A stretch of 64,000 nt of DNA, from contig CM119371.1 of assembly GCA_051294905.1 (NCBI GenBank), positions 5,024,001-5,088,000 of the forward strand, in the 5' to 3' direction. Shown here one piece after another: positions 1 to 64,000 of this stretch. Source of the stretch: Botryllus schlosseri. Lineage: Eukaryota. The notes under the pieces were generated by a model. The model worked only from the letters and a program-made list of their open reading frames with translations. It ran no database searches and had not been told where the DNA came from. Made by a program: the position numbers and the translations under genes. Each line of letters starts with the position of its first letter. The stretch's first letter is position 1.

Positions 1-180
1 CACATTTTGCGGTGCCTTTTGACAAACCAGCCCAAATAAAGCGTTTTTGTGACTAATTCGAGGCTGGAACTATCTATTTAGAGGACGATGCCAAAACTGC
101 CAAAAATAAAAATCGAAAAATGCCAAAAATAAGTTATTTTTGGCAGTTTTGGCATATGTCAAAAATAACACGGCCTGCCT

Positions 181-362
181 AATAACCCACCTCCGGCAAC
201 CCTAATATCCTACCCTAACCTTAATATCCCACCTCCACCAACCCTGATATCCCACCTCCCCCAACCCTAGTATCCTACCCGAACCCAATGTCCCACTCCC
301 AGAACCCTAATGTCTCCCCCCCTACCCTACCCTACCCAACCCTAACACCCCACCTCAACCTA
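181..362. repeat. Degenerate C-rich AACCCTAA-containing tandem repeat
   Basis: Irregular ~20-25 bp units such as aaccctaatatcccacctcc. Confidence 0.7.
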
Positions 363-702
363 CAGTTGCAATAACGAGCAGACCACACCTGGTTGATATG
401 TGAGCAATAACAATCGTTGGGATATATTTTTCATCTGAACAAGTCACACACAATATACAATGCGATGTCATGAACAGATACGAGGATGTCGAACGTCCGC
501 CCCTCGCCAAGTCAATTCAACAATGAGCCGACCACGCAATCGTGATCACGTGATCTGATCACTCCGTGACTGCGTGACCTACGCATGCCCTGACCTCCTT
601 ACAAGACCGACAAATCAGTTGATAATAACATTATTACTTTATTATTTCATGTTAGTACTTGTGAATACACTTAATTTCAAAATTTCCCGAGGAATTCACA
701 GA

Positions 703-769
703 GGGCCGGGTTCTCCAAGGGCCGGGTTCTCCGAGGGCCGAGTTGGTAGGGCCGGGTTCTCCGGCCACC
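703..769. repeat. Four ~15-16 bp GGGCCGGGTTCTCC units ending in GGCCACC; possible Helentron/HINE-type end
   Basis: The tandem units are seen directly. The Helentron assignment is inferred from architecture only. Confidence 0.5.
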
Positions 770-2199
770 ATCCTTATAGGATAGCTATTGCCTGTTTCTA
801 GTCTATTTTGGAAAAGCTGAAAATTTGCTAGCTGTCCAAGTCTAGCTGTTAATTTCTACTCGGAGATATTTTGGAATGAGCAGAGAGCTTGGTATTTTGC
901 TATCAAGCCAAGCTGTATGCAATATGCAAGTTGCTTGCGTAATCATTCGCATCTCCAACAGGACTGGTGCGCCCGACATAACCGTTGGCCTGAGCAATCG
1001 CGTCTGTAATTGTAATACTTCTCGTGCGCAAGATGTCGTGTGTCGCTGGCCGGAACTAACGCGTCGCCGACCTCACAGGCTTGGGCTACTATCTACTCTG
1101 GTTTAGAGACAATGCTGGTAATTGTAATATGATCAGCGATGGTTATGTCATGATTGTTGAACAGTGACATCGCAAAACAGAATGAGGTGGAATACTAAAA
1201 CAACTATTCATGTACTGTTAATGAATGGTGCGTACTATTAACAGATAACATAGGTATGGCTGTAAAAACTTCCTTGTAGTTCTAATTTTCAAGTAGTTCT
1301 AATTCTAGTTCATGATTTTGAATAGCGTCCAGTTATAGTTCTCGTTGCGCATTCAAAAGAAAATGACCTGCCGATTAACTGAAACTTGAATCAGAAGTAG
1401 AGAACGTGTTGTCCTCTAATAATGTAAATTGTGTTGCCCTTGTTTTATTTGGTGATGTTCTTGCCAAGAATGTAATAACTTGAGTCATGACTCGATCCAG
1501 ACTCAAGTCAGGACTTTCTGATGACTCAACCAAGGACCAAACAGAAAATTTCACTGACTTGAGCGTAACTGGTAAATGTCTGTAGCTGTTAACAGACTTG
1601 AACGTCGAGATAGTTCTGGTTGTTTCATCAGTTTAATTAGAGTGACATGCCAGTAATAGTAATCCAATACTAATCTAATTTTTGCAATATGTCGTTATTA
1701 TTATTTACTGTCTGATTTTCCTGGAAATGCTTCGGGTATAGTACATTATTCAGTGCAATGTGTAACGAGTGAAGCTTGCCGTACAGACATTTGCTATTCT
1801 TATGTTTATGAGAATGGACTCTGATATGAAGTGAGCTTAATTCAAGTTTTCATGAATTTCGAAAAGCTGAAAATCTATTTGTCCAAGTCTGCCTGCTATA
1901 TGCTAAGACATTTTCTGGAAAATACACATTGAAGCAACGTGAGGCCCTCAATGAGGACACCTTTTGTATCATGCCATTCATATTACATAGCACATTTTAA
2001 TTAGGCCTACTCCTGATGAACAGCATTTGTAATTAAATTTTCATGTCCGTCAAGAAATGTCCAAGTCTGAGAGTAAACCTAAATTGGCTTTAGTATGTAC
2101 AGGTGCCGTAAAACCTGCGAAGAGTTGCTAATATCGAATTGTGTGCGGACAGGTTTAAAATTAGCTCAGGTTAGTTTGTAGAAGGAACAAAATACTGAA

Positions 2200-3520
2200 A
2201 TATCTGTATGCCGACGTTAAATGATATTCTCGGCTAGATATTCAAAAGCCTGAACTATGTTTGTTGATCTTGGCGGGATTTTCCTTGCAAGTTCATAGGT
2301 GCAGTCCCATGTAAATTTTATTTTTTAATCACATGAACCCCACTCCCCGGGGTCACGCTGGGCCAGTCTCAGGAGTAGCTGCAGAAGTCACGGTAAATAT
2401 TCATGAATATTTTTCGTTTCTTGTGAAAATCATCTAATAATGGTTCTGTAATTTTGACGTTGTTGTTTATGCACTGCTGATTTTTGGAATTAGTATTCTG
2501 TAGTGATGCATCAGTTGTGTAATGTAATTGATTTTTTTTTTGACTAGTCGAAATTTCGTGGTTTGCTGAATGCTTGCAGATTATCGTATGGGCTCGCCAC
2601 GTTAGTTAGAAAAGGTCAAGAATCACTGCTATAAATAGCTGTAGCTTTTAAAATACCTTGATGATAATTGGGTGGTGAAGATTTTAAATATTGACCTAGG
2701 AGGTATGTCTTAAGAAGTGGAAGAACTACTGTTCTTGAAGATATACCTACATACATTTAAGATACTGCCAACGTTCTTTATTGTACTACAGTTTTATATT
2801 ATTAGGTATGTGTGATTGTGTATACTGGACTGACTGGTGTGGTTGTTCAAGAATGACTTTTGTGATTTACTGGCTAGTTGAGGAAATTGCCAAGTTGTTA
2901 AAAATCTTATTAAGGTAGAAAATTATTGATTTTTGACTACAATCGAAAATTTTATTGAAACTGTACCACATGAAATTATTAGGTTGTCTTGTCAACAAAT
3001 AATGTTGGATGATGCATGCATATGCCTCAATTCCTACCCGTAGGCCTAGAAGTAGTATGGTAGGGAATGTTGGATTATGAGGAATAATAATTCTGTATTA
3101 AAACTGTATTGAGTGGGTTCATGAGACTGTATTACTGCACAGTTGCGGAGTTAACTAGATCTTATGAAACCAAAAATCAAATTTGGGTCCCGCGATGCTA
3201 AATTTTAGGTAAACTCCAAAGATAATCCAAAAAGTGTTACAGTAGTGATTGCTAGGGCTGGGCAGTGGGCGCAGCGATTTTAATGATTTGATAGAGACAA
3301 CAGGGGTGTTTTTTGAGTTGAGAAATCATATGATCCTTGCCACTAAGTGGTCACTTACCACTGAGAATTATAGTTTCGATGCTATTTTCTCCTGTGTAGA
3401 ATTGTTGTCAAAAATTTAAGGAAATAGTTATCTTAATTGTGATTTAAATCTGACATAACACTTCATGCCCGCATAAACACTACATGTTTGAACTTAACAA
3501 ATATTTCTTATTTTTATGCC
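2200..3520 (+). repeat. Non-coding block present three times (also ~5900-7580 and ~41315-42440)
   Basis: Shared anchors such as ttgttgtttatgcac, gatgcatcagttgtg, gaagaactactgttct and atttgggtccc. In addition ~1285-1470 matches ~40003-40170. Confidence 0.8.
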
Positions 3521-3598
3521 ATATACCGTAATTTTCCGAATATAGTGCGCCCCCATGTATAATACGCACCCTTAAAATGACGTGTATATTCTAGGAAA

Positions 3599-3765
3599 AA
3601 GCGTCATATGGATAAGCATGCTGGAATAAATCATACATGTGCTATATGTAGTAAAGTATTCACTGAGAAGGTTGCCCTCAATTTGAATATGGATAAGCAT
3701 GCCGGTATCATAAATGTGAAACTTTCTGAAACGGCCAACATCAAGCATCATATGGATTAACATAT
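3599..3765 (+). pseudogene. Truncated remnant of a family-2 zinc-finger gene (paralog of D)
   Basis: Translates to KRHMDKHAGI..HTCAICSKVFTEKVALNLNMDKHAGI. Downstream 3700-5360 is collinear with 28320-29465 downstream of D. Confidence 0.8.
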
Positions 3766-4446
3766 TGAGTTCGAAAGTCACGCAAGGTCAAGTGAAAAAA
3801 AGGTCTGAAGATTTTGAAATGACCTCCAGTACCAGTATTCTTTCAATGAAAACTCACTTTTGCCCAGAATATGTAATTATGATAAATCACCAATGTGCGA
3901 ATCTAGGATCACATAATTGGTGACTTATCGAATCTCAAAAAGTTGCAAATTCATAGCGATGCCGATTTACGTATATTTCACTCCTGGAGCTGGACATGAT
4001 CGGGAACATCAGTGAATGTATTACTACACGTCTCTGACTATCATTCTGTATGAGCTTACTTATTTTCCATGTACATTTTATGATATTCATGCAACCTATT
4101 GCATTAACAGTGGTCAATATGAAAGAGAAAACTATTGCTCAACATTTTTGAGTATTGATGTACATTTTTAACAAGCGTTCTACATTTCTTGAATATCGTC
4201 GTGATAGGTTTTTATTTGTGTGATTATCTTGCAGCCATTGCTAGCTCACAATTGCTTAGTTTATCCTATTTAGTGGTAGTTCTGTCTGTCTGATTCTCCA
4301 GTAATTTTGTACTGTTGTTCATTTGGAAAGCCAATCTTATTCCGATAAAATATGGTGAATGAGTTACTTGGTAATCAAATCCATTGAGTTCTGTTTTCGT
4401 TAGTCACTGATTTTCAAACATCGTTCGTTCGGACTTAATTGTGCAG

Positions 4447-5050
4447 TAGGGCTGTTCAAGAATAACTTTTTTTCCGGATTCCAGCCATTCACTGATTAAA
4501 TTGCCGGGTTACCATAACAAAGCCTGCATACCAAATTTGGTTCAATTCTTACAGGTCTAAGCTTCTGCAGAGCCAATTAATTTTTTTAATTTATTACGTA
4601 GAATTTAAAAAAAAGACATTTTTTTTGTCAACCCCATTAAATTGTCGAGTTATCTTCAAAAAGGATGAAAAACAAATTTGGCTCGATTCTAACCCGTAAA
4701 AGCTGAGGTATTTGAGTTTTTCGTTCATAATCCTCGGATTATCCTTGATCGAAGATAATCCGTTGATTATCAACTATAAACTCAAATAACTCCGCTTCTA
4801 TTGTTGGAATTGAGTCAAATTTGTTTTGCATCGTCTCTGAAGATAGCTCAATAATTTCAAGGGGCTGACAGAGAAATTTGAATTTTTTAAAATTTTACAT
4901 TATAAATTAGAAATTTTAATTGGATCTGTGGAGCCTTATCCTTGTGAGAATTGAACCAAATTTGGTGTGCGGCCTTTTTCAAGGTAACCTGACAATTTGA
5001 TGCCTGAATGGCTGGAATCCAGAAGAAAAAATTATTTTTGAACAGTACTA
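4447..5050. mobile_element. ~600-bp foldback (almost wholly palindromic) MITE
   Basis: The two arms are imperfect reverse complements about a centre at ~4748 (ggattatc..gataatcc). Flanked by TTGTGCAG / TTCTGCAG. Empty site TTGTGGAG at 29171-29178 in the paralogous block. Confidence 0.85.
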
Positions 5051-5125
5051 TTCTGCAGTTTCAACATCCAGTAGCTTGTATAAGTGTGCTGCCAGCATGC
5101 TAATGAACGATAATTCATTTTTCAG

Positions 5126-5324
5126 ATTAATTTGGTTTTGATTTCAAGATTATATCTTAAAACGTTTAATTTGCGGTGAAAGAGATCTCCAAATTAATTT
5201 GTGATGACTTTACTGGGAACTATTCACCAAATGTCCATTTCTTGGAGAAGGTGGATTTGCTAAAACCTCTAAACTCGCTGGAGTCGGAACAAAACAAGCT
5301 TTTGCTTGTTAAAATGTGCCAAAG
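5126..5324 (+). pseudogene. PLK1: Polo-like kinase 1 pseudo-exon (first kinase exon: glycine-rich loop to AGKIVPK region), copy 1
   Basis: KEISKLICDDFTGNY / (frameshift) CPFLGEGGFAKTSKLAGVGTKQAFAC*NVPK then GT. Compare PLK1 KEIPEVLVD...[31 protein letters not shown]. Confidence 0.85.
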
Positions 5325-5626
5325 GTGGGTCATCTTCATTGACACTTTAGAACAGGCGTGGGCAATTATTTTCCTCTGCAGGGCCGAATGAGAAGTAGAA
5401 AATATGTTGGCGGGCCAAGTGAAAAGTTATAGGTATATGCCCCAGAGTATTTTGATTTAATTTCTAAATTACCTTTTTAATAAATGCTGCTCAGTGAATG
5501 TGTTGACGTTAGATAATGAAAAAGTGACGGTCTATCTATTTGCAGCCATGATTCGAAACAATGTTAAACCAGATACATTTTTTAATCTCTATAAACCCCT
5601 TTTCCTGTTTTTCTAAGACTCTCAAG

Positions 5627-5823
5627 CAGTGGTTCTCAAACTTCTTTAAGCACGCCTCCATTTATGATAGTGAAAATTCGATGGCATGGAAGGTTATAGC
5701 TGTTCATGAGAGAATTCTGAAATATCAAAGACTGAAAATACACAGGGCAGCAACCACAAGCCGGGATTAAATCGCGCTAATTCGGTAAACTTCGTTTTCG
5801 CGCTCCCAGTTCGAGAACCACTG
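5627..5823. mobile_element. Short hAT-like MITE
   Basis: TIR CAGTGGTTCTC / GAGAACCACTG. No clear target duplication. Confidence 0.65.
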
Positions 5824-5990
5824 TACTGAAATGTATATCGATAGTACAAAGCTTATTGTCTTGGTCCCTGGATTCCGAACAATGTGCAGAGTAAATAGCC
5901 TTGATTGCTGACGCTACATGATATTCTTAACTGAATATTCAAGAGCCTGAAAAATGGTTGTTGCTCTCAACGCTATTTGCCTTCCGAGTA

Positions 5991-6688
5991 CCGTAATTTT
6001 CCATGAATAATGCGCAAAATTTTACCGATTTTTTGCCATAAAATAGGGGGGTGCGTACTATACATGGGTACAGCAAGCGTTGAAAAGATCTCCCTCAATC
6101 AAAAACTTTAAATCACACCATCTTCATGTTTGTTTCCAATCGCGCATCTCTAGCCATCGTACCCCGTAATTCGTTTTATAGATTGTAACGCGCTGCCAAA
6201 TAGACAAGCGCGTTGCCAATTAACAAAAAGCATGTTGCCAATTAAAGAGAGTCTTCTGCACAGTACGCGGTCTCTTGCATACACAACAGGTCATCTGCGC
6301 AAGATATAATCGTTTGCGTAATCAGTCGCATCCCCAACAGGATTGGTGCGCCCGACATAACCGTTGGCCTGAGCAATAACATCTGCAATTGTAAAAGTCC
6401 CCTTGCGCAAAATGTCATGTGTCGCTGGCCTCGCAGGCTTTGGCTACTATCTTTCTCTCGTTTAGAGACAATGACGTTAATTGTTTTATGATTAGCGATG
6501 GTTATGTCATGATTGTTCGAGAGTGACATCGCACAATAGAACAACATCGTGTACTAAATCACAACTTTTTACGTATTGCGAATGCATGGTGCGTACTATA
6601 CATGGGGACAGGCTTTTCCCCAGAATTTACACGCCATTTTAAGGTTGCGTATTATACATGGGGGTGCATTGTATTCAGAAAATTACGG
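5991..6688. mobile_element. Tc1/mariner-superfamily MITE (CCGTA termini, Tc2/pogo-like), full-length copy
   Basis: TA|CCGTAATTTTCC ... GAAAATTACGG|TA. Absent from the paralogous site at ~2290. Confidence 0.85.
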
Positions 6689-9600
6689 TATTAGTAATTT
6701 ATATGTGTAGTCCGATATCAATTTTTTTTTCAATCACATGAACCCCAGGGTCACGCTGAGCCAGTCTCGGGGGATACGCTGGCGTCAAGACATACACCAG
6801 ACTCACAGAGCAGAAGTCGCCCCTATTTGCAGTAAATCTTCATTAATATTTTTATCTTTTTCTGTGAAAATCTTTCAATAATGGTTCTGTAATTTTCACA
6901 TTGTTGTTTATGCACAGTTGATTTTGTGCACTAGTCTTCTATAGTAATGCATCAGTTGTGTGATGAGATAGATTTTGGTTTTGTGGTTTGCCGAAGTCTT
7001 GCAGACTATTGTATGGGGTCACCAGGTTAGTTGGAAAAGGTCAAGAAGCACGGCTATAAACAGTTATAGCTTTCACAATACCTTGCCTTTTGATTTGATG
7101 ATAAGTGGGTGGTGAAAGTTATTAATATTGACCAAGGAGGAGTGTCTTAAAAAGTTTGAAGAACTACTGTTCTAGAAGATATATATTTGGGATGCTGCCA
7201 ACATTCCTGCTCGTATTAGAGTGTCATATTTTTTGGGCTGTGTATAGTAGACTGCTGGTGTTGTTTAAAAATCACTTTTGTTTTCAAAATTTAACTTGCT
7301 AGTTGATGAAATGGCCAAGTCTGTTATAAGAAAGCTATTAAGGTAGAATATTATTGATTTTTCGCAACAATCAAAAATTTCATTGAAATTGTACTGGCTT
7401 CCACATGGAATTATGAAGGATAATACTATTTCCTATTGGAAATTCCATCTTCAGTTGCAGAGTGAACTAGGCGTAATGAAACCAAAAAAAAATATATTTG
7501 GGTCCCGTGATGCTAAATTTTTGGTGAGCTCCAAAGATGATCTGAAAGCGCTAGTGATGGGGCTGGGTAGTGGCCTAGTGCAGTGCTCTTCAACCTTTTC
7601 CGACGTTGTACACCCTTTTAACGTTTGCTCAAAACTCGTACACCCCTGTTCATTATGGGTCGTCAAAAATGACTTTTTTTCTCAAATCGTACTGGCTACT
7701 TGATAAAATTGCTAGGTTACCTAACTTAAGCCTACACACTAAATTTGGTTCAATTCCAACCAGTAGCCGCATTGCTACGGGAGAAGAAAGTTTCTATTTA
7801 TTATATAAAAAATATATAACGAAAAATTTGAACTTATTCTGTTCACCCCATGAAAGTAGTAGGTTGTCTATAAAAACGATGTTCTTCAAATTTGGTTGAA
7901 TTCCAACCATTAAAAGCGGAGTTATTGCCGTTAAAATATTTGGATTTGAATAAAATAGTATTTGGTCACAGAGTATACTCGCAGCCAGTTACGCCGCCGC
8001 CACGCAACTTGGAATTTATTTCGTGTCAGCCCAAAAACAGCATGACATTACGAACGATAATCAACCTAGATGTAACAGTATTGGGGAGAGAGTAGGTAAA
8101 GCTACTGCTACAGAAGCAGTTATTCAGATCAGCGATAATAGCAGGCGCACCAGCCTACTGCGTATCAGGCCTGCCCCATACCACACACAGTCGATAGTAG
8201 CACATGGGCTGCAAGGTATGTCAGTAACCTCAGATCTCTATTGTCGCTACTTTTCATCACTAATAACAAAATACTAAATTGCAAATGTATGGCAAAATAT
8301 TGGACATAGACTCGGCATTTTAAAACAAAAGGGTTTCGATTTCAACATGGAAGCTGTTTCAACCCTGGCTACGTCACTTCGTTTATGTGCATTGCGGTAT
8401 ATTTATTAACGTCGGGTAGAAAGTACCGATTCAAGAAGTCTGAGCTATCGCGGCGGTTTCCTCAAAAATCACTAAAAGACAAATGACCAGCAGAACACAT
8501 ATGTTTGTTAACTGCATACTTTCCAACACCAAACGGAACAATTGGTTTATTGCCGACGGCTAAATGAATAGGAGAAATATTTGCTTATGACATCACAATC
8601 AAGCGGTGTACAGTATTACACTTGAGATAACATCGTACCATATTGCTCAATAACCTGTGCGTCAACCTGGACTGACCCATAAACATGCCTCTGTGATAGT
8701 TAGCCATCGGCTCACTGTAATTCGGATCTGGTACACCCCTGTACACCCTTTGCAAATTCTGGTACACCCTAGGGCAGTGGTTCCCAACCTTTTTCGACTC
8801 CACACCGATCATCGCCCCCCAAATATTGGGAACCGAAAAATGTGCATACAGACTGAAATCACCGACGAGTTGACTAAGGAAAAGGTCAACTTTTCGGCTC
8901 GACCTTGAAATTACACTTTTCCCGCTAAATTTCGCCGAGTTGACTACTAAAAAAGGTGATTTCTCCGAATTGATCCCAAAAGGACCGTAACAGCACTTCG
9001 CCAGCCCCCCCCCAATACGCTGGTCTTGCCCCCCCTCCATAGGGCGATAAAACAAACTTCTGCCCCCCTCAGACCCAACTTCCCCGATATCTCTTTACCG
9101 CTACTTCTCAGCACAAATTGATGGACTCTTTAGTTAAGCGGCTTAATTCGCGCCAAGCGCGAAAAATTTTTCTAATTCATAATTGAATCGGTCAATATGA
9201 TCGGGTGTCAATTTTTTATCCTCTCTCTGCTCATGTATTCAGATTTACCGGTAAAGTTGAGTGATGTGTCTTGGAAATTGTAGGGCCCGTAAATATTAAT
9301 TGAACATATTCGGGCGGACCCGTGGGTGTAATGACTTCGTTACGTAATGACATTTTGTGGCCTGTCTGCTATGTCAAAAGATATTTAAATCGCCCATACC
9401 TATTAAACTAAAAGACGCGCACGATTTCGAATTGATATTTCTGCACTGGTGATTAATTTTTCTCTCCAAGATGACATTCTTTTGTAGGGTTCTGATTGTC
9501 AGTACAGGAACATTTGGCGCCAGCCATTTAGGCACCTATGGTCAATTAAATATATATGTATATCGAACCAATATCCGAAAGCGAATCTGAAATGTAATTG

Positions 9601-9919
9601 TGATCCATAAAGTTTGTGTGAAACATCTATAAGGAACTACACGTCTGAATTGTCAGGTTACCGATCATCACAATGCCTAATAATTCTACTAAACTAGTAA
9701 TATGAAATCATAAGTTTGTTATTCTTGGATATTTTTATTCATCACACTGCTCCGTTTTTGCTAATTCTTTCTGTATTTCAGACTAAGTTGCCATAATATT
9801 AGAATTATAATACTATTTAATGCCGCATCCAAGCTATCGTTGGATCCTCGTTTTCAAGCAGAGAGCGTTTGATGTGGGATGCTTCAAGAAGTAAAGTAAT
9901 ATACAGATAATCCAGAATA

Positions 9920-11851
9920 ATGACAAGGAAGATGTGCTCGATCTGTGGGAAGAGCTTCCATCGTAAGGACGGATTGAAAGCCCACTTGCGATTCCACCTT
10001 ATAGATCGAAATACCGAATGTGAGATATGTGGAAAAACCTTTGCTGCAATCACTTTATTGAAAAAACATTTACTATCCCACACTTTTTTGAAAAATCATG
10101 AACGCAAGGGCAATGGCAATGAGTTTATTCCGATCGGTAACTTGAAAAGACTTGCTGATACACGTACTGTTCACCACGACTGTCAGATCTGTGGAAAATC
10201 GTTTGTACTGGTTGGCGACCTCAAAACACATGGAACTATCCATACTGGAAGCAAAATCTATGCATGTCAGATCTGCTGAAAAATGTTTACCCAGCTTGGT
10301 CACTTGAAAACACATGGAACTATACATACTGGAGTCAAAAACTATACTTGTCTGATCTGCGGAAAAGCGTTTACCCGGCTTGGTCACTTGAAACAACATG
10401 AAAATACACATACTGGAGTCAAAAACTATGACTGTCAGATCTGTGGGAAAGCGTTTACCCAGCTTGGTGCCTTAAAAAGACATGGAAATACACATACTGG
10501 AGTAAAAAACTATGCATGTCAGATTTGCGGAAAAGCGTTTACCCATCGTAGTAACTTGAAAAGACATGGAAATACACATACTGGAGTCAAAAACTATGCA
10601 TGTCTGATCTGCGGAAAAGCGTTTACCCGGCTTGGTAACTTGAAAGAACATGAAAATACACATACTGGAGTCAAAAATTATGAGTGTCAGATCTGTGGGA
10701 AAGCGTTTACCCAGCTTGATGTCTTAAAAATACATGGAAATACACATACTGGAGTAAAAAACTATGCATGTCAGATATGCGGAAAAGCGTTTACCCAGCT
10801 TCGTGACTTGAGAAGACATGAAAATACACATACCGGAGTCAAAAACTATGCATGTCAGATCTGTGGGAAAGCGTTTACCCAGCTTGGTGCCTTAAAAAGA
10901 CATGGAAATACACATACTGGAGTAAAAAACTATGCATGTCAGATTTGCGGAAAAGCGTTTTCCTGGCTTTGTGACTTGAAAAGTCATGGAAATACACATA
11001 CTGGAGTCAAAAACTATGAGTGTCAGATCTGTGGAAAAGCGTTTATTCAGCTCAGTAACTTGAAAACACATGAGAATACACATACCGGAGTAAAAAACTA
11101 TGCATGTCAGATTTGCGGAAAAGCGTTTACCCATCGTAGTAACTTGAAAAGACATGGAAATACACATACTGGAGTCAAAAACTATGGATGTCAGATCTGC
11201 GGAAAATCGTTTACCCAGCTCGGTAACTTGAAAGAACATGAATATACACATACTGGAGTCAAAAACTATGCATGTCAGATATGCGGAAAAGCGTTTACCC
11301 AGCTCGGTAACTTGAAAGAACATGGAAATACACATACTGGAGTCAAAAACTATGCATGTCAGATCTGCGGAAAAGCGTTTACCCAGCTCGGTAACTTGGA
11401 AGAACATGGAAATACACATACTGGAGTCAAAAACTATGCATGTCAGATATGCGGAAAAGCGTTTACCCAGCTTCGTGACTTGAGAAGACATGAAAATACA
11501 CATACCGGAGTCAGAAACTATGCATGTCAGGTATGCGGAAAAGCGTTTGCTTGGCTTGGTAACTTGAAAGAACATGGAAATATACATACTGGATTCAAAA
11601 ACTATGGATGTCAGATCTGCGGAAAAGTTTTTGCCCGCCTTGGTGACTTAAAGAGACATGGGAATGCACATACTGGAGTCAAAAACTATGCATGTCAGGT
11701 CTGCGGAAAATCGTTTACCCAGCTCGGTAACTTGAAAGAACATGGAAATACACATACTGGAGTCAAAAACTATGGGTGTCAAATTTGTGGAAAAGCGTTT
11801 ATTCAGCTCAGTAACCTGAAAAGACATGGAAATACACATACTGGACTCTAA
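9920..11851 (+). pseudogene. Tandem C2H2 zinc-finger gene A (family 1, TGVKNY linker), about 22 fingers, interrupted by an in-frame nonsense codon
   Basis: ORFs 9920-10279 and 10283-11851 are in the same frame, separated by TGA at 10277-10279 where all other repeats have GGA (C-G-K). 3 fingers lie before the stop, 1 is broken by it and 18 lie after it. A second stop TAA (AAA in other repeats) ends the ORF at 11849-11851 and finger-like sequence continues to ~12100. Confidence 0.85.
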
Positions 11852-12465
11852 AACTATGGATGTCAGATCTGCGGAAAAGCGTTTGCTCTGATGGGACACT
11901 TGAAAACACACGAGAAAACACATGCTGGTGTCGAAAGCTATGCATGTCAGATCGGCAGAAAAGTTTTTTCCCAGCTTGGTGACTACAAAAACCATGGACA
12001 TACACATTAGGGAGTCAAAAATTTGCATGTCAGACGTGCGGAAAAGCGTTTACCCGCCTTGGTGCCTTGAAAAGAGATGGAAATACACATACAGGAGAAT
12101 AGCAGAACGCATGTCTTTTTATATTCGCAAAAATGATCTCGAACATGATGCAGTAATATTGACAGCCTTATATTAAAATATGCTGTTACTTAGAGTGGAC
12201 GTCCGTTCACTCTGCTATCATGTCAATACGATTTAATATTGCGATCAAATCTGTACGAGTACTCAACACATATATCTTTGAATCACCTTCCCGGCTAAAT
12301 GTCTACTGTGCCGGGTGTGTAAAAGTGGCGGTGGACTTGTATCTTCGTCTTACCAAGCCTCTTGCACATATCCATATAGTTTTGCCACAAAAATCTGTAT
12401 ACTTTGTTTTTCTCATCTGATTTTTCCAGTTTGAAAATGTTTCTCCTAGTTTCATATTTTAATTA

Positions 12466-13489
12466 CCGTAATTTTCCGAATATTACGCCCTCATGTGTAA
12501 TATGCACCCTTAAAATGGCGTGTTGTTGTTGTTTTTATTACCTCATATAATTGGCGCTTGCAACATCGTGGTTATTTGCGCCCACACAGTGAATTTCAAA
12601 CATTTCATAATGGCATGTCTTCTTGAACTCGAGTCTTTTTTCGGCTCATTTGCTGCCTCCTTTCAAGAGTTCGGCTCTCTCTTCGTCTGGGCTTTTCAAT
12701 GTGCTGTGTTACTGGGGAAAAGCATGTATCCATGTATAGTACGCACCCTGTATCCACAGTACATGAATAGTTTTATTTTGGTATTCGATGTCATTCTGTT
12801 TTGCGATGTCACTGTTGAACAATCATGACATAATCATCGCTAATCATTATACACTTAACGGCATTGTCTTAAACGATGATAGCAGCCAATGCCCGCGAGG
12901 CCCGCGACGCGATATTTCAGGCCAGGACGATATCTTGCGCACAAGGCCTATTAGGCCTATGCGCCTATTAGCCTAAGGCCTATTCAGGCCTATTAGATGC
13001 GATTGTTCAGGCAAACGGTTATGTCGTGCGCATTAGGCCTGTTGGAGATGCGACTAGTGTGTAGGCCAGCGATTACGTCTTGCGCACATGGCGTGCTGTT
13101 AATGCGATTGTTCAGGCCTGTAGTTGACGCGATAAATTAGCGAGAATCGCTGCGTGCGGGTGCAGCAATCCAGTGTCCTAATTTCGCTCGCGTACAAACG
13201 GCAACCAACTCCCCAGGAGATCGCTTGCTGTTGCACAGCGGAACAGCGCAGACGCTAATCGGCAACAGGCTTCTCGCTAATTGGCAGCGCGTAACACTGA
13301 TAATACTAATTACCGGGCATGGTGGCTGAATGTGTTGCGTGATTGAAACAAACATGAAGAAAGGGTGATTTCAAGTTATGTTTCGAGGGAGATTTTTTCA
13401 AGGCTTTTTGTACCCATGCATAAGACGCACTCCCGCTTTTAGACCAAAAAATCGGGAAAATTTTGCGCATTATACATGGAAAATTAAGG
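12466..13489. mobile_element. Same CCGTA MITE family, opposite orientation, with a ~190-bp nested fragment
   Basis: TA|CCGTAATTTTCCGAA ... GGAAAATTAAGG|TA. The extra segment ~12521-12712 ends on the - strand in AATAAAAACAACAACAAC, resembling a retroposon 3' tail. Confidence 0.8.
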
Positions 13490-16175
13490 TACTGCCTGAA
13501 TCAGTTTCAATGAAGACTTCTTTGTGGTAATTTGCGCTGGGTCTGTTGGTCAGAGAAGTTTGATGTGGATATTCAAATCTTCGTATCACCGTGTGATGAG
13601 CTAATACTATAGTTTATGTCACCTAAATTTTAGGCGTTGTGCGCATTATCCTTTGTCACATTCTCGGATAATTAGCAGTCTGCGCATATTAATTTCGATT
13701 TCGTTTCGAATTGTAATGTTGTGACCATCTTGTAAATATGTATTTCTTCCTGCCATTCATTTCATGCAATTTGTCGACATTTTCACTTCCTCATTTTCAA
13801 TCCGTTCATATTAATGGATGATCATGGAGCTACAATAAGCTCCTTATAGTCTGATATGATGTTCTGTCGGCTTTTTGCTAGTAGTATCTCCTAATTCCAG
13901 CAGTATGCAGCATCCTTGCAAAGACGATGTGAAATGGATCCCCGTATATTTGTGATACAGGTGATTAGCACATCATTGATCGCTATCCTTGGTGATGATA
14001 TGATTGTAAACAGTCAGCCGCAACACGTAATATTTTTATTCTGTTTCGCTTTAAAATATATTGAATACCCGATAAATTATGTGTGTATTTTTGTGATACA
14101 CTCGCTGCATTTTGTCAACAATTTCGTTCCTTCATAAGATTTTGTTTCGTTCAGATTATTTGTAATTCATAGCGCACCACGGTGCTCTTAACTTTGTTTT
14201 GTTTGATGAAACCTTGAAGCTGCTACGACGAACTCATGAACCCTGAATACTAAAGAGGCAAGCTGAGGTAAATCGTGATATGAATAATCATTAGGCATAT
14301 CAATTGAACTACTCAGAGCTATAGACATTAGCGACACTGTTAACGAGAGCTCGATTATAGCTGCAGCGTCTACGGAAAATAACCTTTGGTCGGTGGTTTC
14401 ACCTCTCTCCCACCGCACCAGATATTTATTGTTTGATTCGTGACGGTTGCTTCTCCAAGAACTCAGCAGCGGTAGAGGAAAACCTGTGTCACTCCCTAGC
14501 CAGCATGATTGGGTAAGAAATGATATACTGAGTGAAACATGTGATGAATATTTGTACTGACAACATAGCCCTAATCTTCTGTGACAATGCAACACTATTG
14601 AGGCACATAATGGCTTAAAATCGTCATTTACTTTGATTTTATCAGAATTGCGGGTCACATAGAATGCCCTTTTGCAAGAAGTGTGCAGGGCACTATGAAA
14701 CATTTCGCCATAGTAGTATTGTAATGCCTTTTGGCTGTCTGTAAGTCGCATGACCTTAACCAGTGGCCATCGACTGCGAGTCCCCACACCTGTGCCAGTC
14801 TGCTTTAAATTTTCAGTCGGCTGAACAAATATATATTTGATATGTTAGTAATCGCAAAATGTAAGAGGTGGTAATCTTGTTCAGAACTAGAACACCGCCT
14901 TCTTTTTATCCGTCATCACAGCGCTGCAATTAATGCACCGATCTGTTTGAAATCACCCAGAAACACGTTTATTAAGAAACAACATCATTCTATATTCAGG
15001 CATGCTTGGAACGTGATGTTTGATTATGGCTTAGGGCGGAGATAATAAAGTTGGATTAGCAATGAAGTCGATTATCGCGTTCGTCTGGATTTATCAACCC
15101 AGGATTAAGGAGACTGGTTGATCGCAGCGCATAAAGGTAGTGTTAATGTCATGATTTAACGAACCGGAACAAAGTATAGACAACTAGTTATGTATCAAAA
15201 CTAGGCACACTGCGTACCATTCCTACGCACAACTATTTCCGATAATGACCTTGCCGTTTCCGACTGTCTCTAAGGCGATGGCTTCACTAAACAATCAACG
15301 AATTAGGTAGGCTACCGGCCATTGCAGAGCGATACTAGTTCTATAATCCGCTTCTCAGCTGTATCGTACGAATTAAAAACGACTTTCATTTGGCGATGAT
15401 GATAAATCTAGCTATTGCAGTGGAAATATATCGGTATCATCAGGCTGCTGTTTCATTCAACAATTTGACAACTGAGAGCCTATAACGCGTTTTCTCATTA
15501 TGATGCAACATGCAGCAGACAACGCCACTTCATTGACAACTCGGGACACCTCGACTACCATCGCGCGTAACATTTTCCAAGTTTATGCGTCACGATTAGC
15601 AGTATTTAATCACTCGATTAGCATTCTTCCGGATCAGCTATCTTTATTATATCTGCCCTCAGTGTCGAATTGGCTCCGTACATACTATTACTTGGAAAAA
15701 TGGCCGAAATGTCCATTTCAGATTGCATAGCTTTTGCTGGTCGAAATCGACCAAAATTAGGTGTCTAACGTTGTTAGGCAACCTGTCAATTTCATCACTA
15801 TACAGCCTTACTGTATAGTATGAGCTCCGACTTCCGACGCATTGGCAGATCCAGGGTCCAGTCACATTTTCAGTAAATCATCGTACATTACACTAAACAA
15901 AAAAAGTAGCGAAATTTGTCTTCATGCTGCGTGTGTTTAATTGTCACACAGTTTCTTGCTTGGTAGCCTACCTCCTACCGAAAATTGAAAAAAAAAACGC
16001 CTTATTTACCCGATTGAGTCTAACTGTATTCGCAATTACGGGAGAAAGACAAAACAAAACACAAAACATTTATTTCGGATTCATTCAACATTAAAATTAA
16101 GGCCTGTTGTTCAATTGTGATAAATCAGCAGATGTGGTTGTTGCATATACATAATGGCATCTTAGAAAATAGGTA

Positions 16176-16310
16176 GGAGCCGGAGCTACTCCTCAAATAA
16201 CGGGCTCCAGCTCCGGCTCCGGCTGAATTTTATATAGAGCTCCGGATCCAGCTCCGGTGAAAATGCACGGCTCCGGGCCTCCGACTCCGGGCTCTGGCTT
16301 CAAAGCCCTG
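16176..16310. repeat. GGCTCC/GGAGCC subterminal array of a hAT-like MITE end
   Basis: Repeated ggctcc ending in aagccctg. A similar GACTCC array ends in acagccctg at ~30270-30412. Confidence 0.6.
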
Positions 16311-19300
16311 GCTCCCGGGCCAATTTCTTAGTTTTGATGACGCCGCGGGCCGCACTACCAATAATAGGGATGTTTCCAAGTAGGCCTTGTTTGACGGGAG
16401 CTTGAAGACAGGCATTCCACAAACTTCATGAAAATGTAATTTACTATTGTGTTATTCACGCTTGACACGGAAAAAATCATATTTTCAAATATTTGAATAA
16501 AATTGTTTTTATGCCGGGCCTTATTTGTTCAAATAATTATTTGTTCAGTTGAATATAGGCCTAATTCCACGATGCATCTCGTAACCCTTGATGTGTAAGA
16601 ACCCATGGAATAGAAATGTCCAATCGCCGATGAATTCATTGGTGTTATAGCTGTTGAGCGTACTACTACCTTACTCGCCACTGATAATAATATGGATAAA
16701 GACATCAAACAACATCCAGCATGTAACCAACTATATGGTCAAATAATGAGTTACAGACATCATGCGAGAGGATGAATCATGATCATGACATTGTCAAACT
16801 GTCGGTTATAATATTGCAGCTAGTGGACCTTTGACGTGCCACAATTATATGTAGAATATTTTAAAATCTATGCTGAAGATTGATCTCATAGCAGAGCATT
16901 TGAGCGGGGTAGCCTAAAACGGGCTATGATATAGTCTTCATAAGTAGGCTATTGTTACTATGCCATTGACAAAGTCAAATTAAATCAGCGTCATATTTTG
17001 CCTTCGATTATTATTGTAACATATCAATAACAACTTGAATATAATCATTATTGAGCCATAGTAATAGCATTGTTTCTTAACCTTGGCGATCGTAGCCCTC
17101 GTGCTTCCAATAAGATTTCTCGTAGCACCTGGACATTTTCAACACAATTTCTGATTTTAACTTTAATCAAATTAGAAAGCACATCCACGTAAAATCGCGC
17201 GTAGCGCGAATACCATTTTTCAGTTGAATATAGGCCTAATTACACAATGCATCTCGTACCCCATGATATGGTGCTCCGTACCCCGAAGGGGTCTGCGGAC
17301 CCTGGTTAAGAACCCATGGAATAGAAATGTCCAAATCTCCGATGAATTCATTTGTGTTACAGCTGTGGAGCGTACTAGTACCTTACTTGCCACCGATAAT
17401 AACATGGATAAAGACATCGGAAAACACCAAGCATGTAACCAACTATACGTCGCGGGGGTCACATATTGCCGATGGTTGCCATACTGACATGATTAGATAG
17501 CTATATATACCCTACGCAATGCAAGCTATACGACCTTTTGATATATTACTATTCCCCATGACAGTTTCATAGATTTTTGCATCCGTAGGATTGCCAAGTC
17601 ACCGTTCCGAGTCGCAAGTCCTTCTCCGATTTTAACGTTTGATTCGACTCAACTCGGGTGATTTTTATTTAATCACCCAGTCAATCCGAAATCGAGTAAT
17701 TTTACGAAAGATCGCACAAAACCAAATCACAATTTTCAGTCACGAATCATTAACGGACCATGCTTTATCATTATGAATTAGAAATGTGACGTAATAGCTG
17801 ATCCTCTACCACATGGTAGCTTTTAAAAGTGATGTGATAACGTAGTTTGTCGAGATTTCAGTGTTTTTATAGCAGTGTTTGGGTGAACTTCAAGTTATTA
17901 TATCTAAAAAATATATGTGGCACTAGAATATATTGTCGAATACTTGAAATTCCAAAATGCCGTAGAGGGCCGCACAAAATGCTCTCGCGGGCCGGGTGTT
18001 TGAGACCTCGGCTCTACAGTCTGTTATTATCAGCCAAAATAGAGGATCGAATGTGAAGCCTTGAGATGTTGAAACAAATTGATATGGTACAATACACCAC
18101 TCGGTTACATGTCCGTGAGAATTTAAGAACATAAACTATATCCATTCGATTTAAATTATACACGAAAGTTCGTAATGGTGAGCACTGCATCATGTAAGCA
18201 CTTGATCCGTCTAAGAAACAGAGATGCATTCCTATTAGATCAGTGGTTCTCGACCTTTTTGTCTCTACGTACCCATTTCACGCCGCCACCGACCCTCGTC
18301 GACCCCTCATGCACATGCATCTTTGGTTGATTGATACCAGTGCCTTTACTGTCGGCAAATCAGTTCAATTAACTTTGAATGCATTTCAACCCGGAGCCTT
18401 CAAAACAAGACGGTGGCATTTATGGATTTCATAAGAAATCTCCAAAGATCAACGACAGGACTAAGCATGGTGATCCTGATCTTGAGAATTGGCTGCAAGT
18501 AGTTCGCGTGTAAAAAAATGCTCATAAAGTAGAGTTGTGTATAAATAATACCCTGGATGACGAATATCACGCGACATCAACGACGATTATTGGTATCGTA
18601 ATTAATCATGTTTCATAGAACTCCGTTGTGTGCAGCTGCTCGTCTGCATCTTCACCATTTCAGACATGCCAGTGTCAAGCATATTAGCATTAGACATGCA
18701 TTCATTTTGATAAGTGAGGTTTGAGTCGCGAGATGGTAATGCCACTCAGATTCGGGTAGTGGTCGTAAACGTTGAAGAACCATTGGTGTTTAACGTGACC
18801 AAGGCCATGGTGCCCACTCCGACTCCCAATCGCCTGGCCAAACTGAGCTGATGGTGTCACACTTGCTCCAAAACTGTTTTGAATCTAATATTCAGTCATC
18901 CCGGGGACTTATTGAAGACAGAGTGAATTACCAGTTTGGTATCTTGGAGTTGAAATCTATAAAACGATCAAGTTGAAAGCCTGAACGTCCAAAATGTTCT
19001 ACCCGTAACCAATATCCGAAAGCAAATCTGAAATGTAATTGTGATCCATAAAGTTTGTGTGAAACATCTATAAGGAACTACACGTCTGAATTGTCAGGTT
19101 ACCGATCATCACAATGCCTAATAATTCTACTAAACTAGTAATATGACATCATAAGTTTGTTATTCTTGGATATTTTTATTTATCACACTGCTCCGTTTTT
19201 GCTAATTCTTTCTGTATTTCAGACTAAGTTGCCATAATATTAGAATTATAATACTATTTAATAGCGCATCCAAGCTATCGTTGGATCCTCGTTTTCAAGC

Positions 19301-19360
19301 AGAGAGCGTTTGATGTGGGATGCTTCAAGAAGTAAAGTAATATACAGATAATCCAGAATA

Positions 19361-20827
19361 ATGACAAGGAAGATGTGCTCGATCTGTGGAAAGAGCTTCC
19401 ATCGTAAGGACGGATTGAAAGCTCACTTGCGATTCCACCTTATAGATCGAAATACCGAATGTGAGATATGTGGAAAAACCTTTGCTGCAATCACTTTATT
19501 GAAAAAACATTTATTATCCCACACTTTTTTGAAAAATCATGAACGCAAGGGCATTGGCAAAGAGTTTGGTCCGATCGGTCACTTGAAAAGACTTGCTGAT
19601 GCACGTACTGGTCACCTTGGAGTCGAAAACCACGACTGTGAGATCTGTGGAAAATCGTTTGTACGGGTTGGAGACCTCAAAACACATGGAACTATCCATA
19701 CTGGAGTCAAAAACTATGCATGTCTGATCTGCGGAAAAGCGTTTACCCGGCTTGGTCACTTGAAACAACATGAAAATACACATACTGGAGTCAAAAATTA
19801 TGAGTGTCAGATCTGTGGGAAAGCGTTTACCCAGCTTGGTGCCTTAAAAAGACATGGAAATACACATACTGGAGTCAAAAACTATGCATGTCAGATCTGC
19901 GGAAAAGTGTTTGCCCAGCTTCATCACTTGAAAAGACATGCAAATACACATACCGGAGTCAAAAACTATGCATGTCAGGTCTGCGGAAAAGCGTTTTCCC
20001 AGCTAGATACCTTGAAAGAACATGGAAATACACATACTGGAGTGAAAAACTATGCATGTCAGATCTGCGGAAAACTTTTTGCCCGGCTTGGTGACTTAAA
20101 AATACATGGTGATGCACATACTGGAGTCAAAAACTATGCGTGTCAGATTTGCGGAAAAGCGTTTACCCTGCCTGGTAACTTGAAAAGACATGGAAATACA
20201 CATACTGGAGTAAAAAACTATGCATGTCAGGTCTGCGGAAAAGCGTTTTCCCAGCTAGATACCTTGAAAGAACATGGAAATACACATACTGGAGTCAAAA
20301 ACTATGACTGTCAGATTTGCGGAAAAGCGTTTACCCGGCTTGGTAACTTGAAACAACATGAAAATACACATACTGGAGTCAAAAATTATGAGTGTCAGAT
20401 CTGTGGGAAAGCGTTTACCCAGCTTGATGTCTTAAAAATACATGGAAATACACATACTGGAGTAAAAAACTATGCATGTCAGATTTGCGGAAAAGCGTTT
20501 TCCCGGCTTTGTGACTTGAAAAGTCATGGAAATACACATACTGGAGTCAAAAACTATGACTGTCAGATCTGTGGAAAAGCGTTTATTCAGCTCAGTTACT
20601 TGAAAAGTCATGGAAATACACATAGTGGAGTCAAAAACTATGCATGTCAGATCTGCGGAAAAGCGTTTTCCCGGCTTTGTGACTTGAAAAGTCATGGAAA
20701 TACACATACTGGAGTCAAAAACTATGCATGTCAGATTTGCGGAAAAGCGTTTACCCGGCTTGGTAACTTGAAAAGACATGGAAATACACATACCGGAGTC
20801 AAAAACTATACATGTCATGTAACTTGA
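19361..20827 (+). CDS. Tandem C2H2 zinc-finger protein B (family 1), 488 aa, 16 canonical fingers
   Basis: Uninterrupted ORF of CxxC-12-HxxxH repeats with TGVKNY linkers. ATG is preceded by an in-frame TAA. A pyrimidine-rich acceptor (tttctgtatttcag, ends 19222) lies ~140 nt upstream. One degenerate finger follows the stop. Confidence 0.9.
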   Translation: MTRKMCSICGKSFHRKDGLKAHLRFHLIDRNTECEICGKTFAAITLLKKHLLSHTFLKNHERKGIGKEFGPIGHLKRLADARTGHLGVENHDCEICGKSFVRVGDLKTHGTIHTGVKNYACLICGKAFTRLGHLKQHENTHTGVKNYECQICGKAFTQLGALKRHGNTHTGVKNYACQICGKVFAQLHHLKRHANTHTGVKNYACQVCGKAFSQLDTLKEHGNTHTGVKNYACQICGKLFARLGDLKIHGDAHTGVKNYACQICGKAFTLPGNLKRHGNTHTGVKNYACQVCGKAFSQLDTLKEHGNTHTGVKNYDCQICGKAFTRLGNLKQHENTHTGVKNYECQICGKAFTQLDVLKIHGNTHTGVKNYACQICGKAFSRLCDLKSHGNTHTGVKNYDCQICGKAFIQLSYLKSHGNTHSGVKNYACQICGKAFSRLCDLKSHGNTHTGVKNYACQICGKAFTRLGNLKRHGNTHTGVKNYTCHVT

Positions 20828-21282
20828 ATAGCCATGGACATACACATTAGGGAGTAAAAAATTTGCATGTCAGACGTGCGGAAAAGCGTTTACCCGCCTT
20901 GGTGCCTTGAAAAGAGATAGAAATACACGTACAGTAAAATAGCAGAACGCATGTCTTTTTTTTTCTCGCGAAGATGATCTCGAACACGATGCAGGCATAT
21001 TGACAGCTATACCTTATATTAAAATATGCTGTTGCTAAGAGTGGACGTCCATTCACTCTGCTATCATGTCAATACGATTTAATTTATCTTTGAATCACCT
21101 TCCCGGCTAAATGTTTACTGTGCCGGGTATGTAAAAGTGGAGGTGGACTTGTATCTTCGTGTTACCAAGCCTCTTCCACATATCCATTTAGTTTTGCCAC
21201 AAAAAAAATCTGTATACGTTGGTTTTCTCATCTGATTTTTTTTTCAGTTTGAAATTGTTTCTCCTAGTTTCATATTGGAATT

Positions 21283-22054
21283 ACGGCCCCCATGTATAAT
21301 ACGCACTCTTAAAATGGCGTGTAAATTCTGGGAAAAAGCATGTATCCATGTATAGTACGCACCCTGCATTCACAGTACATGAATAGTTATGTTTTAGTAT
21401 TCGATGTCATTCTGTTTTGCGATGTCACTGTGGAACAATCATGACATAATCATCGCTAATCATTATACACTTAACGGCATTGTCTCAAACGATGATAGCA
21501 GACGAAGCCTGCGAGGCCCGCGCCGCGGTAGTTCATGCCAGCGACGATATCTTGCGCACGAGGCCTATTAGATGCGATTGTTCAGGCAACGGTTATGTCG
21601 AGCGTACTAGGCCTGTTGGAGATGCGACTATACTGTGTAGGCCAGCGATTACGTCTTGCGCACATGGCGTGCTGTTCATGCTATTGTTCAGGCCTGTAGT
21701 TGACAGCGATAAATTAGCGAGAATTGCAGCAATCCAGTGATCTAATTTCGCTCGCGTTCAAACGGCAACAAACTCACCAGGAGATAGCTTGCTGTTGTAC
21801 AGCGGAACAGCGCAGACGCTAATTGGCAACACGCTTCTCGCTAATTGGCAGCGCTGAACACTGATAATACTAATTACGGGGCATGATGGCTGAATATGTT
21901 GCGCGATTAAAACAAACATGAAGAGAGGGCGATTTCAAGTTATGTTTCTTGGCAGATTTTTTCAAGGCTTGTTGTACCCATGCATAATACGCACCCCCGA
22001 TTTTAGGCCGAGAAAATCGGGAAAATTTTGCGCATTATGCATGGAAAATTATGG
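21283..22054. mobile_element. CCGTA MITE copy at the same position as 12466-13489
   Basis: Collinear with 12466-13489. Right end GGAAAATTATGG|TA, left end damaged. Further partial copies at ~930-1250, 3526-3600, 25210-25555, 27745-28280 and 45733-47370. Confidence 0.8.
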
Positions 22055-23534
22055 TACTGCCTGAATCAATTTCAATGAAGACTTCTTTGTTATAATTTGC
22101 GCGGAGTCTGTTGGTCAGAGATGTTTGATGCGTATATTCAAGTCTTTGTGTCACAGTATGATGAGCTAACAGTAGTTTATGTCACCTAATATTTAGGCTT
22201 TCTGCGCATTATCCTTCGTCACATTCTCGGGTAATTAGCATTCTGCGCATATTATTTTCGATTTCGTTTCAAATTGTAATGTTGTGGCCATTTTGTAAAA
22301 TGTGTTTCTTCCTGCCATTCATTTCAAGCAATTTTTCGACATTTTCACTTAATCATTTTCAATCCGTTCATATTTATGGATACCGTAATCCTGGAGCTAC
22401 AATAAGCTCCTCGTAGTCTGATATGATGTTCTGTCAGCTTTTTGCTAGTAATATCTCCTAATTACAGCAGTATGCAGAGTCCATGCAAAGACGACGTGAA
22501 ATGGATCCCCGTATAGTATATTTGTCATACAGGTGATTAGCACATCATTGATCGCTATCCTTGGTGATGATGTGATAACCGTATAAACAGTCAGCCGCAG
22601 TACATATTATTTTTATTCTGTTTCGCTTTAAAATATATTGAATACCCGATAAATTCTGTGTGTATTTCTGTGATACACTCGCTGCATCTTGTCAACAATT
22701 TCGTTCCCTCATAAGATTTTGTTTCGTTCATATTATTAATGGTAATTCATAGCGCACCACGGTGCTCTTAACCTTGTTTTGTTTGATGAAACCTTGAAGC
22801 TGCTACGACGAACTCATGAACCCTGATTACTAAAGAGGCAAGCTGAGGTAAATCGTGATATGAATAATCATTAGGCATATCAATTGAACTACTCAGAGCT
22901 ATAGACATTAGCCACACTGTTAACGAGAGCTCGATTATAGCTGCAGCCTCTACGGAAAATAACCTTTGGTCGGTAGTTTCACCTCTCTTCCACCGCACCA
23001 GATATTTATTGTTTGATTCGTGACGGTTGCTTCTCCAAGAACTCAGCAGCGGTAGAGGAAAACCTGTGTCACTCCCTAGCCAGCATGATTGGGTAAGGAA
23101 TGATATACTGCGTGAAACTTGTGATGAATATTTGTACTGACAACATAGCCCTAATCTTCTGTGACAATGCAACACTATTGAGGCACATAATGGCTTAAAA
23201 TCGTCATTTACTTTGATTTTATCAGAATTGCGGGTCACATAGAATGCCCTTTTGCAAGAAGTGTGCAGGGCACTATGAAACATTTCGCCACAGTAGTATT
23301 GTAATGCCTTTTGGCTGTCTGTAAGTCGCATGACCTTAACCAGTGGCTCTCGACTGCGAGTCCCCAGACCTGTGCCAGTCTGCTTTAAATTTTCAGTCGG
23401 CTGAACAAATATATATTTGATATGTTCGTAATCGCAAAATGTAAGAGGAGTGGAGGACAATTGTAGTTGAGTTGAGTGGTTCAGTGTTGAACAATCATGA
23501 CATAATCATACGCTTAACGGCATTGTCTCTAAAC

Positions 23535-23825
23535 CAGTGGTTCCCAATCTGGGGGGCGTGAATGCATCTGAAGCGGGTGCGAAGAAGCAGTCAACTGAAA
23601 TAATTATCGGGATCTGCGCAATTAAACTCCTATTCGCGCGTGTTTCTCTATATATATACCCAATTTCATATTTTTTTAATTCTCTCATCATCAGTCATAA
23701 CCTTCCATGCCATCTGTTGAGGTTGCTAGCATCCCGGTCGGATTCTGTGATATGACGATATGGGGGGCGCAACATTTTTCACTATCATCAAGGGGGAGTG
23801 TCTACAGAAAGATTGGGAACCACTG
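23535..23825. mobile_element. hAT-type MITE
   Basis: TIR CAGTGGTTCCCAATCT / AGATTGGGAACCACTG with 8-bp TSD CTCTAAAC / GTCTAAAC. Related copy at ~45249-45560. Confidence 0.88.
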
Positions 23826-23833
23826 GTCTAAAC

Positions 23834-24424
23834 CAGGGCTGGCCAACCTTTTCGGCCAAAGGGCCACATTCGATTGACGAACTTTTGCGCGGGCGGCAAT
23901 CCGCGCGAAGCGCGAAAATTTTTTGAAGTTCATAGGTCAATAATATTGTCACTTGACTCTATTGTGGGCCTGCTGTATATCGCTGGGCTAAGTTTGCGAG
24001 GACTGGGCTATTCGGCGCATGGACTTATCGATATCGAAAGCTGTGACCAACATGCGTCAGTCATTTCGTGCCTATAGGTTTCACGGTGGACGGTCTTACT
24101 GCGAGCGCAAACGCAAGGTCGCATATGTTGAACGACACTTTGCCTCGTAATCGCGAATATAGTTAGACTCAATCTGATGCATTAGGTGTTCTTCCATTTT
24201 CACGAAGATGTACCAATATGTGAATGGCTGATGGATCTGTCAATGCGTCTGAACTGATATTTTAGTCATTACATCTCAAGTATTGCGGCCAGACTAATCA
24301 TATTTTTGGTTGGCCTAGCAAGCTCAAAATCTGTTCAATCCATTTTTGATGATATTAGAAATTTCGGAAATTACCTCTCGGGCCACTCAAAACCATCTCG
24401 CGGGCCACGGGTTGGCCGGCCCTG
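23834..24424. mobile_element. hAT-type MITE
   Basis: TIR CAGGGCTGGCCAACC / GGTTGGCCGGCCCTG with perfect 8-bp TSD GTCTAAAC. Confidence 0.9.
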
Positions 24425-26175
24425 GTCTAAACGATAGCAGATAATAGCCAAAGCCTGCGAGGCCCGCGAAGCGATAGTTCAAGCCAGCGACATCTTGCAC
24501 ACGACACCTATTACAGATGCGATTGAGGCACGTGATAGTTCTACATCAATGTTCAACGTAATGTTGTAATAACGCGAAGCTATAGTCTTTGTTCCGACAG
24601 TTCGGAATTGTTACTTTTGCACCGCAAACGCATTTAGGACTGCATTTTGAATGCGAGCCTAAGCCTGCGCCGGGCCACTGTTATTCACGTGATGTAATCG
24701 CACAAGCTCAAGCGTTAATTGGTATTTAACATCTCCACACCCCAAAATCATGGCAGGCAGTAGATATCATATTGATTTAGAACAAAATTAATCCAGATCA
24801 TGTGCAAAAACAGGCTGAACAATTGACACAAACGAAAACATTCATTTGTGTATCTTCACTGTTCGAGTGTTCGTACATGAGCGCAAAATGGAGAGATCTA
24901 CCAATGTGTTGTAATATGATCGGTGCGCACTTTCGTGATAACATCCTCGCTTTGTTAATTAAGGTCAAGATACCTTGCTGTCTCTCTTTATGCTGTTATC
25001 CTCGCTTACGGGTTACAATGTTATGTTCAGTTGTACTTAGTTTTGTATATGCGAATGAAGAAGTCACAAACAAGAGTAAGATTATCTGAACATGGTAATA
25101 TCTGCATTTCTGCATACATTTAAGCTGATCAATCGGTTAGAACTAGGAACAAACTCTCCTTTTAAAAACACCCCCCTATTCTAAAGGTACCCCCCGTTTT
25201 TTCCCGACTAGATACGCCCCTGCGCGTGCTGCAATCAAATGGCCTAATTTCGTCGCGTACAAACGGCCAACCAACTGAACAGTTGATCCGCTAACCGTTG
25301 TGCAGCGCAGACAGTACCGGTAATTGGCAACAGGCTTCTCGCTAATTGTCAACACGTCACACTAATAATACGAATTACGGGGCATTATGGCTGAATGTGG
25401 TGCGCAATTGAAACAGACACGAAGAAAGGTGTGATTTCAAGTTATATTTCGAAAAAGATTTTTTCGAGGCTTGCTGTAACCATGCATAATACCCACTCCC
25501 GATTTTGGACAAAAAATCAGGAAAATATTGCGCATTGGACATGGAAAAGTACGGTAGCTAGAAAAATTTTTTTTTTCAACCTATATGAAAGTAAAAAGCA
25601 GCATTGTTAATTGTGAACTTTATTACTGAAAAACTGCTTCAGGGCAAATTCATTGAAGCTGCTCAATGTTCATGGTCACAGGTACACATTTTGATGGTTC
25701 TTGGAAAATTTCTCTATTTGATTTGCAAATATGCACCGAAGTGCGCTATTGTCATTAGTCATTGTGTTTTTTTCTTGTGTTATCAATGATTTGTTACTAA
25801 AATGATCAAAACTTGATATACCAATCCAATAGTTCTATTGATGATGTCCTACTAAATGAAACAATAAGACTACCGGTACATTACAATGTTCATAATCTAC
25901 TCTCTCATTTGTGAAGTCATTTCCATGCTATCGATAGTTTTGTATGTTTGCACTCTATCCCGGTATCATGATTGCTCTTTCTACAATCTTATAATGCTCT
26001 TTGTTTGAAATAGTTCTACTCTCTTGTGCATTCCAGATGAAGCCATACTATAATTGAACAATGTTTATATGCTGAAATGATGAAAATCTGCGGGTCGCAT
26101 CTCTAGTGTCGTGAAGAAAAGCATTCTGTGGATCCAGTATTAACTGTTGATCACTTGAAAGAACGCCGATTCGAT

Positions 26176-27339
26176 ATGTATGGGAAAACGTTTACTGGGA
26201 ATAGTAATCTCAAGCATCTTATTATGCATGCTGACATCAGAAATGTTGAATGTGATGTATGTGGTAAAGCATTCACTCAGAAGTGTACCCTGAAGTTGCA
26301 TATGGATATGCATGCTGGCATCAACAATCATGTTTGTGATATGTGTGGGAAATCATTCACTGAGAAGGGTACCCTCAAGTTTCACATGGATAAGCATGCT
26401 GGAATCAAAAATCATGTTTGTGATATATGTGGTAAAACATTCACTCAGAAGGGCCACGTAAAAGAACATCTGGAGATGCATGCTGCGATCAAAAATCATG
26501 TTTGTGATATATGTGGTAAAGCATTCACTCAGAAGGGCCACGTAAAAGAGCATATGGAGATGCATGCTGGAATCAAAAATCATAAATGTGCTATATGTGG
26601 TAGATCATTCACTCACAAGGGTACTCTCAAGCGTCATATGGATATGCATGCTGGGATCAAAAATCATAAATGTGCTATATGTGGTAGATCATTCACTCAC
26701 AAGGGTACTCTCAAGCGTCATATGGATATGCATGTTGGGATCAAAAACCATGTTTGTGATATATGTGGTAAAGTATTCACTCAGAAGGGCCACGTAAAAG
26801 AACATATGGATAAGCATGCTGGAATCAAAAATCATAAATGTGCTATATGTGGTAAAGCATTCACTCATAAGGGTACTCTCAAGCTTCATATGGATATGCA
26901 TGCTGGAATAAAAAATCATACATGTGCTATGTGTGGTAAATCATTCACTGGGAAGGGTACCCTCAAGCTTCATATGGATATGCATGCTGGGATCAAAAAT
27001 CATGCGTGTGATATATGTGGGAAAGCATTCGCTCAGAAGGGCCACGTAAAAGAACATATGGAGATGCATGCTGGAATCAAAAATCATAAATGTGCTATAT
27101 GTGGTAAAGCATTCACTCATAAGGGTACTCTCAAGCTTCATATGGATATGCATGCTGGAATAAAAAATCATACATGTGCTATGTGTGGTAAAGCATTCAC
27201 TGAGAAGGGTACCCTCAAGCGTCATATGGATATGCATGCTGGGATCAAAAATCATATGTGTGATATGTGTGGTAAAGCATTCACTCGGTCGGGCTACCTC
27301 AAAGAACATATTAAGATGCATGCTGGTATCAAAAATTAG
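26176..27339 (+). CDS. Tandem C2H2 zinc-finger protein D (family 2, AGIKNH linker), 13 fingers
   Basis: ORF 26128-27339 with first in-frame ATG at 26176 and 13 CxxC-12-HxxxH repeats. It ends at a TAG inside the array, with degenerate fingers continuing to ~27725 and again at ~28280-28400. Candidate splice acceptor ttccag at ~26037. Confidence 0.85.
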   Translation: MYGKTFTGNSNLKHLIMHADIRNVECDVCGKAFTQKCTLKLHMDMHAGINNHVCDMCGKSFTEKGTLKFHMDKHAGIKNHVCDICGKTFTQKGHVKEHLEMHAAIKNHVCDICGKAFTQKGHVKEHMEMHAGIKNHKCAICGRSFTHKGTLKRHMDMHAGIKNHKCAICGRSFTHKGTLKRHMDMHVGIKNHVCDICGKVFTQKGHVKEHMDKHAGIKNHKCAICGKAFTHKGTLKLHMDMHAGIKNHTCAMCGKSFTGKGTLKLHMDMHAGIKNHACDICGKAFAQKGHVKEHMEMHAGIKNHKCAICGKAFTHKGTLKLHMDMHAGIKNHTCAMCGKAFTEKGTLKRHMDMHAGIKNHMCDMCGKAFTRSGYLKEHIKMHAGIKN

Positions 27340-29245
27340 AAATGTGCTATATGTGGTAAAGCATTCACTTAGAAGGGTAACCTCAAGCTTCATATGGATA
27401 ACCATGCTGGAGTCAAAAATCATGTTTTTGATATTTATGGTAAAGCAACCATTCATAAGGGCCACCTCAAAGAACATGTGAAGATGCATGCTGGAATCAA
27501 AAATCATAATATGTGATCAAGCGTTATATGGATAAACATACTGGCATCGAAAATCATGTTTGTGATATATGTGGTAAAGCATTCACTCAGAAGGACCACG
27601 TCAAAGAACATAATTATGGAGATGCATGCTGGAATCAAAAATCAAACATGTGCTGTGTGTTAAAGTATTCACTAAGAGGGGTAGGCTACCCTCAAGCGTA
27701 ATATAGATATGCATGCTGGCATCAAAATTAATTATTGTGATGTCCCGTAATTTCTCCAATATAATACGCCCCTACGAGGCTTGTGACGCGATAGTTAAGA
27801 CCAGTAACGATATCGTGTGCAAGATCCCTATCATAGATTCGATTAGTTGGGCCTATATCGTGCGAGCCAGGCATGTTGGAGATGCAATTGTTCAGGCCAG
27901 CGAATATATCTTGCACACATGTCCTGTTGGAGATGCGATTGTTCAGGCCTGTCGTTGACGCTATAAATTAGCGAGGAATGCCAGAGTGCGCGTGCAGCAC
28001 AATGGTTCTTGCTAATTGCCAGTGTGTAACATTTATAATACGTATTACTGGCACGATAGCTGAATGTGATGCGGGATTGACAACAAACATGCAGAAAGGT
28101 GTGATTTCAAGTTTTATTTCACATGATTTTTTTAAAGACCAATGCCTAATGTGCATCTCACGATTTTGCGCATTATACATGGAAAATTACGAAGACTTTT
28201 ACCAATGCGTAATGAACATCCCCCAATTTTGTGACAAATAACGGTAAAATTTTGCGCATTATACACATTGAATTACGGTATGTGGAAAAGCATTTACTAA
28301 CTGCAATCTTTATATGCGTCTACATGCTGGTATCAAAAATCATGATTGCGAAACTTCCTGCAACGGTTAACATCAAGCATCATATCCTCAATGATTAACA
28401 TGTTGAGATGAGTTCGAAAGTTTGATAAGTCTCGATCAAGTGAAAAAAGGTCGGAAGAATTCGAAATAACCTCCAGTACCGTTATTCTTCCAATGAAAAA
28501 CTCATTTTTGCCTAGAACATGATCAGTCACATCAACAATCTGCTAATGTAAGAAGGCATACTTGGTGACTAATCGAATCTGAAAGAGTTGCAAAGTTGTA
28601 GAGTTGCCGAATTGTGTATATTTCAAGTAAACAACTGGAGCTGGACATGATCGAGTACTTGAGTGATTTGAGTCGTGCATGATGTAGCTAACTCAGCTTT
28701 GTTTCGCTGCTAGCAGTGCTAAGTGATTGCCTTGAAGAGTGAACGTATTACTACATCTCTCTGGCTATCATTCTGTATGAGCTCGCATATTTTTCATGTG
28801 CATGTTATGATACTCATGCAACCTATTGCATTAACACTGGCTAATATGAAACAGACAACTATTGTTCTACATATTTTGAGTATTGATGTACAAGATTTGT
28901 TAACAAGACTTCTACATTTCTTGAATGTCGCTGTGATCAGTTTTTGTTTCCTTGAAGATCTTTTAGTCATTGCTAGCTAGTAATTGCTTAGTTTATCCTG
29001 TATAGTGGTAGTTTTGTCTGTCTGATTCTTCAGTAATTTTGTACTGATGCTCATGTGGAAAGCCTATCTGATTCTGATAAAATATAATTAATGAGCTGCT
29101 TCGGAATCAAATCCATTGAGTTGTGTTTTTGTTGGTTTCTGATTTTCAAATGTCGTTCGTTCTGATTTACTTGTGGAGTTTAAACATCCAGTAGTTTGTG
29201 GAAATCTGGTGCCAGCATGTCAATTTACGATATTTCATTTCGCAG

Positions 29246-29435
29246 ATTGATTTGGATTTGATTTCACAATTATGTCTGAAAAAGTACGAAAGAGATCTCT
29301 GAATTAATTGTGTGATGACTCTACTGGGAACCATACAAGCGAGGTCCATTTCTTGGCAAAGGCGAATTTGCCAAATGTATTAAACTTACTGAAATCTGAA
29401 GAAAACAAGCTTTCGCTTGTTAAAATGTGCCAAAA
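29246..29435 (+). pseudogene. PLK1: Polo-like kinase 1 pseudo-exon (first kinase exon), copy 2
   Basis: KEISELIV..DSTG..YKRGPFLGKGEFAKCIKLTEI*RKQAFAC*NVPK. AG acceptor at 29244-45, candidate ATG at 29272, donor mutated. Confidence 0.88.
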
Positions 29436-29938
29436 TTGAGTCGTCTTATTGGCACTATAGAATATGTGTGAATGCTAATGTATTTTTCACCTGTACTAAT
29501 ATAATTTTGTAAATACTCTTGTGAAAACAAATGTGGGAAAGACCTTGAAATTTGCCATTTCTACATGCTTTTTATAACTAGAGCTAGCCCGACTTCGGAT
29601 TTTTGAGCCAATACCGATGAAATTGATACCTCAATATTCTTCTAGATTAGGCCATATTTTAAAAAATGTAACAGCTTCACAGTCATTTTTATGCCTGGAC
29701 ATGGAATAAACTAGAAAGTCTGCATATGGACACTTGTAAGATATAAGGAGGCTATCAATATTTCCTGTGTAGCAGTCGCGGGGTGTCTGTGACCACGTTG
29801 CGCCCGCGCAGAAATTATCGATATTTTTTGCCTCTCATAGCCGATGCCGATATGTTTTGTGATATCTATGCGGTGTTATTGGCAAACCTATCATGGGCAG
29901 GGCAATAAATGCAAGCATTAATCTGGCGTTCATTTCAG

Positions 29939-30070
29939 GCACTTCTAGGGAATAAGCCTCGTAAAGAAAAAATGTGTCAAGAGACCAGTCTCCATAGCAG
30001 GTTGAGCAACAAACAAGTCGTTCGATTTGATGGATTTGTGAAAGAAAAGAATATTTTCTATATGTACTTA
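29939..30070 (+). pseudogene. PLK1: PLK1 pseudo-exon (alphaC/hinge exon), copy a, 3'-degraded
   Basis: tttcag|ALLGNKPRKEKMCQETSLHSRLSNKQVVRFDGFVKEK versus PLK1 [36 protein letters not shown]. Confidence 0.8.
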
Positions 30071-31050
30071 ATCAAGCAATTGTACCTGATTTCATAAATA
30101 ATTTCGAGAATTACCTCGCAGGCCACACCTAACCTTCTCGTGTGCCAAATTTAGCCTGCGTGCCATGGGCTGGCCGCACCTTATCTGTATGTTTATTAAT
30201 AACAGTGATTGGTGGTACATAAAAATTATATTGAAAATTTTTTAAAAGCAAATGTTTTCATGATAGAGAAGTCGGAGTCGAAGTCAGGGTCAATCTCACA
30301 AACTCCGAGTCCAAGTCCAGTCATTATTTTCCCTCCGACTCCGGCTATTATAGTTTTCACGACTCCGACTCCATCAAGCGAAAATTACACAGACTCCGAC
30401 TCCACAGCCCTGATTCGGACACTTATAAGATATAAAAATATATTAATATTTCCAGTGTAGCAGTCGCATATGATAGTTCTCTGACTCATTACTACCATGC
30501 TGTGACATCATGGATATTGCCGATATATTTTCCCTCGTGGCTGATACCGATATTTCTCTTCAAGTCTTATATCAGTACCCAGTAGGCGACTGATTATATT
30601 TGTCGCATGCATCAATGCCATTTTTTGATAATATTGTAAATTGCCATTCTTGAATGCTTATTATAGCTAGAGTATGACTAATATGGGATTTTAAGCCAAT
30701 GCCGATAGAACCGTTACCCATAGCACCTTCGCCCATAACTTCGATATTCTACTAGCTTGGGGACATTTCAAAAATATAGCGGCTTCACAGTCATTTCTAT
30801 GCTAGGACATGAAATAAACTAGAAAGGATGCATCCGGACACTTATAAAATACAAAAACATATTAATATTCCCAGTGTAACAGTCGCATATGATAATTCTC
30901 TGACTCCTTACTACCATGCTGTGACATCATTGCCGATATCTTTTCCCTCGTGGCTGATACTGATATTTCGCAGTACCCAGTACGATATTTTCGGCGCACT
31001 TATAATGGGTCGCGCTTTGATTACAAGCATTAATGTCGTGTGAATTTCAG

Positions 31051-31199
31051 GTACTACTCGTGAATGAGCATCATAAAAGCAAAATATGTCTAGAGGTCCT
31101 TCTCCATAGCATTGTGAATCACACGCACGTCGTAGGATTTCACGGATTTTTCGTATACAAAGATTTTGTCTACATCGTTCTCGAATTTGCAAAAGACGG
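31051..31199 (+). pseudogene. PLK1: PLK1 pseudo-exon (alphaC/hinge exon), copy b
   Basis: tttcag|[45 protein letters not shown](-1 nt)CKRR|gtaaa. 149 nt, one base short of in-frame. Confidence 0.88.
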
Positions 31200-31862
31200 G
31201 TAAAAGGTTTTCCTTGTTATTTTTACAAATTTAGTGTGTATTACACTGTTGGTCATAATTCCATCAGTTCTCTCGGTTCATTAGTGACGGATCTGGTCAA
31301 CTAGAAATTTCTAGAAGTCACATTAGATATGGCAATCGCAAAATGCCGGTAATCTAATTCCAATCTAATTTGTCAAATGTTTCTCCCATTGTAATTTTAA
31401 TCTAATTTCTGTTTTTTTTCTGAAAATGCTACAGGAGAACTGTTTAGTGCATAACCATAGTGTCCTATATGGCTATATGGTGTCGACACAGGAAAATCTC
31501 ACGCCTCAGTGAAATTGTATCACGTCACAATTTCCATTTGGCTACAGGCAATTTGACAGTCATTTTTGAACGGCTTGCCGAGCAGCAAATTTGGTAAAAC
31601 GGGTATCAATCGAAAGCTGACTCTGCACTGAGTACGAAACTATTAATTTTATTCCGCTCGTGGCCCTGGAACTCCCGCAAACAGCCTTGAATTTTTCATT
31701 GTTATGGAGATTGACATTGGGAGGCAACAATGCTGTCTGGTGAAACGAGAGAGTAGCTCAAGAGAAAAAGAGAATAATTAGAAATAGAATTAGTCAGAGA
31801 AAGACGTAGTTAGTTGCTCGCCACCGAACTAGATTGGTGATTTGTACGAGTCTCGATTTCAG

Positions 31863-32002
31863 GAAATGATCGTCAGAAATAGAAAATGTGTCGAGAGATG
31901 AGTCTCCATCGCAGTTCCAATCACGAGCATGTCGTTGGATTTCACGGATTTTTCCAAGACGAGGATTTTGTCGACATCGTTCGCGAGTTGTGCAAAAGAA
32001 GG
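31863..32002 (+). pseudogene. PLK1: PLK1 pseudo-exon (alphaC/hinge exon), copy c
   Basis: [42 protein letters not shown]|gtaaa versus PLK1 [41 protein letters not shown]. Confidence 0.92.
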
Positions 32003-33224
32003 GTAAAAGCATTTTCTTGATACAACTGTAATGTTTCTCAAAGTGTTGCGCAATTGCATCAGCTCTGTAATGTTCATTACTGGCGGACTTTGGACAACTA
32101 CATACTTCTTGTCTAATCAACCTAAATGGAGCCAAATATTGGTAATCTTGTGAGAGTCTGATTTGTCAATGCGTTTACGGCACGTCCGCAGTTAAATTTT
32201 AATGCAATGTCTGGTGTTCCTAAAATGCTACACGAGAACTGTATCGTACGAAACGAGCCAAGCTTCATGTGTAGACATTTGGTATTGGCGTGTATATAAG
32301 AATAATCCCAGATGTGATATGAACTGACACCGTATTTTTGTACAAATTCTTTGATGAAATGATTAATTATAATATAGTGGAAAGACTTGTGTAGGGTGTA
32401 GCTATCACTGTAATTCTAGTCCAATTTGAAAAAAAAAACGTGTTTAGCTATTATTGTAATTCTAATCTAGTTTCGAACAGCTGAAAATTCTCTAGTTGCA
32501 CAATTCCGACCACTAGGGGCTTGTCACAATGAATGTGGTATTCGAATCTGAATTGAGTAAATCATATTAATCGAGTCTGGTAGTGAAAACGATTTTTTAT
32601 AGTACTGAAATGATACCCTTTTTGCCACAAGAGGTGAAATGATTAAAAACAAACTGAGATTAACTGGGAGTGAATTTATCAATGAGAATTATAGTTTCGA
32701 TACTATTTTCAACTGTTGAAAGCTGTAAACCTCAATTTGCAGTATCACGGCATATGAAGTATGTAGTACAAAGTTATGCACGTTACTAGAAATGATATAT
32801 CTGTGACGTCGTGATCAATCACAGCATTGACAACATAGTGCAATGAAATAGGCGTGGTCGAAAATAGACAAATTGTCTTTAATAAGATGTAGGACTGGCA
32901 GTATATTGTTTGTAGCAGCGTGAACGGTAGTCCACATATTTGAATTTTCTCATCAACCATGCTGGTATGGCACCATAATAAGTAATACTCGAATACTCGA
33001 CTCGAAGCCTACTACTCGAGTCAATTTCAAATCAGTAAGGTTGTCAAATATCAAAAAGGCAGCATGAAATGAAGTTTTAATTTGGAACGTTCATCTGCGC
33101 AAAAAAATTGCTGTCGGATTTTACTGGCCCGCTAGCTCAAAAAGGGTGGGAACTGCTGATTTAGATGTTGCAGCAAATGCTTTTAGTTTTTTCATCCTGT
33201 CAATCCTTTAATATATATTGCCAG

Positions 33225-33350
33225 TCGCTGATGGGAGTTTACAAAAGATGGCGCCCCATCACAGAACCAGAGACTCTTTCTTTCATGTAGCAGATTGTGC
33301 TTGGAGCCGTTTATCTTCATCACTGTAAGATCAGTCACAGAGATATTATG
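33225..33350 (+). pseudogene. PLK1: PLK1 pseudo-exon (alphaD/alphaE to HRD exon), copy a
   Basis: cag|SLMGVYKRWRPITEPETLSFM*QIVLGAVYLHHCKISHRDIM|gta, 126 nt. Compare [42 protein letters not shown]. Confidence 0.9.
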
Positions 33351-34061
33351 GTAATATTGCTTGCATTTGACTAGGTCAGAGGTCATCAGTAGCGAAGTAC
33401 TTTTACATTGTCATGGTCAGACTTGGACAACTAAATATTCATAGCGGAGTTATCTAATAAAACTAATTGGAGCGAATGTCTGAAATCTAATTCTATTATA
33501 ATTTGATAAGAGTTTCTATACTCTCAATTCTAATCTAATTTCTGGTTTTCCTGAAATTGCTACAGGAGAACTATGTAGCGCGAAAGGAGACAAACTTACT
33601 GTACAAACATTTGTCATCCTCGTGCCCATGAGAATGAATTCTGATTTGATATGAACTGAACTTGATTCCATGTCGCAAGGTTTCACGAAATCAGTTGTTA
33701 TAAAAACTGTGTAGCTTGTATTTTAATTCTAATCTAATATGGAAAAGTAGCTATCATTCTAATGCTGATCTGATTTGGAAATAACTGTGTAGATATCATC
33801 ATAATTATGTTCGAATATGGAAATTAACTCTGTAACTGTAATGCTGATTCTAGACTGATTTAAAAAAGCTGAAAATTTTATAGTTGTATAAGTCTGCGAA
33901 TCTGCTTATCCTGATACTTGAATCTTTTTCTATCCAAATACAATTCCTGATTGGTATTCTAGTTTGAATTCACAAATCCCGATAGACAAACAATGTTATG
34001 AAAATGTTAGTTACTATCTGTGATTTTTTTCATATCTGTGATCTTCTCATTAGAATGTTAG

Positions 34062-34206
34062 AAAACGGCTCCTGTAAAGGAAGTGCGGGCGATCAAGTAT
34101 TTCAACGGCTCCATTCCTCAGAAACTGCCCATAACCTGATTGCCAATGGCGCCTAGAATTTCGGAAAGCCAACTACAGCAAAGGCGTCTTCTCCTGAGTT
34201 TCAACA
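34062..34206 (+). pseudogene. PLK1: PLK1 pseudo-exon fragment (kinase C-terminal extension / interdomain linker)
   Basis: VKEVRAIKYFNGSIPQKLPIT*LPMAPRISESQLQQRRLLLSFN|gtgagt versus PLK1 [24 protein letters not shown]...RKPLTVLN. TGA at 34137-39 replaces the Cys codon. Confidence 0.75.
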
Positions 34207-34786
34207 GTGAGTTTTTTCGTAAGTCTTGACAAAATCGAGTTCCTGATTTATTAGATTCTGAATGGAGTATTATGTTACGAGTCGCGTGCTCGAGTCTCAT
34301 CATAACTAGAGCCCGACACGACAGATATCTTATTTTTGAGCCAATACCAATATGTAGCACCTTCACCGATAACCTCGATATAATCGACTTCTATTGAAAT
34401 AATATGGAAACTAGCTTAAGACATATTTCCAGGCCTTCATAGTATTTATTTGAACCACTGTGCGGGCGTTGCTATACTTGGACATGAAATAAACTAGAAA
34501 GAATGCATCTGAACGCGTGTAAGCAGAGTCAGTCAGTAGCAATAGTACCTTTACTTTTACAGAGTACTCGATAAGGTTTTGCCTCGCGGCTTCACCATTA
34601 TTAGTAGTGACGACTCGGAGACGGCTGCAAGAACATCACACAACGGAAAACCGATATCATGATTCATGACAAACAAAGACACATGTTTTCTTGTTGATCG
34701 CCAACTAAAATATTTTTACATACACAACTAGAACTAGAATTACTCACTTTTTAAGATCCGCAACTAAATCTAGTATCTAATTTCAG

Positions 34787-34935
34787 GCATTGCTTGTGAA
34801 CAAGCATGAGGAAGACAAATATGTCAAAAGATCGGTCTCCATCGAATTTTGAATCACAAGTACATCGTTGGATTTCACGGATTGTTCCAAGACAAGCATT
34901 TTGTCGACGTCGTTCTTGAGTAGTGCAGAAGAAGG
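34787..34935 (+). pseudogene. PLK1: PLK1 pseudo-exon (alphaC/hinge exon), copy d
   Basis: tttcag|[47 protein letters not shown]|gtaaa, with a frameshift and a stop. Confidence 0.9.
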
Positions 34936-37049
34936 GTAAAAGTATTTCCTCATTATAGACTTGATGTACCTCTAACTGCGACGATCAAAAATGCATTAGA
35001 TCTGTCATGCTCATTACCAGCAGACTTGGATAACCAGATCACTATTTTTCTATAATGTATTGGGCTAAATATGGCAAAGTACTTGTCATGTAATTCCAAT
35101 CTAATTAGTCAACTAATTCTTTATATATAGTGTGAAACAAGTCAAGATTGGTGAACTATTCTCATGCTTATGATAATCAAGTCCGAATTGACATGAACTG
35201 AACTTGATTTCTTTTCCCAACTAGGTAAATAAATTCTAATCTACTTTTAATAATGTGATCATTTCCTAGTGACACAACTATGATGACTTGTGCTAGGCAC
35301 AGTGATTCGATGATTCAAATCTGAATCGAGTATCAATTCTGATCATTTGAGTCGAGTAGTCGGAAATGATTGTTTCGAGTGCTGAAAATATACGCTCCAT
35401 GCCTCAAAATTGAAAAATTATACTTACTATGAGCTGAATTGAACCACTGGGAATTATATTTCTCACTGTGAAAATCTGTGAACATTGATTGGTCGTATCG
35501 CAGTATACGAAACATGTAGTACAAAGCTATGCACGTTGCTGAAACGCACATGTAGCTGTGAAGTCGTGACATGTAGGCTAAGATAGATGATTTTGGCCTG
35601 AATACCAAATCAACTTCATGAGGCCCACACAACTATATTGCCCCTTAAAATCTCGGCAACAAGGGACGCAGTTTTGAAGCAAACAACTAGTAGTTGGGTT
35701 GTGTTTTGTGCGTGTAATGCAACATTGAACTGGGACTTCATAAAAGTAGGTTACATATGTCTTGAAGATAGCGTTTTGCAAAATCGAGTACCTGAGTGAT
35801 TTGGTTATTACTCGAGACGAATATCCGAGTATCTCTCATGACGTCATAACATTATGAATGATTATGTAATGTCCAAATATTCACATTTTATATGATCGCC
35901 ATGCAGGGTTTGTAACCAAGTCACAAGGTCCCGAGTCGCAAGGAAATCTCACTTTTGTAGTTTTGACTTGAGTCCAGTTGAGTCATTTTTAATTCACCAA
36001 CCAGTCAAGTGCAAGTGAATGAGTAGATGGGCGAGTCCAAGCCCAAGTGTTGTGGCTGGAGTCCGAGTCCAAGTCATCATGTTAACTGTTGAGTGTTGAG
36101 CTCAAACTGATTCAAACCAATTTTCAACTCTGCTCGAATGATATAGAATTGCACACATTCATAACACCGTATTCCCCCTCAGACCTAACAGTTTCTGACA
36201 GACCAATTACCAATCTTGTGGTGATTTTAATATTCTTTGAAGTTATAATGAGCTGTCTGTCTTGGCCATCCTAGTCATATGTCTTGGTTTGAGTCATGCA
36301 CAATGACTCGAGTACAAGTCGTGTCAATACATAAGTTGACTCGAGTCGTGTCACTAGAAAATTAGGACTCGTTTTGAGTGATGAATCTAGCCATCACAGC
36401 CCTGCCACTGTGAATATAATGTCGGTACTACATCTCATTATAAAGATAATTTAGTCATTTTCGACCATACCTATTTCACTGTACTTTGTGACAATGCTGT
36501 GGCTTGATCACAATGTAGGCAATACCGCATATCGAGTTTTACAGCCTTCCACAGTGGAAATGCCATTGAAACTATAATTCTCATTGATAAATTATGGTAA
36601 CTGTTAGGGACAACAAGTGTATATTTTCAGTAAATATACGGATATAGCGACACGATATCAACACTAAAATACCATGATTTTTTCAGCATTTTGTCTATTC
36701 ACCCATCTCAACGACCTTCCGTGAAGCCAGTTGTCTCCAGCTACTTTGTGAAAGCCTACATACCTCAAAAACTACCGACCATCTGCTTGCCTATCACAAA
36801 TGTCAACGCGAGACAATCTTAACCGGTGAGATTTTTACGCATCAAGTTAACAATTAGATCTTGACCAAAACCAACCAACGCGAAAAACAATTTATTTTAT
36901 CGTTTATAAATTTTCACATGTTCATGGGAAGCATTGGTTTCATGGGGATCACTTCTCGATGTGTGGAGAATAACGAAGAAGTGCCCCCTTTTTAGCTCGC
37001 TACTGGACTACGAGCGGTGGCACTGCCACACATGCTGTGCATTACGCTT

Positions 37050-37314
37050 GAAACACAGGGTAACGTATCACGATTTCATTGCAGTACTTCACATCAAGAA
37101 TTACTTCGCATATGATGGGTGGGCTGCTGTGATGAAGGCATTCCAAAGTAAATGTAGTCAGAAGGACTGGTACTGTGGAGTATGTCACCTTCAACTTACA
37201 GAGAGCAATTCAATTCGTTGTGACTCCTGTCTCTACCGGGATCATCTCCTATGTGCTGGACTAAACACTTCCCCGAAACAAAACAAATGGTCCTGTGGCC
37301 GCTGCAAAAAATAA
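37050..37314 (+). pseudogene. PHD-finger (C4HC3) coding remnant, probably the C-terminus of a decayed DNA-transposon protein
   Basis: WYCGVCHLQLTESNSIRCDSCLYRDHLLCAGLNTSPKQNKWSCGRCKK* has all 8 PHD ligands, and there is no intact upstream ORF. A transposon origin (for example MULE/SWIM-type) is inference. Confidence 0.75.
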
Positions 37315-37752
37315 TAGATGCCTCTGTTAGAAAAATAGGTAGCGGCAACTTTGAAATTGAAAGTACTTTATTGTTAGTTTTCATGATTGATGTTCCCAGT
37401 GAGAACACGCTATCAATGCTCAAATATCTTGGAAGCAGCAAATTGTATGCACAGCATTTACTGTCACTTGCAATATGGAACGTACGGAAATGCCAGCATG
37501 CATACCAGATTAACACCCAATGATCATATATACATTGAAAGTTATACACAAATATTTTTCGAACAGTTTGTCGTATGTGTTCGATGACTTTTTCATACCT
37601 GCTTGTGCTTAAGTTGTTCACTCCCTTAATACAAGACCCTCGTCGAAGGGAAATATCTACTTGGGCCCATTTAATAGCTACCTAACCAAGAGATCTATCA
37701 ACTGACCTATCATTTTGAATGGGTTACCATCTGTGAATTGCTGTATGGCAAA

Positions 37753-37875
37753 TACCTCATTACCTCTTGTCGCCATAATAACACTCTTGCCATACCTGAT
37801 TACCTCTGATAGTCCTATTAACACTCTTGACCTACCTGATTGCCTCTGATAGTCGTATTAACACTGTTGCCCTAC
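37753..37875. repeat. Minisatellite, 3 x ~39 bp
   Basis: Unit tacctgattacctctgatagtcctattaacactcttgcc. Confidence 0.8.
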
Positions 37876-39148
37876 TTCGCCCAGACATTGCTTTATTCAT
37901 TCATTTGCTATCATTTAATTTTTCTTCATCTTTTCAACTACAATTCGTTACAGACGGATGATACAGACACAATGTAGGCATATACTTGTACCATGCGAGT
38001 TTTATCAGACCACTTGACTTCCAAGGCTGTATCGATCTCTCCTATCAGACACCAAATACTGTGCATGCACATATTTTCTGTATGATCATTGCTGCTGTCC
38101 ATTTGTTCTGTATTTCTGTTCGTATGAAAATAAAGACGCACAGTCTCTCTCAGTTGGTATTCCAATCAATACTGCGCAGCAACATCAAGTATGAGTACTC
38201 GTAGTACAGCAGAGGTGACAATTCCGTCTTAGCTGTACAAGTTCACGTACAATTGGTTAGGTCAACGATGCTTGCATGAGTTCAGAAGTAGGTGGATGCA
38301 GCAAGAATCTCGGCGAATCGTTCGTATTCTGACTGCATCCGGTTATTTAACCATAGCACTTTGGAACTCTTCGTATGGCGCAAACATTCCCTCGGAGCTC
38401 CAATTATGAGCATACAAATCAGTATCCTACTTGTTCTTACTTCATTAAGCGTAGGTGAAGATCTCTTGTAAAGGTAAAGGTGGGCGTCAAGTTCTGGTAC
38501 TTTCACGACAGCAATTTGCAATTATTAGTATGGCGTAAACTTCCCCTCGGAGCTATAATTATGAGCATACAAATCACTGATCAAATTAGTAAGAGTAACC
38601 ATTCAAATCAGTAACCAGAAATGCGAATAAATAATGTACAAAACCGAAACCTGTCAAAAACGCATACGGTCTCCATAGTAACGGGCCTACGTCACACGGT
38701 GCCGGACGAATAGCCTGAGAAAATTATTCGTCCGGTAACGGACGAGTAGCCACCGCCTTTTTTATTTCATCGATCATACAAAAGCTAATGTTAATAACCA
38801 TGCAAGATGTGGAATGATAGATTTATTAATCTCCGAAACTGATATTAGATCAGTGGTTTTCAACCTTTGCTAACATGACGAACTCTTGCGCTAATCAGCA
38901 AGCCTTCTATGGCCGAAAATTATTGCCCAGTAAGAGTATCATAGAATACCAAAATCTACCTCATTATACGCCTGACACATCACTGTAAAATATTGTTCCT
39001 CAAATCAACAGTGCATCAAAAGAACGACACTCTATGATTGTCTCACGAAAAAAAATATTAGAAAGAATATTTCCTGCCAGGCAGTTCTGCTTCCTACTTT
39101 TTTGCCGCCGTACGACCCTAAGGTGTCGCTATGACTCCATAAGGTCTG

Positions 39149-39895
39149 CAGAGATGAGCATGGATTAGGATTAGGTTTACCTTAGTTATCTATAGACAAA
39201 CTTTATTTAGATCACTTAATGATGTACTTATGGTTACTAATAGAGGTCGACCGATTATCGGCTTGGCCGATTATCGGCGCCGATATTTGGAACTTTCTCG
39301 AATATCGGTATCGGCCAATCTAGGCCGATATCGCGACCGATATTTTATATCTAACTACAATCTACCTTTTCTGAACTGATCTGCAATTCTGTATCATGTT
39401 TTGATTTTCGGGTTATCCCAAATTTCAACGAATGTTCACAATTAAGCAATAAGTCTTTTCGATTTCAGTTTTCTCGTTTGTTGTTCACCTTTCTGTGGCA
39501 TGAACAAGTGCCACCTTGCCTAATATATAATATTTTTGGCGAAATAGTTCTCTGCTCCTTCCATATTAATATCGGCCTATGATATCGGTTATCGGATTTT
39601 GTGAGCGTCGAAATATCGGTATCGGTATCGGCCTGTAAAAATCAATATCGGTCGACCTCTAGTTACTAAGTTATCGTGAATCAAGTGAATCGTTTGTTGT
39701 GAAAGAAAATTTTCGAATCCCTCCATTGCATAAATTAGATTTTTTTCTGAATTTCCAGCTGGAATCGGATCAGGATTGGACATGGACTTGAATTTGAAAA
39801 AGTTATGGAGTTATGGATTAGAATTTGGATTTGCATTTGAAGGTTCGGATTTGGATTGGATTAGGACATAGAAATTTCAAATCCGCTCATCTCTG
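39149..39895. mobile_element. hAT-like MITE with GGATT subterminal repeats, host of a nested element
   Basis: TIR CAGAGATGAGC / GCTCATCTCTG with perfect TSD AAGGTCTG (39141-48 and 39896-903). Confidence 0.88.
39241..39661. mobile_element. Young 421-bp hAT-like MITE with ATCGG subterminal repeats
   Basis: Perfect 15-bp TIR TAGAGGTCGACCGAT and perfect TSD GTTACTAA. Confidence 0.92.
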
Positions 39896-42800
39896 AAGGT
39901 CTGCCCAATGATTGGGTATGCGAGACCTCAGGACTCAGGTGTTCTGCTTTTCATATTCACTGCTCAGTGCTCAGTTTAGTTTAGTTGTTAGTTGTAGGTC
40001 GAATTTTCAAGTAGTTCTAATTCTAGTTCGTGATTTTGAATAGTTTATAGTTATGGTTAGGGAAAATTAGCTGCCGATAAACTGAAACTTGAATCAGAAG
40101 TCAGAAGTAGAAAACGTATTGTCATCTAACGTAAATTGTGATGCCAGTGTTTTATTGGGTGATGTTCTTCCAACTAATAACAATTACAAGCTCAGAATCA
40201 TCACTAGTAACGGTTGAGCAGCTAAGGGGTGGTTTTCGATGGTCAAAACCCATCCCATTTCAAACTTGCACTGATGTTCATTGTTCATGCAGAAAGCCGA
40301 TTCTAATAAGATAAATATGAAGTCGATTCGAGATTGAATCTATACTTGTGATTCATAGTTGCGAAGGCAGTTAGTTCTAGTCTTTTCTAGCGTGTCTAAA
40401 AGTGAGTAATTCGAGTTTTGTTTACTCAATTTGAAAATTCAGTAGTTTGTACAAGTATGACTGAGAACGGTGCTTTTTCCATGCATATGTCTATCTTGAA
40501 AAGGGCCTGCAATAGAGTTTGGATAAATATATATCTTCGAAAAGGTTATCTGACATTCTGCAGCACTTGTTCGGTACGCCTTTACACATTGGAAGGTGAT
40601 CCCCATGATCACCACCAATCGGCGTTCCCAAAAACTCCATGACTATAGTACGTGAATGAAAGATCTGACACTGTCACATTTTTGTTTTGGCGGGTACGGA
40701 AATGATGTATTGTTTGTGCACATTCAAACGGGACATTGTATTTCACTAGCCAAATTCAACTCAATTGTCATTCGATTAAGAGAGATATCCAACACATGAA
40801 AATAGGGAACAATTGAATATCGCCCAAAAACCATAAATGTTGACATGCTCAATTGCTCGTGGGGAACATTGATTGTTGGTAATCATGGGGAATATTTCCC
40901 AGTGTGCGGACTCCGGAGTATACCAAAGAAGGTATTGCAGCATGTGCATAAGTTTGCTAATGTTAACAATCTTCAAACTGATTATCGTCGTATAAAGCTT
41001 GCATCCCTGGAAGTGTTGATGTTTGTCTGATGTTTTTGGTTAATGTCACATTATGATTTGTGAGAGCAGCTTGGTTCCTATGTTCATATTTTCACTGTTG
41101 AAAATGCCACTAGTGCCGATGGGCACAATGATTACATTACTGTACTCGAATTTAGTATTATTGCAATAATTCAAGTTGAGTAGTGAGAGATGATTTTTTC
41201 ATGTACGGTACTGTAATCTTACACTCCTTGATACCATACTAAGAGTTATATTATTGCGGCCATACATCGGTGATCGAATTTGTTGGAAGTAAAGCAATCA
41301 GCTATTATGAGCTGAATAATTTTGACGCTGTTGTTTATGCACAGTTGATTTTGCGCACCAGTATGCTATAGTAATGCATCAGTTGTGCAATGTGATGGAT
41401 TTTGGTTTTCGTAATAAGGCGAAAATTTGTAGTTTGCTGAAGGCCTGCAGATTATCGTATGGACTTACCTAGTTATCGTAGCTAAGAAACGCCAAGAACT
41501 ACTGCTAAAAGGGTTATAGATTTCAGAATGCCTTGCCTTTTGATTTGATAAGTGGGTGGTGGAAGTTTTTAATATTGACCGAGGAGGTATGGCTTAAAAA
41601 GTTGAAGAACTACTGCTCTAGAAGATATCTAGTCGGGATACTGCCAACGTTCCTACTCGTATTACAGTGTTACAGCTTTGTAAAGTAGACAGACTTTTTG
41701 AAAATTTTTGACAATCTTGTTTTCAAATTTTACTGGCTAGTAGATGAAAATGCCAAGTTTGTTGAACGAAAACTAATATGGTAGAAAATTATTGATTTTT
41801 AACAACAATCAAAAATTTCATTGACATTGTATCGGCTCCCACATGGAATGGTTAGGTTGTCTACAAAAATATTCATCAACTCCAACCCATAGAAGTAGCC
41901 GGGTACGAAATGTTGGATAATGAAAAATAATACTATTTCCGATAGGACATTTCATCGTTAAAACTTGATTGAACGGGTTCATGAGCCTGTAGCATTGCAC
42001 AGTTGCAGTCTTGCAGAGTTAACTAGGCCTTGTGAAACCCAAATCGATATTTGGGTCCTGTGATTCTAATTTTTTTCTAAGCTCCAAAGATGATCTGAAA
42101 AGCGATACCATAGTAATTGCTAGGGCTGGGTAGTGTCCTAGTGGGCACCAGGTTTTAATGAATTGATTGGGGCAATAAGGGATGGTTTTTTCTGAGTTTC
42201 GAAATCATAATATGATCCTCGCCGCTAAGATGTAACTTGTGTAATGAGAATTTGAGTTTCGATGCTATTTTCTTCTGTGAAAGGATTGAAAACACGAATT
42301 GTTACAGTCAAAAGTTCAATGAAATGGTTGTGGTCTAAAAACACCAAGCTATCTTTATTGTGATATAAAACTGGCATTATACACTTCGTGATCGTGTAAA
42401 TGGTACATATCTGAACTTAACACATCTTTCGTATTGTTATGTCGTCACAATGAAGGATACTCCAATCCCCAACTTGACTCGAAGCCTAATACTCGATTTA
42501 TATCTACTGATTACACATGGGGAACTCATGCGGGGACCACGTTAAAAGGTCTAAAATTGGAATTAAAATTGTTGGAACCATATTGAATGGTTCCGGGAAT
42601 TCAAAAGGTCATTTACTTAACATTTCGTAACTATATTCATAAATATGGTAAGATGCCATGCAAAATTCTTCCATCTTGTTTTGATTGCAGAAATTCAAAA
42701 TGAAATGAGGTCTATAAAAAGGGAACCAATTTGAAAGCTAGGATTTATCAGGCAGTGTCCACTCTTGTGTGCAGTGTGTTCTAAAATCTTCAAGTTTAGT

Positions 42801-44989
42801 CCTGTCGTCAATTGTAGCCAGTGTTGGGGTCAATTCACCACCTTTTCTATCCACGACAATATGACCATCACCAATAAGTGTTTCCGGTGAACATGTTAAA
42901 ATTTATCGTGTTCGTAATGGGTTTAGGGCAGACTTGGACAACTAGAACTTTCAGCTTTTTTAAAGTTAGCTAGCTAGCTACACATATTTTAAATTTCCGA
43001 ATTTGATTAGACTTAGACTTACTGATACTGAATTTGTGAAAACTTGGCAGTTGAATCAATTTAATCTCATATCAAATCAGAGTTCATTTCCTTACTTATG
43101 AGAATGTGTGTATAGAAATCATGGCTCGTTTCACACGGTATAGTTCTCCTCTAGCATTTTCAATAAAATCAGACGTCAGATAAGAAATAAAATGAGATCA
43201 TATACACATTTCACAGATTAGATTACAATCTGTATTTGAACCAGTGTTGGGATAAAGTCTCTACCTTCGAGTCATGTCAGGTCAATCGATTTTTGAAGGT
43301 GACTCGAGTCAAATCAAGTCACGAGTCAATTCACGATGCCAGTCAAATTGAATTTTCGAAGTATGAGTGATGATGAAAAGTCATTACAGTTTGCTGACTG
43401 TGGGAAATCCAGATTAATTGACCAAAATGACCATTTATCTTGAATCTTATAACGAATATAAAGTTAACTATACATGCAAAAAGGCGTTGTATCACTCACC
43501 AACACGCAGAACTGCTAAATAATACGTGCGTAACTGAATAGCTAGCTACATGCTATACAGTCTGTTATTATCTGCCAAAATGGTGGATCGAATACGAAGC
43601 CCCGGGATGTTGAAACAAATTGCTATGGCACAATACACAACTCAGCTACATGTCCGTGAGAATTTGAAAGCATAAACTATATTCACTCGATTTAAATTAT
43701 ACGAGAAAGTTAGTAAAGGTGAGCACTGCATAATGTAAGCACTTGATCCGTCTAACAAACAGAGATGAGTCCCTATTAGATCGGTGGTTCTCAATCTTTT
43801 TGTCTTCGCGTATCCATTTTCAGATCGCAACCGACCCACGTGGACCCCTCATGCATATGCATCTTTGGTGCCTTTCCTGTCGGCAAATCAGTTCAATTAG
43901 CTTGAAATTAATTTCAACTCGGAGCCTTCAAGGCGAGACGGTGGCATTTACGGATTTCATAAGAAATCTCCAAAGATCAACGACAGGACTGAGCATGGTG
44001 ACCCTGATCTTGAGAATTGTCTGAAATTAGCTCGTGTGTAGAAAAATGCTCAATAAGTAGAGTTGTGCATAAATAATATCCTGAATGATGAATATCATGT
44101 GACATCAACGACTATTATTGGTATTGTAATTATTCATGTTTCATAGAACTCCGTTGCGTTCAGCTGCTTGTCTGCATCTTCACCATTTAGGACATGCTCG
44201 TAAAACGTCAAGCATACTAGCATTAGACATGCATTCATTTCGGTAAGTGAGGCTTAAGTCGCAAGTAGGGCTGGGCAAAATCGCGTACCTGATTGATTCG
44301 ATTCTGAATCGCGTAATATGCTTCGAGTCGAGTAATCGAGTATCACCAACTATGACGTCATAACAGGATACAATACGTCAAAGTTAAAATCTGTACCATT
44401 TATGCCACCACAGAGGATATTGTTTGTTTGTTTTGGGGTATTCATGGTGTTTGTCGACTACTATGGTCATTTACACCAGGCCGATATTCTTCTTATTTTC
44501 CGTAGCTGCCGACTTATAGCACGGCTCACCACAGAGGATATAATGCCTGTTATCCATCCCATAAATCAGGGCCAGGCAACATATGGCCCGCGGGCTGGAT
44601 CCGGCCCGAAACTTCATTTAGTCCGGCCCGCAGGCAGCTTCCCGTCTCACATGATAATGTGGCCAGCTTCCGATCGATCTGTCGAGATTCTCCACTACTT
44701 GCTTAGGCCTACTGCGTCAAATTTTAATGACTATGTTAATATATTCGTGTGTGCGCAGACTGCGCACTCCTCAGCGTGCGAGAGTGGAGGTTACGGGTAA
44801 GCTCGTCGAGGGGAGACGACTTGCATTGTCACCATTTATTATGTACTTAACCCAAATGGTGTTTGTCGATTGCAGTGGTCATTTACACCAGGCCGATATT
44901 TCTTATTTTTGATTCCGTAAACGCCAATTGGTAGCACAGCAAAAGTCCAGGCTTTTGTGGGACATCACTTAATAGTTATGCCGATGAGT

Positions 44990-45110
44990 TGAGTTGACGA
45001 GGAGGAGCCTAGATAAACCTCCAACACGTGGGTAGCAATTTTAGAGTGGGACTCGAACCTCAACACATTGGGTTTTGTAGCTTTGGATTACACCACTGTT
45101 CTATCTCGCC
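44990..45110 (-). mobile_element. Degenerate tRNA-derived SINE head
   Basis: Minus strand tagaacagtgg (A-box-like) and GGTTCGAGTCC (B box) at tRNA spacing, with no complete cloverleaf. Confidence 0.5.
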
Positions 45111-46139
45111 ACCTACTCAACCCTAATGGACTGATATATTGGTAAATTTGGGGTACCGGGCTTATCGAACAATTTAAAATATTTAATTAAGGATTGCACC
45201 TTGTATTGATTGATCAGAGAGAGAAGCAGACATGGCGGTGCATGTATATCAGTGGTTCTCAAGCTTTGGGGCGTGAAAACATCTGAAGGGGGCGCGAAGT
45301 CACAGTTAACTGGAAAATTTTCCGCGCTTCGCGTGATTTACCTCCTGCTCATGGTGTTTACTGTACGTATCTATTTTCTGAATTTCATATTTGAGAATTC
45401 TCTCAGCAATAGCCATAACCTTTAATGTCACCAAACTATACGTTGGGATGGCTAGCATTCTGATTCACCTCTTTAATATTTGTGATATCACGACAGGGGG
45501 GCATGGAATTTTTCACTATCAAAAAGGGGCGCGTCTTCAAAAAAGTTTGAGAACCACATGGCAATGCTGTTCTCAAATCCACATTCTCTTCGACATTATC
45601 GGCGAGAAATTGCTTTGAAATAACATTGCTTCGTTGTAATAATATCATTAAATACGGTTTATTCCATGTATAATGTATATGTGAATAAAGTTGCAAATAA
45701 TGTATCGTTTCAGCATTCCGGCCTGCCAAGTACCGTGATTTTCCATGTATAATGCGCAAAATTTACACGATTTTTTTGCTCTAAAATCGGGGGGGTGCGT
45801 ATTATACATGGGAACAACACGCTTGAAAAAAATCTCCCTCGATAAAAAACTTGAAATCACACCTTTCTTCATGTTTGTTTCCAATCGCGCATCACTTTCA
45901 ACCATTGCGGGTAGTAATTCGTATTATAGAGTGTGACGCGCTGCCAATTAAGGGAAGCGCATTGCTAATTGACGAGAGCCGTGTGCACAATCACACGATC
46001 TCCTGCTGAGTTGGTTTGCCGTTTGTACGCGAGCGAAATGAGGTCAGTAATAGACACTCGCACGCGGCAATTCTCGCCAACTAATCGCGTCAACGACAGG
46101 CCCGAACAATCGCATATACAAGAGGCCATGTGCGCAAGA

Positions 46140-47178
46140 CAGAGATGCCACTGAGATATTTTGGAAAAACCCAGATTTGGACGTTAAAAAACCCCAGAAA
46201 AACCCAGATCCTCTATTTCACTCAAATTTCTATGATATAGCTGTAAAACAGTGACTGAGAGTCATCAATCACAGTTATACGGACATAAAAGAAGTTTTAG
46301 CCCTTGATATTGAAATCCCTACGGTTCATTTCCATACTATAATATGCATGTTGCTCAGTTAAATGAGCAAATCCATCGAGATATGATGTTTTTCTCTCGA
46401 CACATTGCTAACAGGCATTCGGTATGGGGGGTCAATACGTAGTGTATTATATATTCGTAATGTCAGTAACAATGCTAATCCCCATCTATCGTGAGGATGA
46501 TTGTAGGGTAGTTCTAGTGACTGTGAGCTGACCAGATAGATTGAAAATAGCTTTCGATTCATTAAACCTGGGACAAATACTTTTATCTTGGATGTTTAGT
46601 CGAAAAACAAACTGATAAATCATGAAATTAAGAGTACATTTGCGTTTAACAAACCCCTCTCACTCTGAATAACTTGCCCGGTTGCCCAAAATGTCTCTCT
46701 TTGAGTGTCCCTGTTGAAAGTGAATATACTGTGATGTCAACATGGTAAACTAGTTAGATCAACAATTGGTCTTTCCATGTGCGTAAATTGCATACTTTAC
46801 AGCAGTTACATACTATTTACTGACACACAACGAATTTGTTGCAGCGCTACCGGTAGCATTCAAGTCCTAAATCAGAATTGCCCTGTGAACATGACTTTCT
46901 GTGATCTAGTAGTCAGTATTCAATGAAGCTCTATCGCATCACGCCAAGACCTCTCATTTTAATAGTAAATGGGTCTCTTTGGACTCTGCCGTTTCAATCA
47001 CAGTGGAATCGTCGACATTAGAAGATCTTACTAATCCAATCATCCATTTTGCGCCGTAAAATTGACCTGACAAACATGATGTTGAAAAAAACCAGATTTC
47101 AAGCACAAAAACCCAGAAACCCAGATGGTGCTCGCAAAACCCAGATCTGGGTGGAAAAATCCAGGAGTGGCATCTCTG
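46140..47178. mobile_element. 1.04-kb non-autonomous DNA transposon (8-bp TSD; hAT or P superfamily) inside a CCGTA MITE
   Basis: Perfect TIR CAGAGATGCCACT / AGTGGCATCTCTG, perfect TSD GCGCAAGA, AACCCAGA subterminal repeats. Confidence 0.9.
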
Positions 47179-48769
47179 GCGCAAGATATAATCGCTTGCG
47201 TAATCAGTCGCATCTCCAACAGACCTGTTGCGCATGACATAACCGTTAGCCTAGGCGCAATCGCATCTGTAATAGGCATCATGCTCAAGATGTCGGTTCG
47301 TTGGCCTAAACTAACTTGCCGCCGGCCTCGCAGGCTTTGGCTGCCATCTACTATGTTCGTCGTCTTTAGAGGATGTTTCTGAGTTGGTTGAACGAATACA
47401 CAGAGGGGGTCAGCAACGAAGTACTATTTTACCTGAGTACTAGCGTCATTATGAGTTTAGGCTACTTCCACTTCTACTTGACACTTTTTAGGTAGTACTG
47501 TTTGGTCAGTTCGGGGATTTTGTCAACTAGAAAGTAGCTTTGGCGCATGATTGCATCCCCTTCAAGCGTGAGGTTGTCATAACAACTGGGCAAAATAGCC
47601 CCAGTAAAACGGTAACTAAATTGATTTTTGAAAATTGCACATATTTGTGGTGTCATCACCCTTTTGCGTTGATCAAGAAGATGCAACATGAAATGTTTAC
47701 AGTTGTCACGTGGCATTAATTTCTAAAACTAAGGGACCCAACCAAATCTACTTCATGTACCGAATTTCTTGACTACTTTTCAGGAATTAATTTCTACTTC
47801 CACTTGAAGTACTTTGGACATGTCCTGGAAGTAATTATTGCTACTTGTACTGGAGTATAAATTGAGGCATTACTTGTACTCGGTTCCCAACAATGACCAC
47901 GTTGACCACCTCTGGGTATAGGATGACCGATCTTGTCACTGCGTTTGAGCTGCTCTAAGAGTTATTTGATAGTTACTTCCCTTAGTTCGCTAAATAGCGC
48001 ACATATGTGACATCAACTATTTGTCAAAATCGCGTGTGATTTGCCAAATCCACTTCAATCGCAGTTGTGAAGTAGTGCCAATAAGATCGGCATTGTATAA
48101 GGCAACAATAAAGTGCACTGCTTTGCTTAGTCTTGATGGCAGGTTCTCCCAAAATATACTTCCGATGTGTTCAGCGGTTTTATAGCAGCACGCCAGCACC
48201 CAAACCAGCAGACAGTACATCCTGATCCTTGCGGGTCCCGGCTGCTTCAGTCATATCTTCCATCCAAAATCAGGCTCCACAACAGACAAATAGTTCTGCT
48301 TGAACTAACAAATACTCTTACCAGAATATAAACCAATCGCTTTACTTCAAAGGCATAAATTTAAGTACATATGATCAGTGTTGAGTACCGTAATACGACT
48401 ACGTTACCGATGGATTTCTGTGTAATTCTGACGATATCATTCTAAATGCTTTGTACAGGATTGACATCTAGCATAGGTGAATCTCTGATGACTTCCACAA
48501 TAAATTTCCGAAACGTTTACAACCAGAAATCAACAGTACACTATGCGATATTTCGCACTGAAGCAGGTGCGCGAGAAAGTAGCTTGCTAACCAATTTGTG
48601 GTTGCTATGCGTATCTAGTCACGTGATCGAAGTCCTGCAAAAGGCCTATTAATAGCACTTCCCGACTCGTTGACAAGCATATCATACGTTCAAGTTTGTT
48701 AACACGAAGATATTGCATAATCATCATTTATGCATGATCGTAACCCTCTTGAATTGATGCTATATTAAC

Positions 48770-51188
48770 CAGGGTTGTAACCAAGTCACATGGTTCCGAG
48801 TCACGAGTCAATCTTACTTCTGTGGTTTTGACTCACGTCGAGTCGAGTCATTTTCAATTCATCACCGAGTCAAGCCCGAGTCCAAGTCACCGTTTTGAGG
48901 GTCAAGTCAAGTGTTATGACTCGAGTCCGAGTCCAAGTCACAGTATTGAAGTCATGTTCAACTTAAGTTTTCAATCCTGCTTGAGTGATATCAAATTCCT
49001 TGCTTGCCAAACATGCTTATTTTGTCCCCATCATAGCCTTGGTTCATGTTTATTTAGGCAGATAACGGACAGTTCCTGGCCTCATTTACCGATGCTACAG
49101 ATATACGAGACGAGCCGCCAATACGATAACTTTACTAATCTGTCTTGTCAGTCTGATACATCACAAATACAAGCATTCAGTTTTTATTACGAGCACATCG
49201 ACGACTGCTCACAATATTACCTCTTCATCACTGGATGATTTTGTACAATGCATTGCTACTATGTACCATTGTCTTTTGTTGTTTCCGACGGCATATCTGA
49301 TATGAAGGAAAGGAAAGGACGTAGTTTATTTTTGTCCTTGATGTTTTTGCTGCATAAAGACCGACTCATGATTCACATACACGCGATCTGTGCATAAATA
49401 GGGTTGTCCATAATTTGGAAAATCTTACAAATCCTCGGTTGTAATGTCTTATTCGATAGATTATTGATAAAAAACGACACTGAGCCTGAAAGAAGCTCAC
49501 AGAAAGGCCGTTAAGATTTCGTGCAAAGCGTTTGAAAGTAGCTGCCGAAGAATGGGCGTGCCACCGACCATAGAACGGCGAGAAGACCAGTAATCAAGAA
49601 ACCACGGCTCTTGATTGGATAATCGGCTATGCTTCAATGACCACGTCAGCAGCAGCTTGCTGATTAGGAGAACAAGGAGTCTGCTACTGGCGGCGATTCT
49701 GAAAGCGCGTTGTATGTAGGTTGACAGATAAAGATTTAGGATTGATTAAGGGTATGTTGAGGTATAAAAATACATGATGAACAAACAACAGCTGCTTCAC
49801 AAAAATGTCCAAAGCATGACTGCTTTATTGTGAAAGAAACCGCCGTAGCCTATATGCCCTGTTTTCAACGAGGGGAAGCATAGGCGCTTATGCAAGTGGC
49901 GACGGATTCCTAGTTTCAGAAATAATATATCATTATTGAATACAAAGATAAAGCTTAACAATGACACTATAGTTTGTGTGATCTCATTGGGCTCAGGTTG
50001 TAGTACATAGTTGAAGTTTTGAAAGCTCTAAGGGTCGGCTGAATCAGCGGGTTATGCTTGGCACTTGTCAGATGCTTGATCGAAGAACTCTAATATATGC
50101 TTTGAGAATCGATACTATGATGTTGGCAAGGGATATGAAACAGATGCTACGGTGTGACATATGATATATGAGATTTTCAAATTTTCCTGTACATCATATT
50201 CTTCTAAGCGGTTTTCTAGACCGCTGAAAATACCTAGAGTTGTTCTACTTTCGCCTTTTCGACCACCCAGTTTGATTTGTGCCAGACAAATTGAAATTAT
50301 ACGATATATACAGTCTACATCTAAAATTGGAATTAATAATTATTTATTAAATATTTAATATTGTCTGTAAACAACAACACGATAGGAATAATTCAATCTG
50401 GGCGATCAAAATGTACCAAAATACTATTTTAAATCTTTGCAATTGGAATTGGGTCAGTTAAATTCAAATCAGTCGATAAATAAATTATATAGTCTGTATC
50501 TACAAAAGAAAGCCTATCCTCCATGCAGTGAAAACTGGAAACTTTTTGCGCGGGAGGTTTTTGTTCAAACAGTCTTAACTTTTGTGAGTTTTGAAATCAG
50601 GACACAAAAGCTCATCATTTGTGACTACAGGACACACAAAATTTAGAAATTTTTGTCTAGTCATAACCCTAGTGCATATGCTGCTGGACAAGGAAGTGCA
50701 GATATAGCCTTTACAGCTTTCTAAGTCATGCACCACCCCTCAATGCTATCCCAGTAATGCATGAACGCCAAGCAAGGAAGCCATGGATACCAGTGTTACT
50801 AATCAGGTCTTTGGTCTGACCCGGCCGGGAATCGAACCCACGACCTACCGATCAAGAAGCAGGACGCTTAAATATTACGCTATCTTTCCGGTCTCGTCTA
50901 TCAGACGAGTGCAACGAAAGCAGTGGTGACAAATAGCGATGTCTACAGAATTCGTCACATGCGTTGATCTAACCATTGTGATTCACAAATATCTTCACCT
51001 TCAAGTCATATAAAATAAGCCGAGTCAATGACTTGAGTCGAGTCATGCGTAATGACTCGAGTACAAGTCGAGTCAATCCAAATATTGACTCGAGTCGAGT
51101 CATTTTCCCATTTCAAGAAAATGACTCGAGTCAAGTCGAGTCACAAAAAAATCATGACTCGAGTCTGACTCGAGTCATTACAATCCTG
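48770..51188. mobile_element. 2.4-kb non-autonomous hAT-like element with GAGTC/GACTC subterminal arrays
   Basis: TIR CAGGGTTGTAA / TTACAATCCTG with perfect TSD ATATTAAC. Shorter relatives at 35904-36404 and 59728-60144, partial ones at ~56426, ~17586 and ~43241. Confidence 0.88.
50660..50893 (-). mobile_element. tRNA-derived SINE (tRNA-like head plus a core resembling the Meta/MESC domain)
   Basis: Minus strand reads gatagcgtaa (A-box-like) ... GGTTCGATTCC (B box) followed by gggtcagaccaagac...ctggtatccatggcttccttgcttggcgttcatgcatt. Core assignment is from recall and unverified; the 3' end is approximate. Confidence 0.7.
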
Positions 51189-51989
51189 ATATTAACCCTA
51201 ATTATCAATTCCGTCAGATCATGACGTCATTCCTTTGTGACGTCATCGAACTCGCATACCTAAGGAAAATTAGCGTTCGGCGCCTATGTCGCCAGAGGGT
51301 AATGCCACTCAGATTTTGGTAGTGGTCATAAACGTTGAAGAACTAGTGGTCTCCAAAAGATTGTCAAAGACATTCCTCTGTAGGCTAGTGCTATCGGAGC
51401 TGGTGTTTACTGCGACCAATGCCATGGCGCCTACTCCGAACCAGATATCCGTCCCTAATCGCCTGGCCTAACCGGGCTTACAGTGTATCACTTGTTCCAG
51501 AATTGTTTTGAATCTTTTATTCAGTCATACCGGTGAATTGTTGAAGGCATAGTAGATTAACAGTTTCGTGTCTTGTAGCTGAAATCTATCGAACGATCAA
51601 GTTGAAACCTGAACGTCCCAAATGTTCAATTGCAGCCAATATCTGAAAGGGAATCGGGAATGAAATTGTGATCTACAAAATATGTGCGAAAACATGTATG
51701 AGGAACTACTCGTCTGACTTGTGAGATTGCAGATCATCACAATGCCCAATAATACCACTAAACTGGTAATATTAGATGATCAATTTGATATTCTTGGATA
51801 TTGTTATTTATCACACTGCTCTGTTTTTGCTAATTCTTTCTGTATTTCAGATTGGGTTGCTATAATATAAGAATTATAATACTGTGTAATAGCTCATTTC
51901 ATGCTGTCATTGAATACTCGTTTTCAAGCAGAGAGCGGTTGATGTGTCATGCTTGAAGAAGTAAAGTAATATACAGATAATCCAGAAGA

Positions 51990-53180
51990 ATGACAAGGAT
52001 GATGTGCTGGATCTGTGGAAAGAGCTTCCATCGTAAGAATGGATATAAAGCTCACTTTCTATTCCACCTTATAGATAGAAATACCGAATGTGAGATCTGC
52101 GGAAAAATCTTTGCTGCAATCACTTTATTGAAAAAACATTTGATATCCCACAACTTTTCGAAAAATCATGAACGCAAGGGCATTGGCAAAGAGTATAATC
52201 CGATCGATCACTTGAAAAGACATGCGGATAAACGTACTGCTCACCTTGGAGTCAGAAGCCACGACTGTGAGATCTGTGGAAAGTCGTTTGTGCGGGTTGA
52301 CGCCCTGAAAACGCATGGAAATATACATACTGGAGTCAAAAACTATGAGTGTCGGATCTGCGGAAAAGCGTTTTTTCGGCTCAGTAACTTGAAAACACAT
52401 GAGAATATACATACTGGAGTCAAAAACTATGAGTGTCATATCTGCGGAAAAGTGTTTACCCAGCTTGTTGACTTAAAACGACATGAAAATACGCATACTG
52501 GGGTCAAAAACTATGAGTGTGAGATCTGCGGAAAAGTGTTTATTCTTCTCAGTAACTTGAAAACCCATGAGAATATACATACTGGAGTCAAAAACTATGC
52601 ATGTCAGATTTGCGGAAAAGCGTTTAACCAGCTTGGTGAATTGAAAACACATGGAATTACACATACCGCGGTAAAAAACTATGCATGTCAGCTATGTGGA
52701 AAAGTTTTTGCCAGGCTTGGTGATATAAAAAGACATGGAAATACACATACTGGAGTCAAAAACTATGCATGTCAGATTTGCGGAAAAGCGTTTACCCTGC
52801 CTGGTAACTTGAAAAGACATGGAAATACACATACTGGAGTCCAAAACTATGAGTGTCAGATCTGTAGTAAAGCGTTTAGTCAGCTCAGTAACTTGAAAAC
52901 CCATGTGCATACACATTCCGGAGTCAAAAACTATGCATGTCAGGTCTGCGGAAAAGCGTTTACCCGACTTGTTAACTTGAAAGAGCATGGAAATACACAT
53001 ACTGGAGTCCGAAACTATGAGTGTCAGATCTGTGGTAAAGCGTTTAGTCAGCTCAGTAACTTGAAAACCCACGTGAATACACATTCCGGAGTCAAAAATT
53101 ATGCATGTCAGACGTGCGGAAAAGCGTTTAACCGGCTTGGTAGCTTGAAAAGACATAGAAATACACATGCAGTAGAGTAG
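51990..53180 (+). CDS. Tandem C2H2 zinc-finger protein C (family 1), 396 aa, 13 canonical fingers
   Basis: Intact ORF with the same N-terminus as A and B (MTRxMCxICGKSFHRK). It keeps the terminal finger and stop (HRNTHAVE*) that is out of frame in A and B. Same upstream acceptor, ending at 51850. Confidence 0.92.
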   Translation: MTRMMCWICGKSFHRKNGYKAHFLFHLIDRNTECEICGKIFAAITLLKKHLISHNFSKNHERKGIGKEYNPIDHLKRHADKRTAHLGVRSHDCEICGKSFVRVDALKTHGNIHTGVKNYECRICGKAFFRLSNLKTHENIHTGVKNYECHICGKVFTQLVDLKRHENTHTGVKNYECEICGKVFILLSNLKTHENIHTGVKNYACQICGKAFNQLGELKTHGITHTAVKNYACQLCGKVFARLGDIKRHGNTHTGVKNYACQICGKAFTLPGNLKRHGNTHTGVQNYECQICSKAFSQLSNLKTHVHTHSGVKNYACQVCGKAFTRLVNLKEHGNTHTGVRNYECQICGKAFSQLSNLKTHVNTHSGVKNYACQTCGKAFNRLGSLKRHRNTHAVE

Positions 53181-54414
53181 CGGAACTTGTATCTTTTTAT
53201 TCTCGCGATGATGATCTCGAATATGAAGCAGTAATATTGACAGGAACACCTTATACTAAAATATGCTGTTATTTAGAGTGGACGTCCATTCAATCTGCTA
53301 TCATATCAATACAATTTAATATTGGGTTCAAATCTGTACGAGTACTCAACACATACCGTGTGTCTTTGAATCACCTTTCTGGCTAAATGATTTCTGTGCC
53401 GGGTGTGTAGAAATGGTGGTGTGGTGGTGGTGAACTTGTATCTTCATGTTGCAACGCCTCTGGCCCATGTACATTTATCACTGCCACAATAAAATTTCTG
53501 TATACGTTGTTTTTCTTGCCTAATATTTTTCAGTTTTAAAATGTCTCTCCTAGTTTCATATTTTAATTACAGCATAGGATCAGTGCCTGAAAATTTGTTT
53601 CTCACTGCCTGAATCAGTTTCAATGAACACCTACTTGTGATAATTTGCGCTGGGTCTATTGTTCAGAGAAGTTTGAAGGTTATGTTCAAGTCTTTGTATC
53701 ACAGTACTAATACTATAGTTTATGTCACCTAAATTTTAAGCTTCGTGTGCATTATCCTGCGTCATATTCTCTGGTAATTAGCAGTCTGTGCATATCGTTT
53801 TCAATTTCGTTTCAAATTGTAATGTTGTGGCCATTTTGTAAATATGTGTTTCTTGCCATCAATTTCATGCAATTTTTCGACATTTTCACTTCCTCGTGAG
53901 ATTTCTATTCGTTCATATTTAATCATGGAGCTGCAATAAGAAGCTCCTTGTCGTCTGATATGATGTTCTGTCAGCTTTTTGCTAGTAGTATCTCCTAATT
54001 CCAGCAGTATGCAGCATCCTTACAAATACGACGTGAAGTGGATCCCCTTATGATTTGTGACACCGGTGATTAGCATATCATTGATCGCAATCCTTTGTGA
54101 TGATGTGATTATTAACAGTCAGCCGCAGCACATATTATATTTATTCTGTTTCGCTTTGAAATATATTGAATATCTGATCAATTCTGTGTGTATTTCTGTT
54201 ATACACTCGCTGCATCTTGTCAACAATATCGTTCCTACATGAGATTTTGTTTCGTTCAGATTATTTGTAATTCATAGACAGTACTACAACACTGCACAAC
54301 AGTGCTCCTTGACTTGTTTTGTTTGATGAAACCTTGAAGCTGATATGACGAACTCATGAACCCTGTTTACTAAAGAGGCAAACTGAGGTAAATTGTGATA
54401 TGAATAATCAGTGA

Positions 54415-55271
54415 TAGGGCGATTTTTTTCGACCTGTCGAAATTTGTCAAAATTGTTCACAAAGTCGAAAAATTTTTGACGTATGCAGTTCGTTTGTATC
54501 ATAGATTTTGCACTGTTGGTGAACTTATCATTTGATATTTTACAACTTGTAGCCTACTTTATAGGCCTTCCGTTGTAAACGGCCAATTGTTTGCTCATTG
54601 TGAATTATTAACGGTCAAATAAAACAAATAGGTAAACATGGTGTTATGATCAAGGTACCGCAATATCCTAACTGAAGAAAGACTTCTTGGGCATTGCATC
54701 ATTCTTATATTAAGGAGCGCATCATTCTTATATTAAGGAGCACATGATGAAAAATTGTTATGTAGACTACATTTTCAGAATGAAGCAACACGGTGTGTCA
54801 CCAACAGTGTACGCAGCCAACAACTGCTGCTGTTGAACGTTCTTTCTCCATTCTTAGCAAGCGTCTTAGTAAGGAAATGCACTTTCTACCCAAAGATGTA
54901 GGAAAGTATCTCTCGTTTTATTTTAGTTGTATACTACAAATTTTAATTATTTCTACCATAATACGTATTGTAACCACTGGAATTTTTCATAGGGCCAGAC
55001 TTCGTTAAAATATTAGTTTTGTCATGTCAAAATTTGCCTGTTTCCAAGCCAAAAACGTTTTTTTCATGCCAAACTACTTCGTTAGGACAGCCAGTTCAAA
55101 CTAGAAATGAAAATAAGTGGTACAGTTTTAACATTACATGGAAATACACCTAGTTTGCATACGCTAGGTCAAAATTTGGTCACAATTCAGTTTTGTTAGG
55201 TCGAAAAAAGTCAAAATTTTTATTTTTTGGGTCAACATTTTCTTTTTTCAGGTCAAAGAAAAATCGCCCTA
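54415..55271 (+). mobile_element. Internally deleted hAT transposon with dimerisation-domain remnant
   Basis: TIR TAGGGCGATTTTT / AAAAATCGCCCTA. The internal peptide TQPTTAAVERSFSILSK (ORF 54793-55008) matches the hAT C-terminal dimerisation motif. Absent at the paralogous sites ~14290 and ~22870. Confidence 0.85.
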
Positions 55272-56972
55272 ATCATTAGGCATATCAATTGAACTACCCA
55301 AAGCTACCGATATTACAGACACTGCTGGCGAGAGATTGATTATAGCTGCGGGCTGTACGGAAAATCACTTTTGGTCTGTGGTTTCACCTCTGTGCCACCA
55401 GACCAGATATTTATGGTTTAATTCGTGACGGTTGCTTCTCCAAGAACTCAGCAGCTGTAGAGCAAAACTAATGTCACTCCCTAGCCAACGTGATTGGGTA
55501 AGGAATAATATTACGCATAAAACTTGTAATGAATAATTGTACTGGCAACAGAGCACTAATCTTCTGTGGCAATCCGACACTATGGGGGCACATATTGGCT
55601 CAAAATCGTCATTCCCTGTTACTTTGATCCTATGCAAATTGCGAGCTACATAGAATGCCCTTTCGGAAGAAGTGTACAGAGCACTATGAAACATTGCGCC
55701 ATAGTAGAACTGTGATAGTTTTTGGCTGTCTGTCAATTGCATCACCTTAACCAGTGGCTCTCAACTGCAAATTTCCAGGCCTGTGCCAGTCTGCTTTAAC
55801 TTTTCAGTCGGCGGAACAAATATATATTTGATGTATTCGTAATCGCAAAATGTAAGAGGTGGGAGTCTTGTTCATAAATTATAGAACAAGAACACAGCCT
55901 TCATTTTTATCCGTCATCGCAGTGCTGCAATCGATGCAGCGATCTGTTTGAAAGTACCCAGAAACACGTTTATTAAGAAAAAAACATCACTTCATGTTCA
56001 GGCGTGCTTGGAACGAGATGTTTGATTATGGCTTAGGGTCAAAATTGGCTCCGTACATACTATTGCTTAAAAAAATGGCCAAAATGTCGATTTCAGATTG
56101 CATAGCTTTTGCTGGTCGGAATCGACCAAAATTTGGTATGTAACGTTGTTAGGCGACCTGACAATGTCATCACTCTGCGAGTGAAGTGTAAAAAACGTTA
56201 CAGCCATTCTGTAACAGCAGTTACGAGGGGATTGTTCAACCACCAATGTCTCATTGTTATTGAACGAATAAAATCCAGTAGATGAGATTTTGAGTCAGTC
56301 GGCAGTTTTGTCAACTTGTAAAGATCATACAGACAGCTTGTTATTTCTAGAAACAACGTGTTTTCGAACTTGATCCTTTATATCTAAAAATAGCCCTTCT
56401 ATGCCTTGCGAAATTGTGTTTTGTGCAGGGTTGTAATGACTCGAGTCACGATTTTGTGACGACTCGACTTGACCCAGTCATGTTTTCAAAATACGGAAAT
56501 GATTCGACTCGACATTGAGTCAATTTGTGCATTGACTCGAGTCATTGCGCATGACTCGAACCAAGTCATTAAACTCGACGCCAAAGACCGACATTTCATT
56601 GTTATTCAGAACAATAGTAAAGTAACCACACTATATTAGGATTACGTTTATTGGTCCTGGTACTTGAAAATGCGACCAGACACTGCTAAAGGTTGAGGAA
56701 ATAAGGATATTGTACGTGTAATATTGTTTAAAGGGCAGAATGATTTTGTTGTTTCTGTCTATTTTTTTAAACATGCTATATAATACCACATTTGAATACA
56801 ATGTAAATACAAATATCATGCAACTAGAGCTACAACTCGATCGATACTCACAACAAGAACTAGAACTACTCACTTTATGAAATGTGCAACTACAACTACA
56901 ACTACTCAAAATAACAGTAATCAGTCGACCATCAACTAATTCTATTAAAATTTGTACATGTCCAAATTTCAG

Positions 56973-57110
56973 GCACTTCTTAAGAATGAGCAATGAGCAT
57001 GTTAAATACAAAATGTGTCAAGAGATCATTCTCCATTGCAGTTTGAATCACAAGCACGTTTGATTTAAAGGATTTTTGTCGACATCGTTCTCGAGTTGTG
57101 CAAAAGACGG
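56973..57110 (+). pseudogene. PLK1: PLK1 pseudo-exon (alphaC/hinge exon), copy e
   Basis: tttcag|ALLKNE..KYKMCQEIILHCSLNHKHV*FKGF..VDIVLELCKRR, with an internal deletion and the donor lost. Confidence 0.85.
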
Positions 57111-57980
57111 ACAAGCGTATTTCCTCATTACAACTGTAATGTATATCTAACTGTAGTGATCGCAATTACATCAGATTTGTAACGTTCATTAGCGAGCCCA
57201 CTTGGACAACTAGATAATCCCAGTTGCCTAATTAAGACTTATTATAGCCAAATTCCGGTAATCTAATAATATTCTAATTTGAGAAATACTGTCATTTTAA
57301 TTCTAATATAATTTATGGGTTAACTGAAAATGCTGCAGGAGAACTGTATAGTGCGAAAAGAGTCGATTTTGGTGTACAGAGACTTATCATTCTCTTGCTA
57401 TGAAAATGAACTGTTATTTGGTATGAAGTGATTTGGTTTTTATTGCATTTGTTTTACGAATTAAATGATTCTAATCTAATTTCGATAACTTGTGTAGCTA
57501 TAACTTTAATTGTAATCAAGTTTAAAAAATTTCTCGTTACCCAACTCTGATCACTAGATCGCGACCGATATCGTATTTTTAAGCCAAAACCGATAAGTAG
57601 CACCCTGGCCGTTAACCACAATCGGCCGATATTGAAATGAAATGGCAAGTAGCTTAACACATATTTCCAAACCTTCAGAGTATTTAGTTGGCCAACGTTA
57701 CATTTGAACAACTGTAAGCATGGTCAGTCAGTAGCAATAACACTTCTACTTTTACAGAGTACTCGTAAGGTTTTGCCCCGCGGTTTCACCATTATTAGTA
57801 GTGATCACTCTGAGACATCTGCAAGAACATCACACAATGGGAAACCGGTATCATGATTTACGACAAAGGAAGACACATGTTTTGTAGTTGATCGGCAACT
57901 AAAATATTTTTACATGCACAATCAGAACTACGGTACTCACTTTTTAAAATCTACAACTAAATCCAGTACCTGAATTTCAG

Positions 57981-58129
57981 GCATTGCTTGTGAAGTAGCA
58001 TGAGAAAGACAAATGTGTGAAGAGATCAGTCTCCATCAAAGTTTGAATCACAAGCACGTCATTGGAGTTCAGGGATTCTTCCAAGACTGGGATTTTGTCT
58101 ACGTCGTTCTTGAGTTGTGCAAAAGAATG
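57981..58129 (+). pseudogene. PLK1: PLK1 pseudo-exon (alphaC/hinge exon), copy f
   Basis: tttcag|[48 protein letters not shown]|gtaaa. Flanks 57720-58790 are collinear with 34520-35560. Confidence 0.9.
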
Positions 58130-59179
58130 GTAAAAGCATTTTGTCGTTACAATGTAGTATACTTCTAGCTGTGCCAATCGAAAATGCATTAGATCTGTCA
58201 TGTTCATTACTAGCAGTCTTATGCAACCATAAAATTATTGTTCTATACCGTACTATATTAGGCTAAATAGGGCGAAGTACTTGTAATGTAATTCTAATCT
58301 AATTAGTCAACTAATTCTACACATATAGTGTGAAACGAGTCAGATTGGTCAACTGTTCTCATGCTTATGATAATTAAGTCCGATTTGAAATGAAAGGAAA
58401 TTGATTTCTTTTCCCAACTACGTATTTGTAATTCAAATCAAATTTGGAAAAATGTGGTTATTATAATTCAAATTCTAATCTAGTTTGGATAATAATGTGA
58501 TATTTTTCTAGTTGCACCATTGCGATTTCTAGGGCTGAGCATAATGATTTGATGACTCAAATCTGAATTGAGTATCAATTCTGATAATTTGAGTCGAGTA
58601 GTAGTAAATTATTGTTTCGAGTACCGATAATATACACTCCATGCCGCGAAAGGGAAAAATTATATTAACAATAAGCTCAACTGAACCGGTGGAAATTATA
58701 CTTTCGATAATATTTCTCACTGTGAAAAGCTGTAAACCTTGATTGGTCGTACAGCAGCAGACAAAACATATAGTACAAAGCTACTCGCGTACATTGGAAT
58801 GGCATTTCCGAGTAGTCGTGATGGAATAGGTATGGTCATAAAAGTGCCACATAATCTTTATAATGTGACTAGAATCTGCATTATATTCTTTGTGGTGTTG
58901 CTGTGACGTTTACACGAGTGACTCAAACTCATTACTTGATCAAAATCAGATCAGTCGCACACTCTGTTTTGGCCAGCACTATTTATTACATGTTCGATTT
59001 CAAAAAACAAGTATTAAATGAAGTTTCTAGTTGGGAAGGTTCACCGGGGTGCAAAAACTGTCGTCAAGTTTCACTGTCCCTCAAACACAGAGAGGTTGAG
59101 AAACACTGATTTAGTGGCATCCAACAAATAATATTTTTTTCATTCCAGCAATCCAATTACCTTATACTTTTGTTGTCAG

Positions 59180-59305
59180 TCGCTGATGGAAGTTTACAAA
59201 AGAAGATGCGCCATCACAGAACCAGAGACCCGTTATCACTCACAACGGATTCTGTTTCGTGTAGTTTGTCGTCACAATTGCAAAATCATTTACAGAGATG
59301 TCAAG
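59180..59305 (+). pseudogene. PLK1: PLK1 exon copy (alphaD/alphaE to HRD exon), copy b, reading frame still open
   Basis: cag|SLMEVYKRRCAITEPETRYHSQRILFRVVCRHNCKIIYRDVK|gtaac, 126 nt with no stop. HRD has become YRD. Confidence 0.88.
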
Positions 59306-60425
59306 GTAACATTGTATGCTGTCGTGCATTCGTAAATAATCTTCGAAAATTATGTCAGAACCAGAGCCGACCGATTATTGATTTGTCAATTTGGTGATAA
59401 AACTATGCACATCATGTACCAGTAATGTAAAATGGTTGATGACGCTACAAGCTCTTGAAAGAGAATTTGGACCAATTACAGGATTTTCTACCAGAATCAC
59501 TTTTCACTTTTCTTTATACTCAACTTGAACCTACGACCATAGAAAATCCCCTATTAACTTACTAATAATACATAACTCACTAATGATTGTTTGGTTGCTA
59601 AATTACAAATGAGCTGAGAAAATTGGAGATAGAACTGGCATCTCAAATTGACGGGGTTTCGAGCTTAAAACGGGGATGGTATCGACCAACCCTGCCTATA
59701 CCACTTTTTGGCTGGATGACTCAGAGGTAGGGCTGCAATGATTCGAGTCATGACTCGACTCAAACTCAATTCACACTTATTTGGTGACTCGACCTAACTC
59801 GAGTCGTATGACTCAAGACCAGGACTATCACTGAAACTTCGAAGAATAGTAAAGTCACCACATGATTGGTATTTTGTATATCAGTCCTGATACTGGGAAA
59901 AAGGGCCAGAAACTGTCAAACTGAGGAAAGTAACGATATCATGAATGCGTGCCATTCTATATCCCCCCGAAGATAATTGGAAAAAGTATATTGTACTGAT
60001 AACTGAACAGTGAACATAATGACTCAGTTTTCTGCTAGCTAACTTGGACTCGGACTTGACTCGATGGTGAATTGAAAATGACTCGACTTGATTCGAATCA
60101 AAACTATAAAAGTGAGATTGACTTGTGACTTGGTTACAACCCTGCTCTGAGCTAGTAAAGGCTGCAAAAATATCGTGCAACAGAACACCGGTATCACGGC
60201 GACATACATTTTCTAGTTGTCGGCAACTACATTTTTTTGAATGAACCACTCACTATTCGAGATCTGCAACTACAACTGAAACAAATTGCTTTTAATTTTT
60301 TGCTATGCAACTAAAACCTGAATTCCTCAAAATGGCAGTAGTTTGTTGACCATCAACTACCTGGATTGGTAGTTTGTACAAATCAGTGTACCTGAGTAAT
60401 TTGAATATGAAAGTTGTATCGACAG

Positions 60426-60613
60426 CTTGGAATCTTTTCCTGAACAATATGGAGATGAAGATCGAAGATCTCGGAGAGATGTCAACCTGGCTACCAAAGT
60501 CGACTTTGACACAAAAATACTTTTTGCGGCACACCCAACTATATTGCCCCGGAAGTTATTGGAAAGAATGGGCACAGTTTCGATGTGGAGACCTGGTCGC
60601 TGGGCTGTGTTCT
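60426..60613 (+). pseudogene. PLK1: PLK1 pseudo-exon (DFG / activation loop / APE exon), copy a
   Basis: cag|[25 protein letters not shown]...[29 protein letters not shown]|gtgagt across frameshifts. Compare [62 protein letters not shown]. Confidence 0.92.
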
Positions 60614-62540
60614 GTGAGTATATAAGAACATCCATGTGAAACTTTATTAAACGGGAATTGCGGAGGTCTTAGGGGTAGGACTGGGAGAATTCGAGCAACT
60701 GAGTGATTTGATTCTGAATCCAGTGTTAGCCTTAGAGTCCAGTATCTGAGTATCAATCGATATGACATCAGTATGAATGATGTGGATAGTGCAGATCTGC
60801 AATTCTGCATCACATTGAAGATGATTTCGTATATTTTCGACCACGCCAATTATATCGCACTTTGTGACTTCACAGACGCTGCCCACCAAATTTGCCTCAA
60901 TTCCAAACAGCCGAACCGCAGCAGAGCCAATTGAATTTTTTAATTTTATTAAAAAAGGTTAAATTTTACTGTTAATCCAATGAAATTGCTAAGTTGTCTA
61001 AAAGAGTGATGCATAGCAATTTTCGCTCCCTTCTAACCAGCCCTAGTGGACAGTGCTGCCAAATCTATAATTTCTGTCGAGTAGCAAGGAAGGTATCATT
61101 TCGGTGCTCGAAAAATCATCTCTCATTACTCGACTGGAATCATTGTGCCCAGCCTTAGCTATTGCATATCGCAGAGGCTTCTGACGTTTTTATCAGCGAG
61201 GCTTGGCAAAATCTAGCATCTTGGTGATTTGGTTGCGTGTTAAGTATCCTGCCATGAAACCTACCAATCCATATTTTGACCTATTTTGCTTTTGCTATGA
61301 AAATGAATTTTTCCAGCCCTCGCCCCTCGTCACAATTGCAGTGCCATTATTTCAAAGCTTTAAGATCTTATTTCTTTACTTGACAGGTGCTACTAATACA
61401 GAGACACAGAAGCACATATGTGACAAACAAGAAGCGACCATCATTTGCAGTAATCAATCATTGGACTCAAGAAATTGATGCATACCGGCCAATCCGACTT
61501 TGAAGTTTGCTATAAATATGGGTTGGTATTTATGTAATCAGTAGCCTAATTGATTTCATTTTCAATCGACTTCCTTCTTACATGTAGGCCTACTTGTACG
61601 GATCAGAGATTTTATAGCATTCATGACTTTCACAACTGAAGAATATCATAAATTCTCTGTGCAAATCCAGTTTGTCAAATGACATTGACGCAAATCTGAC
61701 CGATATCTTGAAATCCATGCTAATCTCAAATTCATGTCAAGTTATAGAGATATCATAGATCCAAATTACGGCTGTTGCTCGCATGTGACGTTGTCGAGAA
61801 GATTGTTGACGCTTGGGCTGTGCACAATGAATCGGGTGTGTGCTTGAATCTGAATCGCGCATTATTTTTCTTGATTCCAGTCGAATAGTGAGAGACGATC
61901 CGTTCCGTCACTGAAACCTCGCGCTCCTTATCATTTAGAGTTGATTGATCAATAAAATGATTGCTTCCATACTCATGTCCAATGTACAAAGATGTAAACC
62001 TCGAGTGGTCATAAACGCAACATACTTAACATGAGGTACAAACATGCACGCATATTACTGGAACTGACATATCTGTGAAGTCGTGATCCATCTACAGCAT
62101 TGTCACAAAGTGCAATGAAATAGGTGTGGTCAGAGGGATAACAAATCATCCTTAATGTGATGTAGGACTGGCATTATATTGGTTGTAGTCGCGGAAAAGT
62201 TATTTAAGTTATTTAAACTTTCCACTTCATCCACACTGGTATGGCATCATAATAAGCCATACCGTATTCGAAGACTTGACTCGAAGCCTGATACTCAATT
62301 CAATTCCAAATCACCTAGGTACTTGATTTTTGGAAGCCCTACGTATAACAAGTCGAATATCAAAATGGGGCCATGAATTAAAATTTTTAATTAGAAAGGT
62401 TTATCGGTTCAGAAAATTGGTTGTCGAATTTTACAGGCCCGTCGACTCAAAAAGGTTGAGAACCAATGATTTAGATTCCCAACAAATAATTTTGTTGTTT
62501 TCATCCTGTCAATCCGATTACCTTTAATATGTGTTTTCAG

Positions 62541-62663
62541 TTGTGATGGAAGTTTACAAAACAGATGTGCCATCACAGAAGCAGAGACTCGTTATTAAAT
62601 GCGACTGATTCTGATTAACGTCGTTATCTTCACGATTGTAAGATCATTTACAGAGGTATCAAG
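62541..62663 (+). pseudogene. PLK1: PLK1 pseudo-exon (HRD exon), copy c
   Basis: Nucleotide paralog of 33225-33350 and 59180-59305 (atggaagtttacaaaa..gccatcacagaagcagagactcgttat..tgtaagatcatttacagag), with several indels. Upstream intron ~62050-62540 resembles ~32750-33225. Confidence 0.82.
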
Positions 62664-63222
62664 ATAATAATTGTAGTGTAGGGATCTAATGAAACTAAAT
62701 AGAGCTAGGCTGTAATCTAATTCTGTCCTGATTTGTCGAATTTATGAAATGCTCTCAATATTCTAATTTCTGCTTTTCCTGAAGTTGCTACAGGAGAACT
62801 GTATCTTGTGAAACCAACGAAGCACGGTGTTACAGACACGTGCGGTCTAAAAATGCCGAATAATCTGTATTGTGATTCCACTGTTTTTGGTTGCATGAAA
62901 GGACCTTATTTGAACTTTATACATCATTGATGCTTTTATCATGACATAATGAGTTTTACTGACATAGTCATCTTGATTCGAAGCCTAATACTCACTTCAG
63001 TTTCAAATCAGTCAGGTATTCGATTTTGCACAGCCCTACGTATAACAAGTCAAATATCAAAGTACCAGCGTGATATGAAGTTTCTAACTTGAAAGGATCA
63101 ACGATCTGCAAAATGTGATGTTGAATTTTTACCTGCACCCAAGCTCATTTTTATATTGACCCAACAAATAATGCTACTGATGTCATTCTATCAATCCGAT
63201 TAGCTTTGAATTTCGTTGACAG

Positions 63223-63347
63223 TGGCCGATGGATCTTGAGAAAGAAGACGAGTCATCGCAGAAGCAGAGACTCGATCTTACTTGCAACAGATTCTGGTTG
63301 GAGTCGTTTATATTCACGGCTGTGCGATCATTCACACGGATATCCAG
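63223..63347 (+). pseudogene. PLK1: PLK1 pseudo-exon (HRD exon), copy d
   Basis: RRRVIAEAETRSYLQQILVGVVYIHGCAIIHTDIQ|gtgac, 125 nt (frameshifted). Confidence 0.85.
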
Positions 63348-63732
63348 GTGACATTGTTTGCAGTGGCTCCAGAGAGTGCAAACTGCTGGATTTTTAATAT
63401 GTTCAACTAGAACTAGAACTACTCAGTTTTCAGAACTAAAACTAGAACCAACGACCGTTACAAATCCGCAACTAACTAACTAAAATATAGCTAAGATGAG
63501 TAATAATTGATAATTTAACTTCTGAATTACATATGAGTTCAGAAACATTGGAGATAAAATCGGCATTTTAAACAAACGGGAAGTGTTTGCTTTTAAAATG
63601 TTAAAATATAAGACTAAAACTAGAACTAATCAAAACGGCAGCAGTTTCCGTAGTTGGCCATCATTTAACTGGAATGCTAGTATGCACAACTTTATATACT
63701 TTTGTAAGTCGATGTGAAGTTTGTATTGGCAG

Positions 63733-63918
63733 CTGGAGAAGATCTTCCCGAACAATATGGAGGTGAAGTTTGAAGATTTCTGTTGAGCTGCCACGGTCGA
63801 CTGTGACAGGTACACAATGAATACTCATTGCGGCTGTCCCGACTATTAATGACCCGGAAGTTCTCGGCAAGAATGCACATAGCTTCAAAGTGGACACCTT
63901 GTTGCTGGGTTCTGTTTC
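63733..63918 (+). pseudogene. PLK1: PLK1 pseudo-exon (activation loop exon), copy b
   Basis: cag|LEKIFPNNMEVKFEDFC*AATVDCDRYTMNTHCGCPDY..PEVLGKNAHSFKVDTLLLGSV|gtgagt. Confidence 0.85.
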
Positions 63919-64000
63919 GTGAGTACGTTGCATCAATAGCACCATTGAATACAGATTTTTATAAAAGGAGATCGCAAGGGTCTTAAATGTAGATTGTAGG

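Follow-up and report, generated by a model that had tools for sequence, protein, structure and literature searches.

Gene content of the locus

The window, that is, the whole 64-kb stretch of DNA that was analysed, holds the zinc-finger (ZNF) genes A, B and C (family 1) and D (family 2), with 13–18 canonical C2H2 fingers per frame, as well as 15 clear and two weak PLK1 fragments interleaved with the ZNF genes (Table 1). With tandem canonical fingers in several neighbouring paralogues, the locus is a poly-C2H2 zinc-finger gene cluster. D and C are 44% identical. Neither KRAB nor any other effector domain was found in the ZNF array ORFs, that of D included, in a search that covered these ORFs. 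The N-terminus of the D open frame is degenerate and directly preceded by an in-frame stop; the D protein matched generic C2H2 proteins at no more than 50% identity, with no orthologue, among 120 matches listed of 4517. The fingers of D are mostly of two repeated types (QKGHVKE and HKGTLKx) and the varied contact residues belong to family 1, a correction to an earlier note on this DNA, which had made hypervariable arrays the partner of PLK1.

Table 1 Features of the window, with positions counted from its first letter
Feature	Position	Strand	Details	Basis
Truncated end of TACCGTA-type inverted-repeat transposon	3524..3602	.	Left border of module copy 1	89% to far end of full element 5987-6691
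Family-2 ZNF remnant	3599..3715	+	About 1.4 broken finger units, last finger without first His	Up to 84% to D units
Spacer, copy 1	3716..5125	+		82% and 85% to spacer copy 2
PLK1 first coding exon, copy 1	5126..5324	+	Start codon lost, 1-nt deletion, TAA at K82 (5310-5312), donor GT retained	Alignment, translation
ZNF D open frame	26107..27339	+	13 canonical C2H2 fingers (26251-27321)	Finger count, translation
Decayed 3′ fingers of D	27340..28345	+	About six units	Translation
Spacer, copy 2	28346..29245	+	Ends in AG acceptor 26 nt upstream of ATG	blastn and alignment to copy 1
PLK1 first coding exon, copy 2	29246..29435	+	ATG (29272) out of frame, 1-nt deletion, TAA at K82 (29421-29423), private stops, donor GT to TT	Alignment, translation
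Scrambled PLK1 pseudo-exons behind D	29939..36795	+	Exon 2 three times, exon 3, late-kinase piece (weak), exon 2, exon 4, late-kinase piece	Homology search
Family-1 ZNF C (ORF 51981-53180) and 3′ block common to A and B	51981..56174	+		Sequence comparison
Second PLK1 pseudo-exon run	56973..63916	+	Exons 2, 2, 3, 4, 3, 3, 4; no spacer or exon 1 at start	Homology search

A ZNF tail, a spacer and PLK1 exon 1 occur twice

A ZNF tail, a spacer and PLK1 exon 1 are present at 3599-5360 and again at 28258-29470, both on the + strand, collinear and 80–85% identical, and three collinear blastn blocks link the two copies (E = 2e-59, 2e-136 and 3e-63). The recurrence, common orientation and co-duplication proposed in the earlier note are thus borne out. 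Its description of a module composed of a ZNF gene and a PLK1 first exon holds for the duplicated segment and fails for its content, as the partner in copy 1 is not a gene and neither exon 1 codes. Likewise, the exon-1 ATG does lie 1933 bp past the TAG of D, in agreement with the gap of about 1.9 kb given there; however, this TAG interrupts the array as a nonsense codon, and the decaying fingers continue beyond it to a last finger, split by a 520-bp transposon (about 27745-28264), that ends about 930 bp upstream of the ATG.

In copy 1, the ZNF remnant sits behind the transposon end, the spacer carries a palindromic (foldback/MITE-like) insertion of about 600 bp (4442-5057; 78% identity between the insertion and its reverse complement), and exon 1 is followed by transposon and intron-type DNA without exon 2. 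Capture of the module by a transposon was considered and rejected, as the element end at 3524 lacks a counterpart that would enclose the module; the full transposon (5987-6691) stands alone in DNA homologous to 2198-2979. Judged by eye, the spacer resembled a decayed minus-strand ORF; no Pfam family was found in the nine spacer frames searched (copy 2 in six frames), and a 22-nt spacer word had no match in metagenome contigs.

The same note had also placed PLK1 exons from 56973 behind gene C. An exon 2 does begin there, 3793 bp past the stop of C, yet a third module was rejected, as exon 2 comes first with neither spacer nor exon 1. The 3′ block common to C and A ends at 56174, ahead of any PLK DNA, and PLK exons lie behind only one of the three family-1 genes.

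Both PLK1 exon-1 copies were disabled before duplication

Exon 1 of copy 2 found PLK1 as its best PDB matches (E = 9e-7). In both copies, an identical TAA replaces the codon of the catalytic lysine (K82), a position at which 39 of the 40 motif-carrying representatives (150 examined) have lysine; a further set with lysine in 17/17 was put aside, since the search pattern had forced that residue. Both copies also show 32 nt instead of the expected 33 nt upstream of the glycine loop, a common 1-nt deletion; in all 10 representatives found with a pattern open to 3–9 residues, six residues precede the loop. Two further changes at pattern-free positions are common to both copies and absent in 17 representatives. 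Because the K82 stop and the 1-nt deletion occur in both copies, the kinase was dead prior to duplication. Private lesions were added to these, namely loss of the ATG in copy 1 and a 10-nt deletion, extra stops and a dead donor in copy 2; the acceptor AG was retained in both.

The 24 differences in the 102-nt exon-1 core are spread 8/8/8 by codon position, and exon 1 is no better kept (80% identity) than the spacer (82–85%). Splice sites, introns and spacer were all copied along with the PLK1 exons. With PLK1 homology accompanied by introns and flanks, disabling lesions, and neutral divergence over few sites, the exon-1 copies fit the description of duplicated (unprocessed) pseudogene fragments. 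Furthermore, each of the three phases from the exon-1 acceptor meets a stop within 25 codons, and a protein-coding ZNF-PLK chimera is therefore excluded at both copies.

Similar decay was seen in the exon-2 copies. All six are off-length or without a donor, and those at 34787 and 57981 show the same dead-then-copied pattern, since they have one 1-nt deletion in common. One exon-3 copy (about 59180-59305) still has an uninterrupted frame and retains its two splice sites, with HRD reading YRD. No Polo-box exon was found in the window by six-frame phmmer with the C-terminal halves of P0231 and P0234 (nothing better than iE 0.14), a search that heavily decayed exons could escape; Polo-box-like words near 40500-41000 were unsupported by the same search and were discarded. 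A homologue search with an exon-2 piece returned no candidate. How much PLK1 debris lies in this part of the chromosome is still odd.

Transcription across the spacer and exon 1

In the single-cell run X21, a sense-strand RNA peak lies on the 3′ part of spacer copy 2 and exon 1: over 28652-29493, reads oriented like those of the ZNF array reach depths of 16.9 and 16.5 and reads of the opposite orientation 0.2 and 0.47, and the next bin drops to 0.25. Passenger DNA may here have been reused as a 3′ UTR, with transcripts of family-2 ZNF genes (D or, more likely, a paralogue) crossing the spacer and ending within the dead PLK1 exon or close to it, without coding for PLK. We regard this reading, which is compatible with passive co-duplication, as a tentative possibility on the doubtful side. 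In its favour, exon 1 of copy 2 contains an ATTAAA at 29379, and the DNA run X1 has additional contigs resembling the spacer (281 nt, 42 differences) as well as two contigs without the extra base of copy 2 at 29308. However, copy 1 is without this ATTAAA, and no pile-up of molecule ends over the peak was seen among those listed. Only 23 of the 8070 placed X21 reads are at least 99% alike, and the peak may come from a copy other than the D locus. Against the reading are also a depth of 0–0.6 over the region in the bulk run X23, a depth of at most 0.1 over the 5′ part of D (bin 25705-26125) in both raw-read runs, and a 3′-capture library chemistry that was deduced from which strand the ZNF reads lie on. 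Run X5 gave near-identical contigs across the spacer and exon 1, unspliced through the dead donor; they were not counted as expression because upstream intergenic DNA has similar depth and they are possibly DNA.

Ascidians have operons and spliced-leader (SL) trans-splicing. The junction might preserve the layout of the live PLK1 locus, with a ZNF gene directly upstream; the acceptor 26 nt before the ATG would serve an upstream non-coding exon or SL trans-splicing of a ZNF-PLK1 operon. The short distance from ZNF to ATG (about 930 bp) and the acceptor retained in both copies would suit such a layout, which we nevertheless consider unlikely: only dead copies are seen, the junction could equally well be a duplication breakpoint in the 5′ intron of PLK1, and no loose end at 29245 was present among 24 listed (4381 more exist). 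No ZNF-PLK splice joint was found among 15 listed of 1247 joints. It is still less probable that a live arrangement exists elsewhere, of which the dead modules would be fossils, with a family-2 ZNF co-transcribed with an intact PLK1 in an operon or through a shared 3′ UTR/5′ region; if so, the linkage would explain the amplification of PLK1 alongside a fast-evolving ZNF cluster.

Discussion

The repeat of ZNF tail and PLK1 exon 1 is very probably the result of hitch-hiking in a duplicating zinc-finger cluster, that is, ordinary duplication debris in which the PLK1 copy was dead before the segment was copied. Hitch-hiking was one option raised in the earlier note, and it is supported by kinase lesions that predate copying and by an exon that diverges like the spacer. 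The common spacer shows that the first coding exon of a PLK1 copy lay about 0.9 kb downstream of a family-2 C2H2 gene. As the lesions common to both copies show, this PLK1 copy died first, through the stop at the catalytic lysine and the frameshift. The junction was then copied as DNA, introns and spacer included, amid repeated segmental and tandem duplications, probably by unequal crossing-over, and the same duplications multiplied the ZNF genes and PLK1 exons in the region. Afterwards, both copies decayed neutrally and gained transposons. If selection operates in the region, its most likely target is the ZNF arrays, and PLK1 DNA would be carried as a passenger.

That A and B carry the 3′ block of C without PLK behind was counted for passive co-duplication. 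Counted against it were the open exon-3 copy, the X21 sense peak, the acceptor AG in both exon-1 copies and the Nei-Gojobori dN/dS of the exon-1 core, which was 0.51, though from small numbers (8 synonymous and 16 non-synonymous changes over few sites) and with a six-frame spacer control of 0.43–1.13.

The earlier note had also raised a selected reader-plus-kinase system. In Caenorhabditis elegans, HIM-8 and ZIM-1/2/3 recruit PLK-2 through binding of its Polo-box, which recognizes S-[S/T]-P, to phosphorylated S-[pS/pT]-P/X motifs on these ZNF proteins (according to the available part of PMC8432353). By this model, ZNF arrays would label sites on the DNA and a Polo kinase amplified along with them would dock to the arrays; the physical linkage, common orientation and varied contact residues of family-1 arrays could be taken in its favour. 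However, the module is linked to family 2, which is less variable than family 1, the ZNF partner in copy 1 is a remnant, and docking between proteins should require no gene linkage. Neither exon-1 copy can belong to a catalytically intact Polo kinase given the K82 stop, which with the frameshift predates copying, and no Polo-box exon was detected in the window. S-[S/T]-P was absent from all five ZNF array frames, which do not include the 5′ exons of the genes, for a motif that permits X for P. At the two module copies, the reader-plus-kinase reading is contradicted, and we consider such a system in general scarcely credible. Compared with the part of PMC8432353 available, the likeness is a pairing of zinc finger and Polo kinase in name only: in the window, a dead kinase is present, the search for a Polo-box exon found none and the array frames are without S-[S/T]-P.

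Closer parallels exist among duplicated genes. Mouse KZFP clusters arose by segmental and tandem expansion of poly-C2H2 genes (PMC5363842, in part) and, as here, show ZNF genes and pseudogenes in clusters that grew by duplication of large segments, with finger triplets repeated inside arrays and surroundings rich in transposons. In contrast to these clusters, as far as the same partial source describes them, the array ORFs here have no KRAB or effector domain found, the passenger is a kinase pseudogene, and the gene structure is of invertebrate type with more PLK1 introns. In Daphnia pulex, POLO-F to POLO-K are partial PLK1 copies read as pseudogenes or partial-duplication remnants, some of them transcribed (PMC2680839, in part). 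Like them, the PLK1 copies here are truncated, rearranged and stop-bearing; unlike them, the exons are multiplied, scrambled and interleaved with ZNF genes, and the portion of PMC2680839 available mentions no ZNF linkage. Nothing relevant on ZNF-PLK1 co-duplication or chimeras was found in the literature searched, from which most subscription papers were missing. The co-duplicated ZNF tail and dead PLK1 exon is a further case of a known phenomenon, a pseudogene fragment in a segmental duplication.

The locus offers a clean case of a dead piece of a gene that was taken along as a zinc-finger cluster expanded, in which the common K82 stop fixes the order of events as death, then duplication. Annotators should be cautious here and build no ZNF-kinase fusion models at these loci.

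RESULTS

Self-comparison of the window matched the two copies of a ZNF tail, spacer and PLK1 exon 1 that the earlier note had described (copies 1 and 2) in three collinear blocks, with ungapped identities of 82% (287 sites), 85% (430), 80% (96) and 80% (148, the coding part), a repeat far beyond chance. Exon 1 was identified as PLK1 by a search of solved structures and also by tblastn with 149 of the 150 fetched kinase representatives (P0152 was excluded for its repeat-type hit). Further relatives of the spacer and exon 1 were present in the DNA run, whose summed depth does not equal copy number; the ZNF/PLK1 junction thus likely exists in more than two copies.

The family-2 gene D has a 410-codon open frame with 13 canonical fingers, in whose helices two repeated types predominate, and a degenerate N-terminus with an in-frame stop just upstream. 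Its TAG at 27337 sits in a linker, and about six decayed units continue to 28345, so the true gap from the ZNF array to the PLK1 ATG is ~930 bp rather than the ~1.9 kb given previously. The ZNF part of copy 1 retains ~1.4 units, the last without its first histidine, and is joined to a truncated transposon end; its spacer carries a 600-bp palindromic element.

Both exon-1 copies carry TAA at the position of K82 of P0138, the ATP-binding lysine; lysine occupies this position in 39 of the 40 motif-bearing representatives (150 examined). The stretch from the conserved Asp to the glycine-loop region measures 32 bases rather than 33 in both; six residues intervene there in 10 of 10 matching representatives. 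Two more substitutions, R to P and E to K, occur in both copies and in none of 17 representatives. These common lesions would most simply be explained by inheritance, and because both copies carry them, the kinase was dead before duplication. Private lesions arose later: copy 1 lost its ATG, and copy 2 has a 10-nt deletion past the ATG, an extra base, more stops and a donor changed from GT to TT. In both copies, all three phases meet a stop within 25 codons of the acceptor. The 24 differences in the 102-nt exon-1 core fall 8/8/8 by codon position, and its dN/dS of 0.51 is below 1, yet within the 0.43-1.13 span of six spacer frames; exon-1 decay is neutral-looking.

Fifteen fragments of PLK1 exons are clear in the window (two of exon 1, six of exon 2, four of exon 3 and three of exon 4), in scrambled order and all on the + strand, in agreement with the orientation noted earlier. 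Every one of the six exon-2 copies has an aberrant length or no donor, and no Polo-box exon was detected in the window. The open frame amid this debris that ends in a PHD finger (Pfam PF00628, E 1.5e-4, 22 bits, under the 24-bit cut-off) is possibly a transposon tail.

PLK1 exons do lie behind the family-1 gene C, past 56174, but they are not the copied module, and C was rejected as a module copy. A 3' block that C has in common with genes A and B, which have no PLK behind them, runs to 56174, followed by repeats and a PLK1 run that starts with exon 2, the spacer and exon 1 being absent. Since PLK-type DNA lies both upstream and downstream of C, the C unit sits amid PLK debris. The likeness of A and B appears to stem from a recent event of duplication or conversion, coupled with rapid turnover of the arrays, and family-1 finger variation follows a PRDM9/KZFP-like pattern.

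Features of the window
Feature	Position	Strand	Remark
Block: ZNF tail and spacer start	3599-5360 vs 28258-29470		E 2e-59
Block: spacer	3599-5360 vs 28258-29470		E 2e-136
Block: PLK1 exon 1 and 5' flank	3599-5360 vs 28258-29470		E 3e-63
Exon-1 TAA	5310-5312; 29421-29423		
TACCGTA-type transposon	~27745-28264		Splits last decayed finger unit of D
Spacer, minus-strand reading	28339-29180; 3700-4450	-	In places resembles decayed protein-coding sequence; no Pfam match
Weaker late-kinase pieces	34065; 36688	+	
PLK1 exon-2 copies	34787; 57981	+	Within common 1.2-kb block; one deletion in both
PLK1 exon-3 copy	~59180-59305	+	Frame open, both splice sites present; neighbours broken
PHD frame	36910-37314	+	134 codons, open, amid PLK debris; PHD finger at end
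Exon-less blocks	1274-3518; 5893-7580; 39992-43229		Mutually related (68-78%), partly akin to PLK intron DNA; 42929-43229 inverted
PLK-intron-like DNA	41068-43229		Upstream of C
Intronic repeat pieces	31342-31383; 32222-32265; 33526-33572		Widespread, transcribed repeat family; hundreds to >1600 partial RNA reads, other loci
A/B 5' regions	9566-10088 vs 19007-19529		98.5% identical; 3' flanks 94%, arrays ~87%
Family-1 arrays	9911-11851; 19352-20827; 51981-53180		Frameworks near-identical; residues -1, 2, 3, 6 varied
In-frame stop splitting A	~10277		
Upstream block, B vs C	18011-18732 vs 43552-44265		86%; in C, ~7 kb other DNA before gene

RNA was surveyed over 23600-36200 at 85% likeness in 4 of 24 listed runs, two raw runs being sampled at 6% and 3%. 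Among the 15 joints listed of 1247, there was no GT-AG joint from ZNF to PLK or between PLK exons. In neither raw run did depth in the D 5' bin exceed 0.1; array reads may thus come from paralogues. The single-cell run peaked at ~17 over 28652-29493 in the orientation of the ZNF reads (opposite strand, 0.2-0.5; next bin, 0.25), with only 23 of 8070 reads at least 99% alike; depth over this stretch in the bulk run was 0-0.6. The peak is possibly a transcript 3' end, its source probably a paralogue. Reuse of the spacer and dead exon as a ZNF 3' UTR, to which the peak and its orientation point, is a tentative reading compatible with passive co-duplication.

DISCUSSION

HIM-8/ZIM recruit PLK-2 through binding of its Polo-box to an S-[pS/T]-P/X motif that is phosphorylated (PMC8432353). 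Here, in contrast, the kinase is dead, no Polo-box was detected, and the ZNF array frames searched, upstream of which the 5' exons would lie, have no S-[S/T]-P motif; the functional reader-plus-kinase system on which the earlier note had speculated is thus unsupported and extremely improbable. The junction is unlikely to be a relic of an active locus where ZNF and PLK1 were neighbours or formed an operon. Mouse KZFP clusters are described as growing via segment duplication (PMC5363842), and partial and rearranged PLK1 pseudogenes are described in Daphnia (PMC2680839); our literature search found nothing relevant on ZNF-PLK1 co-duplication or chimeras.

The observation in the earlier note was confirmed in part, and its hitch-hiking option is supported by kinase lesions that predate duplication and by neutral-looking decay. 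A ZNF tail was linked to PLK1 exon 1, the kinase had died before duplication, and the junction was copied at the DNA level, probably by segmental duplication or unequal crossing-over within a ZNF cluster rich in repeats; the copies have decayed in a neutral-looking manner. The junction is thus very probably a product of passive co-duplication, in which PLK1 DNA would have been a passenger in the ZNF cluster.

What the first reader, a model, noticed from the sequence alone, without database searches (positions are those of the whole stretch)
29246..63918. Hidden array of at least 15 decayed Polo-like kinase 1 exons interleaved with the zinc-finger cluster
Seen: hand translation finds five different PLK1 exons in multiple copies. 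Gly-loop exon x2 (5126, 29246), hinge exon x6 (29939, 31051, 31863, 34787, 56973, 57981), HRD exon x4 (33225, 59180, 62541, 63223), activation-loop exon x2 (60426, 63733) and post-kinase linker x1 (34062). All are on +, mostly bounded by AG/GT, with duplicated intron flanks. Order is locally gene-like (1-2-2-2-3-linker-2; 2-2-3-4-3-3-4). Nearly all carry stops or frameshifts, and no polo-box exon was recognised. Known: PLK1/polo is normally a conserved low-copy cell-cycle kinase. Inference: a lineage-specific burst of DNA-level PLK1 duplication followed by decay, with copies diverged enough from each other to imply many rounds.
Basis: partly seen in the sequence, partly recalled or inferred. 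Interest (0 to 1): 0.8.

Follow-up and report, generated by a model that had tools for sequence, protein, structure and literature searches.

The report
Decayed PLK1 exon copies among zinc-finger genes
The window holds 17 broken copies of five exons from the front half of a Polo-like kinase 1 gene, lying between zinc-finger genes; they look like ordinary duplicated pseudogene debris, part of it copied after the sequence was already dead.

Summary
In 120 PLK1 queries, 1509 of 1509 tblastn matches were on +. All 17 profile matches were also on +. The four exon types tested against solved structures match PLK1 ahead of PLK2, PLK3 and PLK4. Introns, splice sites and intron flanks were copied too, so the duplication was at DNA level.

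The "burst of gene duplication, then decay" reading is only partly right.
- No copy has the C-lobe exon or any polo-box exon.
- Copy numbers differ by exon (6 hinge, 4 HRD, 3 activation-loop, 2 Gly-loop, 2 linker).
- The two Gly-loop copies share three identical stop codons, and two hinge copies share one, so dead sequence was being copied.
- Pooled dN/dS is 0.75.
- RNA reads show no spliced transcript, though that test had low power.

Best reading: a partial, unprocessed PLK1 pseudogene amplified and rearranged by local duplication and deletion inside a fast-changing zinc-finger cluster. Interest is low to moderate.

The parts
3707..5393 (+). Solitary 5' fragment: about 1.4 kb of upstream sequence plus Gly-loop/N-terminal exon copy 1 (protein match 5223-5354).
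   Evidence: blastn: 3707-4015, 4011-4447 and 5051-5360 match 28339-28666, 28738-29179 and 29171-29470 at 75-84%. HMM positions 45-88. DNA profile match 5119-5393. Shares three stops with the 29k copy.
28339..29480 (+). Upstream block plus Gly-loop/N-terminal exon copy 2 (protein match 29277-29435). This is the start of cluster A.
   Evidence: HMM positions 26-78, E 1.5e-9. Translation shows 4 stops within the exon, including TAA at the catalytic-lysine codon.
29942..30070 (+). Hinge exon copy 1, the most diverged. Open over the aligned stretch.
   Evidence: TTTCAG|G acceptor kept.
31051..31194 (+). Hinge exon copy 2. Open, with both splice sites kept, but ELCRRR has become EFAKDG.
   Evidence: HMM E 3.2e-12..
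31865..32002 (+). Hinge exon copy 3, with one in-frame stop.
   Evidence: HMM E 2.3e-15. Best solved-structure match is human PLK1 at 1.3e-13, against PLK2 at 1e-5.
32195..32327 (+). Intronic repeat downstream of the hinge exon. Proposed recombination substrate.
   Evidence: Similar to 33526-33659 (73%). Both match 57200-57431 and neighbouring bases in cluster B.
33222..33350 (+). HRD exon copy 1, with one stop.
   Evidence: HMM E 3.2e-9..
33421..33695 (+). Copy of the same intronic repeat, downstream of the HRD exon.
   Evidence: Matches 57200-57431 at 72% and 62666-62800 at 75%.
34071..34205 (+). End-of-kinase/linker exon copy 1, with two stops.
   Evidence: HMM positions 287-336, E 0.0029. 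Weak in tblastn (E 0.84-1.4).
34819..34953 (+). Hinge exon copy 4. Has two in-frame stops: a TGA just 5' of the matched stretch, shared with copy 58007, and one inside it (VLE*CRRR).
   Evidence: HMM E 4.5e-11. 34319-35529 matches 57562-58783 at 76% over 1274 columns. Shared TGA seen in the alignment.
35562..35708 (+). Activation-loop exon copy 1. Five stops and an 8-codon deletion.
   Evidence: tblastn E 9e-6 and 1.4e-6. HMM positions 177-233, E 1.7e-7.
36685..36801 (+). End-of-kinase/linker exon copy 2. Open over 36 aa.
   Evidence: tblastn E 0.002. HMM E 1.7e-4. Best solved-structure match is PLK1 at 0.006; PLK3 scores 0.55.
56992..57128 (+). Hinge exon copy 5, the start of cluster B. Insertion and frameshift, internal deletion, donor lost.
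57200..57431 (+). Intronic repeat at the point where cluster B lacks the HRD exon relative to cluster A.
   Evidence: Overlapping matches to 31877-32257 and 33421-33659.
58007..58126 (+). Hinge exon copy 6. Has the TGA shared with copy 34819.
   Evidence: HMM E 3.2e-14..
59156..59308 (+). HRD exon copy 2. Open, with HRD changed to YRD.
   Evidence: HMM E 6.3e-10. Best solved-structure match is PLK1 at 6e-7, against PLK2 at 0.003.
60431..60617 (+). Activation-loop exon copy 2, the best preserved 3' part. Frameshifts and a stop in its 5' part.
   Evidence: HMM E 1.1e-16. Best solved-structure match is PLK1 at 7e-14, against PLK3 at 1e-10..
62557..62666 (+). HRD exon copy 3. Frameshift, a stop, and the donor GT changed to AT.
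   Evidence: Two tblastn matches at E 0.003. blastn: 59013-59316 matches 62373-62675 at 73%..
63240..63350 (+). HRD exon copy 4. Stop just upstream, and HRD changed to HTD.
   Evidence: HMM E 9.5e-7..
63748..63916 (+). Activation-loop exon copy 3. A stop and a frameshift. The window ends 84 bases further on.
   Evidence: Two HMM rows..
9911..12097 (+). Context: C2H2 zinc-finger gene 1, an 84-base periodic array. An in-frame stop at 10277-10279 splits the frame.
   Evidence: Pfam zf-C2H2 and zf-H2C2_2. Tandem repeat 10181-12097. ORF list.
19352..20939 (+). Context: zinc-finger gene 2.
26107..27652 (+). Context: zinc-finger gene 3, directly upstream of cluster A.
51981..53177 (+). Context: zinc-finger gene 4, upstream of cluster B.

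Best explanation
These are non-functional relics of a partial, DNA-level (unprocessed) duplicate of the 5' half of a PLK1-type gene. The duplicate carried upstream sequence, the N-terminal/Gly-loop exon, the hinge exon, the HRD exon, the activation-loop exon and the end-of-kinase/linker exon. It had no C-lobe exon and no polo-box.

The copy sat inside a tandem zinc-finger gene cluster. It lost its reading frame early. It was then multiplied and scrambled, as dead DNA, by the local processes that drive turnover of such clusters: tandem duplication of exon-plus-intron modules of about 0.8-1.2 kb, one larger segmental duplication linking cluster A (about 31.8-35.5 kb) to cluster B (about 56.9-58.8 kb), and deletions between repeated intronic sequences.

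Shown: PLK1 origin, the presence of introns, shared disabling mutations, the absence of the 3' half, the near-neutral substitution pattern, and colinearity of A and B with gaps.

Inferred: that unequal recombination between intronic repeats is the mechanism, and that the locus has no present function.
For: 1. PLK1 origin. Hinge, HRD, activation-loop and linker pieces each hit PLK1 chains first and PLK2/3/4 below them. 1509 of 1509 tblastn matches and 17 of 17 HMM rows are on the + strand.

2. Unprocessed. Pieces lie 0.5-1.3 kb apart in gene order. AG/GT sites are kept. Flanks are duplicated at 66-84%.

3. Partial. HMM matches cover only profile positions 26-336. Nothing matches positions 234-276 or anything beyond 336, on either strand. 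A relaxed tblastn with C-lobe and polo-box segments gives only noise on both strands.

4. Dead before copying. The Gly-loop copies at 5.2 kb and 29.3 kb share TGATGA and TAA at identical positions. Hinge copies 34819 and 58007 share a TGA.

5. Exon-level copy numbers of 6, 4, 3, 2 and 2.

6. Pairwise Nei-Gojobori over 22 pairs: pooled pS 0.30, pN 0.24, dN/dS 0.75. Hinge pairs mostly fall between 0.7 and 1.4.

7. The closest pairs cross the clusters: hinge 34819/58007 at K2P 0.20 and hinge 31865/56992 at 0.24. B is colinear with A, and the gaps fall at a repeated intronic element.

8. RNA. In three bulk RNA runs (about 6% of each run read), depth over 28.7-36.7 kb is 0-1.2. 1480 of 1546, 334 of 336 and 172 of 181 laid reads fit only in part. 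None of the 15 listed joints links pseudo-exons.

9. No transposon protein domain in 148 of the 182 flanking ORFs of 55 aa or more that were scanned.
Against: - Exons are somewhat more alike than their flanks. Among the 17 blastn pairs with at least 60 flank columns, exon identity is more than 1 point higher in 13, within 1 point in 3, and lower in 1.
- HRD and activation-loop pairs give dN/dS of 0.37-0.93, five of the six between 0.37 and 0.56. Some duplications may therefore date from a time when the sequence was still constrained. Alignment guided by protein similarity, and gaps counted as mismatches in the flanks, push both measures the same way.
- The RNA test is weak. The neighbouring zinc-finger gene 3, meant as a positive control, is also at 0-0.4 depth. 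Only bulk libraries were laid, only about 6% of each run was read, and 150 joints were not listed.
- Cluster B runs into the window end at 64000, so later exons of its last copy could lie outside.
- No whole genome was available. The parent gene and the total copy number are unknown.
Confidence: 0.8

Rival explanations
1. One reading: a lineage-specific burst of complete, functional PLK1 gene duplicates, each of which decayed independently afterwards.
For: Exons are on average a few points more similar than their flanks. dN/dS is below 1 for HRD and activation-loop pairs. Splice sites are widely retained.
Against: Stop codons are shared between copies. No C-lobe or polo-box exon lies next to any copy. 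Copy numbers are unequal across exon types, and there are three hinge exons in a row.
Confidence: 0.1
2. The exons are cargo of a gene-capturing transposon (Helitron or Pack-type) that spread them.
For: Many fragment copies are present. Interspersed repeats lie in and around the clusters, and several bins have very high DNA word depth.
Against: All pieces are local, on one strand, in gene order and with their introns. The ORFs scanned show no transposase, Rep/helicase or reverse-transcriptase domain; 148 of 182 were scanned. The bins holding the Gly-loop exon and the first two hinge exons have DNA word depth of about 45-130, compared with 1e4-5e4 in the repeat-rich bins.
Confidence: 0.04
3. 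The array is maintained as a non-coding functional locus, for example a one-strand small-RNA source or a long non-coding RNA related to PLK1.
For: All 17 pieces share one orientation. Pseudogene-derived small RNAs are known in other animals (recalled, not checked here).
Against: Tandem duplication alone produces a uniform orientation. No transcription was seen in three bulk RNA runs, though power was low. The substitution pattern is near neutral.
Confidence: 0.04
4. The copies are an assembly artefact or a chance resemblance.
For: None found.
Against: Copies differ by 16-50%, so they are not collapsed or inflated reads. Independent short contigs of a DNA run cover all 30 bins of 24-44 kb, several with no differences, although that run may be the source sample. 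No match falls on the minus strand.
Confidence: 0.01

Closest known systems
Unprocessed (duplicated) pseudogenes in tandem gene clusters
   Same: Introns and splice sites were copied along with the exons. The copies carry disabling stops and frameshifts, show near-neutral substitution, and lie in a cluster that itself grows by segmental duplication (the zinc-finger units are 84-91% alike).
   Different: The unit of copying here is often a single exon with part of its intron, not the gene. Only the 5' half of the gene is represented.
Partial PLK1-like copies of Daphnia pulex (POLO-F to POLO-K; PMC2680839, passages read)
   Same: A normally low-copy mitotic kinase is present as several truncated, rearranged or stop-containing PLK1-clade copies. 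The authors interpret them as pseudogenes or remnants of partial duplication.
   Different: Daphnia also has three intact PLK1 genes, and some of its partial copies have expression evidence. Here no intact copy is in view, the pieces form two dense arrays, and the organism is not identified.
PLK1 / polo kinase genes
   Same: The kinase-domain exons are clearly of PLK1 type.
   Different: There is no polo-box, no C-lobe exon and no open frame. The catalytic-lysine codon is a stop in both Gly-loop copies. An intron splits the exon at ...VPK|ALL.... In 48 of 150 PLK1 fragments from other species that site is crossed without a break.

Membership tests
PLK1 (polo-like kinase 1) gene | Kinase-domain sequence closer to PLK1 than to PLK2, PLK3, PLK4 or other kinases. 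| tested here: met
   Hinge: 1.3e-13 for PLK1 against 1e-5 for PLK2. HRD: 6e-7 against 0.003. Activation-loop: 7e-14 against 1e-10. Linker: 0.006 against 0.55.
PLK1 (polo-like kinase 1) gene | C-terminal polo-box domain. | tested here: not met
   No HMM match beyond profile position 336 on either strand. Relaxed tblastn gives only noise. For cluster B the window end leaves this open.
PLK1 (polo-like kinase 1) gene | Open reading frame with the catalytic residues: the lysine of the AGK(I/V)VPK motif (after the Gly-loop) and the HRD aspartate. | tested here: not met
   The lysine codon is TAA in both Gly-loop copies. Stops or frameshifts occur in or beside 13 of 17 pieces. HRD reads HRD, YRD, YRG and HTD in the four copies.
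Processed (retrotransposed) pseudogene | Introns absent, exons contiguous, poly-A tail. | tested here: not met
   Exon pieces are separated by 0.5-1.3 kb, with AG/GT boundaries and duplicated intron flanks.
Unprocessed duplicated pseudogene | Intron-exon structure copied at DNA level, together with disabling mutations. | tested here: met
Transposon-captured gene fragments (Helitron or Pack-type) | Copies bounded by transposon termini, dispersed in the genome, often beside transposon protein genes. | tested here: inconclusive
   No transposon protein domain in the 148 of 182 flanking ORFs scanned. Copies are local and colinear. Dispersal could not be tested because no genome was held.

The most novel reading that the evidence does not exclude
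The one-strand array of PLK1 pseudo-exons is kept as a germline small-RNA (piRNA-type) or non-coding RNA source that tunes the parental PLK1. Alternatively, it is the relic of a lineage-specific, polo-box-less PLK1 paralogue that had an extra intron and tandem alternative hinge exons. No small-RNA or germline library could be laid, so neither reading is excluded.
Probability: 0.04. Interest if true: 0.6.

Novelty: new member of a known kind. Interest (0 to 1): 0.2.

Why it matters
This is a clean example of how a fast-turning zinc-finger cluster can multiply a dead fragment of an essential cell-cycle gene exon by exon. For annotation, it warns that PLK1-like hits here are pseudo-exons and should not be called as genes or joined into chimeric models. 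The shared stop codons give a rare direct ordering of events: death first, amplification after. The copies also preserve an intron position (VPK|ALL) that was crossed without a break in all 48 PLK1 fragments from other species that span it. If the parent gene has that intron, it would mark a lineage-specific intron gain. Beyond this, the finding is ordinary.

Tried and rejected
- Whole-genome search: no genome is held for this window. Copy number outside the window and the parent gene could not be examined.
- The search for homologous proteins with the 45-aa hinge piece, 'longer' mode: no candidate.
- The representative search returned 190 clusters, mostly fragments of 41-250 aa. At first sight this suggested a large family of diverged copies. 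Reading them showed intact orthologous exons from many species running into their own introns. I rejected them as evidence for an expansion.
- Organism: not resolved.
  - Summed tblastn scores favour slowly evolving vertebrate PLK1s for the hinge exons but an octocoral PLK1 for the HRD exons.
  - The zinc-finger search gave nothing above 50% identity, from very mixed taxa.
  - The cluster look-up gave no useful names.
- Sequencing runs: no RNA holder was listed.
- Rfam: 0 matches.
- Earlier findings of this scan: nothing by place, sequence or words.
- Transposon domains in the flanks: none in the 148 ORFs scanned. The 34 ORFs in 21.0-26.1 kb and 53.2-56.9 kb were not scanned.
- C-lobe and polo-box exons: none.
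- Literature: three full-text searches gave only the Daphnia pulex case. No paper was found on PLK1 pseudogene arrays in zinc-finger clusters.
- Weak PHD-finger-like ORF at 36910-37311: below Pfam cut-offs, and the TAF3 PHD match is E 0.002. Not linked to PLK1.
Full report
**What is there.**
The window is AT-rich eukaryotic DNA with GC of 0.37-0.42. It contains four C2H2 zinc-finger arrays on the + strand with 84-base periodicity, at about 9.9-12.1, 19.4-20.9, 26.1-27.7 and 52.0-53.2 kb.

I obtained PLK1 comparators from public collections. One was a 484-aa octocoral PLK1, P0080. The others were 119 further PLK1 proteins of 476-738 aa, nearly all full-length, from cnidarians, sharks, amphibians, mammals, birds, turtles, coelacanth and sturgeon.
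- tblastn with 120 PLK1 queries at E<=1e-3 gave 1509 matches, all on the + strand and none on the - strand.
- An HMM built from 114 of them, run on the six-frame translation with stops read as X, gave 17 rows, all on +.
- Together with tblastn alignments and DNA-level similarity, this defines 17 pieces of five exon types.
- Gly-loop/N-terminal: 5223-5354, 29277-29435.
- Hinge: 29942-30070, 31051-31194, 31865-32002, 34819-34953, 56992-57128, 58007-58126.
- HRD: 33222-33350, 59156-59308, 62557-62666, 63240-63350.
- Activation-loop: 35562-35708, 60431-60617, 63748-63916.
- End-of-kinase/linker: 34071-34205, 36685-36801.

The activation-loop copy at 35562 and the linker copy at 36685 are new. DNA profiles of each exon family find no further copies in the window.

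**Is it PLK1?**
Four exon types were compared with all solved structures, and each hits PLK1 first.
- Hinge: 1.3e-13 for PLK1, 1e-5 for PLK2, 1e-4 for PLK3.
- HRD: 6e-7 for PLK1, 0.003 for PLK2.
- Activation-loop: 7e-14 for PLK1, 1e-10 for PLK3, 3e-8 for PLK4.
- Linker: 0.006 for PLK1, 0.55 for PLK3.

The pieces are PLK1-derived.

**How were they copied?**
- The pieces lie 0.5-1.3 kb apart in gene-like order.
- All six hinge copies keep a TTTCAG|G acceptor. Four keep a GG|GTAAAA donor and a fifth (29942) keeps a GT.
- All four HRD copies keep CAG|, and three keep a GT donor. The 62557 copy has AT.
- Intron flanks align between copies at 66-84%.

This is DNA-level duplication, not retrotransposition. 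Kimura distances between copies run from 0.20 to 0.88 substitutions per site, so there were several rounds of duplication of different ages.

**What is missing.**
HMM matches cover only profile positions 26-336. Nothing matches the C-lobe exon (positions 234-276) or any polo-box position, on either strand. A relaxed tblastn with those segments gives only noise, equally on both strands. Cluster A is followed by 15 kb without any such exon. Cluster B runs into the window end. Copy numbers differ by exon type: 6, 4, 3, 2 and 2. The thing being copied was therefore a partial gene and then single exon-intron modules, not whole genes.

**Order of events.**
- The two Gly-loop copies, 24 kb apart, share TGATGA at the same place. 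They also share TAA at the codon that encodes the catalytic lysine in PLK1 (AGKIVPK reads AC*NVPK in both).
- Hinge copies 34819 and 58007 share a TGA. They sit in a 1.27-kb block that is 76% identical.
- Identical disabling mutations in paralogous copies mean the sequence was already dead when those duplications happened.
- Nei-Gojobori counts on protein-guided codon alignments over 22 pairs give pooled pS 0.30, pN 0.24 and dN/dS 0.75. Hinge pairs mostly fall between 0.7 and 1.4. HRD and activation-loop pairs fall between 0.37 and 0.93, five of the six between 0.37 and 0.56.
- Exons are a few points more similar than flanks in 13 of the 17 blastn pairs with enough flank sequence.

This leaves room for a short constrained phase in the oldest history. 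Both measures are biased in that direction by the method.

**Architecture and likely mechanism.**
- The closest pairs cross the two clusters: hinge 34819/58007 at K2P 0.20 and hinge 31865/56992 at 0.24.
- Cluster B at 56.9-58.8 kb is colinear with cluster A at 31.8-35.5 kb. It lacks the stretch holding the HRD exon (about 32.3-33.4 kb) and the stretch holding the linker exon (about 33.7-34.3 kb).
- At the first gap, B 57200-57362 aligns both to A 32100-32257 and to A 33421-33580. These are two copies of one intronic repeat (32195-32327 is similar to 33526-33659).
- This is the footprint expected from unequal recombination between the two repeats. That step is inferred, not shown.
- In cluster A, the copy starting at hinge 34819 runs from hinge-intron sequence straight into the activation-loop exon, so it has lost its HRD exon.
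- A solitary 5' fragment at 3.7-5.4 kb matches 28.3-29.5 kb at 75-84%.
- The zinc-finger units themselves are 84-91% alike. They are younger than most PLK1 copies, which shows the region is still turning over.

**Expression.**
I laid three bulk RNA-seq runs of the same species label, with about 6% of each run read, and one DNA run on 24000-43999.
- Over the PLK1 pieces (28.7-36.7 kb), RNA depth is 0-1.2.
- Nearly all laid reads fit only in part (1480 of 1546, 334 of 336 and 172 of 181). That is typical of reads from repeats elsewhere in the genome.
- None of the 15 listed joints links pseudo-exons. 150 joints were not listed.
- The neighbouring zinc-finger gene 3 is also near zero, so the test has little power.
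- DNA contigs cover all 30 bins. The bins holding the Gly-loop exon and the first hinge exons have word depths of about 45-130, against 1e4-5e4 in repeat-rich bins. The pieces are therefore not part of a high-copy, near-identical family.

**Rivals.**
- Transposon capture is unlikely. The copies are local, colinear and on one strand, and 148 of the 182 flanking ORFs were scanned without finding any transposon protein domain. Without a genome, dispersal cannot be excluded.
- A functional non-coding role cannot be excluded, because no small-RNA or germline library could be laid.

**Known parallels and novelty.**
Three full-text searches found one relevant case. Daphnia pulex has three PLK1 genes plus six truncated, rearranged or stop-bearing PLK1-clade copies, interpreted as pseudogenes or remnants of partial duplication (PMC2680839, passages read). 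The present array is a further example of a known kind, an unprocessed pseudogene amplified within a dynamic gene cluster. Its unusually clear features are exon-level amplification and death before amplification.

The organism could not be identified from the sequence. I could not check whether the array is already annotated in that species.

**Verdict.**
This is best described as neutral duplication debris of a partial PLK1 pseudogene. Interest is 0.2.

Noticed in passing
window 29435/29942, and all six hinge copies: The copies preserve an intron between ...VPK and ALL..., with a conserved TTTCAG|G acceptor. In 48 of 150 PLK1 fragments from other species this site is crossed without a break. 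The parent gene may have a lineage-specific extra intron.
   Followed up: partly
window 10181-12097, 19618-20939, 26223-27652, 52306-53168: The zinc-finger arrays use an unusual inter-finger linker, H-T-G-V-K-N-Y, instead of the common TGEKPY type. The nearest database proteins are at most 50% identical and come from very mixed taxa.
   Followed up: partly
window 10277-10279: Zinc-finger gene 1 has a single in-frame stop that splits ORFs 9911-10276 and 10280-11848, which are in the same frame. It may be a young pseudogene or a variant.
   Followed up: no
window 14191-14844, 22771-23505, 55368-55760 (all - strand): Long ORFs of 131-245 aa on the opposite strand, downstream of three zinc-finger units. 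They are conserved between the units (blocks 83-91% alike) and have no Pfam match.
   Followed up: no
window 36910-37311 (+): A 134-aa ORF directly after the second linker exon has a weak PHD-finger resemblance: Pfam E 1e-4, below cut-off, and TAF3 PHD E 0.002.
   Followed up: partly
window 37340-38700 and 39340-40010: These are the only stretches of 24-44 kb with clear RNA depth (up to about 45 in X21). The reads carry fixed differences from the window, there is a 'goes back 206' joint from 38061 to 37856, and DNA word depth is high. This looks like an expressed repeat family, not a local gene. A 40-base tandem repeat lies at 37752-37875.
   Followed up: no
window 24000-24666, 30003-30669, 31337-32003, 39341-40007, 42676-43342: Bins with DNA word depth of 1e4-5e4, against about 50-130 in neighbouring bins. 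These are high-copy interspersed repeats, some of them inside PLK1 pseudo-introns.
   Followed up: no
window 5979-6224, 13256-13493(-), 21820-22058(-), 25321-25556(-), 45721-45973: An interspersed repeat of about 240 bases is present in both orientations at five or more places, 76-81% alike.
   Followed up: no
window 178-334: A short C-rich tandem repeat (periods 23 and 65, unit CCTAATATCCCACC...) near the window start.
   Followed up: no

Follow-up and report, generated by a model that had tools for sequence, protein, structure and literature searches.

The window analysed here, a 64,000-nucleotide stretch of Botryllus schlosseri DNA (positions 5,024,001 to 5,088,000 of contig CM119371.1, referred to below as C1), contains 18 broken copies of exons of the Polo-like kinase gene PLK1 together with genes encoding C2H2 zinc-finger proteins. 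PLK1 is an essential mitotic kinase that is normally maintained at low copy number. Searches with tblastn, in which an ascidian PLK1 protein (P0002, 572 aa) and the exon peptides of the PLK1 gene of the same genome served as queries, recovered in place all 15 of the copies that the first-pass annotation had counted (as at least 15), and added three that it had overlooked: exon 4 at 35562-35708, exon 6 at 36688-36795 and exon 7 at 61410-61520. As had also been claimed, the copies share one orientation, with 17 of 17 window HSPs at E<=1e-3 falling on the + strand, compared with 0 HSPs in each of 20 composition-preserving shuffles of the sequence. The PLK1 pseudo-exons are the following.

5176..5411, + strand: exon 1 (Gly-loop), solitary, truncated, one stop (tblastn)
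29283..29435, + strand: exon 1 (Gly loop), four stops; opens the scrambled block 1-2-2-2-3-6-2-4-6 (tblastn)
29936..30070, + strand: exon 2 (hinge), first of a tandem trio, 49% amino acid identity, donor lost (TC), truncated, lesion-free in the matched part
31048..31194, + strand: exon 2, second of the trio, 63% amino acid identity, AG and GT retained, lesion-free in the matched part
31874..32002, + strand: exon 2, third of the trio, one stop
33222..33353, + strand: exon 3 (HRD), one stop (tblastn)
34029..34208, + strand: exon 6 (end of the kinase domain and linker), two stops, outside gene order (tblastn, blastn)
34813..34935, + strand: exon 2, one stop; opens a second mosaic piece, 2-4-6 (tblastn)
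35562..35708, + strand: exon 4 (activation loop), five stops and an 8-codon gap (tblastn)
36688..36795, + strand: exon 6, partial, lesion-free in the matched part (tblastn)
56995..57113, + strand: exon 2, frameshift and stop, donor lost; opens the block 2-2-3-4-7
58010..58126, + strand: exon 2, stop in its first part (tblastn)
59177..59308, + strand: exon 3, 44 codons open, HRD motif changed to YRD (tblastn)
60431..60617, + strand: exon 4, frameshifted, with stops (tblastn)
61410..61520, + strand: exon 7, 47% amino acid identity, stop and gaps (tblastn; blastn match at 61384-61533)
62557..62666, + strand: exon 3, frameshift and stop (tblastn)
63240..63350, + strand: exon 3, HRD motif changed to HTD; first exon of a colinear copy running past the window edge
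63730..63916, + strand: exon 4, frameshift and stop; same copy as the preceding exon 3

The boundaries of these pieces coincide with those of exons 1, 2, 3, 4, 6 and 7 of the parental 11-exon PLK1 gene. Their assignment to PLK1 rather than to another kinase family is borne out by positions 59180-59308, which best match PLK1 (12 of the 14 matched PDB sequences, E ~1e-6), with PLK2 and PLK3 at 0.004 and 0.007 respectively. The reported bounding of the copies by AG and GT is likewise evident among the nine window copies of exons 2 and 3, where AG is present in 9/9 and GT in 7/9. Decay by stops and frameshifts, also noted earlier, affects approximately 14 of the 18 pieces, while approximately 4/18 (31048, 36688, 59177 and the truncated 29936) are lesion-free within the part that was matched. 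No partial gene copy in the window is intact, and its multi-exon blocks are all incomplete. Nowhere in the window is there a complete, colinear and uninterrupted PLK1 frame that covers the kinase domain and both polo boxes; only two genes outside the window, designated A and B, have one. The first-pass annotation recognised no polo-box exon, which is correct inside the window but not beyond its right edge, since the colinear copy that begins at 63240 runs on with exons 5, 6, 7, 9 and 11 at C1:5,088,463-5,094,699, among them a polo-box 1 interrupted by stops and the final exon.

Two candidate identities for the window sequences were considered and rejected. A functional PLK1 gene within the window is incompatible with the scrambled exon order, the stops or frameshifts in most pieces and the lack of a polo-box exon. 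A processed pseudogene (retrocopy) is incompatible with exons that lie 0.7-1.3 kb apart and are separated by intron-like DNA with homology from copy to copy.

What the window contains is part of a much larger array, the amplification being about 5-fold larger than the window suggests. Approximately 12% of a 2.5 Mb domain of C1 (4.04-6.51 Mb) was read as sequence and the remainder was surveyed through exon-level search tables. The counts in these represent lower bounds: at least ~70-90 copies each of exons 2, 3, 4 and 6, only ~20-30 for exon 1 and for every polo-box exon (the latter thus about 3-fold rarer than the middle exons), and in all about a hundred dead partial PLK1 copies. Among the matches listed, 72 of 74 for exon 3 (97%, at 4.08-6.51 Mb) and 89 of 93 for exon 2 (96%, at 4.04-6.51 Mb) lie within this single domain, which represents 0.5% of the genome. 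The exon 2 and exon 3 matches outside it are mostly on small unplaced contigs; a few copies occur on C17, C13 and C5, and polo-box copies on C8, C12, C16 and C15. Across the domain the copies form blocks of alternating strand. As single exons, 54 of the 74 listed exon 3 matches are free of stops, and HTD in place of HRD is common to several copies.

The duplicated intron flanks described in the first-pass annotation are readily found (e.g. 34319-35529 and 57562-58783, 76% over 1274 nt). Intron flanks are common to copies at 67-79% identity, which indicates copying at the DNA level, and homology between copies extends up to 8.4 kb at 95.6%. Even the solitary exon 1 copy at 5176..5411 is preceded by a flank of ~1.4 kb that is homologous to 28339-29470. 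With shared introns, stops and frameshifts, and divergence between copies ranging from 1% to ~33%, the proposal of DNA-level duplication in many rounds followed by decay stands. Because the divergences are spread out, the burst that was also proposed is better described as a long series of segmental duplications. One such event is recent:

23481..34575, no strand assigned: recent segmental duplication unit comprising a zinc-finger gene and the scrambled PLK1 block; inverted copy of ~C1:4.7768-4.7894 Mb at 95.6-99%

The left edge of this unit lies inside a high-copy repeat (depth 3000-4000 in the DNA-like run X7), and its inverted duplicate is situated ~270 kb away. The duplicate, at 4.77-4.78 Mb, repeats the order 1-2-2-2-3-6-2-4, and the peptide of the exon 2 copy at 31874..32002 is identical to that at C1:4779381-4779509 on the - strand. 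In a tree the three tandem exon 2 copies belong to three deeply separated clades, all of which also include copies from other places in the domain. The scrambling must therefore be old, as both the conserved order in the inverted duplicate and the depth of these clades imply.

The zinc-finger genes of the window include the following.

9911..11851, + strand: C2H2 zinc-finger gene, member of the co-amplified subfamily, frame interrupted by one stop (10277-10279)
19352..20827, + strand: C2H2 zinc-finger gene, 491-aa open frame
26107..27339, + strand: C2H2 zinc-finger gene, 410-aa open frame, inside the recent duplication unit 23481..34575
51981..53180, + strand: C2H2 zinc-finger gene, 399-aa open frame

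The 18 closest relatives of the window zinc-finger N-terminus (>=83% identity) are all located on C1 at 4.09-6.50 Mb and have no stops inside the match, and a comparison of the search tables by hand places the kinase-exon copy nearest to each of these 18 genes on the strand of the gene itself. The zinc-finger subfamily and the PLK1 copies thus share the 4.0-6.5 Mb range, and one 11-kb block holds both; the next-closest zinc-finger subfamily, at 21.9-22.15 Mb, is without PLK1 pieces. An unusual linker, HTGVKNY, characterises the zinc-finger genes, in which a KRAB domain was not seen. No transposon protein domain turned up among 85 ORFs of >=75 aa that the window contains besides its zinc-finger genes.

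We consider it probable (roughly 0.8) that the window pieces are unprocessed PLK1 pseudogene fragments that multiplied as passengers when a C2H2 zinc-finger cluster underwent segmental duplication. Both the observation and the interpretation in the first-pass annotation hold; the phenomenon is of a kind already known, and the family is unusually large. A full-length PLK1 gene within the zinc-finger cluster was copied with its introns, and the copies were rearranged, with tandem triplication of exon 2 and displacement of exon 6. The scrambled unit and neighbouring zinc-finger genes were subsequently recopied repeatedly, in both orientations, within ~2.5 Mb of one chromosome. Throughout, the zinc-finger genes remained open, while the PLK1 pieces gained stops, frameshifts and substitutions without codon-position bias. 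The process may have been driven by recombination between non-allelic sites or by replication-based duplication, with the similar zinc-finger genes and interspersed repeats as substrates, and new zinc-finger copies may have been kept by selection, with the PLK1 pieces as neutral cargo. We infer that these pieces have no present-day function.

The two intact PLK1 genes, A and B, lie inside the domain and consist of 11 exons apiece. Their 567-aa proteins are identical, as all 44 differences among 1701 CDS positions are synonymous (0 amino acid changes). The tree path from the base of the PLK1 family to these parents has a dN/dS of 0.16, and the parental genes are constrained. The recent evolution of the pseudo-copies, by comparison, looks neutral. 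The first-pass annotation had proposed dN/dS as a test, and in an analysis of the best-scoring 47 of ~72 exon 3 and 50 of ~91 exon 2 copies, picked by exon similarity, the result came down on the side of neutral debris. Parsimony steps are distributed evenly over the three codon positions (0.069/0.058/0.070 for exon 2 and 0.075/0.075/0.086 for exon 3), as are the differences among 31 sister pairs (Sd 69, Nd 192; 100, 82 and 88 of 1386 by position), and pN/pS is 0.70 against 0.84 +/- 0.12 in neutral simulation, with 11% of 300 simulations at or below the observed value.

Several signals of residual constraint are nevertheless present in this set. Mismatches between sister copies amount to 240/3892 (6.2%) in exons versus 276/3262 (8.5%) in the adjacent 60-nt intron flanks, and gap columns to 0.8% versus 2.4%. 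The splice dinucleotides are better retained than the average exon column (AG 50/50 and GT 41/50 for exon 2, AG 38/45 and GT 45/47 for exon 3), with 12 parsimony steps over 8 splice columns compared to 3.3-3.8 steps per exon column. Values of pN/pS are 0.62 among all pseudo-copy pairs and 0.28-0.35 against the parent. These signals may derive from ascertainment, the copies being the best-scoring ones, and/or from the constrained parental branch, and an early functional phase of the PLK1 copies may also have contributed.

Weak conservation of this type could also be expected if the array were a source of regulatory small RNAs, with pseudo-exons transcribed in both orientations into antisense or hairpin products (endo-siRNA or piRNA) that would adjust the dosage of both PLK1 genes, a reading that we judge very unlikely. 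The strand-alternating blocks and the 95.6-99% inverted duplicate of the window block would suit it, and exons that are somewhat better kept than their flanks without a codon-position pattern are what constraint at the RNA level would give. However, nucleotide identity to the parental exons is only 74-87%, so that long perfect matches for small-RNA targeting would be few, and the difference between exons and flanks is explicable by ascertainment. It is similarly improbable that the array is not inert but forms an RNA-level system (antisense, hairpin, piRNA-like or decoy exons) setting germ-line PLK1 dosage, or the trace of a conflict over cell division comparable to that of Stellate and Suppressor of Stellate. 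Inverted blocks surround the two same-protein PLK1 genes and polo-box-only copies occur on other chromosomes, observations that would suit such a reading, as would exons and splice sites that are better preserved than nearby intron DNA but lack a protein-level signature. In a bulk RNA run (X23, of which ~6% was read) depth is <1 over the block, and the intact zinc-finger genes there are equally silent; this comparison has no power to separate silent from expressed pieces.

Capture and multiplication of PLK1 exons by a non-autonomous DNA transposon or a Helitron-like element would account for the scrambled order, the partial gene content, the ~3-fold over-representation of the middle exons, the few copies on other contigs and chromosomes and the high-copy short repeats within introns. 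It is nonetheless a doubtful explanation at best, and in our estimation an improbable one, given the concentration of 72/74 exon 3 and 89/93 exon 2 listed matches in one 2.5 Mb stretch and the size of the duplicated blocks (>=11 kb), which include whole zinc-finger genes. The window ORFs yielded no transposase, reverse transcriptase or helicase domain, and in the copies compared the homology tapers off instead of stopping at common termini.

It is very improbable that some copies in or near the window are living, fast-evolving PLK1-like paralogues that still encode a kinase (for example the non-RD HTD variant) among dead relatives, even though the stop-free exon 3 matches, the shared HTD motif, the retention of splice sites and the dN/dS of 0.28-0.35 against the parent could be read in this way. 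Among the blocks that were inspected, which comprise the window with its left and right flanks, the inverted duplicate and the partial copy following gene B, none showed a colinear open set of exons, every multi-exon block being scrambled or interrupted by stops or frameshifts. The best non-parental exon 4 copies have only 70-73% amino acid identity and scrambled surroundings (e.g. 5.539-5.546 Mb), and the codon positions evolve equally. Finally, false copies generated by uncollapsed haplotypes or mis-joins in the assembly, as might be suspected from some identical or near-identical pairs (e.g. the exon 2 peptides at 4779381 and 5055886) and from PLK1 pieces on several small unplaced contigs, can be dismissed with near certainty, as most copies are 15-33% apart, far above allelic variation, and contigs from independent runs labelled as the same species (X7 and X8, from other years and studies) cover 30/30 and 29/30 bins of 19000-38000 at >=95%, including over pseudo-exons.

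The passenger reading of the PLK1 fragments has precedents in the KRAB zinc-finger clusters of vertebrates and the core duplicon regions of primates, where passenger gene fragments form families of unprocessed pseudogenes. As in those systems, DNA-level copying included the introns, and the copies occur as mosaic blocks of many ages in both orientations, confined to one chromosomal domain, co-amplified with an intact tandem zinc-finger family and decaying as neutral passengers. The present case differs in that the passenger is an essential low-copy mitotic kinase with ~70-90 copies per middle exon, the zinc fingers have the HTGVKNY linker with KRAB unseen, and the host is an ascidian; we found no report of such an array from an ascidian in the literature searched. 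Drosophila Stellate and Suppressor of Stellate, amplified copies of the CK2 beta subunit gene that are transcribed and act via piRNAs in genetic conflict, resemble it in the amplification of a house-keeping kinase-pathway gene into large, diverged arrays in both orientations, but the copies described here are mostly partial and scrambled rather than simple tandem repeats and were identified in genomic DNA. Endo-siRNAs derived from pseudogenes in mouse oocytes likewise involve pseudogene copies that lie inverted or antisense to a functional parent; their function rests on sequenced small RNAs, whereas our evidence is genomic and the exons are 13-26% diverged from the parent. Pack-MULE, CACTA and Helitron transposons capture gene fragments and similarly produce partial, shuffled sets of host-gene exons in many copies, but the PLK1 copies are clustered rather than dispersed, their units include whole neighbouring genes, and no transposon proteins were found in the window ORFs, nor element termini in the copies compared.

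The array provides a clean natural example of a tandemly expanding gene family that drags a neighbouring gene along, with selection sorting the cargo so that the zinc fingers stay open and PLK1 decays. It also serves as a warning for annotation, as automated gene prediction in the C1 domain will produce many spurious PLK1-like fragments. The series of copies, with divergences from 1% to ~33%, could serve to measure the spectra of neutral substitutions and indels in this genome. If the weak residual constraint is real, it would suggest a role at the RNA level, which would be much more interesting.

Translation of the sites at which the first-pass annotation had reported exons of Polo-like kinase 1 (PLK1) makes PLK1 motifs evident, for example a 51-residue stretch leading to IIYRDVK and another of 20 residues. 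All 15 claimed copies were recovered by tblastn using the 572-aa ascidian PLK1 protein P0002 and exon peptides of this genome's own PLK1 as queries, and three additional pieces bring the number in the window to 18. The window (G+C 35-42%, eukaryotic DNA) corresponds to C1:5,024,001-5,088,000, C1 being contig CM119371.1 of the 495.5-Mb, 219-contig assembly. Exons are numbered according to two intact 11-exon PLK1 genes elsewhere on C1 (genes A and B), exon 2 encoding the hinge, exon 3 the HRD motif, exon 4 the activation loop and exon 6 the post-kinase linker.

Additional PLK1 pieces (tblastn) and partial copies in the window
35562-35708, +, additional piece, exon 4
36688-36795, +, additional piece, exon 6
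61410-61520, +, additional piece, exon 7
5.2 kb, partial copy 1, solitary exon 1
29.3-36.8 kb, partial copy 2, scrambled order 1-2-2-2-3-6-2-4-6
57.0-61.5 kb, partial copy 3, order 2-2-3-4-7
from 62.6 kb, partial copy 4, exon 3 followed by 3-4

The fourth partial copy extends to the right of the window through exons 5, 6 and 7, a polo-box 1 exon containing stops and the last exon, ending at C1:5,094,699. All 17 PLK1 HSPs in the window with E<=1e-3 lie on the plus strand, as had been claimed, and none was obtained in any of 20 shuffles of the window. The assignment to PLK1 is borne out by the HRD-exon copy at 59180-59308, which matches PLK1 structures in the PDB with E about 1e-6, compared with 0.004 for PLK2 and 0.007 for PLK3. 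Most of the pieces contain stops or frameshifts, and the window copies are 67-79% identical to one another with homology that spans the introns (e.g. 76% over 1274 nt), in keeping with the decay and duplicated intron flanks described initially. When the polo-box exon of another C1 copy was used as the query, the top matches were ascidian PLK1 (P0002, 87%; Ciona savignyi and C. intestinalis, 83%; then Styela, Clavelina and Phallusia), from which the genome is probably that of an ascidian.

The two intact genes are as follows.

Intact PLK1 genes on C1
C1:5,790,869-5,807,146, -, gene A, 11 GT-AG exons, 567-aa ORF
C1:6,285,475-6,298,501, +, gene B, 11 GT-AG exons, 567-aa ORF

They are in inverted orientation, separated by about 480 kb, and their introns are 84-96% identical. 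The encoded proteins are identical, and the 44 differences among 1701 CDS positions are all synonymous; purifying selection plainly acts on both genes. Our exon searches found no exon-2 or exon-3 copies between them, and a single weak exon-1 match at 6.032 Mb. A third, partial copy immediately follows gene B (C1:6,302,411-6,308,502) and comprises pieces of exons 1, 3, 8, 10 and 11, the last with 95% protein identity.

An exon-by-exon search of the whole genome (E<=0.01, the two parental genes counted, all counts being lower bounds) gave 34-93 matches for each of exons 1, 2, 3, 6, 9 and 11, which supplies the assembly-wide copy count proposed in the first-pass annotation. The cluster was analysed from these exon-level tables together with 80 short stretches.

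Matches to PLK1 exons in the whole assembly
Exon 1, at least 34
Exon 2, at least 93, of which 89 within C1 4.04-6.51 Mb
Exon 3, at least 74, of which 72 within C1 4.08-6.51 Mb
Exon 4, at least 148, about 77 (hand count) in that C1 stretch and the remainder other kinases
Exon 6, at least 81
Exon 9 (polo-box 1), at least 36
Exon 11, at least 35

The middle kinase exons are thus about three times commoner than exon 1 and the polo-box exons, and the copies are grouped in blocks of alternating strand. Polo-box-only DNA copies, consisting of exons 8-11 with their introns, are found on other contigs (C8:20.707-20.712, C16:22.46, C12:20.42, C12:20.461, C16:22.489 and C15:0.165 Mb) and are 80-91% identical to gene B at the nucleotide level. 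Stops are absent from the copy on C8, whose dN/dS against the parent is 0.18; the copies on C12 and C16, arranged as two inverted pairs, are 98% identical to the C8 copy but carry three stop codons each.

The PLK1 blocks of the window alternate with four C2H2 zinc-finger ORFs, all on the plus strand and of 399-523 aa, one of them with an in-frame stop. This stop (10277-10279) interrupts a frame of about 645 codons at 9911-11851, whereas its sister gene (19352-20827) has an unbroken frame. Relatives were sought with the N-terminal 70 aa of a window protein, 150 of 3530 candidates being scored. Among those scored, the best 18 (at least 83% identity, no stops within the match) all lie at C1 4.09-6.50 Mb, the stretch that contains the PLK1 pieces, and each of the 18 shares its strand with the kinase-exon copy closest to it (tables read by hand). 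The next-closest subfamily among the scored candidates is at C1 21.9-22.15 Mb, where our exon searches found no PLK1 pieces. Window positions 23481-34575, which comprise a zinc-finger gene and the scrambled PLK1 block, are an inverted duplicate (95.6-99% identity) of about C1:4.777-4.789 Mb, in which the exon order 1-2-2-2-3-6-2-4 is retained; other blocks match the window at 80-85%. Since the duplicate carries both elements and the remaining blocks are more divergent, zinc-finger genes and PLK1 blocks travel together in duplication units that arose in many rounds and differ in age. Together with the lesions and the intron-spanning homology, this supports the earlier proposal of repeated DNA-level duplication of PLK1 followed by decay.

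Other features of the window were noted. A short high-copy repeat at 23438-24705, with depth to 3000-4000 in DNA-like runs, coincides with the left boundary of the recent duplication block. Minus-strand ORFs of 130-245 aa recur downstream of each zinc-finger gene (14188-14844, 22768-23505 and 55365-55760); Pfam gave no match to them and the Atlas none that was usable, and they are probably non-coding repeat-unit sequence rather than genes. A 134-aa ORF at 36910-37311 (+) weakly matches a PHD finger, its E of 1e-4 falling short of the Pfam cut-off, and no transposon domains were detected in 85 other window ORFs of at least 75 aa.

For phylogenetic analysis we aligned the parents with 50 pseudo-copies of exon 2 and 47 of exon 3. 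These pseudo-copies were drawn from the window, its flanks, the inverted duplicate and the 40 best-scoring other matches per exon, and are a biased sample of about 91 copies of exon 2 and about 72 of exon 3. All sampled pseudo-copies belong to one group, separate from genes A and B. The tandem exon-2 trio of the window is divided among three deep clades, and each of these clades also includes copies from other parts of the domain; tandem triplication and scrambling therefore predate the spread.

Estimates of dN/dS, as had been suggested at the outset, were obtained from sister pairs and by distance decomposition. In 31 sister pairs (Sd 69, Nd 192) pN/pS is about 0.69-0.70, against a neutral expectation of 0.84 +/- 0.12 simulated with the substitution spectrum of the flanks, and 11% of 300 runs fell at or below the observed 0.70. 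Differences at the three codon positions are even (100, 82 and 88 of 1386), as are parsimony steps per position (0.069/0.058/0.070 for exon 2; 0.075/0.075/0.086 for exon 3). Copies compared with the parent give lower dN/dS values (0.28 for all exons, 0.35 for exons 2-3), and the path from the base of the family to the parents gives 0.16 (dS 0.225, dN 0.035), a ratio that includes the constrained parental lineage. Judged from these substitution patterns, evolution of the family has been essentially neutral since its spread began.

Despite the flat codon profile, exons and splice dinucleotides of the exon-2/3 copies across C1:4.04-6.51 Mb are better retained than flanks. Sister copies differ at 6.2% of exon positions versus 8.5% of the 60-nt flanks, with three-fold fewer gap columns in exons; AG is retained in 50/50 and GT in 41/50 exon-2 copies, and AG in 38/45 and GT in 45/47 exon-3 copies. 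Because the sampled copies were picked by exon similarity, this excess is likely to reflect ascertainment. It may instead represent real weak constraint, and the copies may initially have been spliced genes or have had a role at the RNA level.

Four sequencing runs were compared with window positions 19000-38000. From about 6% of the bulk RNA run X23, 554 reads could be placed, 98% of which continue into unlike sequence. Per-strand depth in this run is 0-0.76 across the PLK1 block and 0-0.39 across the intact zinc-finger genes; this shows no expression, but since depth is below 1 for both alike, the test is without power. No read joint linked two pseudo-exon limits among 15 of 36 joints. In the single-cell run X21, a 37-fold peak at 31680-32313 stems from a short high-copy repeat at 32222-32265, as hundreds of reads match those 43 nt only. 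Runs X7 and X8 resemble DNA runs, and no RNA dataset is listed for positions 28500-37500. The sole clearly transcribed part of the compared region is 37386-38000, where an RNA depth of 13-60 and a loose end in poly(T) just ahead of 37900 suggest a polyadenylated minus-strand transcript with its body to the right of 37.9 kb. An assembly artefact is countered by contigs of two other runs labelled as the same species, which cover 30/30 and 29/30 bins of this region at >=95% identity.

A full-text literature search found no report, for ascidians, of duplicated PLK genes or of arrays of PLK1 pseudogenes; the phenomenon itself is of a known kind. We consider it probable (roughly 0.8) that these sequences are unprocessed PLK1 pseudogene fragments which form a very large family, amplified as the passenger of a zinc-finger cluster that undergoes segmental duplication and in which both working PLK1 genes also reside.
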